Assembly (NCBI GenBank): GCA_001778495.1
Contig: MFHE01000007.1
Location: 3,996 to 67,995 of the forward strand
DNA length: 64,000 bases
Source of the DNA: Candidatus Giovannonibacteria bacterium RIFCSPHIGHO2_01_FULL_45_24
GTDB taxonomy: Bacteria > Patescibacteriota > Minisyncoccia > UBA11713 > 2-01-FULL-45-33
Direction: 5' to 3'
Shown: positions 1-64,000 of the stretch, piece by piece
How the letters are laid out: each line of letters starts with the position of its first letter
Position numbering within the stretch: position 1 is the first letter of the stretch
Notes under the pieces: model-generated
What the model was told of the DNA's origin: nothing
Database searches by the model: none
Seen by the model: only the letters and a program-made list of their open reading frames with translations
Made by a program: the position numbers and the translations under genes

Positions 1-50
1 GACCTATTCCCGGAAGCTTTTCAAATAATTTTCGAAGCTGGGCTAGATAA

Positions 51-1403
51 TCAGAATTCACTGGTTTCTATGGAGGTAAAACTGGCTTTTTCCTGGTTGA
101 AATATAGCGTGACTTCACCGGTCGGGCCGTTTCTGTGCTTGGCGATAATGATGTCGGCCTGATTTTTTCTGTCCGAATTTTCTTTCACCTTGTCCTCACG
201 GTAAATAAAAGCGACAACGTCCGCGTCCTGCTCAATCGCGCCGGATTCGCGGAGGTCCGAAAGCTGGGGTTTTTTATTCGGTCGGGCTTCCACGGCGCGG
301 CTAAGCTGGGAAATCGCCAAAACCGGCACCTTGAGCTCCCTCGCCAAGGCCTTGAGCGAGCGCGAAATTTCCGTGATTTGCTGGACCATGCTGTCGGATT
401 GGATTCTGGGCACCATAAGCTGGAGGTAGTCCACAATCAAAAGCCCTAGCCCTTTTTCTGCCTGCAATCTTCTTGCTTTTGCCCGCATTTGTAAAATATT
501 AATCGCAACTTCATCGTCAATATAAAGTGGCGCAGAGTTTAATCTCCCCATTGCATCGCGAATCATTTCAAACTCGTCCTCCGAAGAAAGCCGGCCAGTC
601 CGCAAATCCCATAAATTCACGTGCGCTTCGGCCGCAATCAACCTGTCCACCAGTTGCTCTTTTGACATCTCCAAAGAAAAAATACCTACGGGAATGCCTT
701 CTTCAAGCGCCACGTGCCTGGCGATATCCATCGCCAAAGCGGTTTTGCCCAAAGACGGGCGGGCAGCCAAAACTATGAAATCGGAGCGCTGAAGGCCGGA
801 GAGCTTGTTATCCAGCACTTTAAATCCGGTGGGCACTCCGCGCAGAAGCCCTCCGGTTTTATGAATCTTGTCTATTCTTTCCCACGCCTCTTCCAAAGCT
901 CCCGCTACCGGCTCAAAGCCCTTGACTAAAGATTTTTGGGAAATTGCAAAAATGCGCTTTTCCGCTTCGTCCATCAAAAGATTCACGTCTTCGCTTTCCT
1001 GATAGCCCATTTGCGAAATCTCGTGGGAAACGGAAATTAGGTCGCGCAGAATCTTCTTTTTTCTCACGATTTCTGCGTAATAAACGGCGTTGGACGCAGT
1101 CGGGACGCTGTTTACAAGCGTTGTAAGATAGCTGTTGCCGCCGATCTCTTCCAATCTGCCCTCCGCCTTCACAAAATCGCCCACAGTAAGCACGTCTATC
1201 GGGCTTCTTTTTTGAAAAAGCGAAATCGCGGCGTCAAAAATTATCTGATGCTCTTTTTTATAAAAATCTTCATGGCTTACGATGTCGGCAACGCGGTCAA
1301 TCGTGCCGCCATCCAGCAAAATTGAGCCCAAAAGCGAGATTTCCGCATCCAAACTCTGCGGGGGCATGCGCGAAACGCTGAAAGGTGAAAATACCTGCGC
1401 CAT
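51..1403 (-). CDS. dnaB: Replicative DNA helicase DnaB
   Basis: 450 aa. N-terminal PPQSLDAEISLLGSILLD motif, Walker A ARPSLGKTALAMDIA, and C-terminal RecA-like core (IVDYLQLM, SQLSR). Confidence 0.95.
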   Translation of the reverse strand: MAQVFSPFSVSRMPPQSLDAEISLLGSILLDGGTIDRVADIVSHEDFYKKEHQIIFDAAISLFQKRSPIDVLTVGDFVKAEGRLEEIGGNSYLTTLVNSVPTASNAVYYAEIVRKKKILRDLISVSHEISQMGYQESEDVNLLMDEAEKRIFAISQKSLVKGFEPVAGALEEAWERIDKIHKTGGLLRGVPTGFKVLDNKLSGLQRSDFIVLAARPSLGKTALAMDIARHVALEEGIPVGIFSLEMSKEQLVDRLIAAEAHVNLWDLRTGRLSSEDEFEMIRDAMGRLNSAPLYIDDEVAINILQMRAKARRLQAEKGLGLLIVDYLQLMVPRIQSDSMVQQITEISRSLKALARELKVPVLAISQLSRAVEARPNKKPQLSDLRESGAIEQDADVVAFIYREDKVKENSDRKNQADIIIAKHRNGPTGEVTLYFNQEKASFTSIETSEF

Positions 1404-1481
1404 TACTTACAGTTTAAATATTTAAATATTTAAATGCAATAGCCGCGGAGTGAATCAAATGTGAAAAAGCTGTGAATCTTG

Positions 1482-2837
1482 TCAGACGAGGCGTGAATCT
1501 TGCCCGGTATCGTTGACTTGCCACCCCATTTTCTTAAGCTTTTCGCGGATTTTATCCGCTTTCTTAAAATCGCCCAATTTTCTGGCTCCTTCGCGTTCTT
1601 TTAGCAATTTCAGAATTCCCGGCGGCGGATGCTTCTGGCTTACACCCGCCAATCCAAGCCCCAAAACCCTGTCAAAATCATAGAAAAGTTCTAAAACTGC
1701 GCGGGCGGCAAATTTTTCCTTATTTTTATAATATTCATTCATCACGGCATGCACCACGGCAAGCGCCTTCGGGGTGTTTAGGTCGTTAAAGATGGCTTTT
1801 TGGAAAGTTAAAACTTTGCCTCGCGGGAAAAAACCGGGTTTTTGAGCAGATTTAAAACCCGGTTTTGAGGAGCGGGGCAAAGTTTTGAGCGTCCTTACAA
1901 ATTCATAAAGCCGTTCCAATGAATGCTCCGCCGCCCGTAGCGACTCCCATGTAAAATTCAACTGCGAGCGGTAATGAGCGGAGAGCATAAGATACCGGAG
2001 GGCTAAGGGATTAAAACCGCGTCGCTCCAAATCCCGCAAAGTAAAAATATTGCCGAGCGATTTTGACATTTTTTTGCCATTAACCAAAAGATGCTCGCCC
2101 TCAACAAAGTATTTTACGAATTTTTTACCCGTTGCGCCCTCTGACTGCGCGACTTCGTTTTCGTGGTGCGGGAAAAGCAAATCAACCCCGCCTGCGTGGA
2201 TGTCAAAGCCAGCACCCAAGTATTTCATAGACATCGCCGAGCATTCCAGATGCCATCCCGGGCGGCCGGGGCCGAACGGCGACTTCCAAGAAGGCTCGCT
2301 CTTTTTGGCGCGCTTCCAAATAGCAAAATTTTTTCTATTGCCCGGCTTCGGGTTCGCTAGCCGGCCATAAGATTTGAATTTTGAAATATCAAAATAAATT
2401 CCGTCTTTCGCGAAGTAAGCAATTTTTTTTTGGAGCAGCCGCTTCGCTATTTTAACCATCTCCGGAATATGCCCAGACGCTTCAGGATATTTCCAAGCCG
2501 GCAAAATATTTATTTTTTTAACATCGCCGAAAAACGCCGTTTTATATGGCGCGGAAAAATCGTCGATGTTTTTTTTGGCCGAGCGCGCGCCGGCGATTAT
2601 TTTATCGTCTATGTCCGTAATATTCATCACATGTTTTACTCTATATCCGGCGTATTCCAGAGTCCGGCGCAAAATATCCTCAAAAATATAAGTGCGCAGA
2701 TTCCCGATGTGCGCGTAGTTGTAAACCGTCGGCCCGCAGGCGTAAAAACCGACCCGCCCCCTTTTTATAGGCCTGAAAACCTCCTTTCTACGTCTTAGAA
2801 AATTGTAAATTTTCAGCACACTCTTAGAGTTTGCCAT
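1482..2837 (-). CDS. cysS: Cysteinyl-tRNA synthetase
   Basis: 451 aa. Class I signatures: CGPTVYNYAHIGNLRTY (HIGH-type) and KMSKSLGN (KMSKS). Confidence 0.95.
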   Translation of the reverse strand: MANSKSVLKIYNFLRRRKEVFRPIKRGRVGFYACGPTVYNYAHIGNLRTYIFEDILRRTLEYAGYRVKHVMNITDIDDKIIAGARSAKKNIDDFSAPYKTAFFGDVKKINILPAWKYPEASGHIPEMVKIAKRLLQKKIAYFAKDGIYFDISKFKSYGRLANPKPGNRKNFAIWKRAKKSEPSWKSPFGPGRPGWHLECSAMSMKYLGAGFDIHAGGVDLLFPHHENEVAQSEGATGKKFVKYFVEGEHLLVNGKKMSKSLGNIFTLRDLERRGFNPLALRYLMLSAHYRSQLNFTWESLRAAEHSLERLYEFVRTLKTLPRSSKPGFKSAQKPGFFPRGKVLTFQKAIFNDLNTPKALAVVHAVMNEYYKNKEKFAARAVLELFYDFDRVLGLGLAGVSQKHPPPGILKLLKEREGARKLGDFKKADKIREKLKKMGWQVNDTGQDSRLV

Positions 2838-3489
2838 CAGCTAAAATTAATGCTTTGCTGTACAGTTGTCTATTGTGAGTATTAAATTCGTATTTAACGT
2901 CCACTAAAAGTTTTTCTATGTTGAGTATTTTCCAACTTTTACACTTAAATACATTTTTTTTACCTATCTTGCCCGCAATGTATATTTCATATGAAATAAT
3001 AAGGTGGTGAGCATCTTTTGTAACTTTAAAATCTTCAGATGGTGAGAGATAAAAAGATCGTTGAGTAGTATTAATGTTTTGTATATTAAAAGTTTTACAT
3101 TCTAAATAACTAGTCCTATTGAATTTATCTATAAATTCTATATCCGGGTAACCCATTGTTTTTTTCTGTTTGCTTTTTATGGTTCGCGGTGTATATGCCT
3201 CATAACCGATAGATAATAATGCTTTTTTAACGAACGGCTCTACGTCGTTCCCAACTTCATTGGGCCTAGCCCGCATTATGCCGGTTTTATTGATTTGTAT
3301 TCCTGCTATTTTTGCTACCCTTTTTAAATCCTTCAGAAGTATTACGTCTTTTTTATCGTTTTTATTAAAAGGTAAAATTTTTTTACCGGATATATTTTCT
3401 ATAACAAGATTAAAAGGTATACCTTTTAATGGAAATAGCATTTGTTTTATAACGTTTTCTAAATTTTTTGTATAACTAAGATTATTCAT
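2824..3489 (-). CDS. Putative type II restriction endonuclease (PD-(D/E)XK fold)
   Basis: 221 aa. Candidate catalytic motif GYPDIEF...SYLECK (PD...ExK). Lies 1 nt downstream of a DNA methyltransferase gene. AT-rich. Confidence 0.6.
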   Translation of the reverse strand: MNNLSYTKNLENVIKQMLFPLKGIPFNLVIENISGKKILPFNKNDKKDVILLKDLKRVAKIAGIQINKTGIMRARPNEVGNDVEPFVKKALLSIGYEAYTPRTIKSKQKKTMGYPDIEFIDKFNRTSYLECKTFNIQNINTTQRSFYLSPSEDFKVTKDAHHLIISYEIYIAGKIGKKNVFKCKSWKILNIEKLLVDVKYEFNTHNRQLYSKALILADGKL

Positions 3490-4870
3490 ATTATTTTTTA
3501 TAAAAAATTACAACGCGATTTGTATTAGTGCCTCTAATATTATTTTTTATCCCCCATATATTCGATGTCTTTGTAAAAGTTTGCATATTGACCAAAATAC
3601 CCACGCATTCAAATCCAGCTGCCAGCCCCATTGGTATAACATGCTCTTCCAAATTTATCGTGCCGCTCCTAACTTCTCCTACCTCAAAGGCCACCCATCC
3701 TCCTTTTTTTACAACTCTAAATAACTCATCGAATACCGCCCGCATAACATTAATCCACGTATTTATGTTCCTACACATTGTGATATTTTTAGAAATCTGC
3801 TTATCATTAATACCATTAAACCAACACCTCAACCAATTATCTTGAGAGTAATTGACTACATCTAAAAACGGCGGCGAAGTGACAACTAACTGCACAGAAT
3901 TATTATAAATTTCCGGAGTTCGCCTTGCGTCTTGTGTTAAAAATAATGCACTATTGCCCGCGCGCCTTAAGACCTCTTTTTCTTCTGCATCTATATTTCT
4001 AAGCAGATTAGAAGTCTTTTCTAAAATAATTTGTTTCATATTTCTATATTCTGGTTTTTGTTCTCTTTTTATATTTATTTTAACTTGATTTGCAGGAGAA
4101 ACAGCCTGATTCGGTGGTAATGTATATACTGAAAAAAAACCTTTAGAATGACCTGTTAATCTATTTGTAGCAATCATGCGAATCCACAAATCAAATTTAT
4201 CTTCTAATTTTTTATGTTGCCTGCCTAATAGATAATTCCTCAAAGACAAAATTTCTGATTCTGTTTTGGGGTGATAAAACATCGATAAATCTATATCCGC
4301 ATTAATATTATAAGCCAAAGGAATAATGTCTAATCTGTTTACAATTTCTCCTACAGTAGGAATAAAAAAACGTGGATACGCCAAAACCTTACTTAGAGGA
4401 TTTATATCATTTGATGCCACTTGTCTATCTAATAAACCAGCTTCTATTGCGGTAGTGCCTCTACCGCCGAATGGATCATAAACTAGATCGCCTTTTTTGC
4501 TTAATAGTTCAATAAAAAAGCGCGGTAATTGTGGTTTAAAGCAAGCTCGGTAAGAAATTTCATGTAATGAAGATGCCTGTCGCTGTTTTGCAGTCCAAAA
4601 CTCATTTATATACTTTGCATACTTTCTCCCACCTACATCATAGAAATTAAGCAACGTTTCGCTTCCCGCAGCGAGAGCTGAAAAGAGATTAAAATTTTCT
4701 TCAAATTGAAATTTTCTTAAATAAGTCTTTAATTTAAGTGGTGCTTTAATAAGCGCTAGCATCATATATATATCAATTCTGCCAAAAGCGTTTAAAAAAT
4801 CAAGTGAAGGATAATGCACATAATTAAAACATTTAGAGCATATTGTAATATAAATATTTTTTTGCGATAA
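2838..4870. other. AT-rich island carrying a two-gene restriction-modification system
   Basis: By eye the base composition drops sharply to AT-rich between the cysS start and the ctp-like gene. The island contains only the REase and MTase ORFs. Confidence 0.55.
3491..4819 (-). CDS. N4-cytosine/N6-adenine DNA methyltransferase
   Basis: 442 aa. AdoMet-binding region KPQLPRFFIELLSKKGDLVYDPFGGRGTTAIEA, and catalytic tetrapeptide TSPPF about 190 aa further downstream. Confidence 0.8.
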   Translation of the reverse strand: MHYPSLDFLNAFGRIDIYMMLALIKAPLKLKTYLRKFQFEENFNLFSALAAGSETLLNFYDVGGRKYAKYINEFWTAKQRQASSLHEISYRACFKPQLPRFFIELLSKKGDLVYDPFGGRGTTAIEAGLLDRQVASNDINPLSKVLAYPRFFIPTVGEIVNRLDIIPLAYNINADIDLSMFYHPKTESEILSLRNYLLGRQHKKLEDKFDLWIRMIATNRLTGHSKGFFSVYTLPPNQAVSPANQVKINIKREQKPEYRNMKQIILEKTSNLLRNIDAEEKEVLRRAGNSALFLTQDARRTPEIYNNSVQLVVTSPPFLDVVNYSQDNWLRCWFNGINDKQISKNITMCRNINTWINVMRAVFDELFRVVKKGGWVAFEVGEVRSGTINLEEHVIPMGLAAGFECVGILVNMQTFTKTSNIWGIKNNIRGTNTNRVVIFYKK

Positions 4871-4879
4871 TAACCAAAT

Positions 4880-6136
4880 ATGGACATAAAAAAACGCCTC
4901 GGCTTTGCGCTCATCGCGGCGGTGGTTTTGGCCTCAATATTCGCGCTTGGGTTTTATCTTGGCGTAAAAACCCCCGCGGAGGGTAAAATTTCTGGAATTT
5001 TAAACACAGCACCCCAAATAGGCACCGATAGAGAAGAAGTTGACTTTTCGGAATTTTGGCACGCCTGGAACATCGCGGAGGGAAAATTCGTGGACATAGA
5101 CAAGGTTAAAAGAAAAGAGATGGTTTACGGCGCGATAGCGGGAATGATTAAATCCTTGGGCGACCCATATACAGTATTTTTCAATCCGGAAGAAAATAAA
5201 ATTTTTAAAAGCGACATAAAAGGCGAATTTGAGGGCGTGGGAATGGAAATTGCCATAAGACGAGAAATCTTGGTAGTCGTGGCGCCGTTAAAAAGCACGC
5301 CTGCAGAGAAGGCCGGCATCAAGGCGGGGGACAAAATTCTTAAAATAGACGACCGCATCACCTCCGACATCAGCGTTGAAAAAGCGGTACGGCTTATCCG
5401 CGGCCCGAAAAGCACTAAAGTGAAACTGACTATTTTGAGAAACGGAGAAGACGAAAGCCGCATCATAGAAATTACGCGCGACGTGATTAAAATACCAGTG
5501 GTGGATACGGAAAGCAAAATCGCCGGCGGTGAGGGCGGCGAGGGAGAAAAAGATTTGGGGGACATTTTCGTAATCAAGCTTTATAATTTCTCTGAAAATT
5601 CTCCAGGAAAATTCAGAGACGCTCTCCGGGAGATGATTGAAAAAGGCCGCACCAAACTCATTATAGATTTGCGCAATAACCCCGGGGGTTATCTGGAAGC
5701 GGCCGTAGATATGGCCAGCTGGTTTTTGCCGCAAGGAGAAACAGTTGTGCAGGAGGACTTCGGGAGCAAATCCAAAAGAGTAATCCACCGGAGCAGAGGG
5801 TATTACGCCTTTAAAAATATCCCGATGGTCATATTGGTAAACCAGGGTTCGGCTTCGGCTTCTGAAATTTTGGCGGGGGCGCTCCGCGACCACGGCGTCG
5901 CGAAACTGATTGGCGAGCGGACGTTCGGGAAAGCTTCCGTTCAAGAGTTGGTTCCGCTTACCGCGAATACCTCTCTGAAAGTCACCATAGCCAAATGGCT
6001 CACGCCGAAAAGCCAATCTATCTCCGAGGGAGGGCTTACGCCGGACATTGAAGTTAAAACAGCCAAAGAAGACACGAATACCGGAAGAGACCATGTTATG
6101 GAACGCGCGGTAGATATTTTAAACAACTGGAAATGA
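4880..6136 (+). CDS. C-terminal processing peptidase (S41 family, PDZ-containing)
   Basis: 418 aa. N-terminal TM anchor, a PDZ-like segment (PAEKAGIKAGDKILKID), and S41 motifs NNPGGYL and GSASASEI. Confidence 0.85.
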   Translation: MDIKKRLGFALIAAVVLASIFALGFYLGVKTPAEGKISGILNTAPQIGTDREEVDFSEFWHAWNIAEGKFVDIDKVKRKEMVYGAIAGMIKSLGDPYTVFFNPEENKIFKSDIKGEFEGVGMEIAIRREILVVVAPLKSTPAEKAGIKAGDKILKIDDRITSDISVEKAVRLIRGPKSTKVKLTILRNGEDESRIIEITRDVIKIPVVDTESKIAGGEGGEGEKDLGDIFVIKLYNFSENSPGKFRDALREMIEKGRTKLIIDLRNNPGGYLEAAVDMASWFLPQGETVVQEDFGSKSKRVIHRSRGYYAFKNIPMVILVNQGSASASEILAGALRDHGVAKLIGERTFGKASVQELVPLTANTSLKVTIAKWLTPKSQSISEGGLTPDIEVKTAKEDTNTGRDHVMERAVDILNNWK

Positions 6137-6609
6137 AAATCATACTGCTCAAAGACGTTGTTAAACTTGGCCAAAAAGGGGACATAAAAGACGTCTCCGA
6201 CGGATATGCGCGGAATTTTTTGATTTTGCGGAATCTCGCCGCGCCGGCAACAGAGGAAAATATAAAAAAAACGGAGGCGGAGGCAAAAAGCAAAAAAACG
6301 CAAAGAGAGCACGACAACAAGGAATTCCATGCTTTAAAAACCGCCATTGCGGAGTCCCGCCTGCCGGACGGGCAAGAGGGGATAGCGGTCAGAAAAAAGT
6401 CCTACAAAAATGGGAAATTGTATGCCGCCGTCTCCGCAAAAGAAATCTTAGACGCGCTGAAAGCATTAGGTTTCCCTATGCCGGCGAATTTAAATGAGGA
6501 GATGGTGAAAATTGAAGAGCCGATCAAAACAACCGGCAAGCACAACGCCAGAATCGTGCTAGGGAAAGAGGAAATCAAACTACAGATACTTTGTGAATCC
6601 GCTTCCTAG
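6133..6609 (+). CDS. rplI: Ribosomal protein L9
   Basis: N-terminus MKIILLKDVVKLGQKGDIKDVSDGYARNFLI is the canonical L9 signature. Confidence 0.9.
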   Translation: MKIILLKDVVKLGQKGDIKDVSDGYARNFLILRNLAAPATEENIKKTEAEAKSKKTQREHDNKEFHALKTAIAESRLPDGQEGIAVRKKSYKNGKLYAAVSAKEILDALKALGFPMPANLNEEMVKIEEPIKTTGKHNARIVLGKEEIKLQILCESAS

Positions 6610-6847
6610 ATCCGTCAAACCTTGTTTTTCTTTTTGTTTCAAATTTAACAATTCCTTCCGCCACCGCGTAAATCGTGTCGTCTTTGCCGATTTTGGCCCC
6701 CGCTCCGGGGATGAATTTGGTGCCGCGCTGGCGCACCAAAATCGCGCCGGGCTTGGCTTTTTCTCCGGCGTATAGCTTTATTCCTAAATATTTTGGTTGG
6801 GAGTCCCTATTATTCTGCGTAGAACCTCCCGCCTTTGTATGCGCCAT
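6575..6847 (-). CDS. rpmA: Ribosomal protein L27
   Basis: MAHTKAGGSTQNNRDSQPKYLGIK...ILVRQRGTKF is the canonical L27 sequence. Confidence 0.95.
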   Translation of the reverse strand: MAHTKAGGSTQNNRDSQPKYLGIKLYAGEKAKPGAILVRQRGTKFIPGAGAKIGKDDTIYAVAEGIVKFETKRKTRFDGSRKRIHKVSVV

Positions 6848-6848
6848 A

Positions 6849-8036
6849 TTAAGGAAGTTTAGCTGGTTTTAATGAAGAAGTCAAGACAATGAATTCTTTT
6901 GACAAAACGCGCTGGTCGGAGATTTGCTGGCGGATGGGAGAGGGAAGTTCTTTTAAAATGATTTTAAGCTTGGCTTCGTCCGCATCTAAAATAGCTTCCC
7001 ACTTGTCCGCCAGGCCGTTTGCGAATAAAATCTCGCGCACTTTGTCAAAATCGTATTTAAATCTCTGCTGGAGTTTTTTTGAAACAAAGTAGCCACGGTC
7101 GTCAAAAACGCGGTCAATCCTCTGGGCATCCATATAGGTCTTTATAATCTCTTGTAATTCTTTAACGCGTGCCGCGTTTTTATTGTCCGTTTCTTTAATA
7201 GCGAAATATTCTTTAAGCGCATCTTGCAATGCGGCTTCATCTGGAACAGGAAGTTCTGTTTTTGTATATAAATGCTTCCAAGCCGGGCAAATCGGCTTAT
7301 AGGGGCACCAGTCGCAAAGCGCGGAGACAACAGTGGGGAAATTATTTTGCGCCTGGCTTTGACTGATTTGTCTAATCGTTTTTAAAACAGAATTTCTTGT
7401 AGCGGACAGGTCATCGGCGGTTCTTTTGGAAGATATCTTTTCGTCGTGTTTTAAAAAATAAAGCGAGAGCTTGATTTTATCCGGAGAAATGCTTGGCCAT
7501 CTGCGCGTAAGCGCCATGTGGTAGAGCGACATTTGTAAATTCTGATCGGCCGCCTCCTGCGAGGGGAGCTTTCTATTTGTTTTATAATCTATAATTTCGT
7601 ATTCCCCGTCGCCGATTTTATCAATCCGGTCTATGATGCCGGCCAAAATATGCGCTTCCTGGGTCTCCGCGTCCGGCAGTAAAACCTCAAAGCGCGATTC
7701 TGTATCCACGACGGAAAAATTCCACGGCGGGTTTGATTTAAAAAACGTTTTGAGCATCTTCCGCCCGCTTTCGTCGTAGATTTGCGCGAGTTCTGATGCC
7801 AAAGCTTTGGACGCTTTAGTTGCGGCGCTTTTCCAATTCTCGGAAAAATTAACCAAAACCTCGTCTAGGGTGGGGAACAGGGGGTCGCGCGAAAACATAA
7901 ATTTAAGCGCCCCATGCACGGAACTTCCGAAAAGCGCCTCCGGCGACTTCGGCGCCTTTATTTTGTCTATGATTTGAAATTTAAACTTTTGCGGGCATTG
8001 CTGATATGTCGCCAGCGCCGAGTAAGAAGTGCGCAT
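6849..8036 (-). CDS. PD-(D/E)XK nuclease with Cas4/AddB-type Cys cluster
   Basis: 395 aa. N-terminal SYSALATYQQCPQKFKF, nuclease motifs IIDRID and EIIDYKT, and C-terminal CDWCPYKPIC (4-Cys Fe-S pattern together with the QQC). Confidence 0.75.
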   Translation of the reverse strand: MRTSYSALATYQQCPQKFKFQIIDKIKAPKSPEALFGSSVHGALKFMFSRDPLFPTLDEVLVNFSENWKSAATKASKALASELAQIYDESGRKMLKTFFKSNPPWNFSVVDTESRFEVLLPDAETQEAHILAGIIDRIDKIGDGEYEIIDYKTNRKLPSQEAADQNLQMSLYHMALTRRWPSISPDKIKLSLYFLKHDEKISSKRTADDLSATRNSVLKTIRQISQSQAQNNFPTVVSALCDWCPYKPICPAWKHLYTKTELPVPDEAALQDALKEYFAIKETDNKNAARVKELQEIIKTYMDAQRIDRVFDDRGYFVSKKLQQRFKYDFDKVREILFANGLADKWEAILDADEAKLKIILKELPSPIRQQISDQRVLSKEFIVLTSSLKPAKLP

Positions 8037-8113
8037 GAGGGGAGTATAGCAAAAACTGCGGTTTTACTCTATAACAACAAGGTTCGCACAAGATGCCTTT
8101 TGCGACCCTTAGC

Positions 8114-8401
8114 TTATGGGTTTGTCGGGGTAAAAGGATTTATACCATTTTGAAAGCCCTTCATCGTATCCAAAAACGGTTGCCAAAAAATGCTGACCCA
8201 GATATTCCAAAAATAATTAAAGACTGCAGAAAGATAATTATCCCAAAGTATCCCCAACCACCGCCCCAAAAAACCAAAGTTCTCCCGAAGAACCGGGTTG
8301 GAAAAAAGTGAGTTTAAGGAGACTCCCAAAAGACTTAGTATTACCACCAAAAGCACCGCTATGACTATTATTTGCACAAAACCTTGCTTTTGCTTTTGCA
8401 T
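8114..8401 (-). CDS. Small hypothetical membrane protein
   Basis: 95 aa with an N-terminal hydrophobic helix (FVQIIVIAVLLVVILSLLGV). No recognisable family. Confidence 0.4.
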   Translation of the reverse strand: MQKQKQGFVQIIVIAVLLVVILSLLGVSLNSLFSNPVLRENFGFLGRWLGILWDNYLSAVFNYFWNIWVSIFWQPFLDTMKGFQNGINPFTPTNP

Positions 8402-8424
8402 CTTATTTCAATCTTTTTTAATCC

Positions 8425-9669
8425 TTATAAATAATTTGCCGGATCAAGGTACCCTCCATACGGTAAAACCCCGCAGATCCTGCTTTTTCTCAACTGCACT
8501 GTGCGCGAGTCGTAAACCGTAAAATGAAGGTGCGGGCCCGTGGTGTAACCGGTGTTTCCGCTATATCCAATTATATCGCCTTTTTGCACTTCTTGTCTAG
8601 CTCCGACCCTGACCAAAGAAAGGTGCGCATAGAGAGTCGCCAGCTTGTTGGGGTGTTCCATTAAAACCCATTTGCCATACGATCCTCTGGAGCAAATGTA
8701 ATCGGTATTGCCGGTTGCCTTGACTACGCCGCTCTCGGCGGCGCGCACCGGTGTGCCGACAGCCGCCCTGAAATCTATTCCATTGTGCCCGTTGCCGCCA
8801 TAAACATCGGTATATTTGGAAAACGACGTACGGCCGAATTCTTGGGTGATTACTCCTCCATCAATCGGGTTTAAAAGAATTCCGCTGCTGAAAGTCGGCA
8901 AAGAGCCGAAATCTATCTGTTTTTTTAGCTCGTTTTCTATTTGTTTTATCTCCTCGTAAATTTCGGCGCGGCGCCTTTCTCGGTCTTTAAGCAATTTTTG
9001 GTAAAGCGTTTCCTGATTTTTCGTTGCGGCAAGTAAATTATTTTTTTCCGCCTTTGCGTCTTTTTGGATTTCGCGCTGCGTCAGAAGCTCGTTCTGAAGA
9101 TTTTTTAAATCCCGCCGAGCCGCCTCTGCCTTCTGTTTGCGGTCTTCCAAGCTAAGCTTCAGCGTTTTTAATTCCTCATAATTCTCGTGTATGCTTTCAT
9201 TTAAAGATTTTATACGCTCAAGCTCGTCAAAAAAATCCGACATTGTGTCATATTTCAAAAGCGCGGCCAAAATTCCCTCGCTCTCTCTTGCGTTTAACCC
9301 CTCCAATATCTTGGCAAGCGCCACTTGGCGGTTTTTTATGGACGCCGAGGTGTCAGTGATGTTTTTGCCTAACTCTTTTATTTCCAGCTCTTTTTTTGAG
9401 ATGCGCTTCTCTGTAAGTGAGATTTGCGCGTTTAATTTTTTAACCTCGTTATCCAGCCGTTTTATCTCGCCTTTGAGGGTATTAGTGGTTGATTCTGCTT
9501 CTTCTATGCTTTCCTGATACCGCTTAATCTCCGTCTCCAATTGCTGGATTTCCTTGTTTTTTTGCTCAATCTGGTTTTTTAAATCATTTTCATCCGCAGC
9601 AAAAACCGGCGCTATAAAAACCAGCGCCAAAAGCGCCGCCACCCCAATGGTTTTAAAAATTAGTCTCAC
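8425..9669 (-). CDS. M23 family metallopeptidase with N-terminal coiled coil (EnvC-like)
   Basis: 414 aa. Signal/TM segment, a long heptad-rich region, and M23 motifs HNGIDF and GPHLHFTV. Confidence 0.85.
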   Translation of the reverse strand: MRLIFKTIGVAALLALVFIAPVFAADENDLKNQIEQKNKEIQQLETEIKRYQESIEEAESTTNTLKGEIKRLDNEVKKLNAQISLTEKRISKKELEIKELGKNITDTSASIKNRQVALAKILEGLNARESEGILAALLKYDTMSDFFDELERIKSLNESIHENYEELKTLKLSLEDRKQKAEAARRDLKNLQNELLTQREIQKDAKAEKNNLLAATKNQETLYQKLLKDRERRRAEIYEEIKQIENELKKQIDFGSLPTFSSGILLNPIDGGVITQEFGRTSFSKYTDVYGGNGHNGIDFRAAVGTPVRAAESGVVKATGNTDYICSRGSYGKWVLMEHPNKLATLYAHLSLVRVGARQEVQKGDIIGYSGNTGYTTGPHLHFTVYDSRTVQLRKSRICGVLPYGGYLDPANYL

Positions 9670-9701
9670 AACCTTATTTTACCCCGTTAGAAACAATATT
9701 T

Positions 9702-11039
9702 CTAATGGGGTTTTAGCATATTTAAAGCCGATGCGACGCGGGCGATGCTTTTGTCTTTGCCTAGAATCTCCATAATCTCAAACGGGCTCGGGGAGGCCTT
9801 TTTGCCGGTTAGGGCGACCCGGAGGGGCCAAAGAAGCTCTCCCCTATCCTTCAAATCTTCGGCTTTATCCAAAAATATTTTTTCCAGATTTTCTTTTGTG
9901 AAATCTTGAGCGCCAAGAGATTCTAAAATATTTTTTGAAATCTCTAAAGATTTTTTAATTTCAGCATCCGACATATTTTTCCACTTTAAGAGCGCGGTGT
10001 TGTATTCCGGTTCTTTGAAAAAATAGTTGGTTTTTTCCGGAAACTCCGAGAGTTTTTTGAGGCGGAATTGTTCTAAAGCGATGATTTTCTCCAAATATTC
10101 GGGCTTGGAAGCCGGACTTCCAAGTGGAAGACCGGCTTCCATAATGCGCTCTAAAAGCTCCCGAGGCGATTTTTTGCGGATGTATTCTCCATTCATCCAA
10201 TCAAGCTTCGCCGTGTCAAAAATCGCCCCGGCTTTCTGAACACGTTCAAGCTTAAATTCTTTTATTAATTCTTCTTTAGAAAAAATCTCTTTCTCTAGGA
10301 GCTTGCCCAGCACCGAGCTTTGCTCCGGTGCTGGATGCCATCCCAAAAGCGCCGCGAAATTCAAAATAGCTTCTTTGAGGTATCCGTCGTCTAAAAAATC
10401 TTTAACAGCCATCTCCCCTTCTCTCTTTGAAAGTTTCGCCCTGTTTTTATCCAAAATCAGCGGCAGGTGGGCATATTGGGGAAGCTCCCAGCTGAATGCC
10501 TTGTGTAGCGCGATATATTTCGGCATTGAAGAGATGAATTCGTCGCCCCTTATGACATGCGTGATTGCCATATCGTGGTCGTCAACCAAATGGGCTAAAT
10601 TATAAGTCGGGAAACCGTCCGATTTTAAAATCACAAAATCCTCCTGTGTTTTATTTTCTATCCGGATTTCGCCGTGAATGATGTCGGTAAAGCTAGTAAT
10701 GCCGTCTTTCAGCATTTTAAATCTGACGGCATCGCCATCTTCATAGGCAACCCCCTTCGCAAGCAGTTCTTTTGCGCATTCTTTGTATCTTTCTAAGTGT
10801 TCTGATTGCCTGACTGGCCCCTCGTCAAAATCAAGTCCGAATATCCGCAATGTTTCAATAATATTCTCCTCTGCTCCCTCCACAATTCTGGTGCGGTCTG
10901 TGTCTTCTACACGCAAAATAAACTGGCCTCCGTTTTGCCTGGCAAAAAGGTAGTTATACAAAGCGGTACGAAGCCCGCCGACATGCAAAAACCCTGTGGG
11001 ACTTGGGGCAAACCTTGTTCTTACATGTATATTTGACAT
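9702..11039 (-). CDS. gltX: Glutamyl-tRNA synthetase
   Basis: 445 aa. RTRFAPSPTGFLHVGGLRTALYNY (HIGH region) and KLSKR (KMSKS). Confidence 0.95.
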   Translation of the reverse strand: MSNIHVRTRFAPSPTGFLHVGGLRTALYNYLFARQNGGQFILRVEDTDRTRIVEGAEENIIETLRIFGLDFDEGPVRQSEHLERYKECAKELLAKGVAYEDGDAVRFKMLKDGITSFTDIIHGEIRIENKTQEDFVILKSDGFPTYNLAHLVDDHDMAITHVIRGDEFISSMPKYIALHKAFSWELPQYAHLPLILDKNRAKLSKREGEMAVKDFLDDGYLKEAILNFAALLGWHPAPEQSSVLGKLLEKEIFSKEELIKEFKLERVQKAGAIFDTAKLDWMNGEYIRKKSPRELLERIMEAGLPLGSPASKPEYLEKIIALEQFRLKKLSEFPEKTNYFFKEPEYNTALLKWKNMSDAEIKKSLEISKNILESLGAQDFTKENLEKIFLDKAEDLKDRGELLWPLRVALTGKKASPSPFEIMEILGKDKSIARVASALNMLKPH

Positions 11040-11120
11040 CGCAATGGTAAAAGATGGTTTTTAATGATTGCTTTCGGCCTTGTGCTTATTATAATAATGT
11101 TCTTTGCCAAAAATCATAGT

Positions 11121-11152
11121 GTATATTTTGACCGATCGGTTTTTTTGTATAC
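11121..11152. promoter_or_regulatory. Operator-like palindrome S1 (GTATA-N5-ACCGATCGGT-N7-TATAC)
   Basis: gtatattttgACCGATCGGTttttttgtatac. It ends 12 nt before the ATG of the PaaX-like gene at 11164 and overlaps a TATACT -10-like hexamer. Confidence 0.5.
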
Positions 11153-11163
11153 TATAGATTTAT

Positions 11164-11814
11164 ATGCCAAAACATCGGCCTATTTACTTCAAAGACCCTA
11201 ATGTAACTGACCAATATAAAGCGCGGATCAAAGGGTTTATGGATAAACACCCGACAGCAACTTCCGTATCTAAAGCGGTTTTAGCCATTGCTTTGCTTGG
11301 CGGCGTCATTACCGTCGCTTTTGTTGCCCCAGGGCTAGTAAAAATCTTAGGAAAGAACGCCACTGCACACCGGAGGGAGCAGAAAGACCGCTACCGGAAA
11401 TTATGGGAACGTTTTTATACACTTAAAAAACGCGGTATATTTGAACTTAAAAAAGAAAACAGCGATGGGTCTTTAATATATCAGTTTACTGAAAAAGGAC
11501 GTTTGGTTAGTAAAAAATTTTTATTGGAAACATTAGAAATAGAAAATCCGCAAAAGTGGGACGGCAAATGGCGGGTGGTATCATTTGATATTCCGGAAAA
11601 ATATAAATTAGCCCGGCGCGCTTTCCAGCAAAAATTGCGAGAACTTAACTTTTTCCCTCTTCAAAAAAGCGTATGGGTTCATCCTTTCCCGTGCGAAAGC
11701 GAAATTAAATTTTTGTGCAATCTGCTTCAAATAGATCCGTTCGTTGAGATTTTTGTCAGTGAAGAAATTACAAATGGCAAATTGATTTATTATTTTCAGA
11801 ACCTTATCGCTTAA
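11164..11814 (+). CDS. Membrane-anchored wHTH + Cas2-like (PaaX-like) regulator, paralog 1
   Basis: 216 aa. TM helix (VLAIALLGGVITVAFVAPGLV), a wHTH-like segment LKKRGIFELKK...FTEKG, and the motif WDGKWRVVSFDIPEKYKLARRAFQQKLRELNFFPLQKSVWVHP. Confidence 0.7.
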   Translation: MPKHRPIYFKDPNVTDQYKARIKGFMDKHPTATSVSKAVLAIALLGGVITVAFVAPGLVKILGKNATAHRREQKDRYRKLWERFYTLKKRGIFELKKENSDGSLIYQFTEKGRLVSKKFLLETLEIENPQKWDGKWRVVSFDIPEKYKLARRAFQQKLRELNFFPLQKSVWVHPFPCESEIKFLCNLLQIDPFVEIFVSEEITNGKLIYYFQNLIA

Positions 11815-11839
11815 TAGTTTAATATTTCATACTTTGCTG

Positions 11840-12961
11840 CTATTCATGAATTCCTAATTTAATTATTTCTTTTGCGATTTTATCGGCAGCGTCCAAACGA
11901 GCGAAGGCCTGCGCGGCGAGTTTCATTTTTTGAGTTTTCTCTGGGGCCGCCAAAATTTTGTCTATTTCCGAAAGAAGCAGGTGCGGAGCAAGGTTTGTTT
12001 CCTCTAGCACTTCCGCTCCGCCGAACCTTGCGTAAATGTAGGCGTTTTCCCGCTGGTGGTCCTGCGCCGCCGAAGGCAGGGGAATTAAAATCGCTGGGGC
12101 TCCCCAAGCAGCTATCTCAAAAATCATGGAAGAAGCCCTTGAAACGATGAGGTTTGCGGCCCGGGAAGCGTTTCTGAGCTCCCCTTCCCCCAAAAAGCCG
12201 TAAGGATGGTATCTGCTCTTGTATTCGCTTTTTGCCAGAATGACGCGCGCGCGCCCCGAAACGTCTCCAAAATTATTTTTGCCGGTCTGGTGTATGATTT
12301 GATATTTTTTAACTGCCTCCGGGAGCATCGCGAGCGCGGTTTCGTTTATTTTCTCCGAACCCTGCGACGAGCCCAAAACCAAAATCGTAGGAACTCCTTC
12401 TTCCAATTTAAAATATTCAACCGCCTCCGCCAGATTCCCGCCGATTATCTGCTGGCGGACGGGGTTGCCAGTCACGGCCGCGTTTTTGCCGGGGAAATAT
12501 TTCGCCGCCTCGGCGAATGAAAGCGCTATCCTTTGTGCCCACCCGCCAGCCCAGCGGCTCACAAGCCCCGGAATGGCGTCGGAGTCGTGGATTATGACCG
12601 GTATTTTTAAAACGCGCGCGGCGAGCAAAGTCGGGAAGCTGGCGTACCCGCCTTTTGAAAAAATTACGTCCGGCATCAAAAAATACACCCTCCAAATAGC
12701 CCAAGGTGCGCCGAAAACGGTCTTTAGGGTATCCGGCAAATATCTTAGGGAAAAATATCTCCTCATTTTGCCCGCCGGGATTTTTATGAATTTTATGCCC
12801 TCGGCCAGCAAAAGTTCTTTGTCCGCAGGCTCATCGGACATAAAAAATAAATCCAGCCGCGCTATGTTCTCGGATTCGGCAATCTTTTTAAGGGATCTGG
12901 CGACAGCAATCAATGGGTAGAAATGCCCGCCGGTTCCGCCGCCAGTAAGAACTACTTTCAT
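11840..12961 (-). CDS. murG: UDP-GlcNAc:lipid I N-acetylglucosaminyltransferase MurG
   Basis: 373 aa. MKVVLTGGGTGGHFYPLIAVA N-terminus and the HQxEN region (DHQRENA). Confidence 0.95.
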   Translation of the reverse strand: MKVVLTGGGTGGHFYPLIAVARSLKKIAESENIARLDLFFMSDEPADKELLLAEGIKFIKIPAGKMRRYFSLRYLPDTLKTVFGAPWAIWRVYFLMPDVIFSKGGYASFPTLLAARVLKIPVIIHDSDAIPGLVSRWAGGWAQRIALSFAEAAKYFPGKNAAVTGNPVRQQIIGGNLAEAVEYFKLEEGVPTILVLGSSQGSEKINETALAMLPEAVKKYQIIHQTGKNNFGDVSGRARVILAKSEYKSRYHPYGFLGEGELRNASRAANLIVSRASSMIFEIAAWGAPAILIPLPSAAQDHQRENAYIYARFGGAEVLEETNLAPHLLLSEIDKILAAPEKTQKMKLAAQAFARLDAADKIAKEIIKLGIHE

Positions 12962-14055
12962 ATTTTTCTTTTGGAAACGTTAAGAATAATGCCGACTTCG
13001 GCCAAAGTAAGCGCCAAAGACGAACCGCCGTAGCTTACAAAAGCAAGCGGTATCCCCGTAAGCGGCAGGAGCCCGATTATGGCGGATATGTTTATTAAAA
13101 CCTGAAACATAATTAAAAATAAAATTCCGGCGCACAAGAGCTTCCCAAAAAGATCCGGCGCGCGGTTTGCCACCCACATGCCCCTCAAAAAAAATAAAAG
13201 AAACGCCCCAAGAAGCAAAATCGCGCCCAAAAACCCTAGCTCTTCTGCGAAAACCGCGAAAATAGAATCCCCTATCGGCTCGGGCAAATAGCTGAACTTC
13301 TGGCGAGAAAGCCCGAGCCCTCTGCCGAAAAGCCCGCCAGACCCCACGGCGATAAGCGCCTGGTTTATCTGGTAACCGCTCCCCTGTGGATCGCTCTGGC
13401 GGTTTAAAAACACTTTCAAACGTTCTTTTCGGTAAGGCTCAACGGCTATAAGTACACTTATAATAACCAGTCCGATGGCGGAAAGCAAAGCTATTTGTTT
13501 AAAGCTTCCTCCGCTTATGAAGAAGAGCGCCAAAACCGAAATCATCAAAACCACCAAAGTTCCGATGTCCGGCTGCATGACTAAAAAAGAAGCGATGAAA
13601 GCGCTCATGATGGCAAACGGCAAAAGGCCGAATTTAAAAGAGCCGATGGATTTTGATTTGGATTCAATCCAGGCGGCGAGATACGCAATGTAAGCAAGCT
13701 TTAAAAACTCAGCTGGCTGGAAAGACACGCTTCCAAATGCCAGCCAGCGCCTCGCGCCGCCATGGAGAAGCCCGATGCCGGGGATTAAAACCAAAGACAT
13801 CAGAAAAATCGCCAAAAGCAGCAGGGGCAGCGCGAATTTTTTCCATTTTTCGTAAGGGATTTTATAGGTTGCGTAAAGCAACGCGAGCCCCGGCAAAACG
13901 CCGTAGAGAACCTGATGCAGAAAATAATAATACGGCGAGCCGAATTTGGACATTGAAAACCCGATTGACGCAGATGCCAAAATAAAAAGCCCGAAAAGCG
14001 TAAGAAAAATGGAAAGGAAGAAAAATATTTTGTCGTATGAGCCGGCCCTCCTCAT
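12958..14055 (-). CDS. ftsW: SEDS family peptidoglycan polymerase FtsW/RodA
   Basis: 365 aa polytopic membrane protein. Contains QPAEFLKLAYI and the GLGLSRQKFSYLPEPIGDSIFA motif. Sits between murG and mraY. Confidence 0.9.
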   Translation of the reverse strand: MRRAGSYDKIFFFLSIFLTLFGLFILASASIGFSMSKFGSPYYYFLHQVLYGVLPGLALLYATYKIPYEKWKKFALPLLLLAIFLMSLVLIPGIGLLHGGARRWLAFGSVSFQPAEFLKLAYIAYLAAWIESKSKSIGSFKFGLLPFAIMSAFIASFLVMQPDIGTLVVLMISVLALFFISGGSFKQIALLSAIGLVIISVLIAVEPYRKERLKVFLNRQSDPQGSGYQINQALIAVGSGGLFGRGLGLSRQKFSYLPEPIGDSIFAVFAEELGFLGAILLLGAFLLFFLRGMWVANRAPDLFGKLLCAGILFLIMFQVLINISAIIGLLPLTGIPLAFVSYGGSSLALTLAEVGIILNVSKRKI

Positions 14056-14056
14056 T

Positions 14057-15601
14057 TCATTTTTTTCTTAGAACCACTCCGTGCCTTTCCGGCAAAACCG
14101 CCCCCTCCTCAATAGCAAGCTTGCCCGAAATCAAGAGAAAACGGAGTCCGGATGCGTATCTGTAAGGGTTTTTATAAGTCGCGCTGTCTTTAAATTCCTC
14201 GGGATGGAAAATGGCGACGTCGGCAATATATTTCGGTTTCAAAAAGCCGCGATCGGAAAAACCTGCGGCCTTCGCCGGCAAAGAAGTTATTTTAGCGACG
14301 GCGTCGCCCAAAGGAATTTTCGCCCTGGCAGATATTAAATTAAAGAATCTCGGGAAAGCGCCGAAAGACCGCGGGTGCGCCAAGTTCCCGAAACGGCTCT
14401 CTGCAACATCATATCCGGCGCCGTCGGAAGCGATTATGCTCCCGGCATATTTCGCGCCCGTAAGCAAATTTGGTTCGCTTAAGGTTTTGCCAAATACGGA
14501 AATGTTCAGGCCGTTTATCTTTAAAAGCTCAACCATAAGTATTTCCGGCTCAATGCCGGCGCGCGCCGAAAGCTTTCCCAAATCCTTGCCGACGACACTT
14601 TTGTCGTTGAGAGCGGATGCAATAAGAATTCTTTCTGGGTGCAGCGTTGCCGATTTAAGTTCGGCCAGGATTTTTGCCGATATTGCCGGGTCTCCCAGTT
14701 TTCTTAAAACGTCTTCGCTCACGCCCTCCCTTGCCCAGGCCGGCAGGAGAGAAACAAGCATTGAACCAGTGCGCAGATACGGGAAGACATCAAAGGATAT
14801 TGCCACTCCTTCATTTTGGGCGGCGTTTATTATCCCAAGCGCTCCCTCAAAGTCCGCCCAAGCTCCCCTGCCGACCGCTTTGAAATGTGAGATTACCGTG
14901 CGCGCGGCGCTTTCGCGCGCCAAGGAAACCACGGAGGACACGGACGGCAGAAAGTTTTTGCCCTCGTCGCGGATATGCACTTTGTAAAGCCCGCCTTGTT
15001 TTTTTACGGCGGCGAGCAATCCAAGAAGCTCGCCCTCCTCGTCTCCGTTCCAATCCGCGAAAGAAAAATTGCTGCTCATCCCCCAAGCGCCCTCAGAAAA
15101 GGATTTTTCTAAAAGAAACAGCCGCTCCTCTTTGGAATTCGCGTTTCTTTTCAAGGTCTCGTGGCCTACCAATGTCGCGACGTTAACCCCGACGCCCAAA
15201 CGCTCTATGTTTTCATAGTATTCCGAGAGGGAATTCCAATTTATCGGCACAGAAAATCCGGTTGTCCAGCGCTCAAGCCCCAAAAGCGATTCGCGCCTCG
15301 CCACCGGCGCCAAAGATTCTCCGCAATTTCCGACCAAAATTGTCGTTACTCCTTGCCGCAATAAGCTTTCTTGAGAAGGCACAAAAAAAAGCGTTCCGTA
15401 AACGTCGGAGTGGTTGGTAATATCCACAAAACCCGGAGTTACGTAGAGATTGGTAGCGTCAATAATCCGTTCGGCCGCCTCGCCAGAAAGATTTCCGATT
15501 TTTGCGATGCGGTCAGCCGAGACACCAATATCTGCCGAATAGGGAGCATTTCCAGAGCCGTCTATCACTGTCCCGTTTTTTATCAAAATAGAAAAAGCCA
15601 T
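14057..15601 (-). CDS. D-aminoacylase-family amidohydrolase
   Basis: 514 aa. ILIKNGTVIDGSG...PGFVDITNHSD...QGVTTILVGNCGESLAP aligns by eye with N-acyl-D-amino-acid deacylases. The HxH motif reads TNH here. Confidence 0.8.
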   Translation of the reverse strand: MAFSILIKNGTVIDGSGNAPYSADIGVSADRIAKIGNLSGEAAERIIDATNLYVTPGFVDITNHSDVYGTLFFVPSQESLLRQGVTTILVGNCGESLAPVARRESLLGLERWTTGFSVPINWNSLSEYYENIERLGVGVNVATLVGHETLKRNANSKEERLFLLEKSFSEGAWGMSSNFSFADWNGDEEGELLGLLAAVKKQGGLYKVHIRDEGKNFLPSVSSVVSLARESAARTVISHFKAVGRGAWADFEGALGIINAAQNEGVAISFDVFPYLRTGSMLVSLLPAWAREGVSEDVLRKLGDPAISAKILAELKSATLHPERILIASALNDKSVVGKDLGKLSARAGIEPEILMVELLKINGLNISVFGKTLSEPNLLTGAKYAGSIIASDGAGYDVAESRFGNLAHPRSFGAFPRFFNLISARAKIPLGDAVAKITSLPAKAAGFSDRGFLKPKYIADVAIFHPEEFKDSATYKNPYRYASGLRFLLISGKLAIEEGAVLPERHGVVLRKK

Positions 15602-15604
15602 AAT

Positions 15605-16672
15605 TTAAACTCTGCTTACAAAATGTAAAATCATGCCGAAAATCGCAAAAACAACGGAGAGAATCCAAAAGCGCATAACGACCTTTTCCGCCGGCCAGCC
15701 AATCGCTTCAAAATGATGATGTATCGGGGCGACCAAAAACACCTTGCGACCAAAAAGTTTTTTTGAGGAAAGCTGGATAATTACAGAGAGCGATTCCAAA
15801 ACCAGCGGGAAGGCGATGATTGGCAAAACAGCGACCGCGTTCGTAAGAAAAGCCACAGTTGCCAAAGTTGTGGTAAGGGCCATAATTCCCGTCTCGGACA
15901 TATAAAATCGGGCGGGCGGGATGTTGAACCACAAAAACGCCAAAATTGCGCCGGCGATAACCGCGCAAAATGCCGCGATGTTTATCTGGTCTTGAAAAAA
16001 TGCGATGCCGGCGTAAGCCGCAAAAATTGAAGCGAATACTCCGCCGGAGAGGCCGTCCAAGCCGTCAATTACCCCGCCCGAAAAAGTCGCCCACATAACC
16101 AAAATAAAAAGCGGGATAAAATAAACTCCCAGCCATAAGTCTCCAATCCCGGGAATAAAAATCGAATCCTGCCCCAATTTAAAATAAAACCAATAGGCCC
16201 CCAGAGCCGCGATAATAGTGATTAAAAGAAGTCTTCTGGTAAAAGTAAGCCCTCCTCCGCGGTAAGCGCCTTTTTGAAACACAAGGAGCAAGTCGTCCAA
16301 AAGCCCGACCATAGCCCCGGAAAATAAAATCCCCAACGGCACCCAGGTCTGCCCGCGGGAGAGAAAATTAAGCTTTAAAAAAATCGGGTCGTCGGAAATG
16401 ACCGGCAAAATCCTGAAAATCGCGGCAACAGCGAGAACCGTCGCCCAAATTAAGATGCCCCCCATCCGCGGGGCCTTTGTTTCGCGCTCCTTGTGGAGCT
16501 GGTTAAAAATCGGCGTCGGCGCGCCGTCGGGCGCGGTGGTGCGCGCGTCCTTCCGCCACATTTTGTATTTATAAAGATAATGCGTCAGAATCGGCGTCAG
16601 CGCCACACCCAAGAAAAACGCGAACCCCCCCAGCCCAAGCACTTTATAGATGTTTAAAATAGTATCCTGCAT
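15605..16672 (-). CDS. mraY: Phospho-N-acetylmuramoyl-pentapeptide transferase MraY
   Basis: 355 aa polytopic membrane protein. Contains GLLDDLL, DGLDGL and APIHHHFE motifs. Confidence 0.95.
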   Translation of the reverse strand: MQDTILNIYKVLGLGGFAFFLGVALTPILTHYLYKYKMWRKDARTTAPDGAPTPIFNQLHKERETKAPRMGGILIWATVLAVAAIFRILPVISDDPIFLKLNFLSRGQTWVPLGILFSGAMVGLLDDLLLVFQKGAYRGGGLTFTRRLLLITIIAALGAYWFYFKLGQDSIFIPGIGDLWLGVYFIPLFILVMWATFSGGVIDGLDGLSGGVFASIFAAYAGIAFFQDQINIAAFCAVIAGAILAFLWFNIPPARFYMSETGIMALTTTLATVAFLTNAVAVLPIIAFPLVLESLSVIIQLSSKKLFGRKVFLVAPIHHHFEAIGWPAEKVVMRFWILSVVFAIFGMILHFVSRV

Positions 16673-16763
16673 TTGGCTTTATTTTAACATTTTTTAGAAT
16701 AAAAAATAGCCGGTTTCCGCGAAAACTCTTTTTTGAGTCTCCGCAAGAAACAGGCTCTTAAAA

Positions 16764-17162
16764 CTACTTTACCCGTTCGCAGCGTATATAAAGAGCCGCT
16801 ACTTCCGCGTACTTAGGCGACGGGGGGTAATACTTCACCACCTCATCAGCGCGCCGTGAAAGCAAATCCAACGGATATTCAATCATGCTTTCATTACAAC
16901 TCCCCCAAGCAAGAAGTGTGGATTCTTCTTTAACGCCGCGCAAAACAGCCGCAACTTCACCGTTTCTCATCTTAATCAAATCTCCCCTCTCCGCCGCACG
17001 GAGCTGCGAGGTCACATCAGCCTGCCGATTGGCTTCGGCAAACCGGGCCGAAAACTGTTCAGCGGTCAACGAAACTTTCGTTGGCCTTTGGCTAATATAA
17101 ACACCCACCAGTACCGCTATCGTGAATAAAACCGCGAAACCTGCCATTAATTTTTCAGACAT
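16764..17162 (-). CDS. Hypothetical membrane-anchored protein (SD-bearing orphan)
   Basis: 132 aa with one N-terminal TM helix. A strong SD (GGGAGGG) lies 8 nt before the ATG. No family recognised. Confidence 0.6.
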   Translation of the reverse strand: MSEKLMAGFAVLFTIAVLVGVYISQRPTKVSLTAEQFSARFAEANRQADVTSQLRAAERGDLIKMRNGEVAAVLRGVKEESTLLAWGSCNESMIEYPLDLLSRRADEVVKYYPPSPKYAEVAALYIRCERVK

Positions 17163-17232
17163 GAAATTACCCTCCCTTTCCTGATTTTTCTATTTGCAAT
17201 TATACTCCTATTTTAATTAAAAGTCAAGTATG

Positions 17233-17262
17233 CAAAAACCCTTATTTTATAAGGGGTTTTTA
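17233..17262. terminator. Bidirectional-looking intrinsic terminator
   Basis: aaaaaCCCTTATtttATAAGGGgttttt: a 7-bp stem flanked by an A-run and a T-run, downstream of the carboxypeptidase gene. Confidence 0.65.
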
Positions 17263-17281
17263 TTACTTGTATTCTATGGTG

Positions 17282-17309
17282 TGCAATATAACCGATCGGT
17301 TGATTTGCA
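17282..17309. promoter_or_regulatory. Operator-like palindrome S2 (TGCAA-N4-ACCGATCGGT-N4-TTGCA)
   Basis: tgcaatataACCGATCGGTtgatttgca, an intergenic site. A second inverted repeat, CATACAA-N5-TTGTATG, follows immediately at 17308-17326. Confidence 0.5.
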
Positions 17310-17340
17310 TACAATAAATTTGTATGTTCTAAATCTATTT

Positions 17341-18195
17341 TTATAATTTTATCCACTCCAAAATCCTTTTGGCGTCTGAAAAACGGCCCTGCTCCGAAGA
17401 GCCCAAAACGACGATGCCGAGGGGGCGGCCGATTGGATATTCAACGATAACCAGCAAATTGCCGCCGGCTAAATCCGTGTATCCGGTTTTGGCGCCGATG
17501 AGCGGCGTGAGCTCCGGCGCGAGAGCGTTTGTCGGCTTGAGCGCGTGCCGTATCCCCTCGCGCGAAATTATTTCCCTTGTTTCCCCGAACTGCCACAAAG
17601 GCGAGCCGAGCGATGCTTCGGCAATTTTCATAACGTCTTCCGCCGAGCCGTAGCCGCCGGCCGTATCCGTTGAAATATCAAGGCCGGAGATATTGTAAAA
17701 ATTCATTGAAAGCGCGCCAAAGGACTCCGCTTTTTGCCTCATTAAATCCAAAAACCAATCCCGATTCTTGTTCTCTTTTTGAATAGTGTGCTCAACAAGA
17801 GCAGAAATTGCGTCATTTGAAGATTCAACTATCACCATCGCCAAAAGATCGCCGATTTTAAAATGCTCTCTCACCCTTAAAGAGCTTGGCTCCGGGGCTT
17901 CTATCGCGTCTCTTGAGACAGCAACCTCTTCATCGGCCATGTTTTCATCCAAAATCACCAAAGCGCTTATGATTTTTGCGATGCTTGCCAGTGGCAATGG
18001 CTCCTTTTCATTTTTTTTTAATAAAATCTCGTGGCTCACCAAATCTTTAGCTAAAGCCGACCTCGCCTCAATCTCCGGAGCGGGAGATTGCGGAGCCGCG
18101 GACGGCCGCGCGGCCCTTTTCTCAACTTTTATAAAAGAGGAGATTAAAAGAAACAAAATGGCAAAGATAAAAATTGCCGGTTTCTTCATTTTCAT
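17341..18195 (-). CDS. D-alanyl-D-alanine carboxypeptidase (S11, PBP5-like)
   Basis: 284 aa. Signal/TM segment and the SxxK (SIAK), SxN (SSND) and KTG (KTGYT) motifs. Confidence 0.85.
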   Translation of the reverse strand: MKMKKPAIFIFAILFLLISSFIKVEKRAARPSAAPQSPAPEIEARSALAKDLVSHEILLKKNEKEPLPLASIAKIISALVILDENMADEEVAVSRDAIEAPEPSSLRVREHFKIGDLLAMVIVESSNDAISALVEHTIQKENKNRDWFLDLMRQKAESFGALSMNFYNISGLDISTDTAGGYGSAEDVMKIAEASLGSPLWQFGETREIISREGIRHALKPTNALAPELTPLIGAKTGYTDLAGGNLLVIVEYPIGRPLGIVVLGSSEQGRFSDAKRILEWIKL

Positions 18196-18785
18196 TGCGT
18201 TTCGGAAGCGGTCTTAAGAAATTCTTCAAGCTTTTGGGCGAAGTTTCCGTACTCCGGCAGTTCGGAAATTGAAGCAACGCCCAAAAATTTAAGAAAGTCG
18301 GCCGAAACCATGTATAAAAAGGCGCGGGAATCTTTTTGGTCGCGCACGCGCTCAATCAGCCCGCGCATCAGCAAATTACGAATTATAAAAGAGGAGTTCA
18401 CACCGCGTATATAATCTATGTCAAAACGTTTCAGCGGCCCTTTGTAGGATATGATTGTAAGCGTCTCCAGCGCGGCGCGCGTAAGCTCGCCGTCAAATTC
18501 TTCTTTAGCGAAATCTTCCACAAGTTTTGAAACTTCTTTGGAACTTACCAAAGAAGCCCTGTCCTGGTCTTTTAAAAGCGCGAGCGCGTGCTCCCCTGCC
18601 AGATGTTTTTCCAGCTCATCCAAAGATTCTCTTATCTCCTTTTCGCTTTTTTTAAGAAGCGAGGCAAGACGCGAAATCGCCATCCCCTCGCCGGAAACAA
18701 ACAGCAGCGCTTCTATTTTCTTAGCCAATTCATTCATTGTTATTTTTCTTAAGCTCAATGTTGCCAAATAATTTTTTTTGCTCAA
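18192..18785 (-). CDS. scpB: Segregation and condensation protein B
   Basis: IEALLFVSGEGMAISRLASLL and ISYKGPLKRFDIDYIRGVNSSFIIRNLLMRGLI. The true start is probably the internal MNELAKK. Confidence 0.85.
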   Translation of the reverse strand: MSKKNYLATLSLRKITMNELAKKIEALLFVSGEGMAISRLASLLKKSEKEIRESLDELEKHLAGEHALALLKDQDRASLVSSKEVSKLVEDFAKEEFDGELTRAALETLTIISYKGPLKRFDIDYIRGVNSSFIIRNLLMRGLIERVRDQKDSRAFLYMVSADFLKFLGVASISELPEYGNFAQKLEEFLKTASETQ

Positions 18786-19467
18786 ATATCATAAACCCCT
18801 GCCTTATAAGTTCAAGAGTGGCGAGGAAACTCACTATTACTTCTACTTTACTTTGTTTCTCGTCTCCGCCGGAGGCGCTGGTTCTGGCCAGGCCTATGGC
18901 GGAAAAAGTAAATTCCATGAATTTGTTGATGCGCTCGCGAAGCTCCGCCATTTTTTCTTCCATTGAAACGGTTTTTGCCAAGGCCTCCTCCGGCAGGAAC
19001 TCTTTTTGCGGAACGGCCCCCAAAATCTCAACCAGAGTTTTTTTAAGGACTGCCGGAGTCAGCCCTTCCGGCGGAAAAAACACTGCTGACATTCCGGCGT
19101 AGGCCTCTCTTCCGAAAAGATGCAGATTCTCCTTATTTAAATCTTTAATATGCAAAGAAAGTTCTTTAAAAAACTTATATGTTCTTAACCTGTTTTCCAG
19201 CTCATGGATATCCAATTCTTCCTCCTCTGAAAGTTTAATCCCGGGAATCAGCGAGTGGGATTTTATCAGCATTAAGGTTGAGGCGATTACCAAAAACTCC
19301 GCCAATTCCTCTTTCGGCATTTCTTCCAAAGACTTTAAATGCGCAATATACTGCTCCGCGATTTTTGCGAGCGAAATTTCATTTATGGAAAGCTTGTCTT
19401 CCTCAACAAGGTTCAAAAGCAAATCCAGCGGCCCCGAAAATTTTTCTAAGGTTATCTGATACGCCAT
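18730..19467 (-). CDS. scpA: Segregation and condensation protein A
   Basis: 245 aa. LEKFSGPLDLLLNLVEEDKLSINEISLAKIAEQY is the canonical ScpA N-terminus. Confidence 0.9.
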   Translation of the reverse strand: MAYQITLEKFSGPLDLLLNLVEEDKLSINEISLAKIAEQYIAHLKSLEEMPKEELAEFLVIASTLMLIKSHSLIPGIKLSEEEELDIHELENRLRTYKFFKELSLHIKDLNKENLHLFGREAYAGMSAVFFPPEGLTPAVLKKTLVEILGAVPQKEFLPEEALAKTVSMEEKMAELRERINKFMEFTFSAIGLARTSASGGDEKQSKVEVIVSFLATLELIRQGFMIFEQKKLFGNIELKKNNNE

Positions 19468-20931
19468 TTAATCTGCTGTTTTTATGTGAAGTTCTCTAAG
19501 CTGCTTTTTTGAAATCTCCGAGGGCGAGTCCATCATCAGATCCCGACCGTCGCCGGTTTTCGGAAACGCGATCACCTCGCGGATGCTTGGCTCCTGCTCC
19601 AAAATCATAACTAGCCGGTCAACCCCCGAGGCGATCCCGCCGTGCGGCGGGACGCCGTATTCAAAAGATTCCAAAAGATGTCCGAACTGGCGGCGGATGT
19701 CTTCTTTTTTGTTGCCCATAATCTCAAAAACTTTCTCCAGAATTTCGGGATTATGCTCGCGGATTGACCCCCCGCCGATCTCGCATCCGTTCAGCACAAA
19801 ATCGTATTGATAAGCCATTAATCTGCCTGCATTTTCTTTTCGAATTTCGTGCTCCGGATTTCGGATTTTCGTGAATGGGTGGTGCACAGCATCCCACCTT
19901 TTCTCCGCGTCTTTCCATTCAAACATCGGAAAATCCACGATAAACGCGAAGGCAAGCTCATTAGGGTTATTCTTGTCTTTCCGCAAATCCGGCTTGTCCG
20001 TGCCGTATTTGTCCATCGCCTCTTTGCAAGTAAGCCGCGGGAACGGCCTTTGGGAGATTTTTTTATCCGGATAAAGCGTTTCAATAATGTCTGCGTAAAG
20101 TTCTTCGGTAAGAGCCAAAATTTCTTCCTGGCTCGCGAAGCTCATTTCCAAATCAAGTTGAGTGAATTCCGGCTGGCGGTCGCCTCTCGTATCCTCGTCC
20201 CTGAAACATCTTGCTATCTGAAAATATCTCTCAATCCCGGCAACCATCAAAAGCTGTTTATATTGCTGGGGAGATTGCGGAAGCGCGTAAAACTTTCCCG
20301 GATGAAGCCGCGACGGGACCACATAATCTCTCGCGCCTTCAGGAGTAGACTTTGTCAAAATCGGCGTTTCAATTTCTATAAAATCTTTTTTATGCAAATA
20401 ATCTCTGATGAAAGAAATTATTTTATCGCGCATCGTTAAATTTTTTAAGAGCCGCGGCCTTCTTAAATCCAAATAGCGGTATTTCAGGCGATTGTCCTCG
20501 CCTATCTCACGGCCGTCGCTTAAAACGTCGAACGGGGACGTTTTGGCTTCACTTAAAATCTTTAATCTGGTTGCCTGTATTTCAATTTTGCCGGTAGCTA
20601 ATTCTAGATTTTCCATACCCTTTGGGCGCTCTTTAACTATTCCATCGATTTCAACCACCCATTCTGGACGCAATTTATCAGCTAAAACAAAATCGCGGGA
20701 GATATCCGGAATTTTAGTCAGCTCTCCCGAAGACGGCATTCCTGAAAAAACAACCTGCACAACCCCCCATCTGTCCCGAAGGTCAATAAAAATAATCTTG
20801 CCGTGGTCGCGCCTCCCAGCCACCCAGCCCATCAACGTAATCTCCTCGCCTATTTTATTTACCGCGTCTTTGGCCAGAGTGCGCATGTTGATAAGCATAG
20901 CATAATCAGAGCGCGCTAAGAAATTGCTCAT
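19468..20931 (-). CDS. aspS: Aspartyl-tRNA synthetase (bacterial-type core, no GAD insertion)
   Basis: Contains FRDEDTRGDRQPEFTQLDLEMSF, GGGSIREH and GIASGVDRL. The likely true start is the internal MLINMRT or MRT, which would remove the overlap with the kinase gene. Confidence 0.95.
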   Translation of the reverse strand: MSNFLARSDYAMLINMRTLAKDAVNKIGEEITLMGWVAGRRDHGKIIFIDLRDRWGVVQVVFSGMPSSGELTKIPDISRDFVLADKLRPEWVVEIDGIVKERPKGMENLELATGKIEIQATRLKILSEAKTSPFDVLSDGREIGEDNRLKYRYLDLRRPRLLKNLTMRDKIISFIRDYLHKKDFIEIETPILTKSTPEGARDYVVPSRLHPGKFYALPQSPQQYKQLLMVAGIERYFQIARCFRDEDTRGDRQPEFTQLDLEMSFASQEEILALTEELYADIIETLYPDKKISQRPFPRLTCKEAMDKYGTDKPDLRKDKNNPNELAFAFIVDFPMFEWKDAEKRWDAVHHPFTKIRNPEHEIRKENAGRLMAYQYDFVLNGCEIGGGSIREHNPEILEKVFEIMGNKKEDIRRQFGHLLESFEYGVPPHGGIASGVDRLVMILEQEPSIREVIAFPKTGDGRDLMMDSPSEISKKQLRELHIKTAD

Positions 20932-22576
20932 TGTCCTCTTGAAAATCGTATCTGACAGGCAGCTCCACGAAAAACGTGCTTCCTTTGCCTAGACCCTGCG
21001 ACTCCGCCCAAATCCGGCCTCTGTGGTCGTCAATGATTTTTTTGACGAAATAAAGACCTATGCCCATGCCGTCGGGCCGCTCCTTTTTGGCTATCTCCGT
21101 GCGGCCGAATTTTTGAAAAAGCCGCGGCATCTCGTCTCCGGGCATGCCGAAGCCCCTGTCGGCCACCGCCAGCAGCATGCTTTTGGCTTTGGGCGTTAAA
21201 GTCACGACAATCGGCCCGATTTCTGAATATTTAAACGCGTTATCCAACAAATTTATAACGACTTCGCGCAGCTTATCGGCGTCTCCATATACGCTGAAAG
21301 TCCTATTATTCTTATTTACAAATTCTACAGCAATACTCTTCCCGTCGGACACCTGCTTAAACTCTTTCACGACTTCCTCAATAATATTGTCAAAATAAAT
21401 CTTTTTAAATTCGTATTTTAACCTGCCGGACTCAATCCGGGAAAGGTCCAAGAGTTCCGACACCAATTTCGTCAAATTATTGGCGGCCGCGAAAACTTTC
21501 CACATCGGCGCAAGAGCTTTTTTGCTTATTTCTCCGAAAGTCCCTTCTATGAGCATGGAGGTATAGCCCTTAATCACGGTGAGCGGAGTTCTTAACTGAT
21601 GCCCCGCCAGCGAAATAAACTCCGATTTCGCCTCGTCAAGCTTCCGCAATTTCTCGTTAACCGCCTCCAAATCCTTGGCCAATTTCTCAATTTCTTCGCG
21701 CGATTTAATTTCCTGCAACACGCTGCGAACTAGCAAGATGCCAAAAACAATGATGATCGCAAAGACAAATATATCAATGACCGCTTCGTTTAAAGACGGG
21801 GCCACAAAAATTTTAGAGAATAAAACTATCCAAAGTATTGCAACAATGGCTTCGGCAGCGAAAACTTTGGTGTTGAAAAGGCGATGTTTTACGATGGCGT
21901 AAGCGGTCATACCAAAAAATATCATTGTGTAAAGCGGCGCGAACAACAAAAATCTCCCCGAGTTAAAAAAAATAATTGGGACGAGTATAGTAGCTATTAT
22001 TAAAGTGAGCATTAAAAGCATCCCTGCGCACACCAATTTAAGCTGCTGTCTTTCTTGGCCGGCGGAATTTTTGAATTTTTTAAACAAATAGTATACCGCC
22101 AACGCGCTGAATAAAGTTGATACTACGGCGAATGGCACCAATCCTGCGCCTGGCCTCAACCGCACCGCCCCTTCCACAAATTCTGCTTCCACAAAAGCAT
22201 AGGGAGAAATGTTTAAAACCAGCATGATCAGAGTAGAAATAATCACCAAGACAAATGCCGGCTTATTCAACCGTATTTTATCTGCAGGGAAAGTGTGGGC
22301 TAGCATAAAAAAAAGTGCGCTCATAAGAGCGGCAAAAAAAATCCCCAAGCGCGAAAGCAATAAGACACTTGAAGAAAATTCCGGCGAGCGAACTGCGTAA
22401 GTTATCGCCAGCCATATCATGGTGGATAAATTCAGCAAGGCGAAAATTTTATTTGTTGCGCTTTTAGGATTGCTGCGGCTGACCAAAACTATTAAAAGCG
22501 CGTCAACGACAACGACAATAAGGAATATAATGAGATCTAAAGAAAATATATACAGCTGCGTTGCCAATGTATTCAT
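20906..22576 (-). CDS. Sensor histidine kinase with polytopic N-terminal domain
   Basis: 556 aa with roughly 8 hydrophobic helices. H-box SLAGHQLRTPLTVIKGY and HATPase motifs (DNAFKY, DRGFGM, GMGIGL). No response regulator gene is adjacent. Confidence 0.85.
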   Translation of the reverse strand: MNTLATQLYIFSLDLIIFLIVVVVDALLIVLVSRSNPKSATNKIFALLNLSTMIWLAITYAVRSPEFSSSVLLLSRLGIFFAALMSALFFMLAHTFPADKIRLNKPAFVLVIISTLIMLVLNISPYAFVEAEFVEGAVRLRPGAGLVPFAVVSTLFSALAVYYLFKKFKNSAGQERQQLKLVCAGMLLMLTLIIATILVPIIFFNSGRFLLFAPLYTMIFFGMTAYAIVKHRLFNTKVFAAEAIVAILWIVLFSKIFVAPSLNEAVIDIFVFAIIIVFGILLVRSVLQEIKSREEIEKLAKDLEAVNEKLRKLDEAKSEFISLAGHQLRTPLTVIKGYTSMLIEGTFGEISKKALAPMWKVFAAANNLTKLVSELLDLSRIESGRLKYEFKKIYFDNIIEEVVKEFKQVSDGKSIAVEFVNKNNRTFSVYGDADKLREVVINLLDNAFKYSEIGPIVVTLTPKAKSMLLAVADRGFGMPGDEMPRLFQKFGRTEIAKKERPDGMGIGLYFVKKIIDDHRGRIWAESQGLGKGSTFFVELPVRYDFQEDNEQFLSAL

Positions 22577-23637
22577 CTCTTTTCTGTAAGCATGGAAAGC
22601 TCTGGATATACGCGCGAAGAACGGGCGCTTGGCTCGCCATCGCTCCCGATTCTAAAAAGCATGGAAATTGTGCCCGAAGAAACGCCAAGTGCGTTTTGAA
22701 TTTCAAAATAAGTTTTTTTTACGGCTTCATTGTGGGCTTTTGAAAGAGTCGCCGTATCACCGGAAAAAACGCGTTGCGCCAAATAAATCACCCCGGCAAA
22801 CGGGTGCATGCTTAATCCCATTTTTGCGCTTTCAAGCCATATTCTTTGAAAAACCCTCCCGGCGGCAATAAAATCTTTATCCGTGTCCGCCGTGATAATC
22901 GCCCCGAAAGCCGCCCCCGAAGAATATATTTTTGAGTTTTCTTTCGCTATAAACCTTGAAAGGCCTAGGATGTTAAGGGCGCTGGAGACGCTCCAAAAAC
23001 GGAGCAGTTTGAACATTAATAATTGCAACGGCTTAAGTTCAAATGTTTTGATATACAGCCCGGACCGTTCGCGCAGTTCTTCTTGCTCCGTCCAGCGCAC
23101 GTGATTAAAAAAATATGCGTGCAAAGCGCGGTGTTCCAATATAATCCGCTCCGCCAAACTCACCGCCCGGGCAAGCGCTTCCCGCTTGGGCCTTTCCTCC
23201 GCAAGAATAAATTTAACCCCGAATTCTTTGGCGGTTTCCATAAAAATATTTTTTTGTTCCGCGGTAAGCGGTGTATCGGCGTACGGCTTACGATTAGTCG
23301 CCCGCGAAAAAATGCAAGGATAAAGAGGGTTATTTTTCGGAGCAGACGAGCTAAACGCGATTTCCGCGACTAAATTCGGGTCTCCGCCTGGAAACAACGA
23401 AATCTGCGTGGAGTAGCCGTGCGTTTCCGAAGCAATGATAACATTTTCAATAAGCGCGCCGTGCGCCACGTACGCGCCGCGCTGGCGGAAATTAAAAACC
23501 GGATTATCTTTATCAGGAAGATTGAAAATACAAAGAGTGTTATCGTTTTTTAATAAAAACCGCCAAGGCTGCGAGTTGTCGCCGGAAGGGGCGCGCACCG
23601 CGGCTTTGATAATATTATTTATGATTTCTGTTGGCAT
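22573..23637 (-). CDS. Acg/Rv2032-type two-lobed nitroreductase-family protein
   Basis: 354 aa. N-terminal AAVRAPSGDNSQPWRFLL motif, with size and layout like the Acg-family putative FMN oxidoreductases. The stop overlaps the kinase start by 4 nt. Confidence 0.8.
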   Translation of the reverse strand: MPTEIINNIIKAAVRAPSGDNSQPWRFLLKNDNTLCIFNLPDKDNPVFNFRQRGAYVAHGALIENVIIASETHGYSTQISLFPGGDPNLVAEIAFSSSAPKNNPLYPCIFSRATNRKPYADTPLTAEQKNIFMETAKEFGVKFILAEERPKREALARAVSLAERIILEHRALHAYFFNHVRWTEQEELRERSGLYIKTFELKPLQLLMFKLLRFWSVSSALNILGLSRFIAKENSKIYSSGAAFGAIITADTDKDFIAAGRVFQRIWLESAKMGLSMHPFAGVIYLAQRVFSGDTATLSKAHNEAVKKTYFEIQNALGVSSGTISMLFRIGSDGEPSARSSRVYPELSMLTEKR

Positions 23638-23643
23638 ATTTGT

Positions 23644-24624
23644 TTATATTCTCATCGAAACACATTTTAGCCCGGCTGCTTTAATCAATTTCAATATCGA
23701 TCTGTTCCAATCGGATATTTTAGTTAATTTAAGCTCCGGCCCGTCCGCAACATTTTTATCTATGACGGCGCGCAATTTTTCTCTTGTAAGATCAAACCCT
23801 TTTATTTTACCATTTTTGGAAATAAAATCGCCAAGCCTCCTTAGATTCAGCGTGGATTTTGGCAGAGCTTTTTCCTTTACAATTTTTCTTAAAAGAGACA
23901 AAAGCTGGGCTTTATCCAAAAAATAACTCGGGAATTTATAAGTATAAATATTTCTGTCTATTTTAATTGAGTTTTTACCGATATGGAGAGTCTTGTACGA
24001 CTGAGTAAAGTGCGGAGAGATTTTGATTCCGCCCTTTTTAATCGTCAGCGCGTCTGCTATAAGCTTCTTGCTTATAATCCCTGTAGCATATTTAAAGGGC
24101 AATTTTCTTTTAAAACTATCCAGCATAAATGTGTAGGATATAATCGCAAAACAAATTGCTGTATATTTGTGCCGCGTGTATAACGGGACACCGCACATTC
24201 TGGAAGTGGAAACTATGTGTTTCCAAAAGGATTTCCGTCCTCCAAAAAGTTTCTTGCGCGCTATGACTGACAGCGACCTGCCGTTGGAATAGTATATTTC
24301 AATCTCGCCGCCGCCTAAGGGCTTCCCGTCATTGGGAGTAAATCTGAAGCTTAGCCATTCTTCATAAGCTCCTTTTTTGGCCCTAACCAAATAGATGGCG
24401 GATTTGCCGTCGTATCTATCAATCAGCGGCCTTTTGCCATACCTGTAATAAGACCTGCGCAAAATTAAAAGTATTTTACGCAGCTTTTTATCTAGCCAGC
24501 GAGAGTTATGCAAGTCTTTGGCTTTATACGCGCTGAAGGAAACTCCCCTTGCGTTGCAGAAAAAATCCGGCTTTGTAAGGCCGCGCGATATGCTTTTTAC
24601 TTTATTTAAATAGCGATCCTGCAT
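23644..24624 (-). CDS. Orphan Lys/Arg-rich 326-aa protein inside the E1-nitroreductase operon
   Basis: Long ORF overlapped by 19 nt with the upstream E1-like gene. By eye there is only a weak resemblance to FeeM/LuxI-like GNAT acyltransferases (RYDGKSAIYLV...WLSFRF...VSTSRMCG). Confidence 0.6.
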   Translation of the reverse strand: MQDRYLNKVKSISRGLTKPDFFCNARGVSFSAYKAKDLHNSRWLDKKLRKILLILRRSYYRYGKRPLIDRYDGKSAIYLVRAKKGAYEEWLSFRFTPNDGKPLGGGEIEIYYSNGRSLSVIARKKLFGGRKSFWKHIVSTSRMCGVPLYTRHKYTAICFAIISYTFMLDSFKRKLPFKYATGIISKKLIADALTIKKGGIKISPHFTQSYKTLHIGKNSIKIDRNIYTYKFPSYFLDKAQLLSLLRKIVKEKALPKSTLNLRRLGDFISKNGKIKGFDLTREKLRAVIDKNVADGPELKLTKISDWNRSILKLIKAAGLKCVSMRI

Positions 24625-25643
24625 AACTCTTCTAGATTAAGCTTATATTTGCCAGAGGCCAGGTTTTCTTTGTTGGCTATTAATCTCACGGCGCGAGCTA
24701 CGGCCGCTCCGCTTATTTTCGCCCCAGTAGCAAGCTGGGAAACTCCCGATAAAGTTTTTCCAATTTCGGCCAAAGATATTTTCAATCTTTCAACTAGATA
24801 GTCAGCGCCGATTATTTTTATTGCCATCTCAACCCATTGTCGCCTGCTCAAACCAGCCAAATCCTCAATTTTTAAATTGCCCAAAAGTCCATGGAATGGC
24901 GGGTAATTTCGGTCCAGATCATACCGCTCAACGTCAAGTATCACGCCTTCTCCGTTATCAGTTGCCATTAAAATTGGTATTCCATTTTTAGCACAAATAA
25001 TTCTTGATAAAAATTTCATTTCCAAATCGTCCATCTCGTCAATAAAAATATCCAGTTTCGGCTCGCCCGATATAAATTCCTCTATATTATTTTTATTGAT
25101 TCCTCCATCCAAACAATATATTTCCGCGAAAGGGTCTAGCTCCCATATTTGTTTCGCGGTAATTTCCGTCTTCTCGCTGCCAACATCAAGCAAGGTTGCT
25201 TTTATGCGATTAAGGTTAGTCAGTTCTACAACGTCCGGGTCTGCGATCTTTAAAATTTTAGGGCCACCGGTGCCGCTTAGAACTTCGGCGATGGCGGAGC
25301 CGACGGATAATCCGGCGGTGCCGATTTTGACGTTGCGGTAATTTCTTTGCTCGTCTTCGGTGATAATATTGCGATTGCGCGCGGTGCGCAGTTTAAAATA
25401 GAGTTCCTCCGGCAAAGTATGCACAACGGCGTTTTTCCATGGATAGTAAATCCAAACACCCTTGATGCCGTGATTTTTTAAAAAATCTTCCAGGGGCGCC
25501 TTGGCCTCGGGCATGCTCTTTTTCAGGTTAGGACGTTCTACAAAAAAAAGCTCCTCCAGCGCGCCGGAAAATGCGTCAATCTCTTTCGCTCCCGCCGGGG
25601 TTTCTTCTTGACTATTAAAAACTTTGGGCTTCTCTAAAGCCAT
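24606..25643 (-). CDS. ThiF/MoeB/E1-like adenylyltransferase, Rv1355c(MoeY)-N-terminal type
   Basis: 345 aa. WIYYPWKNAVVHTLPEELYFKLRTARNRNIIT, Rossmann loop VKIGTAGLSVGSAIAEVL, ADPDVVELTNLNR, and DEMDDLEMK. Confidence 0.8.
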   Translation of the reverse strand: MALEKPKVFNSQEETPAGAKEIDAFSGALEELFFVERPNLKKSMPEAKAPLEDFLKNHGIKGVWIYYPWKNAVVHTLPEELYFKLRTARNRNIITEDEQRNYRNVKIGTAGLSVGSAIAEVLSGTGGPKILKIADPDVVELTNLNRIKATLLDVGSEKTEITAKQIWELDPFAEIYCLDGGINKNNIEEFISGEPKLDIFIDEMDDLEMKFLSRIICAKNGIPILMATDNGEGVILDVERYDLDRNYPPFHGLLGNLKIEDLAGLSRRQWVEMAIKIIGADYLVERLKISLAEIGKTLSGVSQLATGAKISGAAVARAVRLIANKENLASGKYKLNLEELCRIAI

Positions 25644-25681
25644 ACAGCTTTATTTTAGCATAATTTTTAATGTAGCAAAAC

Positions 25682-25709
25682 AAAAAAAGCCCCCGAAGGT
25701 CAAGGGGGC
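25682..25709 (-). terminator. Intrinsic terminator of the traT-like gene
   Basis: On the minus strand this reads GCCCCCttgaccttcGGGGGC followed by ttttttt. It lies directly after the stop at 25735. Confidence 0.75.
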
Positions 25710-25734
25710 ATGCCGGGAACAAGCTTGCTTGCGT

Positions 25735-26490
25735 TTAGTTGAGCATCCCGGCGATGCTCTCCGTGATTCGCCTGATAAGAGCTGGCTTGGCCGTCTCAAA
25801 ATCCAAATTAACTTGGGTGGCTGTTGCGCTCAAACGGTTGCGGTATATAAGCCGATCGCTGTCGTAAGCGCCGGTATCCTGCTGAACGCTACTGCCCGTG
25901 CCCTGCTGGATTCTGGCTGTTTGTCTTTCAGTCACGGATCGCCCGGTCTTTTCTGATATTTGAATGTCGACGATAACTGCGTACACAACTTTCTTAACCA
26001 GCTCCCCTGCAATCCATTCTGCCGCCTGACCAATCGCGCCGCCGATGAAACCGCCCACAAAAGGTGCGTTGGGGCTATTACTCGCCAACCCTCCGATAAT
26101 TGCGCCGGCACCGGCGCCGAGAATTGGTCCGCCGTAGCTGGCATGCATCGCTTCCTGAATCGCCGGCGTGGAAGCGTCTCCCAAATAGCGAACATTTGAC
26201 TGAAGCCAGATATTCGCCTCTTCCGGGTCGCTTACCACTTTGTAGCCCTTGGCGTTCATCAGTCCAGCTAAATCGCTAAGTTTAACGTCCATCCCGCTGG
26301 TGTCTCCGAGCTCTATCCAGACGATTTTTTGAGACGCCGGAATCGGCTTCCTAAACACCGTCTCTGCTAGCCGCGCTTGGACGCTTAAATCCTTGTAGCG
26401 TAGCGCCGTAGACATAGCAGCGCAACCGCTCACAAGCAACGCATAAGCCGTCAACGCAAAAACCAACAAAAACCATTTCCATCGCTTCAT
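25735..26490 (-). CDS. traT: TraT-like surface-exclusion/complement-resistance lipoprotein
   Basis: 251 aa. Lipobox LLVSGCAAMSTAL, Gly-rich middle, VDIQISEKT, and C-terminal VNLDFETAKPALIRRITESIAGML; it aligns by eye along its whole length with F-plasmid TraT. Strong SD (AAGGAGGG). Visibly GC-richer than its neighbours. Confidence 0.8.
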   Translation of the reverse strand: MKRWKWFLLVFALTAYALLVSGCAAMSTALRYKDLSVQARLAETVFRKPIPASQKIVWIELGDTSGMDVKLSDLAGLMNAKGYKVVSDPEEANIWLQSNVRYLGDASTPAIQEAMHASYGGPILGAGAGAIIGGLASNSPNAPFVGGFIGGAIGQAAEWIAGELVKKVVYAVIVDIQISEKTGRSVTERQTARIQQGTGSSVQQDTGAYDSDRLIYRNRLSATATQVNLDFETAKPALIRRITESIAGMLN

Positions 26491-26552
26491 TTTTCGGCCC
26501 TCCTTTTCTATAAATACTCTCTAAATACACCTTAGCACAAGCTGCCCGGATA

Positions 26553-26581
26553 TTGCAAGGGCCGCAAAAATCGTGTAGAAT
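26553..26581 (+). promoter_or_regulatory. Sigma70-like promoter for tRNA-Lys
   Basis: TTGCAA-N17-TAGAAT, ending 26 nt before the tRNA 5' end. Confidence 0.5.
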
Positions 26582-26607
26582 TAGTTAAATCCGCCCAAAT
26601 TAAACAA

Positions 26608-26680
26608 CCGCCCATAGCTCAATTGGCAGAGCAGCTCCCTTTTAAGGAGAAGGTTCCAGGTTCGATTCCTGGTGGGCGGA
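26608..26680 (+). tRNA. tRNA-Lys (anticodon UUU)
   Basis: Hand-folded cloverleaf. Acceptor CCGCCCA/TGGGCGG, D arm GCTC-AATTGGCA-GAGC, anticodon loop CTTTTAA, T arm CCAGG-TTCGATT-CCTGG, discriminator A. CCA is not encoded. Confidence 0.9.
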
Positions 26681-26708
26681 CACTTTAGAAATATGCTAAA
26701 ATAAAATC

Positions 26709-26843
26709 ATGAAAAAGCGCGTAAGAAAAGGGGCGCGGTATTTTCACGGCGATGATTTAACCAAAAAAGCGCTGGATAGAAAGCGCCGCTCCAAAACCGA
26801 AAAATGGGAGCGCCGCCCGCTGCGCTCCCGCAAGGCCCGCTAA
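26709..26843 (+). CDS. Possible 44-aa highly basic peptide
   Basis: ATG..TAA ORF encoding MKKRVRKGARYFHGDDLTKKALDRKRRSKTEKWERRPLRSRKAR. It fills an otherwise empty gap, has no SD, and is below the ORF-track cutoff. Confidence 0.25.
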   Translation: MKKRVRKGARYFHGDDLTKKALDRKRRSKTEKWERRPLRSRKAR

Positions 26844-26844
26844 A

Positions 26845-27312
26845 TTAAAGAAAAAGAACGCCGAAGATGGGGAGGATAAACCACAATTTGGCGTAGGCGG
26901 AAGAGGCAAAAACTTGCAGAACCCACGGCGAGAGGTTTAAGATGTTGTTTTTTATAACGTCTTCCGGAGCAAGTTTTATTATAGACGCGACAAAAAATCC
27001 GGCGGCTAAAATTGATAAAACCAAAATCTCCCACCAAAGCCCGCCGTAATACCCCGCCGCGCCCCTGAAAGAGCGTATTAAAAAGAGCGCAAGCAACAAA
27101 AGAAGCGCCAGAAAAATTCCGGCGCGGAACATAAAAATCTCATCAATTGGGATGTAAGGGAAAATAACAAGCAGGGCATAGAGAGCCAAAATTCCCAAAG
27201 CCATCTTTTTCTTTCCGCCGGAAATGCCCCAAAAAAATCCAGCGGCCACCAGCATAAACACCAAAACGGCGTCCCAAGCCGGGTTTTTAATTAAAGACAA
27301 AAAAGATTGCAT
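26845..27312 (-). CDS. Hypothetical polytopic membrane protein
   Basis: 155 aa with 4-5 hydrophobic helices. No family recognised. Confidence 0.55.
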   Translation of the reverse strand: MQSFLSLIKNPAWDAVLVFMLVAAGFFWGISGGKKKMALGILALYALLVIFPYIPIDEIFMFRAGIFLALLLLLALFLIRSFRGAAGYYGGLWWEILVLSILAAGFFVASIIKLAPEDVIKNNILNLSPWVLQVFASSAYAKLWFILPIFGVLFL

Positions 27313-27319
27313 AAAGATA

Positions 27320-28387
27320 TTATAATCCTTCTTTCTCCAAATCCGAAAGGAGTTTTTTCGCCTGATGCGAAAGTTTTTTCGGAAGTTTTTGGAATAGCCG
27401 AATTAGAAGATCTCCTCTACTCCCTCTCATTTTCGGCACCCCCTTCCCGCGCAATCTTAGAAAATCGCCTGATTTTGAAAGCTCCGGAACGCACACTAAA
27501 ATTTTTCCTTCCAACGTCTCTATGATTTCTTCCCCTCCCAAAAGCATGCTCGATACCGGCAAATACAAGTCCGTTAAAATATCAAGCCCTTCGCGGCGGA
27601 AAGCATGGTGCGGCAAAACGCGAATCCGGACGTAAAGGTCTCCCGCCTGCCCTTTAGCGACTTCTTCTCCCAGCCCGGTAAACTTGATTGCCTCGCCGTC
27701 GCGGATTCCCGCGGGGATATCTATGTCAATCGTCTCCGATTTTTTTAAAACTCCGGAGCCGCGGCAATGCCTGCAAATTTTCTCCGGCGCCTCCCCGCGC
27801 CCGCGGCAGAGTGTGCACTCCGAAAGCGCCGTAAAGGAGCCGAAGAGCGAGCGGCGCGTCTCGCGCACGGTCCCCGTGCCTCCGCAGGTCTGGCATTTTT
27901 TGAGCGAACTTCCTGGCTCCGCGCCGAGACCTTTACAAATTTCGCACTTTTTTGATTTTTCAATAACCACGCTTCTTCGCCCGCCGAAAACCGACTCTCT
28001 AAACGAAATGTCAATGCCCAAAGAAATATCACTGCCGCGTTTTGCTCTCCGCCATTGTCCGCCTCTGGCGGAGAATCCTCCTAGACCGCCCAAAAAATCC
28101 TCGAAGATGTCGCCTAAATCTGCGCCAAATCCCTGCCCGAAGTCAAAACCCTCAAACCCTTCGCCTGGCCCCTGCCCGGAAAAAGCATGGCCGAATCTGT
28201 CGTATTGGGTGCGCTTCTGTTCGTCTCCTAAAATCTGGTAGGCCTCGTTTATTTCCTTGAATTTTTTTTCATCCCCCCCTTTTTTATCCGGATGATGCTG
28301 GTGCGCCAGCTTTCTGTAGGCGCGCTTAACTTCCTCCGCCGACGCCCCCTTCTTCACTCCCAAGATGTCATAGTAGTCCTTAGACAT
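27320..28387 (-). CDS. dnaJ: Chaperone DnaJ
   Basis: J-domain DYYDILGV...HHPDK, a G/F region, and four CxxCxGxG zinc-finger repeats. Confidence 0.95.
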
Positions 28388-30257
28388 CTCTGTGCTCGGT
28401 ATCTTTTATGTCAGGACCTTGGCCGTCTTCCGGTTTATTTTTATACATCGCTTCGCCGATTTTGGAGAGGGATTGCGCAAGTTCCGCTTCAGCAGAGCGA
28501 ATTGCCGCAACATCATCTCCGTCTTTGACTTTTTTAAGCGCCTCTATTTTTTGATTGACTTCGTCGTTAATCGTCGCTTCAATTTTACCTGCCTTGCCGG
28601 CAGGCAGGTCTCCGGCATCGCGCAAAGATTTCTCCGCCGTGTAAACCAGCGCGTCCGCTCGGTTTCTGGCCTCAACCAATTCTTTTTTCTTGCTGTCTTC
28701 ATCCGCATGCGCCTCGGCGTCGTTCTTCATGCGCTCTATTTCATCTTTTGAAAGCCCGGTGGACGCTTCAATCCTTATGGATTGCTCTTTATTCGTCGCT
28801 TTATCTTTGGCTTTGACGGACAAAATTCCGTTAGCGTCAATGTCAAAAGAAACTTCAACCTGCGGCATGCCGCGAGGCGCCGGAGGGATGCCGTCCAAAA
28901 TAAATCTGCCCAAAGTTTTATTGTCCGCCGCCATTTCTCTTTCGCCCTGCAAAACATGTATCTCAACGGAGGTCTGATTGTCGGCCGCGGTTGAGAAAAC
29001 CTGCGCGCGCGCGACCGGAACGGTCGTATTTTTTTCAATGACTTTTGTCATCACGCCTCCCAAAGTCTCAATGCCCAAAGAGAGCGGCGTGACATCCAAA
29101 AGCAAAACGTCTTTTACGTCGCCGCGCAAAATTCCGCCCTGCACCGCCGCGCCCACGGCCACGACTTCGTCGGGATTAATGGAAAGGTTGGCTTCCTTCC
29201 CAAAAAGTTTTTTAATCCCCTCTTGAATCGCCGGCATCCTTGTCTGCCCGCCGACCAAGACGATTTCATCAATGTCTTTTAATTCAAACTTGGCCTCGCG
29301 GACGACGTTTTTTGTGATTTCAAAAGATTTATCCAAAAAATCGCGCACCAAATCTTCCAGCTTGGCGCGAGTTAATTTCATAATCAGGTGCCGCGGGCCG
29401 GAGGCGTCGGAAGTGATAAATGGAATATTTAGTTCGGTCTCAAGCGCGGTTGAGAGCTCATGCTTGGCTTTCTCCGCGGCTTCCTTTAGGCGCTGGAGCG
29501 CCAAGACGTCCTTGGTGACATCAACCCCTGATTCTTTTTTAAATTCCGAGGCAATATGCTGAATGATTTTTTGGTCAAAATCGTCGCCGCCCAAGTGGGT
29601 GTCCCCGCCGGTTGCCCGGACTTCAATGGTGTTATCTCCGATTTCAAGCACCGAAAGGTCAAATGTGCCGCCCCCCAAATCGTAAACCACAATCTGTTCG
29701 TTTCTTTTTTTATCAAGCCCGTAGGCGAGCGCGGCCGCCGTGGGCTCGTTTAAAATTCTTTTAACTTTAAATCCGGCGATCTCCCCCGCGGCTTTCGTGG
29801 CCTGGCGCTGCGAATCGTCAAAATACGCCGGCACTGTGATAATTGCTTCCTCAATACGCTCTCCGAGCTTTGCTTCAGTATCGGTTTTTAATTTAGCCAA
29901 AATCATAGCCGAGATTTCCTCCGGCCGATACCATTTCTCGTTGATTTTAACATCAACCCCGCCGTTCTGGGATTCCTTAATCTCGTAAGGCAGGAGGGTT
30001 TTATCGCGTTTAACCTCCGCATCGCTGAATTTCCGCCCAATCAACCGCTTTACCGAAAAAATAGTGTTTTTCGGATTAGTTACGGCCTGCCTTTTCGCTA
30101 AAAGCCCGACTAAGCGCTCGCCGGATTTTGAAAAGGCGACCATTGACGGCGTGGTTCGCGCGCCCTCCGCGTTTTCCAATATTTTCGGGACCCCTCCTTC
30201 CACAATCGCCATCGCCGAGTTGGTCGTCCCCAAATCTATTCCTAGAATTTTTGCCAT
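28380..30257 (-). CDS. dnaK: Chaperone DnaK (Hsp70)
   Basis: 625 aa. [17 protein letters not shown] and [10 protein letters not shown] signatures. Confidence 0.97.
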
Positions 30258-30329
30258 AATTTTAATACTAATCTACTAATTTTATTCGAATAATACGAAT
30301 ATACAAATTTAATTTGTTGCATTCGCATA

Positions 30330-30842
30330 TCATTCGTTGATTTGTATTTTATAGTATCCGACTTTGACCTTTGCCGGACGCAAAACGCGATCGTAAATTT
30401 TATACCCTTTCTGTAACTCCTCCAAAATCGCGCCGTCTTTTTCTTTTTCAGAAACCCCAACCCGCTCAAGCGCCTCGTGATACATCGGGTCAAATTTCCT
30501 GCCATTTGCTTCAAGTTGTTCAACGCCCTCTCTTTTTAATATTTCCCGAAGATGCGCGTAAATCGGCCCCATTTCTTTCCCTGCAAGCTCAAGCGAATCC
30601 GCTACCGCCAGCATTTCCCGCAGAATACTCTCCCCAGCGAACTTCGCAAATTCTGCCTTAGCTTTTTCCTCGTCCTTTCTTGCGTTGATAAAATCCGCCC
30701 TTGCTCTCTGCCAGCCCGCCAAATATTCCGCCTTTTCTTTCTGGCAAATCTTAAGCTCTTCGCGCAGTTTTTTTAATTTACCGCCAAGCCCGTTCTCCTC
30801 CACAACTTCGTTTTCTATAATATCATCTTTTTCGTTGAGCAT
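30330..30842 (-). CDS. grpE: Nucleotide exchange factor GrpE
   Basis: 170 aa. RARADFINARKD and FDPMYHEA motifs, in the hrcA-grpE-dnaK-dnaJ order. Confidence 0.9.
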   Translation of the reverse strand: MLNEKDDIIENEVVEENGLGGKLKKLREELKICQKEKAEYLAGWQRARADFINARKDEEKAKAEFAKFAGESILREMLAVADSLELAGKEMGPIYAHLREILKREGVEQLEANGRKFDPMYHEALERVGVSEKEKDGAILEELQKGYKIYDRVLRPAKVKVGYYKIQINE

Positions 30843-31521
30843 GTTTCTTCTTATTCTTAATGTCTTCGGCTGCGTAGCGAACCGCGGAGGTTGCCCTTTC
30901 GTAATTCATGCGCTGCGGGCCGGCGGAGAAAATAACGCACTCGCCTAGATTTTCGTCGCGAAAGAGCACGCTCACGATTCCAAATCCTTTTGCGTTAACC
31001 TCCGTATTCGAAAACGTTTTTATGTCGCGGTGAATGTTTTCGGCAAAATCGGCGAAGCGCGCGGCCATGCCGCGACGCAAAAACTCCGGCTCCTTCAAAA
31101 CTTCCGGGAGACCGCGCCCAAAAATGCGCTCTTCGTCCAGTATGCTTATGCCTGAAAAAAGCTTAAGGTGGCCGGCCAAAGCGCGGGAAAGCTCGCCGAA
31201 AGCCGAATCCAGCTCCGAATCCATTTTTTCAATAATGCGGTCAAGCTCGCCACGGAGCCCGGAAGCCGGCTCGCGCACGGACATCAAGTTTTCCACAAAA
31301 TAGCGATAGCTTTTGTTCGTCGGGGCGCGGCCCGCGGAGGTGTGCGGCTGGTAAAGATAACCCTCCACGTCAAGCTCCAGCATGACATTTCTGATCGTCG
31401 CCGGACTCGCGTCCAGCGCCCCGCGCGAAGAAACGCGACCGGAAGACACTGGATTTGCCGTCTTAATATAGTCCCTTATGATGAAATCCAAAATGTTTTC
31501 TTTTCTTTGTTCCAGTCTCAT
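30823..31521 (-). CDS. hrcA: Heat-inducible repressor HrcA (short form)
   Basis: 232 aa. N-terminal wHTH RKENILDFIIRDYIKTANPVSSGRV. First gene of the chaperone operon, immediately downstream of a CIRCE element. Confidence 0.8.
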   Translation of the reverse strand: MRLEQRKENILDFIIRDYIKTANPVSSGRVSSRGALDASPATIRNVMLELDVEGYLYQPHTSAGRAPTNKSYRYFVENLMSVREPASGLRGELDRIIEKMDSELDSAFGELSRALAGHLKLFSGISILDEERIFGRGLPEVLKEPEFLRRGMAARFADFAENIHRDIKTFSNTEVNAKGFGIVSVLFRDENLGECVIFSAGPQRMNYERATSAVRYAAEDIKNKKKHAQRKR

Positions 31522-31546
31522 ATTCGTAATTAGTAGTGTATCAAAA

Positions 31547-31573
31547 TTAGCACTCTCCCGTCAAGACTGCTAA
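31547..31573. promoter_or_regulatory. CIRCE operator
   Basis: TTAGCACTC-N9-GACTGCTAA, one mismatch to the TTAGCACTC-N9-GAGTGCTAA consensus. It lies 26 nt upstream of the hrcA start. Confidence 0.85.
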
Positions 31574-31654
31574 CGCGCCGCAGGGCCTTTGGTTTTCCCT
31601 ATTGACTTTCATTGCTTTCTAATATAACCTCTAAATTAGGAAAGGAGGTGCCTT

Positions 31655-31906
31655 ATGGAACTAGCGTCGGTAACATTAATGGCGCAGGACCCCCAAAACG
31701 TGGTCCTTAACATCCCCGGGATGCCAAAGAGCATCCCCTTGCAGGAGGCCGCCAAAAAGGCCAGATGCATGGTGCTTAAGTTTATTAGCGGGTGCGCCCG
31801 TTACTATCTGGCTGATGCAACTGCCCCTTGGTGGTCAAAGACCCTGGTGAAGGTCATTGAGGTCATTTCAGGCCTTCTCCAGAAAAACTGCGAAGATTGC
31901 GCATAA
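31655..31906 (+). CDS. Hypothetical 83-aa protein (SD-bearing orphan)
   Basis: Strong SD (AAGGAGGT) 5 nt before the ATG. Cys-containing, with no family recognised. Confidence 0.55.
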   Translation: MELASVTLMAQDPQNVVLNIPGMPKSIPLQEAAKKARCMVLKFISGCARYYLADATAPWWSKTLVKVIEVISGLLQKNCEDCA

Positions 31907-31931
31907 AAACCCAAGAAAGGAGAAATCAACA

Positions 31932-32258
31932 ATGGCGCAACTTATTGGTTACAAAGGGGGGCTGGCAATAATTCCCGGCACTAACCCAAGCACGAAACAG
32001 CCGTGGACTGCCGAGGAATTGTTTCAAGTCGCACTCACTATGTGCGTCAAGCCGAAGGTAAAATCGATCAAGAAAACGCCGGTGCTATGGTTTGACGCGC
32101 AAGAGCTCAAGAAGCTAGGGGAGAAAGCAGCCAGCCAGGTGGAATCAGCTCTCCTAGACGCCGGTGAGGGCTTGAAGGAGTCGCTGGTCGGATTGAGTTC
32201 GCTCCACCAGCTCCTGACGAACATGGGGTTTCCGATCGAACAACCAATCGTGCCTTGA
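31932..32258 (+). CDS. Hypothetical 108-aa protein (SD-bearing orphan)
   Basis: The internal ATG is preceded by AAAGGAG at 9 nt. An intrinsic terminator follows. Confidence 0.55.
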   Translation: MAQLIGYKGGLAIIPGTNPSTKQPWTAEELFQVALTMCVKPKVKSIKKTPVLWFDAQELKKLGEKAASQVESALLDAGEGLKESLVGLSSLHQLLTNMGFPIEQPIVP

Positions 32259-32273
32259 TTGCTGGGGGTAACC

Positions 32274-32300
32274 GAGGGGCAAAACACCGCCCCTCTTTTT
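32274..32300 (+). terminator. Intrinsic terminator
   Basis: GAGGGGC-aaaacacc-GCCCCTC followed by ttttt. Confidence 0.8.
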
Positions 32301-32314
32301 ATTTATTTTATTTT

Positions 32315-32344
32315 TTGACAGAAACCAAAATATCCGCTTAAGAT
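32315..32344 (+). promoter_or_regulatory. Sigma70-like promoter of the 70-aa gene
   Basis: TTGACA-N18-TAAGAT, 28 nt upstream of the ATG at 32373. Confidence 0.5.
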
Positions 32345-32372
32345 TAAACTAGTTAGAGAGGAGGGCTCTATT

Positions 32373-32585
32373 ATGGCTAAAAAGGCACAAATAGAACCCG
32401 CTCAAAATTGCGAAGAAATCCTGAACATTGATGGCGTTATTTTTACCTGTGACGACCCAAAAAGGGGGCATACCGCCCCTCACTGCTCACAACGAAAAAT
32501 TAAAGTTGGTGGCTTAAACTACCATATCGTCTATATCATAACCTGGAGAAAAGCCGCCAATGTCGTCTTATCTTCGCAAAATTGA
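32373..32585 (+). CDS. Hypothetical 70-aa protein (SD-bearing orphan)
   Basis: SD GAGGAGGG 7 nt before the ATG, with its own promoter-like site and terminator. No family recognised. Confidence 0.5.
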   Translation: MAKKAQIEPAQNCEEILNIDGVIFTCDDPKRGHTAPHCSQRKIKVGGLNYHIVYIITWRKAANVVLSSQN

Positions 32586-32588
32586 GCA

Positions 32589-32619
32589 GGCCCCGTCGTC
32601 CGCGACGGGGCCGTTTTTT
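32589..32619 (+). terminator. Intrinsic terminator
   Basis: GGCCCCGTCG-tccg-CGACGGGGCC (10-bp stem) followed by gtttttt. Confidence 0.85.
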
Positions 32620-32730
32620 GCGCTTACCCCTTCGCCCACCGCAGGGCTTTATAAGTGCGAAAAAAATACTTATCCACATTGTGAGGGTTATTTAAATTAT
32701 TATAGTATTTTTTAAAACCAAAACTAGACA

Positions 32731-33123
32731 CTAAGGATTGCCTTGCATGGAAGCATCATTGTCATTTACTATAACGAGTTGCTTGCGTATAAAATCTATC
32801 AAGACCTTATGATTATTAAAAAGCTGTGTTCCGGCAATAGGTTGCGACGATCCTGTGAGCGTAGCTGAAACCGTTCTTTGTTCTCCTTCAATAAACACTA
32901 AAACCGGAAATACAAGTTCATAAGCTTTTCTGCCGTCAGCATATTCTACAAGTTGAACTCCTTTTACCGGCGCACCTATTTCAATTAAAATACTAACGGG
33001 CAAGGAAAGTTCGCCGCTATGTCCCGTATCAAAAAGGGCGTCAATAAATCCTCTTTTCCATAAACCGCTTACCTCAATTTTTACTTTAGGCCGCCCCTGT
33101 TCATCAAAATATGCTGGAACCAT
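32731..33123 (-). CDS. Retropepsin-like (clan AA) aspartic protease, single-domain
   Basis: 130 aa. ALFDTGHSGELSLP (DTG-type active-site loop) and the small size are typical of stand-alone prokaryotic clan AA proteases. AT-rich. Confidence 0.7.
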   Translation of the reverse strand: MVPAYFDEQGRPKVKIEVSGLWKRGFIDALFDTGHSGELSLPVSILIEIGAPVKGVQLVEYADGRKAYELVFPVLVFIEGEQRTVSATLTGSSQPIAGTQLFNNHKVLIDFIRKQLVIVNDNDASMQGNP

Positions 33124-33391
33124 AAGACGGCATAAAGTGATGCGAAATCTTTGTGATTTCTCCTATCCTACGAACATAAAAAAGCTTGTCAGGATAGCGC
33201 TTTTTAGCAGCATCCAGGGCCTCGCCGGATGTTTCCCCAATAAAAAAATCTTCAGAGGCAATCTCTATTGCAACATACTTGCCCGAATGTTCTTTCTCCA
33301 GTTTTAATGAATGTTTCTGATATATTTTTTCGCCTTTGTCACCCAATTCAGAAACTTGTATATTAGGTATATTCAATGATTGATTAGCCAT
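33104..33391 (-). CDS. Small partner protein (DUF5678-like by eye)
   Basis: 95 aa from the internal ATG. HSGKYVAIEIASEDFFIGETSGEALDAAKKRYPDKLFYVRRIG. Its 3' end overlaps the protease start by 20 nt. Confidence 0.55.
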   Translation of the reverse strand: MANQSLNIPNIQVSELGDKGEKIYQKHSLKLEKEHSGKYVAIEIASEDFFIGETSGEALDAAKKRYPDKLFYVRRIGEITKISHHFMPSYGSSIF

Positions 33392-33471
33392 ATGATTTCT
33401 CAACACTTAAACAATAACGCATAACTCTGCCTTTTGTATAATAATACCAAATCTTAATAGTTAGGCAAATT

Positions 33472-33885
33472 CTACCTCTTCGCCCACTGGGGGGCTTTGC
33501 GGGCTTTCTTCAAACCAAACTTTCGTCTCTCTTTCATCCGCGGGTCGCGCTTTAAGTAGCCCAGACTTTTTAGTGATTTTCTGTTTTCGGCGTCAACTTT
33601 TAAAAGCGCGCGGGAGATGCCGTGGCGCAATGCCTCCGCCTGCGAGTGGATTCCCCCGCCGGAAATTTTCGCTGAAACTCTGTAGGCGCCCTCCGCGCGC
33701 ACCGCGCCCAGCCCCTCCTCCGCTATTTTTTTGAGTTCCAAGGTCGGAAAATATTGCTGATACGGCTTTTGATTTACGAAAATATTCGGCAAAGAATTTT
33801 TCTCCTTAAAAAGCCTCACGCGGGCTACAGAAGTTTTCCGGCGTCCCACCGCTTCAAAGTATTCGCTTTTATTTGTCTTCTCCAT
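33472..33885 (-). CDS. rpsI: Ribosomal protein S9
   Basis: GRRKTSVARV and the C-terminal KKARKAPQWAKR. Confidence 0.95.
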   Translation of the reverse strand: MEKTNKSEYFEAVGRRKTSVARVRLFKEKNSLPNIFVNQKPYQQYFPTLELKKIAEEGLGAVRAEGAYRVSAKISGGGIHSQAEALRHGISRALLKVDAENRKSLKSLGYLKRDPRMKERRKFGLKKARKAPQWAKR

Positions 33886-34240
33886 GATAAATTATTAAAT
33901 TTTTAATCATTAATTTTTTAAGCCGGTTTTTGCGGAGCATCCCAGAGACGGCGCGGCGCAAAACATCGCGCTTATTTGTTTGGGCGACCTCCCAGGCGCT
34001 TTTTACTTTTCTGCCGCCCGGGTAGCCGGAGTATGTCCAAAACTCCCTATCCTTAAGCTTTTTTTCCGAAAAAGCGATGCTGTCGGCGTTTTTCACAATA
34101 ACCTTGGGCAAATCAAGCGAGTGCGGAAGAAAGCCAACGCTAGTTTTGCCACGAAGCGCCTTGGCCGTCTCCGAGGCAATCCTCCCAAGCTTTTTGTTTT
34201 TCGCGTCAATTATGATTTCTTTCGCCATATTTTTATACAA
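33869..34240 (-). CDS. rplM: Ribosomal protein L13
   Basis: IIDAKNKKLGRIASETAKALRGK...YSGYPGG. Confidence 0.9.
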   Translation of the reverse strand: MYKNMAKEIIIDAKNKKLGRIASETAKALRGKTSVGFLPHSLDLPKVIVKNADSIAFSEKKLKDREFWTYSGYPGGRKVKSAWEVAQTNKRDVLRRAVSGMLRKNRLKKLMIKNLIIYHGEDK

Positions 34241-34577
34241 ACTCTATGAGCGCCATCTGCGAAGCGTCTCCACCCCTTCGGTTAAGTTTTATAATTCTAG
34301 TGTATCCGCCGTTTCTCGCCTCATATTTGGGCGCGATTTCTTTGACCAATTTCGCAGCCGCCTCTTTCGGCAAAAATTTTCTGGCGCCGCGGTACCCCAA
34401 AACAAGATTCCCGCTTTTTTTGGCGTGCGTAACCAGCCGCTCCGCAACCGGCCGGAGCGCTTTGGCGCGGGCGAGCGTGGTTTTAATTTTCCCGCTGGTT
34501 ATCAAGCCAACCGCCAGACTTCTCAAAAACGCCCGCCTTTGATTCCTTTCTCTTCCGAATTTTCTCGTCTTTGCCAC
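34233..34577 (-). CDS. rplQ: Ribosomal protein L17
   Basis: RKFGRERNQRRAFLRSLAVGLITSGKIKTTLARAKALRPVAERLVT. Confidence 0.95.
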   Translation of the reverse strand: MAKTRKFGRERNQRRAFLRSLAVGLITSGKIKTTLARAKALRPVAERLVTHAKKSGNLVLGYRGARKFLPKEAAAKLVKEIAPKYEARNGGYTRIIKLNRRGGDASQMALIEFV

Positions 34578-34590
34578 CGCGTTTACTTTT

Positions 34591-35514
34591 TTATTCCTTT
34601 AAAGAAAGCTTAAGTTTCGCCAGCGCTTTTTTAATCTCCGCAACCGCTTTCTCGCCTACGCCGTCTAAGTCCCTGATTTCGCTTTCGGATTTTTGGGACA
34701 ACTCTTCCGGAACGCTGAACCCCGCGGACACCAGCGCGTTTTTGGTACGCTGGGAAAGCTTCATCTCTGCAAAGCCAGCTTCTTCGCCAAGCGCCGCGCC
34801 GGGCTCGGCGTCGCCTTCAAAATTTTCAATATGCTCTATTTGCTGGCGCATAATCCGGAGCGCTTCCTTGAGCGCGGCGCGGGAAGAAATTGTCCCGTCG
34901 GTTTCTATAAAAAGGCGCAGGCGGTTGTAGTCCGTGCGGTCGCCGACGCGCATATTTTCAACTTCGTAGGTGGCTCGCCGGATGGGAGTAAAAATCGCGT
35001 CCAGCACTATAGTGCCCACCGAAACCTTGTCTTTAACCAGCTCTTCGGACGGCACAAACCCAATGCCTTTTTCCACGGTGAACTCGGCGTTGAAACCGGC
35101 GTTTTTGTCGGTAAGGGTCGCAAGATGCAGGTCTTTATTCATAACCTCAAGCTGGGTGGGGCATTTTATGTCTTTTCCTTTGATTTCTTTCACGCCCCTG
35201 ACTTCCACTGCCGCCGTCTCCGGCCCGTCGGTATGGATTTTAAAACGAAGCTGTTTTATGTTGAGCAAAATCGTGACGACATCTTCCAAAACCCCCGGCA
35301 GCGTGGCGAACTCGTGAGACGCCCCTTCTATTTTCACTTTCGTCACGGCCGCTCCGGAAAGCGATGAGAGCAAAATCCTCCGAAGCGAATTTCCCAAGGT
35401 ATGACCGTAGCCCGGGTAAAGGCCGTCTATCTCGTATGTCCCCTTAGAATCCTCTTCGGAGACGACGCGGGTATGAGTTTGCAAAACTGTGCTCTGATCC
35501 ATAAAATTAAACAA
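34591..35514 (-). CDS. rpoA: RNA polymerase alpha subunit
   Basis: 307 aa. GYGHTLGNSLRRILLSS, and a C-terminal domain with LSQRTKNAL. Confidence 0.95.
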   Translation of the reverse strand: MFNFMDQSTVLQTHTRVVSEEDSKGTYEIDGLYPGYGHTLGNSLRRILLSSLSGAAVTKVKIEGASHEFATLPGVLEDVVTILLNIKQLRFKIHTDGPETAAVEVRGVKEIKGKDIKCPTQLEVMNKDLHLATLTDKNAGFNAEFTVEKGIGFVPSEELVKDKVSVGTIVLDAIFTPIRRATYEVENMRVGDRTDYNRLRLFIETDGTISSRAALKEALRIMRQQIEHIENFEGDAEPGAALGEEAGFAEMKLSQRTKNALVSAGFSVPEELSQKSESEIRDLDGVGEKAVAEIKKALAKLKLSLKE

Positions 35515-35525
35515 AAAAATAGCTG

Positions 35526-36128
35526 TTAACGCGAATAATACTCGACTATTGAGTTTAAATTATAAGACCTTATTAAATCATCGGCCGGCGGCACTGAAAT
35601 TATTTTGCCGGAAAAAGCGTCTTTGTCAATCTCAAGCCATTCCGGAGGAGCATATTTTTTTATTGTCACAGCAAGATTTAAGAACGCCCCTTTGCCGGCG
35701 CTCCCCGGCCGTATCTTAATCTCGTCTCCGATTTTAATCCTGCAGGAAGGAACGCTGACCCTTTTGCCGTTCACCAAAATATGGCCGTGGTTTACCGCCT
35801 GCCTCGCCCCGGCGCGCGTTGGGGCAAATCCCAAACGGTGGACGATGTTGTCCAAACGCAATTCCAGGTTCCGCACTATCGCCTCGCCGGCGGGAATAGC
35901 GTGCTGGGCAACAGCGGAAAGCACGTAATTTTTAAACTGCTGTTCGCGGAGGCCATAAAGAAATTTCACTTTTTGTTTACTTTTAAGCTGCGTGCCGAAT
36001 TCCGAAAGCCCGCGCCGGAAAGATTTTCCGTGGATGCCCGGGGGGTAAGGTTTTCTTTTGAAAGCGCATTTCTCGCGCCCGCAAACGGACATACCCAATC
36101 TCCTGCAAGTTTTACAATTGGCTCTCAT
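35526..36128 (-). CDS. rpsD: Ribosomal protein S4
   Basis: A Cys-rich N-terminus, YGLREQQF, and the S4 RNA-binding domain LDNIVHRLGFAPTRAGARQAVNHGHILVNG. Confidence 0.95.
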   Translation of the reverse strand: MRANCKTCRRLGMSVCGREKCAFKRKPYPPGIHGKSFRRGLSEFGTQLKSKQKVKFLYGLREQQFKNYVLSAVAQHAIPAGEAIVRNLELRLDNIVHRLGFAPTRAGARQAVNHGHILVNGKRVSVPSCRIKIGDEIKIRPGSAGKGAFLNLAVTIKKYAPPEWLEIDKDAFSGKIISVPPADDLIRSYNLNSIVEYYSR

Positions 36129-36559
36129 ACTCTTCTTGACTTCGGCGGCCGCGGGCCGTTGTGGGGAACCGGGGTTACGTCGCGGATTGAATAAATATCA
36201 AACCCCTGCGCGACAAGCGACCTCAATGCCGCGTCTCTCCCTGCGCCTACGCCTTTTATTAAAACGCTTAAATTTTTCACTCCGGCCGCCTTGGCTTTGT
36301 CTCCCAAAAATTCCGCCAGCTTTGTCGCCGCGTACGGCGTCCCCTTTTTTGCCCCGGAAAAGCCGAGTGCGCCCGAGGAAGAAGACATTATCACATCCCC
36401 CCTCTGGTCGCTTACTGAAATGATTGTATTGTTGTAAGTGGAAAGTATATGAACGACTCCGTCCGTGATTTTTTTCTTTGGGGAAGCAATCTTAACAGCC
36501 GAGGCCCTGCCCTCGTCCGTAGTCAAATCCGCTTTTTGAATTATTCTTTTTTTGCCCAT
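36125..36559 (-). CDS. rpsK: Ribosomal protein S11
   Basis: GVVHILSTYNNTIISVSD...IRDVTPVPHNGPRPPKSRRV. Confidence 0.95.
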   Translation of the reverse strand: MGKKRIIQKADLTTDEGRASAVKIASPKKKITDGVVHILSTYNNTIISVSDQRGDVIMSSSSGALGFSGAKKGTPYAATKLAEFLGDKAKAAGVKNLSVLIKGVGAGRDAALRSLVAQGFDIYSIRDVTPVPHNGPRPPKSRRV

Positions 36560-36583
36560 TTTATTTATAGTGAGTTTCTCGAA

Positions 36584-36970
36584 CTATTTCTTTTCTAATT
36601 TTCGTTTGCCGGACATCATGGTTTTGCGGACGTTGCCTCTCCTGGTGCGGGAATTTGTTTTTGTGCGCTGGCCGCGGACAGGAAGATTCCTCATGTGCCG
36701 GACGCCCCTGTAGGATTTTATGTCTTTTAACCTTTTAATGTTTAAAGTGACTTCCCGCCTTAGCTCCCCCTCAATTTTATATTTTTTTTCAATTATGTCG
36801 CGGAGTTTGCTTACTTCCTGGGGAGCCAGTTCTTTAGCGCGCTTATTTTCGTCAATTTTCACAGAAGACAAAATGCGGTGCGCCAAAGGCCTCCCTATGC
36901 CGTAAATGTAGGCGAGAGAAACGGGAATTTTTTTATTGTCCGGGATATTCACCCCTGCGATTCTGACCAT
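36584..36970 (-). CDS. rpsM: Ribosomal protein S13
   Basis: [26 protein letters not shown]...[14 protein letters not shown]. Confidence 0.95.
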
Positions 36971-36988
36971 TTTTAAATCTTTAAATAT

Positions 36989-37102
36989 TTAACCCTGCCT
37001 TTGCTTATGCCGCGGATTTTTGCAGACTATAAAAACTCTGCCGCCCCTGCGGACGACCTTGCAGCTTGCGCACCTTGGTTTTACCGAAGCTCTTACTTTC
37101 AT
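36989..37102 (-). CDS. rpmJ: Ribosomal protein L36
   Basis: Hand-translated 37 aa: [37 protein letters not shown]. Below the ORF-track cutoff. Confidence 0.9.
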
Positions 37103-37128
37103 ATTTCGACTTCGCCCAATATAAATAA

Positions 37129-37341
37129 TTATAACCTTTTCACAATCCGTCCCAGGGATTCGTCGTAGGGACTGAATTCAACCAAAACGCGGTCACCGAC
37201 CAGCACTTTGATGTAATGGACGCGCATCTTGCCCGACAGATGCCCGATAACCTCCTTGCCGTCTCCCAACAAAATACGGAACGTCGCCGAAGGCAACGCT
37301 TCAATAACCTGCCCTTCCTTTATAAGCGTGTCTTTAGACAC
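37129..37341 (-). CDS. infA: Translation initiation factor IF-1
   Basis: 70 aa. [17 protein letters not shown]...[27 protein letters not shown] start. Confidence 0.95.
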
Positions 37342-37354
37342 TGTATGCCCTATA

Positions 37355-38671
37355 TTAACTTCCCTTTAAAACAATGTCAATACGGCTTGGGTCGGAGGGG
37401 GTTTTACGCCACCAAAAGGGCTTAAAACGCACCTCCGCTCCGGATATTGAGGGCAGAGAGGAAATCCTGGAAATCGCGCCTCTGGCGCCGAATTCCAAAA
37501 CCGCGCTTTTTAGCGTCTCCGCATCCACGACCGCCTCAATCTCCACCGTGCCGCGGACTGCCAGTGTAAAACTGCGCGCGCCGAACTTATAGCCGATTAA
37601 TTTCATCGGCAGTTTGTCCAGATTTTTTATGCGCGCCGCAGCGCCTCCCAGCGCCGCAAGCTCCGGCAAATCTTTTAAAAGCGCTTCCTCTAAAGCGCGC
37701 ATTTCAACGCTTGCCCCCCTAATCTCCCCTTCCGCGCTGAAATCAAATTTTTCCGCTGGCGAGCCCGGGGGAGGGACCGAGCTCTCTTTAGTGGTGACAT
37801 ACTCAACCGACTCTGTGATCAAAAATTCTTCTTTGGGTATTCTTCTGGAAATCAGCTCAGGCGCCGCTGCGCGCGCGCGCAGCATAAGCGCCGTCAGAGC
37901 GGCATCCGCGTCCGATTTGCCAACTATAATTTGTTCCCCGCTCGCACCGCCGGATATCTCGGTTTTTGACCTTGCGAAAACAAGTTCGTATTTTGGAGAA
38001 CCTTTCAGTCCCGGTAAAGTGAAATCTGATAGTCCGAGATTATATTCCACACCCGGCTTGTCCGCGACGACCGTCACGTCCAGCACTCCCGGCGTCGTTT
38101 TCCCGCCTTGGGTTTTGGCTCCGGACACGACTATGGTTTTGGGAATCCGGTAAACTTTGCCGTCGGGCGCTTCAAGGCGCGTGGAGGCGATGAGAACCTG
38201 TGGGGTTTTCGATTTATTGAAAACAGCGACTATGCCTTGGGCTTTTTGGTCCTGCAATTTCTTTCCCGTGGCGTTGAATAGCCCGTTCTCCCCGTGTGGC
38301 AGCGTGAGCGTCCTGAAAATCAAAAAGCCGTCCGCCTTGCCGTCGGGTAAGCCGGCCTCTGATTTGCTCAATGGTAAAGTTTTATCCATTTGAATAGACA
38401 ATGCTTTCGGGATTACTGTCACCTCAACTTTCCCGAAAACCGCGCTTAAAGCGATAGCCAATGCAAGTAGCGCCAAAATCGCGAAAATAAACCTGCCCTT
38501 GCGTGCCGCTCCAGGGTAGCGCTTGGGGGGTTTAATTGTCGGCGGCGGCTCTTTAAAAAACTGAGAGGTGATTTCTTGTTTCGGCGCGATCACAACATCC
38601 GAAATCACACGCTTGCCGCTTGACGGAATAATGTCCACGAAACTCTCTTTAGTTTGTCTTGGCATCAACAA
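37355..38671 (-). CDS. Hypothetical single-pass membrane protein with large extracytoplasmic domain
   Basis: 438 aa. TM helix [20 protein letters not shown]. Overlaps the upstream actin-fold ATPase gene by 23 nt. No family recognised. Confidence 0.6.
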
Positions 38672-39818
38672 AAATGCTTAGAGCCGCTAAAATAATGTCG
38701 CCCCCGCCGGAGAGCGCGCCAGCAGGGTCCAAAAAATCGCTGAACGCCTCCGCGCGCAGGGGTTCCACGGACACCTCCGCACCGTAATCCTTTTTAAAAC
38801 CATCTTTTAGAAAAACGGAGAAAACGGAGAAGTCGGCCCCGCCCCCGGAAAGCAATATTTTTTTAAACGCCGCCGGCGCGCTTATGGAATTTTTAATGCT
38901 TGCCCACCAATCAAAAAGCGCCGCGGACAAAATCCTATCCACCTTCATTTTCAAACGCTCATCCAGCGCGCCGGCGGTGTACTTGCGCAAAATCGGCTCA
39001 ACCTCCTCTTGCCCAATTTTGAGCGCCGCTCCTGTGCGCCTGGCGAGGGTCCTTATGCCGAAAGCGGCGGCGCCCATATGTTCAATCAGGTTTTTGTTAG
39101 CCACAAACACCCCAGTCACTTCTCCGCCGATATCTATAACCAAAACGGGGTCGGATAAATTCTCCGTGGATTTTAGAAGTTTCCACAAAGCCCAGGTATC
39201 CGAAGAAAAAGAAATCGCGCTCCTGGGGAAAAATTTTTCTTTCGCTTCATCTACGTAACTTTTCAAAGTTGCGCTCACCAAAGTAAAAATGGCCTCGGCT
39301 TCAAACGTCTTGCCCTTATACCCCACTGCGTCGCCGACATCGTATCCGTTCACCCGCATGGCAAGAATATTTCGGCCGACTGGCGCAAGCCGCTTATTTA
39401 GCGCCAAAACGTCCTCGCTTAAAAATTTTCCGACGGCGTCAATCTCGGCCTGGCCAATCGGCTTAGACGGGTTTAGGCGCACTTCTTCCCTCCGCGTTTT
39501 CTTATCCAAAAAAAACGGCTCGGAAAGCGCGATTAAAATAACATCAGCGTGACGGGAAACGGCGTAAGCGTCTTTAAAAACTTTCATGAAGCCATCCTTT
39601 AAAATATAAGGGAGCTTGCCAGCGTCCGCGGAAAGCTGGTAGCCCAAAAGATTTAAGGGGCACTTCAAAACCTTCTTAACCTCACAGAGCCCGGCTGGCG
39701 CATCCGAGCTGGCTTTTTCATGGCGCTGAACGACCGCCGCCGAAATTGAAGCCGTCCCCAAATCCACCGCCAAGATATGCGTCGTATTTTTTTTGTGCCC
39801 AAAAATCCACGAAAGCAT
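38649..39818 (-). CDS. Actin-fold ATPase, FtsA/PilM-like
   Basis: ILAVDLGTASISAAVV (phosphate-1), VLVIDIGGEVTGV (phosphate-2) and ILLSGGGADFS (adenosine). Start set at the internal ATG (MLSWIFG), which lies 6 nt downstream of TGTTATAAT. Confidence 0.7.
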   Translation of the reverse strand: MLSWIFGHKKNTTHILAVDLGTASISAAVVQRHEKASSDAPAGLCEVKKVLKCPLNLLGYQLSADAGKLPYILKDGFMKVFKDAYAVSRHADVILIALSEPFFLDKKTRREEVRLNPSKPIGQAEIDAVGKFLSEDVLALNKRLAPVGRNILAMRVNGYDVGDAVGYKGKTFEAEAIFTLVSATLKSYVDEAKEKFFPRSAISFSSDTWALWKLLKSTENLSDPVLVIDIGGEVTGVFVANKNLIEHMGAAAFGIRTLARRTGAALKIGQEEVEPILRKYTAGALDERLKMKVDRILSAALFDWWASIKNSISAPAAFKKILLSGGGADFSVFSVFLKDGFKKDYGAEVSVEPLRAEAFSDFLDPAGALSGGGDIILAALSIFVDAKTN

Positions 39819-39872
39819 AAAAATATTATAACACGCTCTGGACAAGATTTTAAGCAACTGCTAATTACTGCA

Positions 39873-39904
39873 TAACACTTTCTTCCGATCGAGCAAAAAT
39901 GTTA
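39873..39904. promoter_or_regulatory. Operator-like palindrome S3 (TAACA-N8-CGATCG-N8-TGTTA)
   Basis: taacactttcttcCGATCGagcaaaaatgtta. It sits 2 nt after the stop of the PaaX-like gene and is 30/32 identical to S4. Confidence 0.6.
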
Positions 39905-39906
39905 CA

Positions 39907-40428
39907 TTAAATTTTGGCATTTTCTATCTTATTGGTTTCAAAAATTATACAGTGTTTAAGAATCCCGGTTTCTTCCCACAAATCAGTAAACTCCTGTGGC
40001 AAATGATGTGGGTATGCCCAGACGCTTTTTTGAAGTTGTTTAAAACCGAAATTGATTAATTCCCGCCGCAGGAGATCTCGCTTGCCGCGCAATTTCTCTG
40101 GAACATCAAAAACAATAATACGCCATTTTCCATCCCATGGTTTGGATTTAGTCATTTCCAATTTTAGCATAATTTTTTCTGCTTCCTTTTCGCCTTCTTC
40201 GGTTAGCGTGAAAAAAATTTGTCTCCCCCTGCGTTCCATTTGAATTAAATTCCGTTTTTTTAAGCGATTCGCGGCTATCCTCACAAATTCCGGTCTAAGC
40301 TGATTCCTTATTCTGCTGTATTCCATCAGTATTTCAAACGGGCAATCTACCGTCTTCTTCAATGCCAAAAGCACCAATTCTGCCGCTGATGGTTTACGTA
40401 CGCCATTTAGAATTATTTTTTTAGACAT
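39907..40428 (-). CDS. wHTH + Cas2-like (PaaX-like) regulator, paralog 2
   Basis: 173 aa. wHTH-like LKKRNLIQMERRGRQIFFTLTEEG, and WDGKWRIIVFDVPEKLRGKRDLLRRELINFGFKQLQKSVWAYP. Confidence 0.7.
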   Translation of the reverse strand: MSKKIILNGVRKPSAAELVLLALKKTVDCPFEILMEYSRIRNQLRPEFVRIAANRLKKRNLIQMERRGRQIFFTLTEEGEKEAEKIMLKLEMTKSKPWDGKWRIIVFDVPEKLRGKRDLLRRELINFGFKQLQKSVWAYPHHLPQEFTDLWEETGILKHCIIFETNKIENAKI

Positions 40429-40443
40429 ATATTACACTCAATA

Positions 40444-40475
40444 TAACACTTCCTTCCGATCGAGCAAAATTGTTA
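40444..40475. promoter_or_regulatory. Operator-like palindrome S4 (TAACA-N8-CGATCG-N8-TGTTA) overlapping the promoter of the PaaX-like gene
   Basis: taacacttccttcCGATCGagcaaaattgtta. On the minus strand this reads TTGCTC-N16-(TGt)TATATT, ending 11 nt before the ATG at 40428. Confidence 0.6.
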
Positions 40476-40501
40476 TGTTTGTGATTATTACGTTATCACG
40501 T

Positions 40502-42220
40502 TTATGACATAACGATCGCGCGGAGGCGGCGGGCGCCAGAACCGATGGCTTCCTGCTTCAATATTTTAAACTGGCCGATTTCGGATGTGTTTTTAACGTG
40601 CGGGCCGCCGCAGAGCTCCCGAGAAAAAATCTCCGGCGGGTCTGCTCTAAAATCGCCCACCGAATAAACTTTAACGTTCTCCGGATATTTTTCCTTAAAA
40701 AAATGTAGCGCTCCGGCCTTTAGGGCTTCTTCGTAAGATATTTCTTTCATCTCAACCTGATATTTTTTGCTAATCGCTAAATTCACCAAGCCCTCAATTT
40801 TTTTAATTTCTTCGTCGGTCAGTTTTCTATCATACGTAAAATCAAATCTTATCCGCTCTGCGGTGATGTCACTGCCGGCCTGCTTTACGCCGTCTCCCAA
40901 AACTTTTCTCAAAGCCGCCTGCAAAAGATGCGTCGCCGTGTGCAATCTTATCACTTTTTTCAATTCTTCTTCATCTTTGGCCTTAAGCTCTCCTGTATCC
41001 AAAAGAAGCCCATGCCCTCCAAATTTTTTCTCCACCCCCGCCCGTGATATTTTTTGATGTTTTTTTATCTCTTCCTCAAACTTATTTCTATTCAATTCGC
41101 TTCCACGCAATCCGCCCACAACATCTTTTATAACCTCAAACGGCAATCCGTATGTTTGGTATAAATCAAAAGCTCGTTTTTCGTCGAGCGCTTGTATATC
41201 TTTTTTCATTTCTTGAATGCCCTTATCTAAGCTCTTCCCGAATTTCGCTCGTTCCTTTTGTATCTCGTCTTGAATGTTATTAGATTTTCTCAACAATTCT
41301 GGATAAAAATCACCATACGAATGAGCCATGTCGTGCAAAAGCGAATCAAAAATATGAGATTTTAAATTATGCGTTGTCTCGATGGCCATCACGCGTCGTA
41401 TTAAGCGCCGCAAAACATAGCCGGCTTCTTTGTTTAATGGCCGCACGCCATCATTAATTAAAAATGTTATGGCTCTTGAATGGTCAACGATAATTCGTTT
41501 TATTTTTTCCGGCAACTCTTTAGGCAAAAGCTCAAAATATTGCGCGAATAAATCCGTTTCAAAAATGTTTTTTTTGCCCTGCGAGACCATCGCGAGGCGT
41601 TCCAGCCCCATGCCTGTGTCCACGCCCGGGGTCTTCAGCTTTTCAAAAGAGCCGTCCGGCTTTTTGTAATATTCGTTAAAAACTATATTCCAGATTTCCA
41701 CGCCGTTTATATAAATCTCCGTGGTCGGCCCGCATGGGCCCTCCGCGCCGGTCGGTCCCCAAAAATTGTCCTCGCGCCCGGCTTTTCTTATGTCCTTAAT
41801 GCCTAATCTACGCCAAATCTCCTCGGATTCCTTATCTGGTTCAATATCGCCTTTTTCGTTTAAAACAGTAACATAATCAATTTTAAGCCCGATACTCTCC
41901 AAAAATTCTTTAGCGTATTTTATCGCCTTTTCTTTAAAATATCCTCCAAAACTAAAATTCCCGAGCATCTCAAAAAACGTGAGGTGCGACTCGTCCCCCA
42001 CTTCGTCTATGTCGGAGGTGCGAAAGCATTTTTGCACTGAAGCAACGTTGGGCGCGGGCGCAAGCGACGGCTCGGTGTAGTACTTTTTAAACTGCTGCAT
42101 TCCGGCGGTGGTCAAAAGCACTGAAGGGTCGTCGGGGATCAACGAAGAAGATGGGGCGATTTTATGCCCGCGCTTTTTAAAGAAATCAAGAAATTTTTTT
42201 CGTAATTCAGCAGAAGACAT
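40502..42220 (-). CDS. alaS: Alanyl-tRNA synthetase, shortened (no C-Ala domain)
   Basis: 572 aa. LRKKFLDFFKKRGHKIAPSSSLIP, GMGLERL, and editing motifs HTATHLL and CGGPHV. The protein ends just after the editing core. Confidence 0.9.
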   Translation of the reverse strand: MSSAELRKKFLDFFKKRGHKIAPSSSLIPDDPSVLLTTAGMQQFKKYYTEPSLAPAPNVASVQKCFRTSDIDEVGDESHLTFFEMLGNFSFGGYFKEKAIKYAKEFLESIGLKIDYVTVLNEKGDIEPDKESEEIWRRLGIKDIRKAGREDNFWGPTGAEGPCGPTTEIYINGVEIWNIVFNEYYKKPDGSFEKLKTPGVDTGMGLERLAMVSQGKKNIFETDLFAQYFELLPKELPEKIKRIIVDHSRAITFLINDGVRPLNKEAGYVLRRLIRRVMAIETTHNLKSHIFDSLLHDMAHSYGDFYPELLRKSNNIQDEIQKERAKFGKSLDKGIQEMKKDIQALDEKRAFDLYQTYGLPFEVIKDVVGGLRGSELNRNKFEEEIKKHQKISRAGVEKKFGGHGLLLDTGELKAKDEEELKKVIRLHTATHLLQAALRKVLGDGVKQAGSDITAERIRFDFTYDRKLTDEEIKKIEGLVNLAISKKYQVEMKEISYEEALKAGALHFFKEKYPENVKVYSVGDFRADPPEIFSRELCGGPHVKNTSEIGQFKILKQEAIGSGARRLRAIVMS

Positions 42221-42248
42221 AGCGATATTGTAACACCAAAATTTGTAA

Positions 42249-42293
42249 TAAAAAAGCGGCGGACGCTTAAGCTAGCTTAACTTTGCGTCCGCC
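42249..42293 (-). terminator. Hairpin terminator overlapping the stop of the 132-aa orphan
   Basis: GGCGGACGC / GCGTCCGCC, a 9-bp stem enclosing the palindromic TTAAGCTAGCTTAA. A T-run (tttttt) follows on the minus strand. Confidence 0.6.
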
Positions 42294-42665
42294 ACGCGCG
42301 TGCTTCAATCTAGCGATGTTTTCTCCCGCCAGCCGCTTTTCTTTCCAACGCGTGAGATGCTGGCGGAGGTATTGCGGGTCAATACCCCAAACTTCGCAGA
42401 TGTTTTGGAAAGAAAAAAGCCAGCCGGTTTCTTTCTCAAAAATCCATTCCTTGGCATCCAAAAATTCATGCCGCCCCTTAGAACCTTTTGCGCAAAGTAG
42501 ATTCTTCTGGAAACATTCTATGGCGTCTTTCAAAATAGAAAACATCAGCATTCTCTCCCCCTCCCAATCCTTGCCCCTCTGCCTTTCGTAGAAAAGTCCC
42601 TCCAACAGAGCGTCCGGTTCAAAAAGTTCCATAAGTTTTCTCTCCTCCATGCTAAGATTATTCAT
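42267..42665 (-). CDS. Hypothetical 132-aa protein (SD-bearing orphan)
   Basis: Start placed at MNNLSMEE, preceded by AAAGGGGG at 7 nt. No family recognised. Confidence 0.55.
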   Translation of the reverse strand: MNNLSMEERKLMELFEPDALLEGLFYERQRGKDWEGERMLMFSILKDAIECFQKNLLCAKGSKGRHEFLDAKEWIFEKETGWLFSFQNICEVWGIDPQYLRQHLTRWKEKRLAGENIARLKHARGGRKVKLA

Positions 42666-42714
42666 CCCACAGCCCCCTTTCCATCTCAAACCTTAGCATA
42701 AGTGGGAAAAAAAA

Positions 42715-43764
42715 TCAAGCTTTTATTACACCGCCGCCCAAGAGTTCTTCGCCGGAATAAAAAACTGCGGATTGCCCTTGGGCGACACCGCGCTGGGGCG
42801 AGTCAAAAATAATTTTGCCGCCGGAAAACCTGGCGCCTTGCCGGGGCTGGCGGTAACGGACACGAACTTCCATTCTTTCGGGCGGGTTTCCGGAAATAAG
42901 ATTAATCTCACCAATTTTAATCTCGTTCAGATAGAGTGCCGGATTTTCTGCATCGGCGACCACAAGCGTATTCGCGTTCGCATCCCGCTCCGCCACATAG
43001 GCCGGGCGCTCAAGCCCTCCGAGCTTCAGTCCGTGCCGCTGGCCGATGGTGTAAAAGTGCGCGCCGTCGTGCTTGCCAATCTCCTCTCCTGCCGGGTTTA
43101 AAATCGCGCCTTCTTTTCGCGGAAGAATCCTGCGTAAAAATTCCTGAAAATCAACTTTGCCGACAAAGCAAAGCCCTTGCGAATCCTTTTTTGCGGCAGT
43201 CGGTAAGCCAGCTTTTCTTGCCAACTCCCTAACCTCCGACTTTAAATAATCACCTATCGGAAAAAGGCAGTGCCGGAGCTGGTTTTGAGTGAGAGCCCAG
43301 AGAAAATAGGATTGGTCTTTGCTGGGGTCTTTCGCGGCAAATAACTTGGAAGCCGAACTTCCACTTGGAAGTTCGGCTTCCAAGTGCCGGACATAGTGTC
43401 CCGTCGCAATAAAATCCGCCCCTGCTTCCAGCGCGCGTTTCAAAAAAATCCCGAACTTGATTTCCTTATTGCACATCACGTCCGGATTGGGCGTGCGGCT
43501 CTCCGCGTATCCCCGCACCATATAATCAAAAACTTCCTCGCGGTATTCTTTTTTAAAATCCCAAACCAAAAACGGAATGCCGAGCTTCGCCGCCACCCTC
43601 ATCGCATCCCGCTTGTCTTCGTTATTTTCGCAACCTTCCCAGCAGAGCATATGAACGCCAGTGACATCGTATCCTTTTTCTTTCAACAGCAAGGCAGCCA
43701 CAGAAGAATCAACTCCACCGCTCATCGCAACAAAGACTTTTTGTTTCTTATCTGTATTTGACAT
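42715..43764 (-). CDS. mnmA: tRNA 2-thiouridine(34) synthase MnmA
   Basis: 349 aa. PP-loop VFVAMSGGVDSSVAA, and DSQGLCFVG. Confidence 0.95.
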   Translation of the reverse strand: MSNTDKKQKVFVAMSGGVDSSVAALLLKEKGYDVTGVHMLCWEGCENNEDKRDAMRVAAKLGIPFLVWDFKKEYREEVFDYMVRGYAESRTPNPDVMCNKEIKFGIFLKRALEAGADFIATGHYVRHLEAELPSGSSASKLFAAKDPSKDQSYFLWALTQNQLRHCLFPIGDYLKSEVRELARKAGLPTAAKKDSQGLCFVGKVDFQEFLRRILPRKEGAILNPAGEEIGKHDGAHFYTIGQRHGLKLGGLERPAYVAERDANANTLVVADAENPALYLNEIKIGEINLISGNPPERMEVRVRYRQPRQGARFSGGKIIFDSPQRGVAQGQSAVFYSGEELLGGGVIKA

Positions 43765-43783
43765 GCGGTGACATTATAATATA

Positions 43784-44158
43784 ATGGAATTAATGAAGTC
43801 CATAGGCGCAATTTGGCTGATTTTGAGCTTTACCGCCCTCGCTACGTTCGGGTTTTTGGCGATGGATGAAAATATGGCGCACAGAATCTGTTTGGCCTCA
43901 ACTCTGGCCGGCGCATTTTGCCCAGAAAACAACGCTTTCGCGGTCGCATTTTTCCACACGACGGCTTTCAAAAGTTTTTCGCTGGCCTTAATCTTCGCGC
44001 TCCTTCTGGCGGGATATGCAATCTTTTCAATGCTCGCGCCGAAGATTTTTTCTCCCGAAACAAACCTTAGCTTTGTTTTCAATTCGACTGAAACCAAACT
44101 CTCCCCGCTCGCAAAATCCCTAAGAGAGTGGCTGGCGCTCCGCGAAAACAGCCGCTAA
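43784..44158 (+). CDS. Hypothetical small membrane protein
   Basis: 124 aa with two clear hydrophobic helices. First gene of the plus-strand block. Preferred over the antisense 107-aa ORF. Confidence 0.45.
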   Translation: MELMKSIGAIWLILSFTALATFGFLAMDENMAHRICLASTLAGAFCPENNAFAVAFFHTTAFKSFSLALIFALLLAGYAIFSMLAPKIFSPETNLSFVFNSTETKLSPLAKSLREWLALRENSR

Positions 44159-44227
44159 TTTTGCTTTTGTCTTTTCAAAACCCGTTTTGGGCGGGCGCTT
44201 TTTATTCATTTAATTTTCTCTTCTCTT

Positions 44228-44725
44228 ATGCAAAATAAAAATATTATTATGAGTGCTTTGGCCAGCGCGGTTATTCTGGGCGGGATAATTTGGCTAGGCA
44301 ATCTCTCGAAAACACAAAACGCTGGCGGCGATTACGCCGTTGCAGGGGGCAAGCTTGCGGTCGAAGAAACAAATTTTGATTTCGGCAAAATTTCAATGGC
44401 CGCCGGCAATGTCAGGCACGCGTTTAAAATTAAAAACGCCGGCGCGGTGCCGGTAACAGTCAACAAAATATACACTTCCTGCATGTGCACCGCCGCTTCG
44501 CTAAAAACCGCAGCCGGAGAGTGGGGGCCTTTCGGGATGCCCGGGCACGGCCTCACTCCGAAACTGAATATTAAGCTCGCGCCCGGCGCGGAAACAGAAC
44601 TGGAAGCCATCTTTGACCCGGCGGCGCACGGGCCCGCCGGGGTCGGCCAAATTGAACGCGTGATTTATTTAGACACCAGTCACGGCGTGACGGAATTAAA
44701 AATTAAAGCGCTGGTGACGCCCTAA
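44228..44725 (+). CDS. DUF1573-like secreted/anchored protein
   Basis: 165 aa. N-terminal anchor, then FDFGKISMAAGNVRHAFKIKNAGAVPVTVNKIYTSCMCT (the DUF1573 pattern, from memory). Confidence 0.7.
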   Translation: MQNKNIIMSALASAVILGGIIWLGNLSKTQNAGGDYAVAGGKLAVEETNFDFGKISMAAGNVRHAFKIKNAGAVPVTVNKIYTSCMCTAASLKTAAGEWGPFGMPGHGLTPKLNIKLAPGAETELEAIFDPAAHGPAGVGQIERVIYLDTSHGVTELKIKALVTP

Positions 44726-44729
44726 ACTT

Positions 44730-45431
44730 ATGACCGAAATCATCTGGAATTTATCAAACGGCGGGGAGCGGCTTTTCCCTCTCATAGCCGCCTCCGCTAT
44801 TATTGACAGCGTCAATCCCTGCGCTTTTTCCATTTTGCTCCTTACCATCGCGTTTCTTTTTTCCGCAGGGCATCTCCGTTCCAAAATCCTCACTGTCGGA
44901 GGTTTCTACATCGCGGGGATTTTCCTTGTGTATCTCGCGATCGGCCTGGGGCTGCTGCAAGTCCTGCATCTATTCAACACCCCGCATTTTATGGCGAAAA
45001 TCGGCGCCGCCTTTCTAATTATCCTTGGCGTAATCAATATTATAAATTGGTTCTTCCCGAAATTTCCGATTAAATTTAAAATCCCAAACGCTGCTCATCA
45101 TAAAATGTCGGCGCTCATTGAAAAAAGCTCCTTGCCGGCGGCGTTTCTTTTGGGCGCGCTTGTCGGGCTCTGCGAATTTCCATGCACCGGCGGACCTTAC
45201 CTCGCGGCCGTGGGGCTTCTAAACGACAAAGCCACGTATCTTGCCGGAGTCGGCTACTTATTGGCATACAACATTATCTTTATTCTGCCCTTGGCAGCCG
45301 CCTTGCTTCTTGCAAGCAACAAAAATCTCCTGGAGCGCGTACGCACTTGGCAGGAAAGAGAAAAATCCGCCGAAAAAGTGTGGGCGGGGCTGGCGATGGT
45401 GATTCTAGGAATTATTATTTATCTCCTATAA
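44730..45431 (+). CDS. CcdA/DsbD-family transmembrane thiol:disulfide electron transporter
   Basis: 233 aa polytopic membrane protein. Contains DSVNPCAFSILL and CEFPCTGGPYL cysteine motifs. Confidence 0.8.
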   Translation: MTEIIWNLSNGGERLFPLIAASAIIDSVNPCAFSILLLTIAFLFSAGHLRSKILTVGGFYIAGIFLVYLAIGLGLLQVLHLFNTPHFMAKIGAAFLIILGVINIINWFFPKFPIKFKIPNAAHHKMSALIEKSSLPAAFLLGALVGLCEFPCTGGPYLAAVGLLNDKATYLAGVGYLLAYNIIFILPLAAALLLASNKNLLERVRTWQEREKSAEKVWAGLAMVILGIIIYLL

Positions 45432-45439
45432 TTTAAAAT

Positions 45440-45802
45440 ATGCATCTACGAATTTGCCCAATTTGCTCCGCTGTCTCTGGAACATGGCTAATCCTTACGG
45501 CGCTGGTTCTAGCCGGATATCTGCCGTCCGAAACTTTTCTGCCGCTCATCGCGCTTCTTATGGGTGGAACGGTCGTGGGCATTGCTTACCGGTTTGAAAA
45601 ACAAAGGCCGCTCATAATCGGCGCGGGCATGCTGCTTGCTTTTTTGGCGGTGCGCAACATGACTTTTCCCGTGTTTTTGTTGGAACTCGTTGTTGTCGCC
45701 GGGCTTGCGTATTTCCTATTTTTCAGAAAAATTGAAACTGCCGAGCCACAAAACAAAAAGGCGCGTGAATCATTGGAAGAAAAAATGAAACGATGCTGCT
45801 GA
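45440..45802 (+). CDS. Hypothetical membrane protein with N-terminal CPxC and C-terminal CC
   Basis: 120 aa. MHLRICPICSAV..., 3-4 TM helices, and ends in KRCC. Confidence 0.5.
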   Translation: MHLRICPICSAVSGTWLILTALVLAGYLPSETFLPLIALLMGGTVVGIAYRFEKQRPLIIGAGMLLAFLAVRNMTFPVFLLELVVVAGLAYFLFFRKIETAEPQNKKARESLEEKMKRCC

Positions 45803-46218
45803 TATTTTTACTCATTAGTTTCGTGGGGTTCGCCGACGCGGTCTATCTTACGGCCACGCACTACACCGGCGCCAATGTTGCCTGCGGAGTGCTTGAGGGC
45901 TGCGACAAGGTTTTGGCTAGCGCCTATTCAGTATTCGCCGGGCTACCCGTGGCACTTTTGGGCGTGATTTACTACTTGCTGCTCATTACTCTTCTTTTGT
46001 GCTACTTTGCGACAAAGCAAAAAGGGTTCCTATGGGCCGCCGCCGCGTTTACGCCCGTCGGCTTTCTGGCATCAGCATGGTTTTTGTATCTCCAGATATT
46101 CGTCATAAAAACGCTTTGCTTTTATTGCCTGATTTCGGCTATCAGCTCAACCCTGCTCCTTATTATCAGCTTATACATTTTATGGAAACAAAAAACGAAA
46201 ACGACTTTGTTGGCATAG
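45793..46218 (+). CDS. Vitamin K epoxide reductase (VKOR) family protein
   Basis: 141 aa with 4 TM helices. Loop cysteines ACGVLEGC and the active-site CFYC in the last helix. Confidence 0.8.
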   Translation: MLLIFLLISFVGFADAVYLTATHYTGANVACGVLEGCDKVLASAYSVFAGLPVALLGVIYYLLLITLLLCYFATKQKGFLWAAAAFTPVGFLASAWFLYLQIFVIKTLCFYCLISAISSTLLLIISLYILWKQKTKTTLLA

Positions 46219-46841
46219 GGCTTATTATTGCGTTTGTTCTGCTCGCTGCCATCTCGCTGATCGGCGTGAAAAAAACTGATGTGGTAAGCGCCGAATTGAA
46301 CGGCTTAAAAACAAAATTGGTCGCCGCGGGCGTGATTGACAAAAAAAGATCGGAAAACCGCTTAAATCTTCTCTGGGCTTTTGGGCTCGCCAATAAAAAC
46401 GAAATTCTTGAAAAAGGGCCTATGGCAAACCTGCGATACGACACAGGCCGCTTCGCTTCCACCGGCGGCTGGATTCCAGCACAAGGCGGCGCAATGGACC
46501 ACTACTCGCGTTATGAATTCATCAAGCTCACCGATACCCAGCAAAAACTTGTTGAAAAATTAGCCAAAAATATCTACCGGCCCTGTTGCGACAATCCGGC
46601 TTATTTTCCGGACTGCAACCACGGCATGGCCATGCTGGGGCTTTTGGAGCTTATGGCCTCCGAGGGCGCGAGCGAGAAAGAAATGTATCTCGCGGCGCTC
46701 AAAGCAAACGCCGAATGGTTTCCGGACGCTTATCACAATATCGCGAAATACTTAGCGGCAAAGGGTTTAACCCCGGACCAAGCCGGCCCGAAAGAAATTT
46801 TAAGCGCGAAATACTCCAGCGGGAACGGCGGGGCTTGCTAA
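46182..46841 (+). CDS. Hypothetical anchored protein with PCC / DCNHG cysteine motifs
   Basis: 219 aa from the internal ATG (METKNEN + TM helix). IYRPCCDNPAYFPDCNHGMAMLG. Overlaps the VKOR 3' end by 37 nt. Confidence 0.55.
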   Translation: METKNENDFVGIGLIIAFVLLAAISLIGVKKTDVVSAELNGLKTKLVAAGVIDKKRSENRLNLLWAFGLANKNEILEKGPMANLRYDTGRFASTGGWIPAQGGAMDHYSRYEFIKLTDTQQKLVEKLAKNIYRPCCDNPAYFPDCNHGMAMLGLLELMASEGASEKEMYLAALKANAEWFPDAYHNIAKYLAAKGLTPDQAGPKEILSAKYSSGNGGAC

Positions 46842-46897
46842 GAAGAGTATAATTAAATTAAAGGCCGATATTATCAGCAAATATATAAATAACAAAT

Positions 46898-47158
46898 ATG
46901 CAATTAAATAAACAAAAATTTGCTTTAGCCGCAGCCGCTGTAATGAGCGGCTGGTCAGTGATTTGCGCAGTCTTAGTCGCAATAGCGCCAAATTTGGCGC
47001 TCACCCTGTTCAGCTGGATGGTTCATCTGGTCAATCTTAAGGCGGGCGTGAGCTTCCCGGGAGCAATTTATGGGATTATTGAAGTTTTCATCCTGACCTA
47101 CATAACCGCCTACGCTTTTGCGTTGCTGCACAATAAATTTATCCAGCCCAAGACCTAG
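46898..47158 (+). CDS. Small two-helix membrane protein (DUF5676-like by eye)
   Basis: 86 aa, immediately upstream of the P-type ATPase. Confidence 0.5.
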   Translation: MQLNKQKFALAAAAVMSGWSVICAVLVAIAPNLALTLFSWMVHLVNLKAGVSFPGAIYGIIEVFILTYITAYAFALLHNKFIQPKT

Positions 47159-47160
47159 CG

Positions 47161-49293
47161 ATGAAAAAAACGATTTATACTTGCCCGATGCATCCGGAGG
47201 TGATTAGAAACGAGCCCGGGAATTGTCCGGGCTGCGGCATGGATCTTATTCTTAAAAAAGCGGTGATATCTGCTCCGTATCAACATGAAATACCCGGCGC
47301 GAAGACCGGCCCGCAGATGGCTAAAAAAATGGAGCAAGATATGCGGCGCCGCTTTTGGATTTCTTTTATTCTCTCTATTCCGATTGTTTTATATTCTCCT
47401 TTGGGGCTCAACTACTTTAAGCTTAATCTTCCGACACCGATTCCGACGAACTGGTTGCTTCTTATCCTTACAACGCCCATAGTTTTTTGGACCGGCTCAA
47501 TTTTTATCACCGGCACTTATTACTCGCTCAAGGCCAAAAAATTAAATATGTCCGTTCTAATCGCGACCGGCGTTCTGGCGGCGTATCTTTTCAGCGTTCT
47601 CTTAACCATAATCGGCGGGGATGAAACTTTTTACGAAGCGGCGGCGCTTTTGGTGACATTTGTTTTATTCGGCCATTGGATGGAGATGAAATCGCGGCGT
47701 GGCACTTCCGACGCGCTTCGCGCGCTTTTTGATCTTGTGCCGCCTCGGGCGAACGTGATTCATAATGGTAAAGAAATCACAATACCAAGCGCTGAAATTG
47801 TTCATAATGATATCGTCATATTGCGGCCCGGAGATAAAGTGCCGGTTGACGGAGTTATTGCCGAGGGCGAATCGTCAATTGACGAATCGCTGGTCACCGG
47901 CGAGTCCATTCCGGTTTTAAAAAAAATCGGCGATAAAGTCATCGGCGGCTCGGTCAACCAAACCGGCACCGTAAAATTCAAGGCGACCGGGGTCGGCTCG
48001 GAAACGGTTCTCGCGCAAATCATCAAACTCGTTGAATCCGCCCAAAATTCCAAAGCGCCCGGACAGCGGATTGCCGACAAAGCCGCCGGCTGGCTTGTGC
48101 TGGTTGCAATCGGCTCCGGAATCGCGGCGTTTCTGGGCTGGTATTTTATCGCCGGCGCGGCGCTTTTGACGGCCCTGACTTTCGCGATATCCGCTGTAGT
48201 TATCGCCTGCCCTGACGCCTTGGGGCTCGCGACTCCGACCGCTGTCGCGGTAGGCACCGGCATCGGCGCCAAACACAATATTTTAATCAAAGACGCTTCA
48301 ACCCTGGAGAATACTTCAAGAATCAATGCCATTATTCTTGACAAAACGGGAACATTAACCCTCGGGAGGCCGAAGGTCACCGATGTTATTGCTTTTAATA
48401 ACTTTAGCGAACGCGACATTTTGCGCTACGAGGCCAGCATTGAGGCCGGGTCAAATCATCCGCTTGCGAAAGCCATCTTGGAAGAAGCCGAGGGGCGCGG
48501 CGCTTTGCCGCTCAATGCGATGGAAAATTTTGAGTCGCTTGCCGGCCACGGACTCAAAGCCCGGATTGGCAATAAAATAATTTTAGCCGGAACGGAAAAA
48601 CTGCTTAAAGATAACGGAGTCTCAACCGGCGCCTGGCGCGGAGCTCTTGACCGGCTTGCCGGAGAAGGAAAAACATTAAGCTTGCTGGCTGTTGACGGAG
48701 TTTTTGCGGGCGTTGTCGCCGCCGCGGACCCTCCCAGAGCAAATTCCAAAAAGACCATCGCGGCGCTGAAAAATCTGGGGTTGGAAGTTGTGATGATTAC
48801 CGGAGACCACGCGAAAGTAGCTGAGGGTATTGGGAAAGAATTGGGCATTGACAGGGTATTCGGCGAAGTGCTTCCCGGAGACAAAGCGAGGTACGTTAAA
48901 AAATTGCGGGACGAGGGGAAATTCGTCGCGATGGTCGGAGACGGCATTAACGACGCGCCGGCGCTCGCGGAGTCCGACATAGGCATCGCCATCGGCGCCG
49001 GAACGGACGTGGCGATTGAAACCGGAAACATCGTCCTTATGAAATCAGACCCCTACGATATCGTGGCGGCGCTCCGCTTAAGCAAGGCAACCGTAATCAA
49101 AATGAAACAAAATCTTTTCTGGGCGGCAATTTACAATGTGCTTGCGATACCGATTGCGGCCGGCGTTTTTTATAATTCGCTCGGCTGGTCACTCCGCCCC
49201 GAGATTTCAGCACTCCTTATGTCCGCTTCCTCAATTATCGTGGCTACTAACGCGGTGTTATTGAAAAGAGTTGAGCCCAGCCTGCGTCAATAA
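47161..49293 (+). CDS. Heavy-metal (copper-type) P1B-ATPase with CPD transmembrane motif
   Basis: 710 aa. N-terminal YTCPMHPEVIRNEPGNCPGCGMDL metal-binding module, plus TGES, ACPDALGLATP, DKTGTLT, GDGINDAPAL, the YN (AAIYNVLAIP) and the MSASS motifs. Confidence 0.95.
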   Translation: MKKTIYTCPMHPEVIRNEPGNCPGCGMDLILKKAVISAPYQHEIPGAKTGPQMAKKMEQDMRRRFWISFILSIPIVLYSPLGLNYFKLNLPTPIPTNWLLLILTTPIVFWTGSIFITGTYYSLKAKKLNMSVLIATGVLAAYLFSVLLTIIGGDETFYEAAALLVTFVLFGHWMEMKSRRGTSDALRALFDLVPPRANVIHNGKEITIPSAEIVHNDIVILRPGDKVPVDGVIAEGESSIDESLVTGESIPVLKKIGDKVIGGSVNQTGTVKFKATGVGSETVLAQIIKLVESAQNSKAPGQRIADKAAGWLVLVAIGSGIAAFLGWYFIAGAALLTALTFAISAVVIACPDALGLATPTAVAVGTGIGAKHNILIKDASTLENTSRINAIILDKTGTLTLGRPKVTDVIAFNNFSERDILRYEASIEAGSNHPLAKAILEEAEGRGALPLNAMENFESLAGHGLKARIGNKIILAGTEKLLKDNGVSTGAWRGALDRLAGEGKTLSLLAVDGVFAGVVAAADPPRANSKKTIAALKNLGLEVVMITGDHAKVAEGIGKELGIDRVFGEVLPGDKARYVKKLRDEGKFVAMVGDGINDAPALAESDIGIAIGAGTDVAIETGNIVLMKSDPYDIVAALRLSKATVIKMKQNLFWAAIYNVLAIPIAAGVFYNSLGWSLRPEISALLMSASSIIVATNAVLLKRVEPSLRQ

Positions 49294-49337
49294 GCTTCGG
49301 CGGGCAGGCAAAATTAAAAAAATGATAAAATAAACTT

Positions 49338-49718
49338 ATGAATACTAAACTCATTACTTGGGTTTTGCGCATCGCTGTTGCCGGTGAATTTCTCGGCCAT
49401 GGCGTTTTCGCGCTTCAGGGAAAAGCGCAATGGGTCGGCTGGTTTGCTAATTTCGGCGTATCCGATGTCAGCACTGCAGCCACTCTTTTATTTTTAGTCG
49501 GGCTGATAGATATTGCCCTGGCGCTTTTAATTTTAATAAAGCCGGTTCGGATTGCGCTTTTGTGGATGGCGCTTTGGGGATTTTGGACCGCTCTTCTGCG
49601 TCCCCTCGTCGGAGAACCGATCTGGGACTTTGTTGAACGTTGGGCTAATTGGGGAGCTCCGCTCACACTTCTCCTTATGGCTGGTTGGCCTAAGTCGCTT
49701 AAAGAGTGGTTTAAATAA
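49338..49718 (+). CDS. Hypothetical 4-TM membrane protein
   Basis: 126 aa and hydrophobic. Last gene of the plus-strand block. Confidence 0.55.
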   Translation: MNTKLITWVLRIAVAGEFLGHGVFALQGKAQWVGWFANFGVSDVSTAATLLFLVGLIDIALALLILIKPVRIALLWMALWGFWTALLRPLVGEPIWDFVERWANWGAPLTLLLMAGWPKSLKEWFK

Positions 49719-49725
49719 TTTATTA

Positions 49726-49756
49726 AATAAAAAGGGGCAGCGACGAATCGCGCCCC
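49726..49756 (-). terminator. Intrinsic terminator of the Cys/His-rich orphan
   Basis: GGGGCaGCGA-cgaa-TCGCGCCCC hairpin, followed on the minus strand by tttttatt. It begins 6 nt after the stop. Confidence 0.7.
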
Positions 49757-49761
49757 GCTCG

Positions 49762-50391
49762 CTAATCTGCCACTCTTGCGTTTTTTTTGAACCACATTAG
49801 CGCGGATGCAAACTCCAGATTGCCGCTATGCTGGCGGCATTCCACCTGAAGGATAACCGCGCCGTTTATCGCTTGCGGTTCAGCAAGCGTGATTTTCAAC
49901 TTCTCGACCAATTCCGAGATTTCCGCCGCTGTCCAGGTTTTTTTCTCACGGTTACGGTTAGCGTGCAAGTGTTCGCAGCACCAAAGCGAACACTCATGGT
50001 CAAGGTGATCATACATCACATCCGAATCCAGGTGATGCTGACACCAGTTAAGCTTCCCGCAGGCGCATTTTTTGAAAAAAACCGGCGGCAATCCGCACCG
50101 GCAACGTAAGAAAAACGGCGCGGCGGCATCTTTTTGGGGCAATGCCAAGGCAATCCATTCAAAAAGCCACTGGCCATTATTCGGCCAAGGAGTCGTATGG
50201 TCATTGCCATTTTGGGTGTGAACATATCTAAGCCATGCCCTGAAATGCTCCTCCGAAAGCTCTATCTTAAAACTGGCGTTCCTCCGCCACTCTTTCAGAA
50301 TGGCAAGATTGACTGCCAGCTCCTCCGGTTTTTGAACCACGTCTTTGAAATCAAGAAGCCAAAGCTGTGAGCCCTTCCTGGATGTCACCAT
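49762..50391 (-). CDS. Cys/His-rich hypothetical protein (SD-bearing orphan)
   Basis: 209 aa from the ATG, preceded by GGAAGGAGGT at 7 nt. Dense metal-ligand block: CRCGLPPVFFKKCACGKLNWCQHHLDSDVMYDHLDHECSLWCCEHLH. Confidence 0.6.
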   Translation of the reverse strand: MVTSRKGSQLWLLDFKDVVQKPEELAVNLAILKEWRRNASFKIELSEEHFRAWLRYVHTQNGNDHTTPWPNNGQWLFEWIALALPQKDAAAPFFLRCRCGLPPVFFKKCACGKLNWCQHHLDSDVMYDHLDHECSLWCCEHLHANRNREKKTWTAAEISELVEKLKITLAEPQAINGAVILQVECRQHSGNLEFASALMWFKKNARVAD

Positions 50392-50494
50392 TTGCAATAC
50401 CTCCTTCCTGCTTTTTTATAGCAAGAACATCCGGTTCATTGCAACGCGCAAGCTGTGGATTGTGGGCCGCGGTGAAAAATGTTATATTTTGCTT

Positions 50495-51430
50495 ATGAAT
50501 GAAAAAGCTGGCCCTAAAGACGTGTTTCTTCAGCTTTTAAATATTATCGCGCTTTACGTGAGCGCGGGGATGTTTATAAATCTGATTTTCAGCTACATCA
50601 ACATCTGGCTGCCGGACGCGCTTTCGGAAAATTATTACACGCTCCTTGCCGCGCGCTCGTCCGTCCGCTTGGCGATAGCGAGCTTGATTGTGGTCTTCCC
50701 GGTTTACATCTGGGCGACATGGTTTTTAAATAAAGGATATGCCGCAATACCGGCGAAGCGCGAGATGAAAATAAGAAAATGGCTGCTTTATTTCACGCTT
50801 TTTCTGGCAGGGATAATAATCATCGGCGATTTAGTGACATTGATTTACAACCTTTTGCAAGGCGAGCTGACGGCGAGATTTTTGCTTAAAATTTTGGCGG
50901 TACTTATAGTCGCTAGCGCCGTTTTCGGATATTATATTTTAGACATTAAAAACAAGGCGCCGCACAAAGTTTTTTGCTACGGCGCGTCTTTGATAATCCT
51001 TGCGGCGATTGCCGCCGGTTTTTTCCTTGTGGGCTCGCCGAAAGAAGAGCGCGCCAGAAAATTTGACGACCAAAGAGTCCAGCATCTTCAGCTTATCCAA
51101 TCTGAAATAATAAATTATTGGATTAAAAAAGCCGCGCTACCGAAAACCTTGGGCGAACTAGATGACCCTATCAGAGGCGTCGTCATCTCCAAAGACCCCG
51201 AATCCGGCGCGGAGTATGTTTATGAAGTTGTTGATAAAGAAAACTTCAAACTCTGCGCGACATTTAATCTGCCGAGCTTAGGCCAAGTATTATTAAAAAC
51301 AATGCGGGAACCGGCCGCTCCTCCATCGCTAGCATATTACAACGAACAAAACTGGGCGCACGGCCAAGACCAAACCTGCTTTGACCGGAAAATAGACAAG
51401 GACCTTTACAAACCGGAGAAGGTGAGGTAG
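50495..51430 (+). CDS. Polytopic membrane protein with C-terminal extracytoplasmic domain (DUF5671-like by eye)
   Basis: 311 aa from the internal ATG (MNEKAGPKDVF). About 5 TM helices, followed by a soluble domain. Confidence 0.6.
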   Translation: MNEKAGPKDVFLQLLNIIALYVSAGMFINLIFSYINIWLPDALSENYYTLLAARSSVRLAIASLIVVFPVYIWATWFLNKGYAAIPAKREMKIRKWLLYFTLFLAGIIIIGDLVTLIYNLLQGELTARFLLKILAVLIVASAVFGYYILDIKNKAPHKVFCYGASLIILAAIAAGFFLVGSPKEERARKFDDQRVQHLQLIQSEIINYWIKKAALPKTLGELDDPIRGVVISKDPESGAEYVYEVVDKENFKLCATFNLPSLGQVLLKTMREPAAPPSLAYYNEQNWAHGQDQTCFDRKIDKDLYKPEKVR

Positions 51431-51454
51431 GATAAATTAAGGAGGGAAAATAGC

Positions 51455-51766
51455 ATGAAGATTGCTCTTTTAATTCTTCTTTTTTCGTGTTTATTGGATA
51501 CTCTAAGTTCATTATGCTGCGCCAGAAAAGATAAATGGGACTGGTCATCTGAAAAAAATCCTATCATACAACGTAACGGGAAAGCATTGGGCTGGAGCCA
51601 AACGCTCTGGATGCACAATTTATGGCCTATAACACTAGGAGTTTATTATTGTGTACTGATTAGCTTTCTGTCTTCTCTTATAGCCGTCACTTTAGTACTC
51701 TTGATGTCAGCGATAAAACTAGAAGCCGCTTTGAGCAATTTTATTTATGGAATAAAACGCTCCTGA
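51455..51766 (+). CDS. Small secreted/membrane hypothetical protein (SD-bearing)
   Basis: 103 aa. AAGGAGGG lies 8 nt before the ATG. Signal-like N-terminus and a C-terminal TM helix. AT-rich. Confidence 0.45.
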   Translation: MKIALLILLFSCLLDTLSSLCCARKDKWDWSSEKNPIIQRNGKALGWSQTLWMHNLWPITLGVYYCVLISFLSSLIAVTLVLLMSAIKLEAALSNFIYGIKRS

Positions 51767-51856
51767 AGCGGCTTTTTTATTTTCTCTTCGCCAGAACGTT
51801 TTCTGCTTCTCCTGCCCGCAATACTACGCATAGTGTTGCAGGCGGGTCAAATTTTA

Positions 51857-53998
51857 TCATTTTTTGACCAGCTCACTTGCGTCCTCAAACTTAATAGACA
51901 ATAGCTTGCTTACTCCGTCCCCTCCCATTGTGACTCCATAAAGGACATCGGCGGCTTTCATTGTTTCGCGGTTGTGGGTGACGACTATAAGCTGTGTTTT
52001 TTTACCGAGTTCCCGGAGCATTAAGGCGTATCTCGCCGAGTTTGCTTCGTCCAAAGCCGCGTCTGTTTCGTCCAAAACCAAAAATGGCGGGGGGTTCGCC
52101 GTGGACATCGCAAAAAGCAGGGCGATGGACGTAAGCGCCCGCTCGCCTCCAGAGAGCATATTGAGAGACCTGATTCGTTTTCTGGGAATATCCACCGTAA
52201 TTTCCAGTCCCGGCTCCGTCTCTTCCTCAAATTCTTCCTGCCAAGCTTCATCCAGCGCACTTTCTTCCGGCTTCTTGGGCTTGGGTTTCTCCATCTTTAT
52301 CTCGGCCTTACCCCCACCGAAAATTTCCCTGAAAAATTCTCCGAAAAGCTTGTTAATTTTGGAAAGCCCTGCGTCAAAATCCTTGGCAATTCTTCCTTCA
52401 AGCTCGTCAAATATGTTTTTTAAAGACGCCGCGGTTGTTTTTAGGTCTTCAAGCTCTTTGGCTAGAAATTCGTCGCGTTTTTTCGTCTCTTCAAATTCGC
52501 TAAGCGCAGATTCATCAACCCCGCCGGCCTCTTCCAGCCGTATGCGAAGCCGCTCAATTTTCTTTCTGAAATCAGCGCGCTGGGCATCTCCAAGCAGTTC
52601 GCCAGCCGGCTTGGCGCTTTCTAAAAACTGCCCGAATTCCAATTCAAATTCTTTTTTTAATATAATTATCTTATCCTCGCGCCCAAAAATCGCTCTTAAA
52701 GAATCTTTGGCCTTGGCTGCCTCCTCCATCTTCATCTTCAAAAGTGCCCCTTCTTTTTGGATTTTAAGCGCCCTGCCTTCGTAATTTTTTTGGAGATCGC
52801 GCCTTTGGGAGGTAATTTCTTTTTCTTCTTTATCCAGCTCCGCGATTTCTTCCTTTAATTTCGCGGTCTCCGGCAAAACGATTTCTTTCTGATGAGAATC
52901 GCCGTTTATATGCTCCAAAAACCTGTAAATTTTCTGCGTAACCGCGAAGACGGAGTTCCTCACCGCCTCCATTGTTCCAAAGTGCGAGGCAGTTTCCAAA
53001 TCGGAAGCCAAATCCATCAAAACGGATTTTATTTTTTCTTTGGGCACTCCTCCGGCGTAAGAGCGGGCAGAGGCGACCTCCGCCCTTCCGGCCTCCCTGT
53101 CCAGTTCCCTTCTCTTTTTAGAAAGAATATCCTGAATCTCGTCCAGTTTTTTCATCTCCGAAAAAAAATCCTCCGCATCGCTTTCACGGCCCAGCGCTTT
53201 TTCGCTCTCCTTGATTTCCTTTTCCAAATCTTTGGCGCGCGCCTCCAGCGGCTTTCTTTCTTTTTCGGCTTCGGCTGATTCGTGAGATAAAGTTTTAAGC
53301 TCCCTACCTACATATTCTTCCGTCAGCGCGCTTAAATCTTTGCGGATTTGTGCGGCATTTTTCATTTTTTCCGCCCGCGACTCCAGATATTTCAAGTGCG
53401 GCTGGATTTCGCGTTTCAAAGATTCAACCTGCTTGATGTTATTTTCGGCGGCTTCCAATTTTCTTAAAGCCTCATTTTTTTTGAGTTCAAAAATTTTAAG
53501 CCCAAGCGCTTCCTCAATCATTGATTTTCTTTCTTTGAGGGAGGCGTAGAGTATGCGATCGGCATCGCCCTGCGCGATGATATGGTGCTGGGAAGCCCCC
53601 AGGCCGACTTTGGATAGAAGCTCAATTATATCTTTGAGGCGAACATGCGAATCGTTTAAAACATAATCGCTCGCGCCGTCGCGGTAAACGCGGCGGGATA
53701 CAACCACCTCGCTGAACTCCACCGGAAAAATTTTTTGCCTGTTATCAAAAACCAAAGATGTTGATGCTTTTGCAAGACGAGCAACTTGTGAATTTCCAGC
53801 AAAAATTAAATCCTCTCCTTTTTTCCCACGGAGGTGTTTCATCGACTGCTCGCCCAAAACCCAGCGGATTGCGTCCGCAATGTTTGACTTTCCAGAACCG
53901 TTCGGGCCGACGATTGCAGTGATTTTCGTCGGGAATTCCAGCGTTATCGGCTTGGCAAAAGACTTAAAGCCGGATATTTCCAGCCGTTTAAAAAGCAT
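51857..53998 (-). CDS. smc: SMC-family chromosome partition ATPase, short form (713 aa)
   Basis: Start at MLFKRLEISGFKSF. Walker A GPNGSGKSN, signature LSGGERALTSIALLFA, Walker B FLVLDETDAALD. The coiled-coil middle is short, and no hinge is recognisable by eye. Confidence 0.85.
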   Translation of the reverse strand: MLFKRLEISGFKSFAKPITLEFPTKITAIVGPNGSGKSNIADAIRWVLGEQSMKHLRGKKGEDLIFAGNSQVARLAKASTSLVFDNRQKIFPVEFSEVVVSRRVYRDGASDYVLNDSHVRLKDIIELLSKVGLGASQHHIIAQGDADRILYASLKERKSMIEEALGLKIFELKKNEALRKLEAAENNIKQVESLKREIQPHLKYLESRAEKMKNAAQIRKDLSALTEEYVGRELKTLSHESAEAEKERKPLEARAKDLEKEIKESEKALGRESDAEDFFSEMKKLDEIQDILSKKRRELDREAGRAEVASARSYAGGVPKEKIKSVLMDLASDLETASHFGTMEAVRNSVFAVTQKIYRFLEHINGDSHQKEIVLPETAKLKEEIAELDKEEKEITSQRRDLQKNYEGRALKIQKEGALLKMKMEEAAKAKDSLRAIFGREDKIIILKKEFELEFGQFLESAKPAGELLGDAQRADFRKKIERLRIRLEEAGGVDESALSEFEETKKRDEFLAKELEDLKTTAASLKNIFDELEGRIAKDFDAGLSKINKLFGEFFREIFGGGKAEIKMEKPKPKKPEESALDEAWQEEFEEETEPGLEITVDIPRKRIRSLNMLSGGERALTSIALLFAMSTANPPPFLVLDETDAALDEANSARYALMLRELGKKTQLIVVTHNRETMKAADVLYGVTMGGDGVSKLLSIKFEDASELVKK

Positions 53999-53999
53999 A

Positions 54000-54692
54000 T
54001 TATCCCCAATTTTTAATTTTAAGGGCCGCCTCGGCGGCCTGCTGCTGGGCCTCCTGTTTGGAAGACCCTTCGCCTTCGGCAACAAGCTCCTTCCCCAAAT
54101 ATACTCCAACGATAAAATGCTTATCGTGGTCGGGGCCCCACTCTTTAATAACGTTGTATGTCGGCGTAACACCAACATTTTCCTGCGCCTGCTCCTGGAA
54201 AAAGCTCTTGGCGTCCCTATAAAGTTTTTTTTCCAAAATTTCGGAAATTTTAGGAGAGAGAGTGCGCAAAATAAAATCGCTGGCAACGGCGTACCCAAGG
54301 TCCAGATAAATCGCGCCAATTACGGCCTCAAAAGCGTTCGCTAAAATATACTGCCTCGCCCGCCCGACGTCTTTCGCCTCCCCGCGGGAAAGAAGGAGAA
54401 AATTATTGAAATCCAAATCCCGGGCGATGTCGCCCAGCATGTTGGAATTGACCAAAGACGCGCGGAGGGATGTAAGCTCGCCCTCGGGCTTGTCCGGAAA
54501 TTGGCCGTAGATGTGCTCCGTCACCACAAGCTCCAGCGCCGCGTCTCCCAAAAATTCAAGCCGTTCATTGTGCCCACCACCCACATCTGGGTTCTCATTT
54601 AAATAAGAACGGTGAGTGAGCGCCGTGCGCAGAAGCTCTTTGTCTTTAAACTCAACGTCCAGTATTTTTTCAAATTTTGAGAGATCTGGCAT
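54000..54692 (-). CDS. rnc: Ribonuclease III
   Basis: 230 aa. NERLEFLGDAALELVV signature and a C-terminal dsRBD. Confidence 0.95.
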   Translation of the reverse strand: MPDLSKFEKILDVEFKDKELLRTALTHRSYLNENPDVGGGHNERLEFLGDAALELVVTEHIYGQFPDKPEGELTSLRASLVNSNMLGDIARDLDFNNFLLLSRGEAKDVGRARQYILANAFEAVIGAIYLDLGYAVASDFILRTLSPKISEILEKKLYRDAKSFFQEQAQENVGVTPTYNVIKEWGPDHDKHFIVGVYLGKELVAEGEGSSKQEAQQQAAEAALKIKNWG

Positions 54693-55585
54693 TATTGCAA
54701 ATTTAATTCTTTAAGCGCGCTTTCCAAAATCGGTTTTATGTCCGAATACATCTTAAGCTCCCTGACTTCGTCCAAAGCGAACCACCTGGTGTCGTCCAAA
54801 CCTCCAGAACTTTCCAGTTTTAATTCTTTCTCTTTGGTTTCCGCCAAAAAATAATTGACTCGGCGCCTCGTAGGGCCGGTCTCCGGGTCTGATGCGATAT
54901 ATTCGTTCTCCCCTATTTTTTTAACTAATTTCAGATTTTTAATTCCCAATTCTTCTTTAATTTCACGCTCTGTGCCAGCCGCCACATCTTCTCCTTTTTC
55001 CAGATGCCCCTTGGAAAAGGTCCAGTATCCAAATACGTCGTGCACCAAAGCAAATAAAACCTTGTCGTCATCTTTCCTAATCACCACCGCTCCGCCCAAA
55101 TCCTCTTTGGGCAATTTTTCCAAATCCAGCTCGTACTTTTGTTTTTTTGCGGTGTCATCTTTGCCGGGCTCGCCGAGCTCGCGGTAAATCGTACCCAAAA
55201 CGCCGTTGACGAATCTGCCGGACGAATCGCCCCCGAAGCTTTTAGCAAGCTCAATCGCCTCGTTTATGGCCACCTTTGGCGGAACCTCCTTGTGGTTGCT
55301 GAAAAGAAGCTCATAAATTCCGACGCGCAGCACATTTCTGTCCACGGGAGCAATTTGGGATATCGGCCAGTCGGGCGCCGCTTTTTCCATTATGCCGTCT
55401 ATTTCTTTTTGCTTTTTTACAACGCCTTCGGCGAGCTTTTTCGCGAATCCGCCGTCGTCCAGACCCGGGCCGAATTCGTTCAGGTCGCGTTCCAAAATGG
55501 CCCTGATGTTTCTTCGGCCTTCGTTGAAGTCCCACTCAAAAAGGGACTGCATGGCTATGGATCGCGAAAGGTGCCTATTGGCCAT
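54692..55585 (-). CDS. nusB: NusB antitermination factor fused to a C-terminal Nudix hydrolase domain
   Basis: 297 aa. The N-terminal ~140 aa is NusB-like ([13 protein letters not shown]...[10 protein letters not shown]). The C-terminus has a perfect Nudix box, [23 protein letters not shown]. Confidence 0.85.
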
Positions 55586-55811
55586 CGTGGCTGTGAATTT
55601 CTTTTTCTTTTTCTTTCCTCTCTTTTTTAGAAAGTTTTTTAAGCACGTCCACTGCCTCTTTTCCTTTATAAAACCCGCAGTTTTTGCAAACGGTATGCGG
55701 CAATGCTTTCACGCCGCACTTGGGGCACTTTATCAAAGAGGCCGGGGCAAGCGCGTGGTGCGACCTGCGATTTTTAGTGTGCGAGGGCGTATGGCGCATT
55801 CGGACAGTCAT
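55575..55811 (-). CDS. rpmF: Ribosomal protein L32
   Basis: [15 protein letters not shown]...CPKCG...CKNCGFYKG. Confidence 0.9.
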
Positions 55812-55850
55812 GGTAATAAATATAACTCATGCCGACAGGTATTGCAATGG

Positions 55851-55882
55851 AAATAAAAACAGCCCGCTAAACTGCGCGGGCT
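55851..55882 (-). terminator. Intrinsic terminator overlapping the stop of the 178-aa orphan
   Basis: AGCCCGC-taaactgc-GCGGGCT, followed on the minus strand by gtttttattt. Confidence 0.7.
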
Positions 55883-56403
55883 TCTGGAGGTATCGGGGGG
55901 ACAATGTAAATGTAGATAATTAAAAGGAGCACGCTGATCATGAACGTTGCTATGCTTATCGGTAGCCAAGCCGAGTAACGCGGTCGCCATTTCGGGAAAA
56001 CCAGCAGGTATTCACCTGCCCGTTCTACGCTTTGTATCCCGAAGATGTCCTGCCATTGGGTTATTAGAAACCTGCGCGAAGTCCAGTACGGAATCCCGCC
56101 GTCAGCAAGCATATAACTGACGACCACCGTTCTGCTGAAAACATCGCTCCAGTGTTCTACGGAAACGACTATCTTTTGAGCGTTTTGGCTCCTTTGCCAA
56201 AATTCTTTGCCTCCCTCTCGTACGCCACCTAATTTGACTTCAGAAGCTCCGTGAAATTCTGCCTGGCCGCTGAAACCCTCCGGCAGAATCGGCCCCAGAC
56301 GAACTGGCTCCGGTAGCGGCTGTTGGATGTCCTGATAAGCAAAATAGCCGAATTGGATCGCCGCAATGAGCAAAAGTGCCCCCATGTTCCGAAACATCTT
56401 CAT
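55867..56403 (-). CDS. Hypothetical protein with N- and C-terminal TM helices (SD-bearing orphan)
   Basis: 178 aa. AGGAGGAGGA lies 5 nt before the ATG. No family recognised. Confidence 0.55.
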   Translation of the reverse strand: MKMFRNMGALLLIAAIQFGYFAYQDIQQPLPEPVRLGPILPEGFSGQAEFHGASEVKLGGVREGGKEFWQRSQNAQKIVVSVEHWSDVFSRTVVVSYMLADGGIPYWTSRRFLITQWQDIFGIQSVERAGEYLLVFPKWRPRYSAWLPISIATFMISVLLLIIYIYIVPPIPPEARAV

Positions 56404-56422
56404 AATGTCCTCCTCCTGTTTT

Positions 56423-57019
56423 TTAGACTAACCTAGAACAAAAGCTCCTACGATGAATATCGCATAGTCCGTGCTTTTTTACAAGCTTCTGGTGGAGTTT
56501 TGTGCCGTAGCCCTTATGAAGGTCAAAACGGTACTTTGGAAATTGCTCATGAAGCCGTATCATTTTTTTGTCGCGGTGCGTTTTAGCGACGATTGAAGCG
56601 GCCGCGATAAGCGGCAGTTTCTCGTCGCCTCTTATAATTGTTTCCTGATTTGGATAAGTCCTTGGGGCGCAAAGACTGCCGTCCAGCAAAATCTTGAAAC
56701 TTGGAACATGAAGCTTGTAACCTAATTTTAATTTTTGCAGACAACGCCCAACAGCTAATCGCGCCGCGGCAGTTATGCCGACTCTATCAATTATCTGCGC
56801 GCCAACAGACGCGACCGCAATCTCAAAATTTTTGGTTTTTAAGTTTTGATTTTTAATTTTGAAAAGCCATTTTTCCCTCTGCCCCGCGCTTAATTTTTTA
56901 GAGTCCTTAATCCCGCGCAAATTAATCCTGCCCCGCTTTAAAATCGCGGCGACAGTCACCGGGCCAGCCAAAGGCCCTCTGCCGACTTCGTCCACGCCGA
57001 TAATGTATTTTCTTCCCAT
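56423..57019 (-). CDS. rnhB: Ribonuclease HII
   Basis: 198 aa. IIGVDEVGRGPLAGPV and DSKKLS motifs. Confidence 0.95.
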   Translation of the reverse strand: MGRKYIIGVDEVGRGPLAGPVTVAAILKRGRINLRGIKDSKKLSAGQREKWLFKIKNQNLKTKNFEIAVASVGAQIIDRVGITAAARLAVGRCLQKLKLGYKLHVPSFKILLDGSLCAPRTYPNQETIIRGDEKLPLIAAASIVAKTHRDKKMIRLHEQFPKYRFDLHKGYGTKLHQKLVKKHGLCDIHRRSFCSRLV

Positions 57020-57076
57020 TTGCTTAACTTAAATAATACACCCATATTTTTCATTAAAAAACACACTATACAAAGT

Positions 57077-57101
57077 AAAATAAAAAGCCCCGAATGGGGC
57101 T
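57077..57101 (-). terminator. Intrinsic terminator overlapping the stop of the 151-aa orphan
   Basis: AGCCCC-gaat-GGGGCT, followed on the minus strand by tttttatttt. Confidence 0.75.
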
Positions 57102-57555
57102 ATTCCGGCTCGGATTCCGCTTGCGCTTTCTGATAACGCTCTCTTATAGCGATGAGAATCTTTCTTAAAGAATTATGGACTTTAGCATCGCGCTCGTCAG
57201 CCATCGCGCCGGCTATTTTGCTGGCCGCCAAATCCAGCCGAAAAAGATCAGAATTATGTAAAAACGTCATAGTAGCCTCTAAAAAGGCCGCGGCTCTGTG
57301 CCGATCTTTATTTTTGAAATCATCCAGTACGCAATCGAGCAAATTGAGCACGACTTCCTGCATCGCTTTCCGTTCCTGTGAGCAAAACGCCCTCGCCCAC
57401 ATGTCGCCGAAATAGAGATCGTAAAGAACCCGGAAAGCTTCTGGATCGTGCCGCTCACTTACTTTATCAAAAAGCTGACGCCTTTCTTCCGGCGAGCGTG
57501 CCGCGGCATTCACTGCCACCACTCTCTCAACATCCGCCATTGTCGCTGTAACCAT
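57100..57555 (-). CDS. Hypothetical soluble helical protein (SD-bearing orphan)
   Basis: 151 aa. AAGGAGG lies 4 nt before the ATG. No family recognised. Confidence 0.55.
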   Translation of the reverse strand: MVTATMADVERVVAVNAAARSPEERRQLFDKVSERHDPEAFRVLYDLYFGDMWARAFCSQERKAMQEVVLNLLDCVLDDFKNKDRHRAAAFLEATMTFLHNSDLFRLDLAASKIAGAMADERDAKVHNSLRKILIAIRERYQKAQAESEPE

Positions 57556-57630
57556 AATGCCTCCTTTTTTCCTTATTCTTTCTCTAAAACCAAGCTAGCA
57601 TATCTCCGAATTTTTGTCTAGAATGGCATC

Positions 57631-60600
57631 ATGTCGTTTGTGCATCTTCACACTCACTCGCACTATTCGCTTTTGGACGGCCTTGCCAAAATCGGCGACT
57701 TGGTCGGCGAAGCAAAACAAATGGGCATGCCCGCGATCGCCCTCACCGACCACGGAAATCTTTACGGCGCCGTGGAATTTTACAAGGCCTGCAAAAAAGC
57801 CAGCATAAAACCGATTATCGGACTTGAAGCGTATGTGGCGGCCGGCTCTCTTTACGAAAAACGCCCGGGCGTTGACGACAAACGTTACCACCTGGTCTTG
57901 CTTTCAAAAAATTTTGAAGGATATAAAAATCTGGTAAAGCTGGTCACAGTATCGCATCTGGATGGCTTTTATTACAAGCCCAGGATTGATCGGGAAGTTT
58001 TAAAAAAGCACAGAGAGGGATTAATCGGCCTCTCCGGCTGCATGACCGGGGAAATCCCAAGGGCGCTTCTCTCCGACGACGAAGCCCGGGCGGAAAAATT
58101 GTTGCGCGAATACCAGAATATTTTTGGAGAAAAAAACTTTTTTATAGAAATCGGGAGCCACCCCAACGTCCCGAATTACGAATTCCTCAAAAAACGGCTA
58201 ATTGCTTTTGCGAATAAATTCGGGGCCCCGCTTGTGGCCACCCAGGACGTCCATTATTTAAAAAAGGAAGACGCCTCGGCGCACGACGTGCTTTTGGCAG
58301 TGCAGACTAACACCCGGCTGGATGATGAGGACCGGCTGACGATGAAAGACGATGACTACTCACTCCGAAGCCCGGAAGAGATGCGCGGGCTGTTTTCGGA
58401 CACTCCCGAGGCACCGGAAAACACCTTAAAAATCGCGGGGGAGTGCGGACTGGAGCTCCCGCTTGGCAAAATCCAACTGCCGCATTTTGAGGGGCCTAAA
58501 GGAGAAACGCCGGCCTCTTATTTGACAAAACTCTGTAGAGGAGGCCTGAAAAAAAGATATGGGGCTAGCGCTAGCAGCGAGATAAAAAAACGACTGGGAT
58601 ATGAGCTTTCGGTCATAGAAAAAACCGGGTTCGTTGAATATTTTTTAGTGGTCTGGGATTTTGTCCATTGGGCGAAAATGAATAAAATCGTTGTCGGCCC
58701 CGGCAGAGGATCCGCGGCCGGTTCTTTAATTGCCTATGTTTTGGAAATCACCAACGTTGACCCAATAAAATATAACTTAATTTTTGAAAGGTTCTTAAAC
58801 CCCGCGAGGATAGAGCCGCCGGACATTGACCTTGATTTCGCCGATACCCGGCGCGACGAAGTTATTGAATATGTCGCGCAAAAATACGGAAGGGGCCGCG
58901 TGGCGCAAATTATAACCTTCGGCACAATGGCAGCGCGCGCCGCCATCCGCGACGCTGGCAGAGCGTTAGGCATAGGATTGGCTCTGGCCGACCAGGTCGC
59001 CAAGATGATTCCGTTTAACCCCAACCAGGGCGAGCACGAAGGATACCTCAAACAATGCCTCAAGAGCGTTTCGGACCTCAAAAATATTTACGAAACGAAT
59101 CCCGAAGCGAAACGCATGCTGGATGCCGCCATAAAACTGGAAGGGGTGGCCAGGCACGCTTCAGTGCACGCCTCGGGCGTCGTAATTACCAAAGAGCCGC
59201 TTTCGGACTTAGTGCCCCTGCAGAAAGCGGCTGTGCGCGGAGACGAGGGCGCAAGGCAGGAAACAATTGTCACCCAATACGACATGCACGCGGTTTTGGA
59301 CCTGGGGCTTTTGAAAATGGATTTTCTGGGGCTGAAAAATTTGAGCATAATTGAAAACGCCCTGAATCTCGTAAAAAATCGGCACGGCAAAGAAATTGAC
59401 GTGCAAAATCTTAATTTAGACGACCCTGGTCCCTACAAAATGCTGGGCGAAGGCAAAACCGTGGGTGTGTTTCAGCTTGAAGGCAGCGGGATGACAAGGT
59501 ATTTAAAAGAACTGGGGCCGACGAGCATTGAAGACATTATCGCCATGATTTCGCTTTTCCGCCCGGGGCCGATGGAGCTAATCCCCTCTTTTATCGCAAG
59601 GAAGCACGGCCAAGAAAAAGTCGCGTACCTCCATCCGAAACTTGAACCGATTCTGAAAAACACCTACGGCATAGCCGTTTATCAGGAACAGCTCATGCAA
59701 ATAGCGAGAGATTTGGCGGGATTCACGATGGCCGAGGCCGATATTTTGCGCAAAGCCATCGGCAAAAAAATCAGGAAACTTTTGGAGGAGCAGAAAGAAA
59801 AATTCGTCGCCGGAATGATAATAAACAAAATCCCTCCGACAACCGCGAAAGAGCTCGGCGAGCTTTTGGAGCCCTTTTCCAGATACGGCTTCAACAGGTC
59901 CCACGCCGCCTCCTACGCCATGCTGGGTTTCCAGACCGCTTATCTGAAATATTATTATCCCCTGGAATTTATGACCGCGCTTTTTAACGCCGACAAAAAA
60001 GACACCGATCGCATCGCCTTTTTGATAAAAGAATGCAAAGGCATGGGGCTGGCGGTGCTTCCGCCGACCGTCAACCAAAGCGATAAAATTTTCGCGATCC
60101 CGGAAAATTCCAAAAAGGAAATACGTTTCGGGCTCTCCTCCATTAAAAACGTGGGGGAAGGCGTAGTCCGTGCAATTATTGACGAGAGAAAAAAGAACGG
60201 TCCCTACAAATCTCTGGCTGATTTTCTGGAAAGGGCCGAATCAAAGGATCTAAATAAAAAATCCATGGAATCACTGGCCAAGGCCGGGGCTCTGGACGAA
60301 CTAGGCGAAAGAAACGGGATTTTGGCGAATATGGACAGAATTTTGGAATACGCCAAATCCTCGCATCTGGCTTCCTCCGCCAGCCAATCCTCGCTCTTTA
60401 GCGTAATGCCTGATAAAACATCAGTCCCGCCGCTCCGATTGGAAAAAGCTTGGCCGGCCACGCTGGACGAAAGATTGAATTGGGAAAAAGAGCTTTTGGG
60501 GCTCTACATATCCGGACACCCCCTGGAAAAAGCGCGAGCGAAGCTTGCCAATCAAAATCTTCTTACAATAGAGGATTTCAAAAACAAAAAGCCGGCTTCT

Positions 60601-60840
60601 CCGGTGACTTTAGCGGCGCTTATATCGCAAACGCGCCGGATTTTCACGAAAACCGGCGAATCAATGTATTTTTTGAAATTGCAGGACACAACCGATGAAA
60701 TTGAGGCGGTTGTTTTCCCGCGGGCGCTCCGCGACGCCGCCGAGCACATCTTGGAAAACAACTGCGTCGCCATCCGCGGCAAATACTCCTTCCGCAACGG
60801 CTCCCCCTCCATCATTGCGGAAGAGATTAAAAAAATATAA
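57631..60840 (+). CDS. dnaE: DNA polymerase III alpha subunit
   Basis: 1069 aa. PHP domain FVHLHTHSHYSLLDG, a polymerase core, and a C-terminal OB fold. Confidence 0.97.
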   Translation: MSFVHLHTHSHYSLLDGLAKIGDLVGEAKQMGMPAIALTDHGNLYGAVEFYKACKKASIKPIIGLEAYVAAGSLYEKRPGVDDKRYHLVLLSKNFEGYKNLVKLVTVSHLDGFYYKPRIDREVLKKHREGLIGLSGCMTGEIPRALLSDDEARAEKLLREYQNIFGEKNFFIEIGSHPNVPNYEFLKKRLIAFANKFGAPLVATQDVHYLKKEDASAHDVLLAVQTNTRLDDEDRLTMKDDDYSLRSPEEMRGLFSDTPEAPENTLKIAGECGLELPLGKIQLPHFEGPKGETPASYLTKLCRGGLKKRYGASASSEIKKRLGYELSVIEKTGFVEYFLVVWDFVHWAKMNKIVVGPGRGSAAGSLIAYVLEITNVDPIKYNLIFERFLNPARIEPPDIDLDFADTRRDEVIEYVAQKYGRGRVAQIITFGTMAARAAIRDAGRALGIGLALADQVAKMIPFNPNQGEHEGYLKQCLKSVSDLKNIYETNPEAKRMLDAAIKLEGVARHASVHASGVVITKEPLSDLVPLQKAAVRGDEGARQETIVTQYDMHAVLDLGLLKMDFLGLKNLSIIENALNLVKNRHGKEIDVQNLNLDDPGPYKMLGEGKTVGVFQLEGSGMTRYLKELGPTSIEDIIAMISLFRPGPMELIPSFIARKHGQEKVAYLHPKLEPILKNTYGIAVYQEQLMQIARDLAGFTMAEADILRKAIGKKIRKLLEEQKEKFVAGMIINKIPPTTAKELGELLEPFSRYGFNRSHAASYAMLGFQTAYLKYYYPLEFMTALFNADKKDTDRIAFLIKECKGMGLAVLPPTVNQSDKIFAIPENSKKEIRFGLSSIKNVGEGVVRAIIDERKKNGPYKSLADFLERAESKDLNKKSMESLAKAGALDELGERNGILANMDRILEYAKSSHLASSASQSSLFSVMPDKTSVPPLRLEKAWPATLDERLNWEKELLGLYISGHPLEKARAKLANQNLLTIEDFKNKKPASPVTLAALISQTRRIFTKTGESMYFLKLQDTTDEIEAVVFPRALRDAAEHILENNCVAIRGKYSFRNGSPSIIAEEIKKI

Positions 60841-60849
60841 AATAAGTAA

Positions 60850-62049
60850 ATGCCCGAAAGCAAGAGAAAGCGCCGCGACCATAGGGAACTGGGCCAGGAA
60901 ATGGACCTTTTTTCGTTTCATGAAATCGCGCCGGGGGCGCCTTTTTGGCACCCAAAAGGCATGATAATTTTCAGAGAGCTTGAGAAAAAAGCGCGCGAAA
61001 TCAACGACCGCGAAGGATACGACGAAATTTCAACGCCGATTTTGGTAAAAAAGGAGGTTTTTGAAAAATCAGGCCATTGGGAGCATTACCGCGACAATAT
61101 GTTCTGGTTCAAAAATCCAGTGGACGAAAACGAGGTTTTGGCCATAAAGCCGATGAATTGCCCCGAGTCAACTTATGTTTATAATTCCGAAATCAGAAGC
61201 TACCGCGATCTGCCGCTTCGGCTTGCCGAAATCGGCCGGCTTCACAGAAACGAGCTTTCAGGAACTTTGGGCGGACTTTTCCGCGTGCGGCAAATCACGA
61301 TGGACGACGCCCATGTTTTCGTGCGTCCGGACCAAACTTCGGAAGAAATTTTCAATACACTAAAAATAATCAGCGATTTTTATGAAATGCTTGGTTTTGA
61401 ACCTCGGTATTTTTTAGCCACGCGCCCCAAAAAAGCTTTGGGAGACAAAAAGGCATGGGATATGGCCGAGAACGCGCTGAAAGAAGCGCTAAAAAAAGCA
61501 AAAATAAAATACGAAGTCGCAGAGGGCGAGGGCGCTTTTTACGGACCCAAAGTGGAAGTTCATATTAAAGACAGCCAAGGGCGGGATTGGCAGCTTGGAA
61601 CCGCCCAGCTGGATTTGGTTATGCTTCCGGAAAAATTTGATCTGGCTTACATAGACGAAAACGGCGCGCGTCAAAAACCAATGGTTATACACCGCGCGAT
61701 TTTCGGGTCATTTGAAAGATTTATCGGAATTTTACTTGAACACTTTGACGGCGCGCTCCCATTTTGGCTGTCCCCAACTCAAGTCGCCGTTCTGACAATA
61801 AACGAAAAGGTTTCGGACTACGCTAAAAAGGTTTATAAAGAGCTTAAAGCAAAAAATATCCGCGTTGAGCTGGACTCGCGCAACGAAACCATCGCCAAAA
61901 AAATCAGGGATGCCGAAGTCCAGCGCGTCCCTTATCTTTTGGTGATTGGCGAAAAAGAAATTAAAGAGAATAAAGTTGCCGTCCGCGAGCGCGACAAAGG
62001 GGACTTGGGGGCAAAAACTCTTGAGGAATTTTTAAAAATGATAAAATAA
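60850..62049 (+). CDS. thrS: Threonyl-tRNA synthetase, catalytic + anticodon-binding domains only
   Basis: 399 aa. Begins at the RDHRELGQEMDLF segment and has class II motifs (RLAEIGRLHRNE, FYGPKVE). No TGS or editing domain. Confidence 0.9.
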   Translation: MPESKRKRRDHRELGQEMDLFSFHEIAPGAPFWHPKGMIIFRELEKKAREINDREGYDEISTPILVKKEVFEKSGHWEHYRDNMFWFKNPVDENEVLAIKPMNCPESTYVYNSEIRSYRDLPLRLAEIGRLHRNELSGTLGGLFRVRQITMDDAHVFVRPDQTSEEIFNTLKIISDFYEMLGFEPRYFLATRPKKALGDKKAWDMAENALKEALKKAKIKYEVAEGEGAFYGPKVEVHIKDSQGRDWQLGTAQLDLVMLPEKFDLAYIDENGARQKPMVIHRAIFGSFERFIGILLEHFDGALPFWLSPTQVAVLTINEKVSDYAKKVYKELKAKNIRVELDSRNETIAKKIRDAEVQRVPYLLVIGEKEIKENKVAVRERDKGDLGAKTLEEFLKMIK

Positions 62050-62064
62050 AACAGCGGCCTGTGT

Positions 62065-62448
62065 CTACAAGCCGCGCACATGCTGGGCCGCCTTCCAAAA
62101 ATCGCTAAGTTCTTGCTGTCGGATTTCGTCTTCTGCAGCTGCCTCCAGCAACGCATCCTCGATAACTGCCTGCGGGATTGATGAAGCAACCGACGAATTC
62201 AATCCAATTTCCTCAAGAATATTGAGAAAACTTATGGTGTCCAGACACTCAATACAAGCGGCTTTCTCGTCCGGATAGTAATCAATGCGTTGGCAGCCAT
62301 GTTGCGAATGAACACGCTCCTGCCTAAAAAATCTTCGCTCCGTTGAAGTTTTCGGCGCGTCCAGCACCAATTCAGACAGGCCCAAGGCGTCGCTTAGGCC
62401 AAGCGGCAAATCGCGAATATTCAAAACCTTAAATTTTTTAATTGACAT
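62065..62448 (-). CDS. Hypothetical 127-aa protein (SD-bearing orphan)
   Basis: Start placed at MSIKKF, preceded by AGGAGGA at 7 nt. No family recognised. Confidence 0.5.
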   Translation of the reverse strand: MSIKKFKVLNIRDLPLGLSDALGLSELVLDAPKTSTERRFFRQERVHSQHGCQRIDYYPDEKAACIECLDTISFLNILEEIGLNSSVASSIPQAVIEDALLEAAAEDEIRQQELSDFWKAAQHVRGL

Positions 62449-62480
62449 ATAACTATCCTCCTGATTCAATACTAGCAAAA

Positions 62481-63407
62481 ATGATAAAAAAACGCAAACT
62501 CATCATAATTGTCGGGCCGAATGCCTCGGGGAAATCGGAGTTGGGAGTAAAATTGGCCAAAAAATTAAACGGTGAGATTATCTCCACCGACTCGCGGCAG
62601 GTATATAAGGGGCTTAACGTCGGTTCCGGAAAAATCACAAAAAAAGAGATGCGCGGGGTGCGGCACCACTGCTTGAGCGTCGCCAATCCGAAAAAAGTTT
62701 TTACCGCACTGGATTTTAAAAAATGCGCAGAGAAAGCAATCGCTACGATATATCGTAGCGGCAAAACGCCGATAATAGTCGGCGGCGCCGGTTTTTATAT
62801 TGACGCGGCGCTAGGCCGCGTGAAATTGGGCGGGGTGCCGCCGAATTTTAAACTTCGCAAACGACTTTCCAAAAAATCCGCTCTGGAGCTTTTGAAAATA
62901 CTTAAAAAACTTGACCCGAAACGCGCAAAAACTATTGAACAGAAAAACCCCCGGCGGTTGATAAGGGCGATTGAGATTGCTTTGCTGAAAAAAAAGTGCC
63001 GTGGTGTTAATTTTGCGGGTTTTGCGAGCACGCAACCCCGAGGACCGCTTGGTGGTCGCGAGGAAAGCAAAATTAATACCGCGGCACTGGTATGGATCGG
63101 AATAAGGCGCCCGCCGGAAGAACTAAAAAAACGAATCCGTGCGCGCTTAAACAAACGCCTCCCAAACATTATCCGCGAAGTAAAAAGGCTCCGTCGCGGA
63201 GGCCTAAGCTGGAAACGGCTTTATGATTTGGGACTGGAATACCGCTATGTTTCACTTTATTTACAAAAGAAACTATCTAAAGATGAAATGGTACAAAAAA
63301 TCCTCACCGAATCCTGGCATTATGCCAAACGCCAGATGACTTGGTTCAAGCGCAACAAAAAAATTAGGTGGATTCCTAACCCAAAATCTTTGCCAACAAT
63401 TCTTTGA
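62481..63407 (+). CDS. miaA: tRNA dimethylallyltransferase MiaA
   Basis: P-loop IIIVGPNASGKSELG, and STDSRQVYKGLNVGSGK. Start set at the internal MIKKRK. Confidence 0.9.
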   Translation: MIKKRKLIIIVGPNASGKSELGVKLAKKLNGEIISTDSRQVYKGLNVGSGKITKKEMRGVRHHCLSVANPKKVFTALDFKKCAEKAIATIYRSGKTPIIVGGAGFYIDAALGRVKLGGVPPNFKLRKRLSKKSALELLKILKKLDPKRAKTIEQKNPRRLIRAIEIALLKKKCRGVNFAGFASTQPRGPLGGREESKINTAALVWIGIRRPPEELKKRIRARLNKRLPNIIREVKRLRRGGLSWKRLYDLGLEYRYVSLYLQKKLSKDEMVQKILTESWHYAKRQMTWFKRNKKIRWIPNPKSLPTIL

Positions 63408-64000
63408 TTTTATCTGGGTTTGAAGCGCCTTTGGTTTCTCTCATTACTTGACCCATCAAAAATTGGAGAGATTGCTGTTTCCCTTTTTTATAATCTTCAA
63501 CCGCTTTCTGGTTTTCAGAAATAATTTTTTTGGCGATTTCCAAAAGAGCGACTTCGTCCCCTACTTGCTTGAGTCCCTTGGATTCTATAATTGTTGAGGG
63601 GTCGCAGCCCCGCTCAACCATAACGCGCAAAACGTCTTTGGCGACGCGCGAAGTGATTTCCTTTTTATAAATCATTTTAATCAGCTCCGCGAAATTTTCC
63701 GGACTCATCAAAAGCTCGTCCGGCGAAATTTCTTTTTCTTTAATAAGGCCGAGAAAATCGGAAGTAAAATAATTAGCAGCCAATTTCATGGCTTCAAGGA
63801 ATTTTTTTGGGTTTTCCTCTCCCATCCAATCTCTCAACTCCGAAATAACTTTTTCCCAAAAAGCGGCAAGCGAGCGTTCACTAACCAGAGTTTCAACTAA
63901 ATCAGCCGAAATTCCGTATTCCTCTGTAAATCTCTTTCTTTTTTGCTCCGGCAGTTCGGGGATAGTCGCACGCAGTTTTTCAATGTATTCATCAGAAAAC
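63376..64000 (-). CDS. gatB: Asp/Glu-tRNA amidotransferase subunit B, C-terminal part (5' end beyond window)
   Basis: The frame stays open to the window edge. GatB/YqeY tail: KQQSLQFLMGQVMRETKGASNPDKIKELL. Confidence 0.85.
   Translation of the reverse strand, partial: FSDEYIEKLRATIPELPEQKRKRFTEEYGISADLVETLVSERSLAAFWEKVISELRDWMGEENPKKFLEAMKLAANYFTSDFLGLIKEKEISPDELLMSPENFAELIKMIYKKEITSRVAKDVLRVMVERGCDPSTIIESKGLKQVGDEVALLEIAKKIISENQKAVEDYKKGKQQSLQFLMGQVMRETKGASNPDKIKELLAKILG

Follow-up and report, generated by a model that had tools for sequence, protein, structure and literature searches.

Leaderless, coupled and Shine-Dalgarno-led start sites probably coexist in a Giovannonibacteria genome

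The window analyzed here, a 64,000-nucleotide stretch of contig MFHE01000007.1, carries core operons interspersed with small genes that start behind strong Shine-Dalgarno (SD) motifs. The source organism belongs to Candidatus Giovannonibacteria (Parcubacteria/CPR), is tiny and uncultured, and its genome was obtained from Rifle groundwater. An original prediction divided these genes into SD-less core genes and scattered SD-led orphans with private terminators, the latter being either a distinct, possibly foreign or recently acquired, gene class or a special translational regulon. Here we analyze the start signals of both groups and their conservation in related genomes.

Materials and methods

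The gene table comprises 88 genes from the window and a further 13 kb of the same contig, so that the analysis covers ~77 kb of the source genome, together with ~130 kb of its relatives (among them L008, L013, L023, L119, L120 and CP066687); Pfam comparisons in the relatives pool 205 genes. Anti-SD duplex energies were computed against 5'-GAUCACCUCCUUA-3', with all 1839 ATG triplets as the chance baseline. Prodigal-type gene callers reward SD motifs, and the public gene starts come from callers of this kind; at least one public start, that of rpsD at 36092, is a miscall caused by an internal AGGAG.

Results

The original prediction gave a count of 12 SD-led genes and listed 11 starts, all 11 of which carry the purine-rich motif reported for them. 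Pairing energies range from -9.1 to -15.3 kcal/mol and pairing ends 3-7 nt before the ATG. The SD-led genes and their signals are as follows (energies in kcal/mol):

16764..17162 (-), 132-aa membrane-anchored hypothetical gene; SD AAGGGAGGG at 17170-17178 (-11.8); promoter TTGACT-17-TATAAT at 17227-17199 (11/12 matches); convincing terminator not found
25735..26490 (-), TraT-like lipoprotein gene (NCBIfam TraT, E=1e-41); SD AAAGGAGGG at 26498-26506 (-12.1); putative promoter TTGCAA-18-TAAGGT at 26558-26529 (by eye); terminator 25706-25690 (-)
31655..31906 (+), 83-aa hypothetical gene, first of a pair; SD AAAGGAGGTGC at 31641-31651 (-15.3); promoter-like TTGACT-15-TATAAC at 31602-31628 (by eye)
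31932..32258 (+), 108-aa hypothetical gene completing the pair, with a 25-nt gap from the 83-aa gene; SD AAAGGAG at 31916-31922 (-9.1); terminator 32274-32295 (+)
32373..32585 (+), 70-aa hypothetical gene; SD GAGGAGGG within 32357-32369 (-12.8); promoter TTGACA-18-TAAGAT at 32315-32344; 10-bp terminator 32589-32612 (+)
42267..42665 (-), gene for a 132-aa helical protein whose family is very large and uncharacterised; SD AAAGGGGG within 42669-42680 (-10.8); extended -10 box TGCTAAGGT at 42698-42690 (by eye); terminator 42268-42254 (-)
49762..50391 (-), 209-aa Cys/His-rich hypothetical gene; SD GAAGGAGGTA at 50398-50407 (-13.1); promoter-like TTGCAA-18-TATAAA at 50444-50415 (by eye); bulged hairpin at ~49751-49727 with a T-run to ~49718 (-, by eye)
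51455..51766 (+), 103-aa signal-peptide/membrane hypothetical gene; SD TTAAGGAGGGAA at 51437-51448 (-13.2); promoter-like site at 51405-51433; only a weak hairpin and T-run 3' of the stop
55867..56403 (-), 178-aa two-TM hypothetical gene, 19 nt after rnhB, with which it may be co-transcribed; SD GGAGGAGGA at 56408-56416 (-12.1); terminator 55882-55861 (-), overlapping the stop codon
57100..57555 (-), 151-aa helical hypothetical gene; SD AAAGGAGGC at 57559-57567 (-11.6); promoter-like TAGACA-17-(TG)TAGCTT at 57620-57592 (by eye); terminator 57101-57086 (-)
62065..62448 (-), 127-aa hypothetical gene; SD CAGGAGGA at 62456-62463 (-10.3); extended -10 box TGCTAGTAT at 62477-62469 (by eye); terminator 62075-62054 (-)

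Scoring the 88 starts yields a bimodal energy histogram, in agreement with two gene populations: 12 genes reach -9 kcal/mol or below, and nine reach -11 kcal/mol or below where 1.7 are expected by chance. All the housekeeping genes named as SD-less are indeed weaker than about -2.7 kcal/mol, and the anti-SD pairing of non-SD genes is weaker than that of random ATGs (median -1.75 vs -3.1, p=1e-7). Inside coding regions SD-like words show no depletion, which tells against the three-design reading discussed below. Some SDs are longer (AAGGAGGTG or GAGGTGA), complementary to ...UCACCUCCUU. SD-led genes make up about 1 in 7 genes here (12/88) and about 16% over related loci, and the mixture of SD-led and leaderless-type starts is repeated in independent regions of related genomes.

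SD-led genes are a distinct class. They occur only among genes that come first in their unit (12/50 vs 0/38 internal genes, p=9e-4), encode shorter proteins (median 132 aa vs 239 aa) and mostly lack a Pfam domain (10/12 vs 15/76, p=3e-5), as they do among the pooled genes of relatives (23/33 vs 46/172, p=4e-6). Their best -10 boxes lie 16-38 nt upstream, and a consensus scan returns promoter-like matches for three of them. All seven private terminators claimed are present, joined by an eighth downstream of the 127-aa gene; by one uniform criterion, terminators follow 7/12 SD-led genes and 6/76 others (p=1.5e-4). Hypothetical status, claimed for all but the TraT-like gene, was borne out in 10 of the 11, which have no significant match in Pfam, PHROGs, PADLOC or NCBIfam (a sub-threshold match to HTH_29 is all that the 42267-42665 protein shows); PHROGs and PADLOC returned no phage or defence-system match to any SD-led gene, and no integrase, transposase or phage gene flanks them.

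Other parts of the original description need amending. The genes do not all stand singly, since three of them (83, 108 and 70 aa) make up one islet, nor is the signal confined to orphans: a short way beyond the window, an SD leads an M16 peptidase gene (GC 0.56, GC3 0.68) and a weak one precedes efp. The contrast drawn with core genes holds only in part: in relatives, equally strong SDs lead some housekeeping-type genes (a cold-shock-domain protein, a tRNA-synt_1b-type synthetase, the PrkA-DUF444-SpoVR operon) as well as an M16 peptidase gene. Composition of the SD-led genes differs slightly from that of the others, with GC at 0.49 vs 0.47 and codon adaptation at 0.70 vs 0.74, and individual SD-led genes deviate in both directions (GC 0.375-0.56).

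The SD-less genes carry a signal of their own. Leaderless-type -10 boxes precede 23 of the 88 genes, compared with 5% of random ATGs (p=4e-11), with a spacer peak at 6-8 nt; correcting the FtsA-like start adds another, for a total of ~24 SD-less genes. Representative sites are:

16681..16686 (-), mraY -10 box TGTTAAAAT, 8 nt before the ATG at 16672
25652..25657 (-), ThiF/E1-like gene -10 box TGCTAAAAT, 8 nt before the ATG at 25643
39825..39853 (-), FtsA/PilM-like gene promoter TTAAAA-17-(TG)TATAAT, ending 6 nt before the ATG at 39818
42227..42232 (-), alaS -10 box TGTTACAAT, 6 nt before the ATG at 42220
43758..43785 (+), perfect promoter TTGACA-16-TATAAT of a 124-aa gene (12/12 matches)
57619..57624 (+), dnaE -10 box TAGAAT, 6 nt before the ATG at 57631
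60838..60843 (+), thrS -10 box TAAAAT, 6 nt before the ATG at 60850

Full promoters at leaderless distances also emerge from an independent consensus scan (39853-39825, 43802-43773 and 43758-43785). For the 124-aa gene, the expected transcription start would be the second ATG, at 43793, to which the start codon should probably be shifted. Core orthologues keep the -10 box adjoining the ATG: mraY of L008 has an extended box (TGCTAGAAT) near its ATG, alaS of L013 and L023 has TGCTAAAAT 6 nt before it, and the dnaE arrangement is identical in CP066687. Upstream of coupled genes the sequence is rich in A (43%) and poor in G (16%), and 19 of the 88 genes fit no leaderless, coupled or SD-led design cleanly.

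Orthologues of eight of the 11 listed SD-led genes occur in other Giovannonibacteria species, seven of them at the corresponding genomic position; the SD is retained in all eight, even where the leader has changed. The TraT-like orthologue of L120 (77% identity) follows dnaJ and a small hypothetical gene, as here, and keeps both SD and terminator. Against L119, the 83-aa gene has an almost identical promoter and leader although its protein is 36% identical, the 108-aa gene (27%) keeps SD and terminator, and the 70-aa gene (73%) keeps promoter, SD and terminator; core proteins are 70-91% identical. In CP066687 the 209-aa orthologue (86%, dN/dS 0.21) retains AAGGAGG in an altered leader, the 103-aa orthologue (98%) has AAGGGGG, and the 151-aa orthologue (80%, dN/dS 0.28) has a different SD, GGGAGGG. 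The three orthologue pairs evaluated have dN/dS of 0.14-0.28, similar to core genes. SD-led genes are also patchy and fast-evolving: 4/7 testable genes are missing from the nearest available relative vs 3/28 non-SD genes (p=0.018). The 16764-17162 gene is missing in L008 between the same neighbors, dacB and mraY; the 42267-42665 gene is present with an SD in L023 and replaced by another gene in CP066687, where the 178-aa gene is also absent and a different, 137-aa SD-led gene occupies its slot.

Discussion

The split between the two gene groups is apparently one of transcript design, and we consider it likely that three start-site designs coexist in this genome. In the leaderless design, adopted by the first genes of most core operons, a -10 box (often extended, TGnTAnAAT) sits 6-8 nt before the ATG, and its position alone suggests that transcription begins at or beside the start codon, which would leave no room for an SD. 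In the coupled design, downstream operon genes overlap or abut the previous gene behind A-rich, G-poor sequence and, lacking an SD, would probably rely on re-initiation or SD-independent loading. In the SD-led design, a leadered minority would be transcribed from promoters 13-40 nt before the ATG, giving short 5' UTRs in which a strong SD of GGAGG type pairs up to 3-7 nt before the start codon; the predicted unit is usually one ORF, often with its own hairpin-plus-T-run terminator. This design appears mostly in small, lineage-restricted, fast-evolving and patchy genes alone between core operons, possibly because coupling is impossible for them and leaderless initiation needs exact promoter-ATG spacing. 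Transcription starts, leaderless translation, re-initiation and the presence of an anti-SD are inferred here from the observed motifs, their positions, statistics and conservation.

An alternative reading takes the SD-led genes for horizontally acquired cassettes that came from an SD-using donor, retain its promoter, SD and terminator, and are not yet adapted to an SD-less host. The genes are indeed short, mostly Pfam-less and patchy, with lower codon adaptation and slightly higher GC, and the same slots house other SD-led genes in relatives (137 and 109 aa in CP066687, 80 and 157 aa in L023). TraT-like homologues occur in Proteobacteria at 32-33% identity, the family of the 42267-42665 protein occurs chiefly in contigs from soil with 50-70% GC, the M16 peptidase gene is GC-rich, and the 103-aa gene has a dS of 0.06 against CP066687 where its neighbors have 0.6-0.9. 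Against this, most SD-led genes have Giovannonibacteria orthologues, largely in the same slot, their SD (and terminator, where checked) is kept down to 70% core protein identity, and their dN/dS indicates long-term purifying selection. Composition differences are small and bidirectional, mobile-element genes are absent from the flanks, and variable genes of leaderless type also exist (a DoxX-like insert; 231-aa and PaaX-like genes in CP066687). We regard acquisition as an unlikely explanation for the pattern; the claim of foreign or recent origin is supported only in part, and as a general statement about SD-led genes it is weak.

It is considerably less probable that these genes form a translational regulon, switched jointly and separately from the leaderless core since SD-led mRNAs alone would need the anti-SD. 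The class is discrete and its SD invariably kept in orthologues; the 83-aa gene, divergent to the CIRCE-controlled hrcA-grpE-dnaK operon, has a nearly invariant promoter and leader; and Flavobacterium johnsoniae, in which the bS21 content of ribosomes affects the few mRNAs that bear an SD, rpsU among them, may offer a precedent. The genes nevertheless share no common function, leader motif or promoter type, SD-led genes of relatives are functionally unrelated (aminoacyl-tRNA synthetase, cold-shock-domain protein, PrkA operon), and transcript architecture explains the pattern more simply. If such a regulon did exist, its switch would be a change in anti-SD availability or initiation-factor balance, which could involve ribosome composition (e.g. 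bS21) or IF3 level.

That chance AGGAGG-ATG combinations in intergenic DNA yielded spurious small ORFs is scarcely credible and already largely refuted: the genes are short and without known domains, SD-favoring callers did misplace rpsD, and the 70-aa gene is uncalled in two public annotations of identical sequence, but strong SDs exceed chance, seven of 11 SD-led genes use the earliest start codon that their ORF offers, the ORFs lie between promoters and terminators, orthologous ORFs under constraint are intact in other species, and all ten SD-led proteins looked up are called in several independent assemblies, with the TraT-like one seen separately.

Under the three-design reading, the SD would be functional and under selection, which would imply that the 16S rRNA has a canonical CCUCC anti-SD, although one survey detected the motif in just 48% of the 16S sequences from Parcubacteria (PMC9297842). 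Genomes combining leaderless and SD-led genes are already known: in those of GeneMarkS-2 group C, a Pribnow box lies 6-8 nt from leaderless starts and leadered genes have RBSs (PMC6028130). The start signals seen here follow the same dual-signal logic, and their pattern is a variant of this genome type.

Sequence data and gene models

Start sites were evaluated for 88 genes from a curated table that spans the window and flanks of 4.6 kb and 8.4 kb on the same contig. The table is based on public gene calls with several starts corrected: the start of rpsD was moved to 36128, smc was split from rnc, L32 was transferred to the minus strand, L36 was added and the start of the FtsA-like gene was set to 39818. 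The window has a GC content of ~47% and contains one tRNA-Lys, with no further Rfam match. Proteins identical to those it encodes occur on groundwater metagenome contigs of the Rifle aquifer and are named at NCBI as Candidatus Giovannonibacteria bacterium (Parcubacteria, CPR), under the locus tags A2661_ and A3B19_. Public Prodigal-type calls begin rpsD (35526-36128, minus strand) at 36092, downstream of an internal AGGAG; the N-terminal zinc-ribbon motif MRANCKTCRRLG places the true start at 36128, where it overlaps the rpsK stop codon.

Results

The original prediction set core genes devoid of Shine-Dalgarno (SD) sequences against scattered orphan genes with strong SD sites and private terminators. 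The SD-led genes of the 88-gene table are the following.

SD-led genes
16764-17162, minus strand, 132-aa protein
25735-26490, minus strand, TraT-like protein
start at 31655, plus strand, 83-aa protein
start at 31932, plus strand, 108-aa protein
start at 32373, plus strand, 70-aa protein
42267-42665, minus strand, 132-aa protein
start at 50391, minus strand, 209-aa protein
51455-51766, plus strand, 103-aa protein
start at 56403, minus strand, 178-aa protein
start at 57555, minus strand, 151-aa protein
start at 62448, minus strand, 127-aa protein
left of the window, M16 peptidase

All 11 starts in the window carry the SD motif ascribed to them, with duplex energies against GAUCACCUCCUUA ranging from -9.1 to -15.3 kcal/mol. 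Pairing stops 3-7 nt short of the ATG and the GGAGG core 4-10 nt short of it, and some sites are lengthened to AAGGAGGTG or GAGGTGA. Across the 88-gene table, 12 genes have an energy of -9 kcal/mol or lower and nine reach -11 kcal/mol or lower, against 1.7 expected from a background of all 1839 ATG triplets, and the histogram of energies has another mode between -11 and -15 kcal/mol. Non-SD genes in the same table pair worse than random ATGs (median -1.75 vs -3.1, p=1e-7). The seven terminators attributed to the SD-led genes were all found, together with an eighth at 62075-62054, and a GC-rich hairpin followed by a T-run lies just past the stop codon of 8 of the 11 window genes; under one uniform criterion, terminators follow 7/12 SD genes and 6/76 of the others (p=1.5e-4). 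Ten of the 11 SD proteins have no significant match in any of Pfam, PHROGs, PADLOC and NCBIfam, and the remaining one matches TraT (E=1e-41). Since SD energies, terminators and domain searches all agree with it, the division into SD-led orphans and an SD-less core is confirmed. Chance or annotation artefact as the source of the SD-led class was rejected.

The 45-70 nt preceding every start were then read for promoter elements. A -10 box, often extended, recurs upstream of the SD-less genes that open a transcription unit (e.g. TGCTAAAAT, TGTTAAAAT, TGTTACAAT, TGCTATACT and TGTTATAAT), and in these first genes its end lies 6-8 nt from the ATG. With uniform scoring, 23/88 genes have the box 4-11 nt before their start, compared to 5% of random ATGs (p=4e-11), with a spacer distribution peaking at 6-8 nt; the FtsA-like gene joins this leaderless-type group once its start is corrected, bringing it to 24. 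In the GeneMarkS-2 scheme, leaderless transcripts of group C genomes are recognised by this signature of a -10 box near the ATG (PMC6028130). An independent consensus scan identified full -35/-10 promoters at leaderless distances at three sites, and promoter-like matches at three SD genes.

Consensus-scan matches
39853-39825, promoter of the FtsA-like gene
43802-43773, promoter of mnmA
43758-43785, perfect promoter TTGACA-16-TATAAT, with the expected transcription start on the second ATG of a 124-aa gene
17227-17199, promoter-like match TTGACT-17-TATAAT at an SD gene
32315-32344, promoter-like match TTGACA-18-TAAGAT at an SD gene
51405-51433, promoter-like match at an SD gene

None of the 38 genes whose upstream neighbour on the same strand overlaps or abuts them has an SD, whereas 12/50 unit-first genes carry one (p=9e-4). 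Upstream of the 34 of them that are classed as coupled the sequence, which falls inside the coding sequence of the preceding gene, is composed of 43% A and 16% G. The best -10 boxes of SD genes lie 16-38 nt upstream of the start. Given that SD genes are all unit-first and have distant -10 boxes, the dichotomy is one of leadered versus leaderless or coupled genes, where we infer transcription starts and the leaderless mode from the position of the -10 box. The best explanation for these observations is likely to be that distinct start-site architectures coexist in this genome, with a leaderless core, SD-less coupling inside operons and an SD-led accessory set. A 44-aa, extremely basic ORF located right after tRNA-Lys (26709-26843, plus strand), which some public annotations call as a gene, also has a textbook signal of the leaderless type (TGCTAAAAT, 6 nt, ATG).

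The SD-led genes had further been put forward as possibly foreign or recently acquired, and this reading holds only in part. They are short (median protein length 132 aa vs 239 aa for the others), poor in domains (no Pfam domain in 10/12 vs 15/76, p=3e-5) and slightly off in codon use, with a codon-adaptation index of 0.70 vs 0.74 (p=5e-4; 0.007 when length-matched). Their GC content is 0.49 vs 0.47 in the others (p=0.05), ranging from 0.375 up to 0.56 in individual genes, and the GC3 difference is not significant. Their distribution is patchy, with 4/7 SD genes missing from the nearest obtainable relative, compared to 3/28 non-SD genes (p=0.018). A database locus with the same neighbours (L008) lacks both the 132-aa gene at 16764-17162 and the TraT-like gene, and CP066687.1, the complete genome of a related species (651,549 bp; ~80-88% nucleotide identity over the aligned part), has other genes in place of the 178-aa gene and the 132-aa gene at 42267-42665. 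Vacated slots are often filled by other SD-led orphans, encoding 137- and 109-aa proteins in CP066687 and 80- and 157-aa proteins in locus L023. Yet 8 of the 11 window genes have an orthologue in another Giovannonibacteria species, seven of them in the same slot.

Orthologues of SD-led genes
209-, 103- and 151-aa genes, in CP066687
132-aa gene at 42267-42665, in locus L023
83-, 108- and 70-aa genes, in locus L119
TraT-like gene, in locus L120, in a similar dnaJ-side context

The SD is kept in 8/8 orthologues, as are promoter and terminator where checked, though the leader sequence is altered. The dN/dS ratios relative to CP066687 are 0.21, 0.14 and 0.28 for the 209-, 103- and 151-aa genes, respectively, with core genes at 0.10-0.25. 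Core proteins of the window are 70-91% identical to those in L119, compared to 36% for the 83-aa and 27% for the 108-aa protein; despite this divergence, the promoter and SD region of these two genes, which belong to the trio beside hrcA, is almost unchanged. No integrase or transposase adjoins any of the 11 SD genes, which also yield no PHROGs matches, and the TraT-like gene is the only one of them near a tRNA (tRNA-Lys, 26608-26681). The leaderless type is also present among variable genes, such as the DoxX-like insert and the 231-aa and PaaX-like genes of CP066687. It is concluded that the SD-led class constitutes a stable design, mainly of lineage-restricted, fast-evolving and patchily distributed genes, and probably not a layer of recent imports.

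Two narrower readings were weighed as well. In the conserved leader of the 83-aa gene, CCUCU could pair with GGAGG in a hairpin that sequesters the SD; this reading was set aside because CCUCU sits no further downstream than the expected transcription start. A phage, defence or toxin-antitoxin identity of the orphans found no support, given the lack of PHROGs, PADLOC and NCBIfam matches.

The 103-aa gene (51455-51766, plus strand) has a dS of 0.06 relative to its counterpart in CP066687.1 (L013 10001-10312), with neighbours at 0.6-0.9, suggesting that the two species exchanged it recently or that an added constraint acts at the nucleotide level. The SD-led M16 peptidase gene, in the 4.6-kb flank on the left side (L017 13908-15161; L018 13885-15138), is clearly atypical in composition (GC 0.56, GC3 0.68), and its orientation is opposite in these two strain-level contigs, pointing to an inversion or an assembly difference. 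Two segments of the window are missing in CP066687: 46184-47160, with a 219-aa gene and a DUF5676 gene that are both present in L023, and 49258-49720, with a DoxX-like 126-aa gene that has a leaderless-type promoter. Across three relatives, the slot between copA and the DUF5671 gene is variable.

The same mixture of SD-led and SD-less genes recurs in independent regions of related genomes.

SD-led genes in database loci from related genomes
L113, 4-5 of 17 genes, including every gene of a PrkA-DUF444-SpoVR operon
L115, 0 of 20 genes
L117, 4-6 of 23 genes, including a cold-shock-domain protein
L118, 0-1 of 17 genes
L120, 5 of 10 genes, including a tRNA-synt_1b-type synthetase

Pooling the data, 33/205 genes are SD-led, and 23 of these 33 have no Pfam domain, compared to 46/172 of the rest (p=4e-6). 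Core genes with SDs of equal strength, which in large numbers would have counted against the original prediction, occur to some extent in the relatives, as seen in the synthetase, the cold-shock-domain protein and the PrkA operon. The link between SD and orphan status is hence strong, though not absolute. A few internal genes in the relatives, such as SpoVR in L113, also carry an SD.

The SD-led 132-aa protein encoded at 42267-42665 (minus strand) belongs to a very large family without a Pfam model. A representative-cluster search with a concatenated query of ten SD proteins returned 3232 matches, overwhelmingly from this family, and a metagenome scan with the family recovered mostly high-GC, non-CPR soil contigs, with the exception of L023. 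In soil contigs of 50-70% GC (L024, L033, L049, L051, L077 and L089), a family member closes a conserved Fe-S operon, following genes for an IscA-like protein, SufB/D, a cysteine desulfurase-type aminotransferase and an Rrf2 regulator, in that order; in the window and in L023, the family gene adjoins mnmA (sulfur-relay tRNA thiolase). The AlphaFold model of the window protein is all-helical (pLDDT 84), and neither a fold search of the PDB with this model nor a profile search of PDB sequences returned a match.

No rRNA gene is present in the window, and regular expressions for universal 16S motifs found none in 116 loci (1.06 Mb). Indirectly, the SD sites speak for the anti-SD: they are enriched at starts, correctly spaced, retained in orthologues and in some cases extended, from which this Giovannonibacteria lineage would be expected to retain a canonical, working anti-SD, with a predicted 16S tail of ...GGAUCACCUCCUU. 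In 500 synonymous-codon shuffles, the SD-like words GGAGG, AGGAG and AGGAGG are undepleted in coding regions (z -0.3 to +0.7), and this test therefore provides no independent evidence either way on a working anti-SD.

The motif TTTTGCTCGATCGGAAG[A/G]AAGTGTTAT is repeated at ~39860-39890 and 40440-40470 (minus strand), just upstream of the FtsA-like and PaaX-like genes, and related CGATCG palindromes occur in the promoters of PaaX_M-domain genes in L113, L115 and L117, as well as before recR and a radical-SAM gene in L115. At least two copies of PaaX-like regulators are encoded in the window (11164-11814 and 39907-40428), and the motif is probably their operator. A CIRCE-like inverted repeat (TTAGCAGTC-N9-GAGTGCTAA, ~31550-31580, minus strand), conserved in L119, overlaps the promoter of the hrcA-like gene that heads hrcA-grpE-dnaK-dnaJ. 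A restriction-modification pair, with an MjaV-like endonuclease and an N6/N4 methyltransferase, lies between cysS and ctp (2824-4765, minus strand); a second N6/N4 methyltransferase gene is located just right of the window (L020 1508-2785), near genes for a sigma-70 region 4 protein, a DUF8128 protein and a VirD4/TraG-like coupling protein. The only non-Giovannonibacteria relatives of the ThiF/E1-like, nitroreductase-like and histidine kinase genes (36-40% identity) are found in Bacteroidota and unclassified contigs. Within a few kb of the ThiF-like gene, Bacteroidota contigs L009-L012 carry at least the nitroreductase-like gene and a homologue of the histidine kinase, which suggests a shared gene cluster.

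Discussion

Among described types, the leaderless-plus-SD genome of GeneMarkS-2 group C comes closest; this group has dual start models and includes Mycobacterium tuberculosis and Deinococcus (Lomsadze et al. 2018, PMC6028130). As in group C, a Pribnow box lies 6-8 nt before leaderless first genes, leadered first genes have a similarly spaced SD and both kinds coexist. Group C differs in that its internal operon genes are modelled with SD sites, against 0/38 here, and in that the SD-led set is here a minority of ~14-16%, rich in orphan single-gene units with private terminators.

The region resembles Bacteroidota genomes (group B) in having a majority of genes without SD, A-rich upstream regions and a handful of strong SDs. 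In Flavobacterium johnsoniae, rare mRNAs such as rpsU bear an SD. In group B, one and the same non-SD motif stands before all genes and cannot be a promoter (PMC6028130), whereas the motif that recurs here is a -10 promoter box, spaced as in leaderless genes. A leaderless majority and SD-less internal genes are also shared with haloarchaea. Transcripts of Haloferax volcanii and other haloarchaea are mostly leaderless, and their internal genes largely lack functional SDs; we know of no discrete SD-led accessory class described in them. Haloarchaea differ, moreover, in being archaeal and in promoter type and distance (~26 nt in group D; PMC6028130).

Within the same superphylum, a survey picked up the anti-SD motif CCTCCT in just 48% of the 16S sequences of Parcubacteria. 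It suggested that SD helices do not form in the lineages concerned, and the subgroup without the motif also lacks uL1 (Tsurumaki et al. 2022, PMC9297842). The absence of SD from most genes here agrees with that survey, but the strong, well-spaced and retained SDs would set this lineage apart by arguing for a working anti-SD. In Roizmanbacteria, a passing mention reports the Prodigal motif TAA before 353/946 ORFs (PMC6509639); this AT-rich, non-SD motif, present at many CPR genes, would fit -10 boxes of the TAAAAT type, and it was neither interpreted as leaderless nor contrasted with an SD-led class. Our literature search on CPR initiation found only the anti-SD-loss survey (PMC9297842) and this remark on a non-SD motif (PMC6509639). 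It found no paper placing a CPR genome in the group C scheme or describing the present pattern.

Conclusions

Much of bacterial diversity belongs to the CPR (Patescibacteria), whose ribosomes are reduced and most of which are uncultured; to our knowledge, translation initiation in them is essentially unstudied. We consider it improbable, though worth stating, that, in a Parcubacteria lineage whose mRNAs mostly bypass the SD mechanism, SD/anti-SD pairing may be kept only for a small, evolutionarily stable set of self-contained, fast-evolving small-protein genes, which would yield two separately tunable translation channels, one 70S/leaderless and serving the core, the other 30S/SD and serving the accessory genes. 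On that supposition, some SD-led products, being membrane or secreted proteins, could act in host interaction, and the presence of an SD would be a simple marker of the flexible gene pool in CPR genomes.

Should the proposed coexistence of start-site architectures extend genome-wide, gene callers that reward SD sites would misplace starts in such genomes, as for rpsD. It would also provide a concrete initiation model for a Parcubacterium, comprising a leaderless core, SD-less operon coupling and an SD-led accessory set, and the canonical anti-SD it predicts in this lineage would qualify the suggestion that many Parcubacteria form no SD helices. In sequence data, the SD would then point cheaply to small genes that are lineage-specific and independently expressed, candidates for a role in the symbiotic lifestyle.

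Follow-up and report, generated by a model that had tools for sequence, protein, structure and literature searches.

A TraT-family gene with a conserved lipobox beside tRNA-Lys in Giovannonibacteria, where Lgt and LspA were not detected

Introduction

The literature regards TraT as an outer-membrane lipoprotein of Gram-negative bacteria (PMC11733297). In the account given there, the E. coli protein assembles as a decamer, spans the membrane by a helical hairpin and bears a lipid at its N-terminus, and a Cys-to-Ser variant (C36S) is no longer detected in E. coli and confers no exclusion. For the action of F-plasmid TraT, another study considers physical interference most likely, with no specific partner involved (PMC12658005). 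Seddon et al. (2025; PMC11733297) report TraT from seven Gram-negative phyla and call surface exclusion Gram-negative-specific; the word "Patescibacteria" is absent from the main text of that paper.

We describe here a member of this family in a groundwater bacterium of the Giovannonibacteria (CPR/Patescibacteria). Its assembly (G000) amounts to 531 kb at 89.8% completeness, a reduced genome as the first-pass annotation had supposed, and the window, by which we mean the whole 64,000-nucleotide stretch of DNA that was analysed, lies on a 79-kb contig syntenic with a complete genome of the same genus (G001). Our literature search found no paper on TraT in CPR/Patescibacteria. The presence of traT in CPR is not new in itself, because NCBI automatic annotation already names these proteins TraT. 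The sequences suggest that a canonical TraT has long been kept under selection in cells that seem to be without the membrane and the enzymes on which TraT depends.

Identity, fold and signals of the gene

The gene, present as a single copy in the genome, comprises the following features.

25735 to 26490, minus strand: traT-family coding sequence, 251 aa (stop included), from the ORF list, Pfam, PDB and Foldseek
26422 to 26490, minus strand: signal peptide and lipobox MKRWKWFLLVFALTAYALLVSG-C23, from the ORF translation and alignment
26498 to 26505, minus strand: Shine-Dalgarno sequence AAGGAGGG, 7 nt before the ATG, by direct reading
26529 to 26558, minus strand: putative traT promoter, TTGCAA, 18 nt, TG-extended TAAGGT, placed by eye
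25680 to 25706, minus strand: intrinsic-terminator-like hairpin and T run 3' of traT (stem 25706-25690, 7 pairs, tail CTTTTTTTGT)

The first-pass annotation had recognised a TraT-like lipoprotein by eye, end to end, and profile searches uphold this over the full length. Pfam TraT (PF05818) matches with E 9.8e-54 (182.8 bits, cut-off 31), residues 34-250 falling on profile positions 1-214 of 214, and HMMER aligns residues 23-250 with positions 1-223 of the TraT chain in PDB entry 9fs5 (E 2.2e-34). With an AF2 model (pLDDT 74.5) as query, the top three Foldseek matches are chains of TraT decamers (E 8.5e-21 to 3.4e-20, TM 0.55-0.63, 31-33% identity). The model has the alpha/beta core, helical membrane hairpin and long beta-hairpin of the TraT fold, the helical hairpin (residues 120-162) having a pLDDT below 50; a homodecameric ring would be predicted for the window protein from homology only. 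Against the NCBIfam equivalog of F-like plasmid TraT (NF010291) the protein scores 143.1 bits, under the cut-off of 445. The ORF is intact and maintained by selection; within the TraT family it belongs to the chromosomal branch and is not an F-plasmid orthologue.

The motifs on which the original assignment was based, SGCAAMST, a Gly-rich centre, VDIQISEKT and VNLDFETAKPAL...IAGML at the C-terminus, are all present in the translation. The lipobox reads LLVSG-C23, with the lipobox cysteine at +1. G22, C23, A24 and A25 are invariant in 29 aligned TraTs, while the codons flanking the lipobox differ synonymously among the four CPR traT genes.

The signals bracketing the gene were also largely as first described. 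A strong Shine-Dalgarno sequence is read at 26505-26498, and a hairpin followed by CTTTTTTTGT just past the stop codon gives traT a putative terminator of its own; terminator-like sites number 8 in 25400-26900 against 3.0 +/- 1.8 in shuffles. A consensus promoter scan does not pass the putative traT promoter and lists a plus-strand site at 26553-26581, which fits the divergent tRNA-Lys gene. RNA data from one run yielded a single contig matching the tRNA only, the flanks of which point to another organism.

The higher GC content that had been remarked upon is real (53.9%, where the ORFs of the genome average 46.7%; 97.6th percentile of 465), but it is weak as a sign of foreign origin: GC3, at 59.8%, stands at the 89th percentile (z 1.1), and nearby dnaJ (52.0%) and dnaK (50.0%) have GC close to that of traT. 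The excess arises mostly because the protein is rich in Gly and Ala, as the z of 1.76 for GC2 indicates, and GC was rejected as a sign of recent transfer.

The locus and its replaceable segment

Around traT lie the features listed below, the last of them in the corresponding locus of G001.

20906 to 22576, minus strand: histidine kinase, its 7TM sensor half inside the variable segment (Pfam HisKA_7TM, HisKA, HATPase_c)
21763 to 26548, no strand: replaceable segment, at both edges of which blastn similarity to same-genus G001 ends
22573 to 23637, minus strand: Acg/nitroreductase-like gene, C-terminal half of an Rv1355c-type protein (NCBIfam Rv1355c)
23644 to 24624, minus strand: 326-aa protein, possibly a GNAT/FeeM-like N-acyltransferase (atlas feature matches, a lead only)
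24606 to 25643, minus strand: E1/ThiF-like gene downstream of traT, N-terminal half of an Rv1355c-type protein (Pfam, NCBIfam)
26608 to 26681, plus strand: tRNA-Lys(UUU), divergent from traT, the only tRNA in the window (ARAGORN)
26845 to 30257, minus strand: conserved flank of a 155-aa membrane protein, dnaJ and dnaK, in the same order in G001, G002, G009, G013 and G015
L028:6162-6965: CsgG/HfaB-family protein of G001 (PF03783, E 1.1e-25)

The distance of 117 nt originally given between traT and the tRNA gene is confirmed (gap 26491-26607). The tRNA-Lys is identical over its 74 nt in G001 and L005, and it lies 61-422 nt from traT in all four CPR loci, in three different orientations. A "tRNA-Stop(tta)" called at L036 was dismissed as an ARAGORN register slip, its anticodon loop being the same as that of tRNA-Lys.

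By blastn, positions 20000-21762 and 26549-29000 of the window match G001 at 82-84%. In place of the intervening 21763-26548, complete G001 carries a 2.9-kb cargo made up of a CsgG-family protein and an epimerase-like gene, and the empty site that had been envisaged in relatives between the E1-like gene and tRNA-Lys is occupied there by other genes. The DNA break at 21762 falls within the histidine kinase, which is 57% identical to its G001 counterpart as against 83-93% for neighbouring genes. These alignments show the traT segment, between dnaKJ and the histidine kinase, to be swapped between species.

The two halves of the Rv1355c-type protein match complementary parts of the NCBIfam profile, the E1-like gene at 63-338 of 722 (E 2e-87; Pfam ThiF, E 1.7e-19) and the nitroreductase-like gene at 374-712 of 722 (E 3.4e-53). 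The E1/ThiF-like gene did not turn up in the 15 related loci used for comparison, and a single query, which is not proof of absence, found no ThiF-like protein in G001. The 326-aa protein has no Pfam or NCBIfam match; its atlas feature matches reach 0.92 to GNAT and 0.90 to FeeM clusters. In L004 and L005 traT adjoins a PlsC-type acyltransferase gene.

That the window holds no conjugation genes is borne out for the 43 of its 66 ORFs of at least 90 aa that were scanned, which encode housekeeping functions; the genome itself, however, has two VirD4/TrwB-like ATPases outside the window. VirB4 (PF03135) was not found in G000. Rather than tra/T4SS genes, the neighbours of traT are housekeeping genes and the E1-like, GNAT-like and nitroreductase-like set. 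Peptidoglycan genes in the window are murG, ftsW and one for a D-Ala-D-Ala carboxypeptidase.

No att-type tRNA repeats flank the segment, the sole match (D3) being a 20-nt, 80% pair at chance level, and there is no integrase among the scanned ORFs of the variable regions. An inverted repeat (25649-25670 and 26684-26705, 86% complementary) brackets traT and the tRNA. It was rejected as a pair of transposon ends, since it consists of two copies of a promoter-like motif, ATGCTAAAAT, lying a few bases before start codons; the core of this motif, TGCTAAAAT, has 12 occurrences genome-wide.

Across the ThiF/traT and traT/tRNA junctions, contigs from three further groundwater runs match the window base for base. 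By this match and by the synteny of its flanks, traT is evidently not an assembly artefact.

Distribution, phylogeny and selection

Among 30 genomes of two sister orders, traT occurs in four, two of 20 in its own order and two of 10 in the sister order; a separate survey of relatives found it in 2 of 60. The three other assemblies bearing traT at the same locus came from a pattern search with a 10-row alignment, used because the 29-row alignment was too diverse for the purpose. A single-protein scan of genome contigs gave 61 pattern matches, none of which was confirmed, and a scan of metagenome contigs returned only two distant relatives (27-28% identity), which were uninformative about locus context. 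Synteny of the gene across the lineage is half borne out: all four CPR copies sit beside tRNA-Lys, yet only 4 of 30 genomes have one.

The CPR TraTs fall into one clade, which lies among TraTs from environmental bacteria that are diderm. In a 96-row tree the nine closest sequences make up a clade with an SH-aLRT of 99, the nearest named outgroups being Tectomicrobia and Methylomirabilota. Between CPR traT genes pN is 0.14-0.32 against a pS of 0.64-0.80, synonymous sites being saturated, and dN/dS is about 0.08-0.13 where it can be computed; these ratios show the copies to be under purifying selection.

The proposal of horizontal acquisition survives in part. Within the phylum as a whole the gene is an outsider, none of 400 other Patescibacteria scoring above the TraT family cut-off and one match reaching 21 bits, but the acquisition is not recent, since a GC3 z of 1.1 together with saturated synonymous sites makes traT a long-settled and adapted gene of a small CPR group rather than a fresh import.

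Could the gene simply have been inherited? On a purely vertical account, TraT stood at this locus in the ancestor of both orders and was mostly lost, with no exchange among CPR, and the odd shape of the TraT tree would reflect rate differences or old paralogues. The common locus in all four genomes, the saturation of synonymous sites in every traT pair and a GC3 typical of the genome are what such an account would lead one to expect, and a tree with the window and L006 TraTs as sisters is not rejected (AU p 0.18). Nonetheless, we consider it unlikely. L004 and L005 belong to the same order and their DnaJ proteins are 68% identical, yet the TraT of L004 is 62% identical to that of L005 and 77% to that of the window, from which L004 differs far more in DnaJ (56% identity) and in the 155-aa neighbour (27%). 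Constraining the TraT tree to an L004+L005 clade is rejected (AU p 0.0013, delta lnL 27.6); loss would be required in 26 of 30 genomes, and the arrangement of traT and tRNA in three different orientations also speaks against undisturbed descent. The TraT tree is shown by these comparisons to conflict with the DnaJ and order grouping, where the groups tested were named after the first tree was seen and the organism grouping consists of one marker, DnaJ, and the order listing.

Envelope, lipidation and proposed mechanism

CPR cells are not known to have an outer membrane, and beyond the membrane their envelopes may carry a wall and an S-layer. Searches for Lgt in nine genomes of the two orders, and for LspA in six, were negative throughout; neither enzyme was found in G000 (89.8% complete), in the other TraT-bearing genomes or in complete G001, which is also without TraT. 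Among sampled Patescibacteria the same Pfam searches do succeed, detecting Lgt in 146 of 201 genomes and LspA in 39 of 61, and across the class Lgt is present in 20 of 121 genomes. Profiles built from CPR sequences and run against six-frame translations of G000 and G001 found nothing, with best E values of 3.8 and 0.18 for Lgt and of 0.017 and 1.8 for LspA. BamA/Omp85 (PF01103) was likewise not found in G000, while seven of seven diderm control genomes were positive. Signal peptidase I is present in G000.

Taking these observations together, we give about an even chance to a joint reading in which TraT is a selected protein, an old import from a diderm bacterium exchanged within CPR, whose ring in the cytoplasmic membrane serves as a passive shield. 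We infer a history of one old traT import followed by exchange between CPR lineages, likely by recombination anchored on the conserved flanks, tRNA-Lys, dnaJ and the kinase. The protein would be exported by Sec. Since Lgt, LspA and BamA were not found, there would be no E. coli-style lipidation and outer-membrane sorting; TraT would stay on the outer face of the cytoplasmic membrane, anchored either by an uncleaved signal anchor or after a signal peptidase I cut at the small-residue G-C-A-A junction, with the glycine-zipper helical hairpin also holding it in the membrane. Once assembled into a ring, it might shield or stiffen the cell passively, by its physical presence, against type IV secretion, pili, phage and other contact-dependent machines, in the way now favoured for F-plasmid TraT. 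A new use of this sort, in surface protection or host contact, had been put forward in the first-pass annotation and may hold.

Several considerations weigh against the anchoring and shielding steps of this model. The loss of C36S TraT in E. coli means that unlipidated TraT may not fold or assemble. That the cysteine is invariant in the CPR clade is easier to square with a modification that is still required than with a site serving only for cleavage. If there is a wall and an S-layer outside the membrane, moreover, a ring in the cytoplasmic membrane would be buried and could hardly shield the surface.

A broader formulation has, we think, a small chance of being right. CPR without an outer membrane, Lgt or LspA would keep, select and swap genes for outer-membrane ring lipoproteins at the tRNA-Lys locus, traT in G000 and a CsgG-like gene in its sister species, and this would imply either an unrecognised CPR maturation of lipobox proteins or a use of the rings at episymbiont-host contact, for example by becoming part of a diderm host's outer membrane or by excluding the type IV machines of rival episymbionts.

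Archaea have lipobox proteins and are not known to have Lgt or Lsp. By analogy, TraT might be lipidated by a non-Lgt enzyme, archaea-like or an acyltransferase encoded near traT, though we regard this as rather improbable. The cysteine and the whole of G-C-A-A do not vary, although the proteins overall are 55-77% identical and synonymous change has reached saturation; the PlsC-type gene adjoins traT in L004 and L005, and the GNAT/FeeM-like lead stands two genes from traT in the window; lipobox-like N-termini also occur in the Lgt-less genomes G001 (the CsgG-like protein) and G033; and the C36S mutant fails in E. coli (PMC11733297). On the other hand, lipobox screens of the 580 ORFs in G000 retrieve one or two, of which TraT is the clear case, and those of the 703 in G001 about one clear case, numbers so low that a dedicated lipidation pathway would serve almost no substrates. 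The PlsC-type gene, moreover, is found at the same locus without traT in L039 and is absent from G000, and the GNAT assignment is a lead only.

Very improbable, in our judgement, is an action of TraT on the partner cell, whereby it would be released at contact and enter the outer membrane of a diderm host or block rival episymbionts. TraT and CsgG are both diderm outer-membrane ring proteins, found one each at the same locus in two sister CPR species; CPR bacteria are described as growing on hosts and keeping a type IV secretion system (preprint 10.1101/2025.01.22.634366), and there are the two VirD4-like ATPases. But insertion of E. coli TraT is described as needing lipidation and Lol sorting (PMC11733297).

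Finally, that traT might be a relic in decay, or diderm DNA brought in by contamination or chimerism, is scarcely credible and is refuted as far as sequence evidence goes, for although the family is unusual in the phylum and the GC above the genome mean, the frame is intact with a full-length family match, dN/dS is about 0.1, the 79-kb contig is syntenic with a complete same-genus genome, and the same gene occupies the same locus in three other assemblies and in contigs of other runs.

Significance

If our reading is correct, these bacteria offer a natural experiment on the requirements of TraT for folding, anchoring and activity, and on whether "physical interference" by TraT is a role unconnected with conjugation. 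They would also have a hot spot for the exchange of surface-protein genes beside tRNA-Lys, which bears on surface variation in ultra-small episymbionts. The class-wide scarcity of Lgt and the orphan lipobox proteins would together raise a concrete question of CPR envelope biology.

Comparison with known systems

The core domain of the window TraT resembles PelC (Foldseek E 6e-4) and LptE (E about 0.05), the latter described as the closest structural homologue of TraT (PMC12658005). Both, however, are without the transmembrane helical hairpin and long beta-hairpin of TraT and have no sequence similarity to it. The CsgG/HfaB protein of G001 is like the window TraT in lying beside tRNA-Lys, in its lipobox-like N-terminus and in coming from a family whose members are ring lipoproteins of the outer membrane. 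Among relatives it is likewise rare (2 of 60), and CsgG appears in the Foldseek list of the TraT model at rank 50 (E 0.11), but the family is a different one and the protein has no sequence match to TraT in G000.

With the F and pKpQIL TraTs (9fs5, 9e2v, 9fsm), outer-membrane lipoproteins of surface exclusion and serum resistance, the window protein shares family and fold across the whole mature length, down to the lipobox cysteine followed by helix alpha1, the helical hairpin rich in Gly and a beta-hairpin comparable in length. Unlike them it falls under the equivalog cut-off and is encoded outside a tra operon, on the chromosome in a housekeeping region, in a host without detectable Lgt, LspA or BamA. 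Whereas the TraT hosts of Seddon et al. are Gram-negative and the present one is a CPR bacterium without outer-membrane or lipoprotein machinery, the gene resembles the chromosomal Gram-negative TraTs in their account (Seddon et al., 2025, PMC11733297) in standing alone, in having variable and unrelated neighbours, and in its place among the divergent lineages of the family.

The traT gene and its product

The 251-aa product that the first-pass annotation had likened to F-plasmid TraT is almost certainly a member of the TraT family. The gene and its signals, in window coordinates, are:

25735-26490, minus strand: traT, an open frame of 251 aa
7 nt 5' of the traT ATG, minus strand: Shine-Dalgarno sequence AAGGAGGG
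25706-25680, minus strand: terminator-like hairpin and T-run 3' of traT, found by site scan
26608-26681, plus strand: tRNA-Lys(UUU), 117 nt upstream of traT and divergent from it

The strong Shine-Dalgarno sequence, the gene's own terminator and the 117-nt spacing to a tRNA gene, the sole tRNA of the 64-kb window, are thus as first described, and the initial observation as a whole is borne out. The product matches the whole Pfam TraT profile (E 9.8e-54; 182.8 bits, cut-off 31), and its residues 23-250 align at E 2.2e-34 with chain positions 1-223 of plasmid TraT (F and pKpQIL), for which decamer structures are solved. When an AlphaFold2 model built from 29 homologues (pLDDT 74.5, weak at residues 120-162) is searched against the PDB, three TraT entries rank first (E about 1e-20, TM 0.55-0.63). 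Its parts are a signal peptide of Sec type, the core domain of TraT, a beta-hairpin of ordinary length and a Gly-rich helical hairpin, the last predicted at low pLDDT. Since it scores 143 bits against the NCBI plasmid-TraT equivalog, far under the cut-off of 445, we regard it as a TraT family member and not as an F-type orthologue. The NCBI pipeline already labels these proteins of the candidate phyla radiation (CPR) TraT.

The host genome is reduced, as had been supposed, at 531 kb in 14 contigs and an estimated 89.8% completeness; the named relatives of the protein and its loci are Candidatus Giovannonibacteria. Among the 43 of 66 window ORFs of at least 90 aa that were scanned for function, all housekeeping (dnaB, aminoacyl-tRNA synthetases, murG, ftsW, scpAB, dnaKJ-grpE, smc, dnaE and others), no conjugation genes were found, as the first-pass annotation had also stated. 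Family-wide, 664 cluster representatives match TraT at E up to 0.001. Among the 60 nearest genomes there are two matches, one partial at a contig end and one marginal (29 bits), and none of 400 other Patescibacteria exceeds the cut-off, the single match there scoring 21 bits. In G033, a genome of the same class in which no Lgt is detectable, lipobox-like N-termini are found on three proteins encoded at L003:36-2076: a distantly related TraT-like protein (163 aa aligned at 29% identity; 28.9 bits with Pfam TraT) and its two small neighbors.

A lipobox protein without detectable lipoprotein machinery

TraT of E. coli carries a lipid on its first Cys and traverses the outer membrane, and its Cys-to-Ser mutant is lost (PMC11733297). 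On the CPR side, Pfam searches find Lgt in none of nine genomes of two orders (G000, which is the window's own, G001, G002, G005, G008, G009, G013, G455 and G456) and LspA in none of six. Among sampled Patescibacteria the same searches do recover both enzymes, Lgt in 146 of 201 genomes and LspA in 39 of 61; the Lgt tally includes one genome flagged unpublished, on which no claim depends. Independent profiles built from Patescibacteria enzymes, run on six-frame G000 and on the complete same-genus genome G001, detect neither enzyme (best E values in G000 and G001, respectively: Lgt 3.8 and 0.18, LspA 0.017 and 1.8). In the window's class, Lgt is present in just 20 of 121 genomes, as against 146/201 in the phylum sample, a distribution which suggests lineage-wide loss of classical lipoprotein maturation in the class. 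BamA, too, is not found in G000 (7/7 diderm controls positive); signal peptidase I is present.

In a census of 580 ORFs of G000, a strict lipobox screen returns two matches, TraT and a Rossmann-fold false positive, and a permissive one returns TraT and one doubtful case. The residues G22-C23-A24-A25 are invariant across 29 aligned TraTs, the CPR clade included, and the codons flanking the Cys vary synonymously among the CPR genes.

Composition and selection

That traT is richer in GC than its surroundings is correct (53.9%, where the 465 ORFs of the genome average 46.7% and traT stands at the 97.6th percentile), but not as a sign of foreignness. Most of the excess comes from second codon positions (z 1.76), as a protein rich in Gly and Ala would give; for GC3 the gene ranks at the 89th percentile (z 1.1), and the neighboring dnaJ and dnaK resemble traT in composition. 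Composition therefore does not mark traT as a recent arrival.

Among the four CPR traT genes with DNA sequence, pairwise synonymous difference proportions are saturated (0.64-0.80) and non-synonymous ones are 0.14-0.32, with dN/dS about 0.08-0.13 where computable; judged by these substitution patterns, selection has long maintained the gene. Contigs from three further groundwater runs, which may stem from one sampling campaign, match the traT segment with zero differing bases and include pieces spanning the E1-like/traT and traT/tRNA junctions; none of the matching contigs skips traT.

A replaceable segment at tRNA-Lys

Across the family the order dnaK, dnaJ, 155-aa membrane protein, tRNA-Lys, variable segment, histidine kinase, lysS is kept. 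The window's variable side comprises:

20906-22576, minus strand: histidine kinase, 57% identical to its G001 counterpart (flanking genes 83-93%)
22573-25643, minus strand: E1/ThiF-like, Acg/nitroreductase-like and 326-aa genes

DNA similarity between the window and G001, which lacks traT, is 82-84%; it ends at 21762, inside the sensor half of the kinase, and restarts at 26549, 59 nt before tRNA-Lys. Because the break falls within the kinase gene, its 7TM sensor half was replaced along with the cargo. The 4.8-kb window segment holds this sensor half, the nitroreductase-like gene, the 326-aa gene, the E1-like gene and traT, and in its place lie 2.9 kb of different genes in G001. The site between the E1-like gene and tRNA-Lys, proposed for an empty-site check, is thus not empty in G001 but replaced. 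Elsewhere the cargo includes a subtilase, a 788-aa Ig-like surface protein, secreted proteins of unknown family and an acyltransferase. No integrase was found among the scanned ORFs of the variable region, nor were tRNA-derived direct repeats found flanking the segment.

As to whether traT is simply a syntenic gene of the lineage, it does lie beside tRNA-Lys(UUU) in 4/4 CPR genomes, at 61-422 nt, but only 2/20 genomes of the window's order (window counted) and 2/10 of the sister order containing L004 and L005 carry it. The two genes are divergent in the window and in the further CPR locus L006, tandem in L004 and convergent in L005.

The E1/ThiF-like and Acg/nitroreductase-like genes match separate halves of Rv1355c, a fused family with a profile of 722 positions (63-338 for the first gene, 374-712 for the second), and the 326-aa gene between them is, as a lead, GNAT/FeeM-like; none of the three was found in the 15 related loci compared. 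Small GIY-YIG nuclease genes directly adjoin tRNA-Lys at L006:5569-5832, between the tRNA and traT, and at L030:7740-7985, with homologues elsewhere in G000 on contigs C2 and C6; such nucleases are possible drivers of locus turnover. A PlsC-type acyltransferase (PF01553), absent from G000 by tblastn, adjoins traT in the sister order (L004:2619-3230, L005:5272-5883) and, in a genome that lacks traT, is present at this locus as well (L039:10167-10796). An ARAGORN call of tRNA-Stop(tta) at L036:9611-9684 was rejected as a suppressor tRNA: its anticodon loop does not differ from the one in the tRNA-Lys genes, which indicates a register slip.

The motif ATGCTAAAAT lies a few bases 5' of start codons at window 26684-26843 (plus strand) and at 25649-25670 and about 40169 (minus strand), a placement that suggests near-leaderless promoters; its core TGCTAAAAT has 12 copies in the genome. 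One ATGCTAAAAT copy precedes an unannotated, very basic 44-aa ORF (26709-26843) without a Pfam match, between tRNA-Lys and the 155-aa gene.

Probable import and exchange between CPR lineages

In a 96-row tree, the window TraT and eight close sequences form a group (SH-aLRT 99) within a larger assemblage, in which Tectomicrobia and Methylomirabilota are the closest members that bear names. Most simply, this would reflect a single import of the gene by a small CPR group from a diderm bacterium. The horizontal acquisition first proposed would thus stand as an event, but not as a recent one (GC3 z 1.1).

Exchange within the CPR is indicated by the conflict between DnaJ and TraT. DnaJ of L004 and L005, loci of one order, is 68% identical, and each is 54-56% identical to that of the window, whereas L004 TraT is 77% identical to window TraT and only 62% to that of L005. 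A 14-row maximum-likelihood tree places L004 with the window and L006 (support 100/99), and a topology constrained to unite L004 with L005 is worse by 27.6 log-likelihood units (AU p 0.0013), in a test with one organismal marker whose groups were named after the first tree was seen. We infer at least one transfer of traT between the two orders. As traT arrives in the same flanked segment, the likely route is recombination anchored on tRNA-Lys, 74/74 nt identical among the window, G001 and L005, and on the neighboring genes. Taken as a whole, this history of import and exchange seems to us quite probable.

G001 offers a parallel. Exactly at the window's traT position, adjoining tRNA-Lys, it carries a 267-aa CsgG-family protein with a lipobox-like N-terminus (PF03783, E 1.1e-25; L028:6162-6965, equal to G001:C1:362161-362964), the single convincing lipobox protein among 703 ORFs. 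CsgG matches occur in 2/60 relatives, as rarely as TraT, and close homologues are 58-89% identical. One site thus holds, in sister species, two families known as outer-membrane ring lipoproteins.

A possible mode of action

Once exported, TraT might remain at the outside of the cytoplasmic membrane, either tethered through a signal anchor that is not cleaved or processed by signal peptidase I at the small-residue junction. The helical hairpin would then enter the membrane from outside, a topology equivalent to that of E. coli TraT, in which the short loop of the hairpin is directed toward the periplasm (PMC12658005). The assembled ring could serve as a passive obstacle or stiffener, a step borrowed from Chen et al., who conclude that F TraT probably interferes physically and has no specific partner (PMC12658005). 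The targets of the ring would most plausibly be contact-dependent machines. A relaxase-less type IV system is reported to be widely kept in CPR bacteria, and VirD4/TrwB-like homologues to be common in their genomes (10.1101/2025.01.22.634366). No VirB4 of the PF03135 type was found in G000, which has two VirD4/TrwB-like ATPases:

G000:C7:69478-71214: VirD4/TrwB-like ATPase, 578 aa, also with a treble-clef zinc finger, about 1.5 kb past the window end
G000:C9:7913-10324: VirD4/TrwB-like ATPase, 803 aa

Weighing against such anchoring and shielding are the failure of unlipidated TraT in E. coli, the conserved Cys, and the fact that a ring beneath the cell wall would not be exposed. We hold the scheme to be tentative, and somewhat doubtful.

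Comparison with known TraT systems

A literature search by title and abstract for TraT with candidate phyla radiation or Patescibacteria returned nothing on-topic. Chromosomal TraT is reported from seven Gram-negative phyla by Seddon et al., who describe surface exclusion as specific to Gram-negatives (PMC11733297); their main text does not name Patescibacteria, and the supplement or interactive tree could hold a CPR sequence. The traT gene described here is real, its acquisition is not recent, and it is compositionally not foreign. Its interest is that a canonical outer-membrane lipoprotein is kept, and passed between lineages at a hot spot for surface proteins linked to tRNA-Lys, in bacteria that appear to have neither an outer membrane nor a lipoprotein pathway.

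Follow-up and report, generated by a model that had tools for sequence, protein, structure and literature searches.

A probable copper-defence gene cluster conserved across Patescibacteria, with a VKOR gene as an apparent lineage-specific addition

Introduction

In the Scs system, a DsbD-type membrane protein presumably feeds a pathway whose cysteine-motif partners lie outside the membrane. For the CcdA/TlpA→Sco pathway of Bradyrhizobium and Bacillus, we assume that a tethered extracytoplasmic copper-binder has its cysteines kept reduced by an outer reductase together with an electron conduit in the membrane, and we take the locus described here to follow the same logic. CsoR-regulated copZ-copA operons and CopB (P1B-3) operons of Gram-positive bacteria contain a P1B-type copper ATPase. 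VKOR is found with a thioredoxin-like or an MdbA/DsbA partner, as in Synechococcus (PDB 4nv2/3kp9) and in Actinomyces oris (MdbA-VKOR), and CPR VKOR genes that adjoin MdbA-like genes have already been published (in a passage of PMC6744442). CcmH/NrfF (PDB 2hl7) is a small helical thiol-redox domain at the outer face of the membrane.

The window, i.e. the whole stretch of 64,000 nucleotides that was analysed from Candidatus Giovannonibacteria bacterium RIFCSPHIGHO2_01_FULL_45_24, contains a block of nine genes (O1 to O9). Like the Scs (suppressor of copper sensitivity) system, which comprises ScsABCD, occurs in Salmonella, Proteus and Caulobacter and is treated in a passage of PMC3322552, these genes seem to tie copper tolerance to envelope thiol reduction. 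In contrast to Scs, no homologue of the thioredoxin-fold proteins ScsC or ScsD occurs in the window, O3 is a minimal CcdA-like form, and the partners O1, DUF1573, O4 and O6 belong to other, uncharacterised families whose genes appear to share an operon with a copper pump. Moreover, an outer membrane is absent from the window organism (a passage of Meheust 2019). It is a tiny groundwater bacterium.

Results and Discussion

The nine open reading frames lie tightly packed on the plus strand from 43784 to 49718, which are exactly the limits given by the first-pass annotation, and their intergenic spacing of -37 to +69 nt is operon-like. The list of open reading frames and a strand survey agree with its description of nine co-directional genes in a mostly minus-strand region: From 6849 to 43764, the large open reading frames are nearly all located on the minus strand. 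All motifs it had named (SCMCT, CPIC...CC, CFYC and PCC...DCNHG) were found, and its family assignments were largely right; those of DUF1573, VKOR and the P1B ATPase stood, whereas CcdA proved only borderline.

A putative sigma-70-type promoter (TTGACA-16-TATAAT, plus strand, 43758..43785) matches the consensus in 12/12 positions and is the sole perfect site within 43300-50500. Both of its boxes overlap start codons, the -35 box that of a divergent MnmA-like gene and the -10 box the first ATG of O1. The second ATG (43793), at which O1 probably starts, follows about 7 nt past the -10 box, so that the mRNA may be leaderless. In our estimate, the probability is roughly 0.7 that the nine genes form one operon read from this perfect promoter abutting O1, and that the block is a copy of a copper-defence module to which VKOR was added.

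Conservation was assessed in 80 loci, which are those of the closest O6 relatives (best matches to the query and not a random sample) and span many candidate phyla. The block is more than a chance grouping, because the gene order 1-2-3-(4)-6-(7)-8-(9) recurs on a single strand among these loci, whereas the four window flanking genes that were tested are rare there (three occur in 1/80 each, MnmA in 7/80). A P1B copper ATPase is present in 65 of the 80 loci, a CsoR-family repressor in 12, and a YHS domain protein in five. YHS/HMA copper domains join the cluster in relatives; a profile search detected no CsoR in the genome studied here. Every member of the cluster carries invariant Cys and/or His residues. 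As judged from sequence, the block represents one instance of a gene cluster that is conserved among the Patescibacteria (CPR) and that we did not find described in any paper. A conserved extracytoplasmic cysteine/copper system with several unknown members had been proposed earlier, and this proposal is borne out: The members recur together, and in a gene-order test set beforehand the order was kept and the unknown members travelled with the redox and copper genes.

O8 (47161-49293, plus strand) codes for a copper P1B-type ATPase (TIGR01511, 2.8e-170, score 567.8 versus a cut-off of 397; TIGR01525, 2.1e-175), which is the only P-type ATPase of the genome (a single PF00122 match). With the CsoR-regulated copper operons, the cluster shares a P1B copper ATPase whose helices contain YN and MxxSS-type motifs (YN and MSASS in O8) and, in the related loci mentioned above, the CsoR-family repressor. 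However, the N-terminus of O8 is an HMBD domain (CPMHPE...CPGCG; PF19335, 6.9e-12) and neither an HMA nor a His-rich domain, TM4 contains CPD instead of CPC or CPH, and the window lacks CopZ but has seven extra conserved genes. In 58 cluster ATPases examined, the motif is CPH (31), CPC (16) or CPD (10), combined with MxxSS or MSxST. The gene directly upstream, O7 (46898-47158, plus strand), encodes a DUF5676 two-helix membrane protein (PF18926, 5.5e-13; score 50.1 versus a cut-off of 27.6). DUF5676 occurs in 28/80 loci and mostly adjoins the ATPase; C23 and H43 are invariant in 27/27 sequences. The last gene of the block, O9 (49338-49718, plus strand), codes for a four-helix membrane protein that is DoxX-like by a sub-threshold match (22.8 bits, just under the cut-off of 23.6); nine of 14 family members match DoxX at E <= 0.01. 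O9 is found in 13/80 loci, in 11 of those after the ATPase, and its H21 is invariant.

O6 (46182-46841, plus strand) is the apparent hub of the cluster. Homology and an AF2 model predict that a helix at the N-terminus anchors an extracytoplasmic domain, which is all-helical and contains the motif PCC...CNHG. The open reading frame already opens at 45999, but homologues use the start at 46182, and the Atlas contains the protein letter-for-letter with this start. There are at least 6995 homologues (683 representatives at 50% identity); among 151 genomes drawn evenly from the phylum, only 16 have O6. An invariant CC...C-x-H site (C135, C136, C145 and H147) is complemented by an invariant Cys in the C-terminal tail (C219). 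No match was found in Pfam, NCBIfam or PDB. The AF2 model (pLDDT 79) is entirely helical and has no significant structural relative; its best fold match, CcmH/NrfF, is weak, with a score that helical proteins can reach by chance (Z 5.2, rmsd 3.2, 77/82 residues). The same structure, 2hl7, is also contained in the Atlas structure list of O6. In contrast to CcmH/NrfF, to which it has no sequence match, O6 contains CC...C-x-H plus the tail Cys and not one CxxC, and no cytochrome c maturation genes are located near O6.

Gene fusions were tallied in 120 long O6 homologues, with rhodanese and HMA taken from precomputed Pfam. In five independent cases, which comprise two ATPase subtypes, O6 is joined to the C-terminus of the ATPase. 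Further partners are SCCTH (7), O4 (2; P0123 and P0127, each with one helix after the CC tail), the VKOR-type thioredoxin (2), VKOR (1), DUF1573 (1; P0128), GGHH (1), HMA (1) and rhodanese (57; for example P0139 with an intact CRSGxxS loop). Partners with a cytoplasmic end (ATPase, VKOR, O4, HMA) are separated from O6 by one helix, secreted partners (thioredoxin, GGHH, DUF1573) by none. By these predicted membrane-helix counts, the domain of O6 is always extracellular. Read-through of overlapping genes may account for some of the fusions, above all for VKOR-O6, which is known from a single protein on a contig of 1.7 kb.

The fusions of O6 to VKOR, to the VKOR-type thioredoxin and to rhodanese, together with the fold match to the thiol reductase CcmH, are consistent with a general envelope thiol-disulfide system that has no direct metal role. 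O6 would then be a new CcmH-like helical oxidoreductase, which is oxidised by VKOR or the thioredoxin and reduced by CcdA, and the pump would be co-regulated because copper damages thiols. The selenoprotein forms of DUF1573, which carry UGC (a table in PMC9312934), also fit this function. We consider it unlikely, because the five ATPase-O6 fusions and the HMA-O6 fusion link O6 physically to copper-binding proteins, and because the invariant site with its His and the neighbouring Met residues (CNHGMAM) should, by its chemistry, suit Cu(I).

The location of O6 at the pump exit in the fusions would also agree with copper acquisition and cuproprotein maturation. In this case O6, DUF1573 and O1 would be outer copper chaperones that are kept reduced by the CcdA-like protein and deliver copper to an enzyme; the metal would come from the ATPase, which would not serve detoxification. 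Some P1B ATPases do serve cuproprotein assembly, and the architecture presumably resembles the CcdA/TlpA-to-Sco logic, in which TlpA keeps Sco reduced. Nevertheless, such a role is distinctly unlikely: In the genome, we found no multicopper oxidase domain (the sole cuproenzyme family screened) and just one P-type ATPase, and the CsoR-type repressor over the cluster in relatives is typical of efflux regulons. In contrast to the Sco pathway, homologues of Sco and PCuAC are absent, and O6 is all-helical and not thioredoxin-like. We know of no cytochrome oxidase in this bacterial group.

Rhodanese-O6 lipoproteins are the commonest fusion, which is why a handling of sulfane sulfur at the surface was considered as well. 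O6 and the rhodanese forms would move persulfide sulfur, and the CsoR-like proteins would be CstR-like sensors. This is extremely unlikely, as rhodanese is absent from the window and from most of the 80 loci, and the neighbourhood is dominated by copper ATPases and by HMA, HMBD and YHS domains.

Upstream of VKOR and O6 lie four genes on the plus strand. O1 (43784-44158) encodes a small two-helix membrane protein and occurs in 42/80 loci, each time upstream of DUF1573; C36, C46 and H58 are invariant in 37/37 sequences. O2 (44228-44725) is a signal-anchored DUF1573 protein with the CxC motif SCMCT (PF07610, 1e-13; 51.5 bits versus a cut-off of 26.1). It is present in 58/80 loci, and C85, C87 and H134 are invariant (60/60 sequences). 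O3 (44730-45431) is a polytopic membrane protein that resembles CcdA; it is of the DsbD_TM/SfLAP type, and its profile scores are borderline. The first-pass annotation had called it CcdA/DsbD-type, which was too definite: The DsbD_TM score of 25.9 bits is below the Pfam cut-off of 27.1, and SfLAP, a lipid-export family, scores slightly better (35.1 versus a cut-off of 35). Within the O3 family (n=24), SfLAP matches 21 and DsbD_TM 14 sequences. An early helix of O3 contains a single Cys (NPC), and a later helix contains CEFPC; besides the invariant C31 and C152, there are three conserved histidines (H80, H86 and H123). O3 and canonical CC-type CcdA are almost mutually exclusive: They occur in 49 and 17 of the 80 loci, respectively, and together in only one, so that 65/80 loci have either. 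The canonical CcdA beside O6 is paired with an AhpC/Redoxin-fold protein, which is a further likeness to the CcdA/TlpA→Sco pathway. Given the conserved loop histidines and the better SfLAP score, O3 could move metal instead of electrons. In a profile search of the genome, no thioredoxin (PF00085) was detected that could supply a conduit of the CcdA type.

O4 (45440-45802) is a membrane protein with CPxC at a helix start and a C-terminal ...KxCC tail. As for O1 and O6, no family could be assigned by Pfam and NCBIfam profile searches. In each of the 25/80 loci that have O4, the gene is located between O3 and O6, and an alternative soluble CC-tailed protein never accompanies it (0/80); C6, C9, C119 and C120 are invariant in 25/25 sequences. 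We take its Cys-pair layout to parallel that of the Mer transporters MerT, MerC and MerF. A weak NCBIfam match to MerT (E 0.094) and the cytoplasmic location of the CC tail deduced from fusion topology would be compatible with a Mer-like relay for Hg, Ag or Cu, in which the CxC of DUF1573 captures the metal outside, O4 carries it inward, and the ATPase or cytoplasmic thiols finish the process. This relay is very unlikely: There is no significant homology to Mer proteins, a MerA-like reductase was seen in 0/80 clusters, and metal would be imported and then re-exported without evident benefit.

For the copper-defence module, we propose the following mechanism. The ATPase O8 would expel Cu(I), which O6, tethered at the outer face beside the pump, would take on its CC/C-x-H thiolate site; the flexible Cys tail at the C-terminus of O6 would assist in this. 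The pump may have small membrane partners in DUF5676 and the DoxX-like protein. The upstream module, which consists of O1, DUF1573 with its CxC outside, the CcdA-like O3 in the membrane and O4 with its CC tail in the cytoplasm, would keep the outer cysteines reduced and copper-binding, or repair disulfides made by copper; its targets perhaps include cysteines of other envelope proteins. It is plausible to assume such a reducing role because other genomes substitute the canonical CcdA and a TlpA/peroxiredoxin-like protein for it.

O5 (45793-46218, plus strand) codes for the sole VKOR of the genome (141 aa, four-helix core; PF07884, 1.5e-24, score 87.1 versus a cut-off of 27.5); the gene has 10 nt in common with O4 and 37 nt with O6. 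O5 shares with the known VKOR systems the domain, the four catalytic cysteines and the serine (loop pair C31/C37, S43 and CxxC pair C109/C112; invariant, n=18 sequences), and an anchored DsbA-like protein is encoded elsewhere in the genome. Unlike those systems, O5 is not adjacent to the DsbA-like gene, has no fused thioredoxin domain, and is wedged between two genes of a copper operon. The order O4-VKOR-O6 recurs in two metagenome loci (L147 and L154), and the O4/VKOR/O6 junctions are bridged by contigs of three other runs with 0 differences. In five further loci, the O4-O6 gap holds a stand-alone VKOR-type thioredoxin, which matches the thioredoxin domain of Synechococcus VKOR (1.7e-18).

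VKOR had also been regarded as the oxidising arm of the system. It is not a standing part of it, as it is present in only 6/80 O6 loci; nine other sampled genomes contain VKOR as well as O6, and in 0/9 of them VKOR lies inside the cluster. The link to DsbA is commoner: In the 22 loci of the closest VKOR relatives, the gene is located behind a DsbA-like gene in 10 and beside cluster genes in six. By this distribution, VKOR is a lineage-specific addition and not a core cluster member. It would occupy the slot held elsewhere by the VKOR-type thioredoxin and would most likely oxidise an outer cysteine protein, i.e. O6 or DUF1573 locally or the distant DsbA-like protein. The search for partners yielded this DsbA-like candidate, but no PF00085 thioredoxin.

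The expected lack of quinone synthesis is supported by the genome (89.8% complete), where no menaquinone/quinone biosynthesis genes were found and the only UbiA homologue is DPPR synthase. The puzzle of the VKOR electron acceptor raised by the first-pass annotation is phylum-wide and not specific for the island, since VKOR is present in 47 of the 151 sampled phylum genomes, and MenA and MqnA in none. Because the cell has no quinone pathway, the electrons of VKOR may pass to a quinone taken from the surroundings or from a host. A precedent for a scavenged quinone is Actinomyces oris, where added MK-4 rescues the MdbA/VKOR pathway of a ubiE mutant (a passage of PMC5478893).

Gene content of the block

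The nine plus-strand ORFs of the block (O1 to O9) extend from 43784 to 49718 in the ORF listing, which is exactly the span that the first-pass annotation had assigned to a thiol-redox and copper island. They are separated by spacers of −37 to +69 nt; between 6849 and 43764, nearly all large ORFs lie on the minus strand. Scores above the gathering score assigned O2 to DUF1573 (PF07610; 51.5 bits versus 26.1), O5 to VKOR (PF07884; 87.1 versus 27.5, covering profile positions 2–133 of 134) and O7 to DUF5676 (PF18926; 50.1 versus 27.6). O8 is a copper P1B ATPase with an N-terminal HMBD (PF19335), scoring 567.8 versus 397 for TIGR01511 and 584.8 versus 346.25 for TIGR01525. The score of O9 for DoxX (PF07681; 22.8 bits) is below the gathering score of 23.6, and the protein is therefore labelled DoxX-like only; nine of its 14 relatives match DoxX at E ≤ 0.01. 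The two-helix membrane protein O1, the CPxC...CC membrane protein O4 and the anchored PCC...CNHG protein O6 have no family match in Pfam or NCBIfam. Sequence searches of the PDB with the profiles of O6 and O3 and with O2 gave no useful match, and an Atlas search with O4 returned unnamed clusters only. O4 was also compared with the Mer transport proteins MerT and MerP and rejected as a member (best match MerT, E 0.094, 12.8 bits versus a cut-off of 150).

The assignment of O3 is borderline (SfLAP 35.1 versus 35; DsbD_TM, PF02683, 25.9 versus 27.1). Among 24 family members, SfLAP was matched by 21 and DsbD_TM by 14 at E ≤ 0.001. The cysteine pattern expected from the earlier CcdA call is present: C31 (NPC) and C152 (FPC) are invariant, one in each of two helices, and C148 occurs in 46 of 48 sequences. 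Since DsbD_TM stays under its cut-off and SfLAP is matched by more relatives, O3 is filed as CcdA-like only. It is the only DsbD_TM-like gene of the window genome (531 kb, 14 contigs, 89.8% complete), which was screened by targeted searches for the families named in this text.

Downstream, a Cys/His-rich ORF of 211 aa on the minus strand (49762–50397), with several runs of CxC, CC and HxxH, faces the operon end in convergent orientation. Its sequence matched no family, and the related locus L096 has a homologue in the equivalent place; a role as metal-binding regulator or as storage protein is conceivable.

Conservation of the gene cluster

A species-level genome collection was scanned with the O6 alignment, which yielded at least 573 relatives. 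The loci encoding the best 80 of these, which are not a random draw and several of which are cut by contig ends, were compared by means of phmmer, with the proteins of the window as queries and every ORF of these loci as target. Besides O6 itself (80 loci), matches were obtained for the ATPase in 65, DUF1573 in 58, O3 in 49, O1 in 42, DUF5676 in 28, O4 in 25, the DoxX-like protein in 13 and VKOR in six of these best 80 loci. Among the flank genes, MnmA was matched in seven and three others in one each. The nearest relatives of the cluster (L059, L086 and L096) lie in records of Candidatus Giovannonibacteria, and the one-strand order 1-2-3-(4)-6-(7)-8-(9) recurs among the best 80 loci across records of many different candidate phyla. 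In an even sample of the phylum, O6 was present in 16 of 151 genomes; the cluster is therefore patchy.

Co-occurrence, gene fusions, topology and invariant residues thus bear out the first-pass view of the island as a genuine, conserved, copper-linked system of envelope cysteines; the steps of a mechanism beyond these four are what we infer. A literature search outside supplementary files found no paper on this cluster or on DUF5676; the family tables of Meheust et al. (2019) might list these families.

O6 as the hub protein

The start of O6 was placed at 46182, in preference to a GTG further upstream (45999). The Atlas protein is identical letter for letter, and the start agrees with that of the homologue P0002 (73% identical). 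At least 6995 homologues exist, and those listed have neither a Pfam domain nor an informative name; a library clustered at 50% identity contains 683 representatives. In an alignment of 22 sequences, C135, C136, C145, H147 and C219 are invariant, which lie around the CC, the C-x-H and the C-terminal Cys. The O6 protein of the window and P0002 represent a short form: both are devoid of a stretch of about 60–90 residues (LPVxWGDLG...NGxxxIT) between anchor and core, which is partly or completely present in the other aligned homologues.

In each of the 120 listed homologues that exceed 384 aa, the O6 domain is C-terminal. The partners preceding it, as identified by phmmer, are the ATPase (5), the membrane protein SCCTH (7), O4 (2), a VKOR-type thioredoxin (2), VKOR (1), DUF1573 (1) and the anchored protein GGHH (1); precomputed Pfam matches add HMA (1) and rhodanese (57). 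Those fusions in which the anchor of O6 has been lost are not explicable as a simple read-through of neighbouring genes. The single VKOR-O6 protein, encoded on a 1.7-kb contig, could be one.

The topology was deduced from a hydropathy analysis of twelve fusion proteins, because the positive-inside count of 115 O6 anchors (N-terminal amine excluded) was ambiguous, with 49 versus 28 and 38 ties. O6 follows after a single helix when its partner ends in the cytoplasm (ATPase, VKOR, O4, HMA), and without any helix in between when the partner is secreted (thioredoxin, GGHH, DUF1573). This rule places the O6 domain outside the cytoplasm and the CC tail of O4 inside it.

The AF2 model of O6 is all-helical (pLDDT 79), and Foldseek found no match for it in the PDB at E ≤ 0.001. 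The top VIA match, the periplasmic domain of CcmH (Z 5.2), serves as a lead only: CcmH (PF03918) has a single CxxC, the O6 motif differs, and there is no Pfam or PDB sequence match. A complex prediction for VKOR and O6 scored 0.00 in a run without controls and is evidence neither way.

VKOR is a rare recruit

The CFYC motif that had been noticed in VKOR is present. In 18 aligned sequences C31, C37, S43, C109 and C112 are invariant; these are the four catalytic cysteines, as the loop pair and the membrane CxxC, and the conserved Ser. No thioredoxin fold is fused or adjacent to O5. The neighbourhood of VKOR was sampled in the 22 metagenome loci containing the sequences closest to it (no more than 56% identical; L141/L145, L142/L143 and L152/L153 are near-duplicates). 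A DsbA-like gene lies directly upstream of VKOR in ten of these loci, and VKOR adjoins cluster genes in six (L147, L154, L146, L149, L152, L153). L147 has the order 1-2-3-4-VKOR-O6 with an 8-nt overlap of VKOR and O6, and L154 the order 3-4-VKOR-O6 with an overlap of 13 nt. In L059, L086 and L096, which among genomes are most closely related to the window, O4 adjoins O6 with no VKOR in between. In the even sample of the phylum, VKOR occurs in nine of the 15 other genomes with O6, and in none of them do the two genes lie less than 20 kb apart on a shared contig. VKOR, present in six of the best 80 loci, is therefore a recurrent but rare recruit and not a core member of the system, in which it had first been read as the oxidising arm. 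In a tree of 18 VKOR sequences, two of 15 inner branches were supported, so that one and several entries into the cluster are not separable.

In the metagenome loci L160, L161 and L162, a membrane protein of 355 aa has VKOR as its C-terminal portion.

Accessory genes and interchangeable modules

Unassigned plus-strand ORFs within the 80 clusters were grouped and then named by means of Pfam. Among these best 80 loci, a CsoR-family repressor was found in 12, DUF302 in nine, an anchored protein of the AhpC/Redoxin fold in nine, a YHS-domain protein in five, and a canonical CC-type CcdA (DsbD_TM 35.6 bits, above the cut-off) in 17. Three groups have no Pfam name: a stand-alone WCPHC thioredoxin (19 loci), a soluble helical protein with a CC end (17 loci), and the membrane SCCTH and anchored GGHH proteins, which are always paired (18 loci).

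Several of these modules occupy equivalent positions. O4 and the soluble CC-tailed protein each come after O3 and are together in none of the 80 loci. O3 and the canonical CcdA share only one locus, and one or the other is present in 65 of 80. The WCPHC thioredoxin, which matches the thioredoxin domain of the Synechococcus VKOR (4nv2) at 1.7e-18, fills the slot between O4 and O6 in five of the best 80 loci. Elsewhere, O1–O4 are replaced by CcdA plus a TlpA-like protein, and this is the chief ground on which we infer that O1–O4 may act as a reducing relay. The CC tail of O4 would be a candidate electron donor to the CcdA-like O3. PF00085 thioredoxin has no match in the 89.8%-complete window genome, which does encode a TrxB/AhpF-like flavoprotein.

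The resemblance of the block to Scs or CcdA/TlpA-Sco systems is one of working mode and not of membership, as the families are other, unnamed ones. Scs contains the thioredoxin-fold proteins ScsC/ScsD and a ScsB-type DsbD with periplasmic domains, whereas O3 has no extra domains and none of the nine window proteins has a thioredoxin fold.

The copper pump

The translation of O8 contains the phosphorylation motif DKTGT as well as YN and MSASS, and TM4 has a CPD motif. Classical CPC (P1B-1) and CPH (P1B-3) assignments were both rejected, since CPD stands in place of either. The subgroup is therefore left open, the CPH/HMBD set being nearest. Motifs were counted in those 58 ATPases of the clusters whose length exceeds 550 aa: 31 have CPH with MSxST, mostly with HMBD, 16 have CPC with MxxSS and HMA, ten have CPD with MSxSS (HMBD in nine of them), and one was unreadable. 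The CPD enzymes may constitute an undescribed P1B subgroup. O8 is the only P-type ATPase of the window genome; neither CsoR nor a multicopper-oxidase domain was found in this 89.8%-complete assembly.

The electron acceptor of VKOR

The first-pass annotation had asked how VKOR could function if quinone synthesis is lacking. In the 89.8%-complete genome, MqnA and the chorismate-binding family had no match, and the sole UbiA-family gene encodes a decaprenyl-phosphate phosphoribosyltransferase (DPPR synthase; NF008977, 243 bits versus a cut-off of 234). UbiE-type matches were weak generic methyltransferases (best 44.8 bits). Among 151 sampled genomes of the phylum, VKOR was found in 47, about one third, and MenA (TIGR00751) and MqnA in none; control genomes gave the expected results in this survey. 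The puzzle thus stands as far as synthesis genes are concerned, but it belongs to the whole phylum and not to this island. It points to scavenging of host quinone or to another acceptor. The companion search for redox partners gave no match to PF00085, and one anchored DsbA-like protein (CPFC; Thioredoxin_4, 4.5e-39) was found on contig 2, which is not the contig of VKOR.

No paper on the electron acceptor of CPR VKORs was found. Meheust et al. (2019; PMC6744442) described CPR VKOR as adjoining MdbA-like genes, in a paper that never uses the word "quinone". According to PMC5478893, the MdbA/VKOR pathway of an Actinomyces oris ubiE mutant is rescued by added MK-4, which provides a precedent for a VKOR driven by scavenged quinone.

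The DsbA-like gene is followed by DUF3105 and the TrxB/AhpF-like flavoprotein gene (G000:C2:71261-73410 of the window's own genome; L003:1333-3482). The UbiA-family gene (G000:C10:76944-77810; L001:1405-2271, minus strand) adjoins asparagine-synthase-like and HAD-like genes. This arrangement hints that a CPR genome encodes a pathway for arabinan-like precursors of the cell envelope.

A speculative copper ratchet

A considerable part of bacterial diversity belongs to the Patescibacteria, and most of their envelope proteins are without known function. One conceivable role for O6, to which we give a probability of only about one in ten, is that of a redox-gated copper acceptor, part of a thiol-disulfide ratchet that would drive copper out in one direction only, at the surface of a cell that lacks an outer membrane. 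The pump would pass Cu(I) on to O6 at its thiolate site. This site would then be closed as a disulfide by an oxidant (VKOR in the window, a VKOR-type thioredoxin elsewhere), which would force the copper out, and the CcdA-like relay from O4 via O3 to DUF1573 would reopen it. With no quinone of the cell's own making, the oxidation would draw on quinone from the host membrane. If true, the ratchet would tie copper defence to the episymbiotic lifestyle.

Five families (O1, O4, O6, DUF5676 and the CxC form of DUF1573) obtain a testable context in copper export and surface cysteine chemistry. O6 is the obvious first biochemical target because it is found fused to the pump; its homologues number in the thousands, it belongs to no Pfam family, and it has neither a solved structure nor a clear fold match. 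Three features are new for this window: VKOR in the thioredoxin slot, the CPD variant of the pump, and a promoter pointing to a leaderless transcript.

Promoter, transcript start and assembly

The sequence TTGACA-16-TATAAT (43758–43785, plus strand) is the sole perfect sigma-70 consensus in 43300–50500. The first ATG of O1 shares bases with the −10 box of this promoter. About 7 nt further on follows a second ATG (43793), at a position where at least 80% of the homologues have a Met. Taken together, overlap, spacing and conservation suggest that the O1 mRNA is leaderless and starts at 43793. Within 43758–43802, a second promoter-like site (TGGACT-18-TATAAT) lies back-to-back on the minus strand. 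Each −10 box is located a few bases ahead of a start codon, that of O1 (43793) or that of the divergent MnmA-like gene (43764), which suggests a leaderless transcript for the latter as well. A terminator-like hairpin with a T run occupies 44181–44195, between O1 and O2, whose spacer measures 69 nt; terminator-like sites are only about 2 sd above shuffles.

The segment O3-O4-VKOR-O6 is bridged with 0 differences by contigs of three other public runs from three studies (X2 record 2, 44965–46630; X3 record 11; X6 record 28). The position of VKOR is therefore no assembly artefact. No RNA data set was among the listed sequencing runs that contain the sequence, which speaks neither for nor against expression. 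In four metagenome runs, contig depth rises from about 20 to 150–600 at 46556–46759, the motif region of O6, and at 49004–49207, the conserved ATPase motifs. These jumps are likely due to contigs of other organisms matching at 95% or more, which would make the two stretches conserved even at the DNA level.
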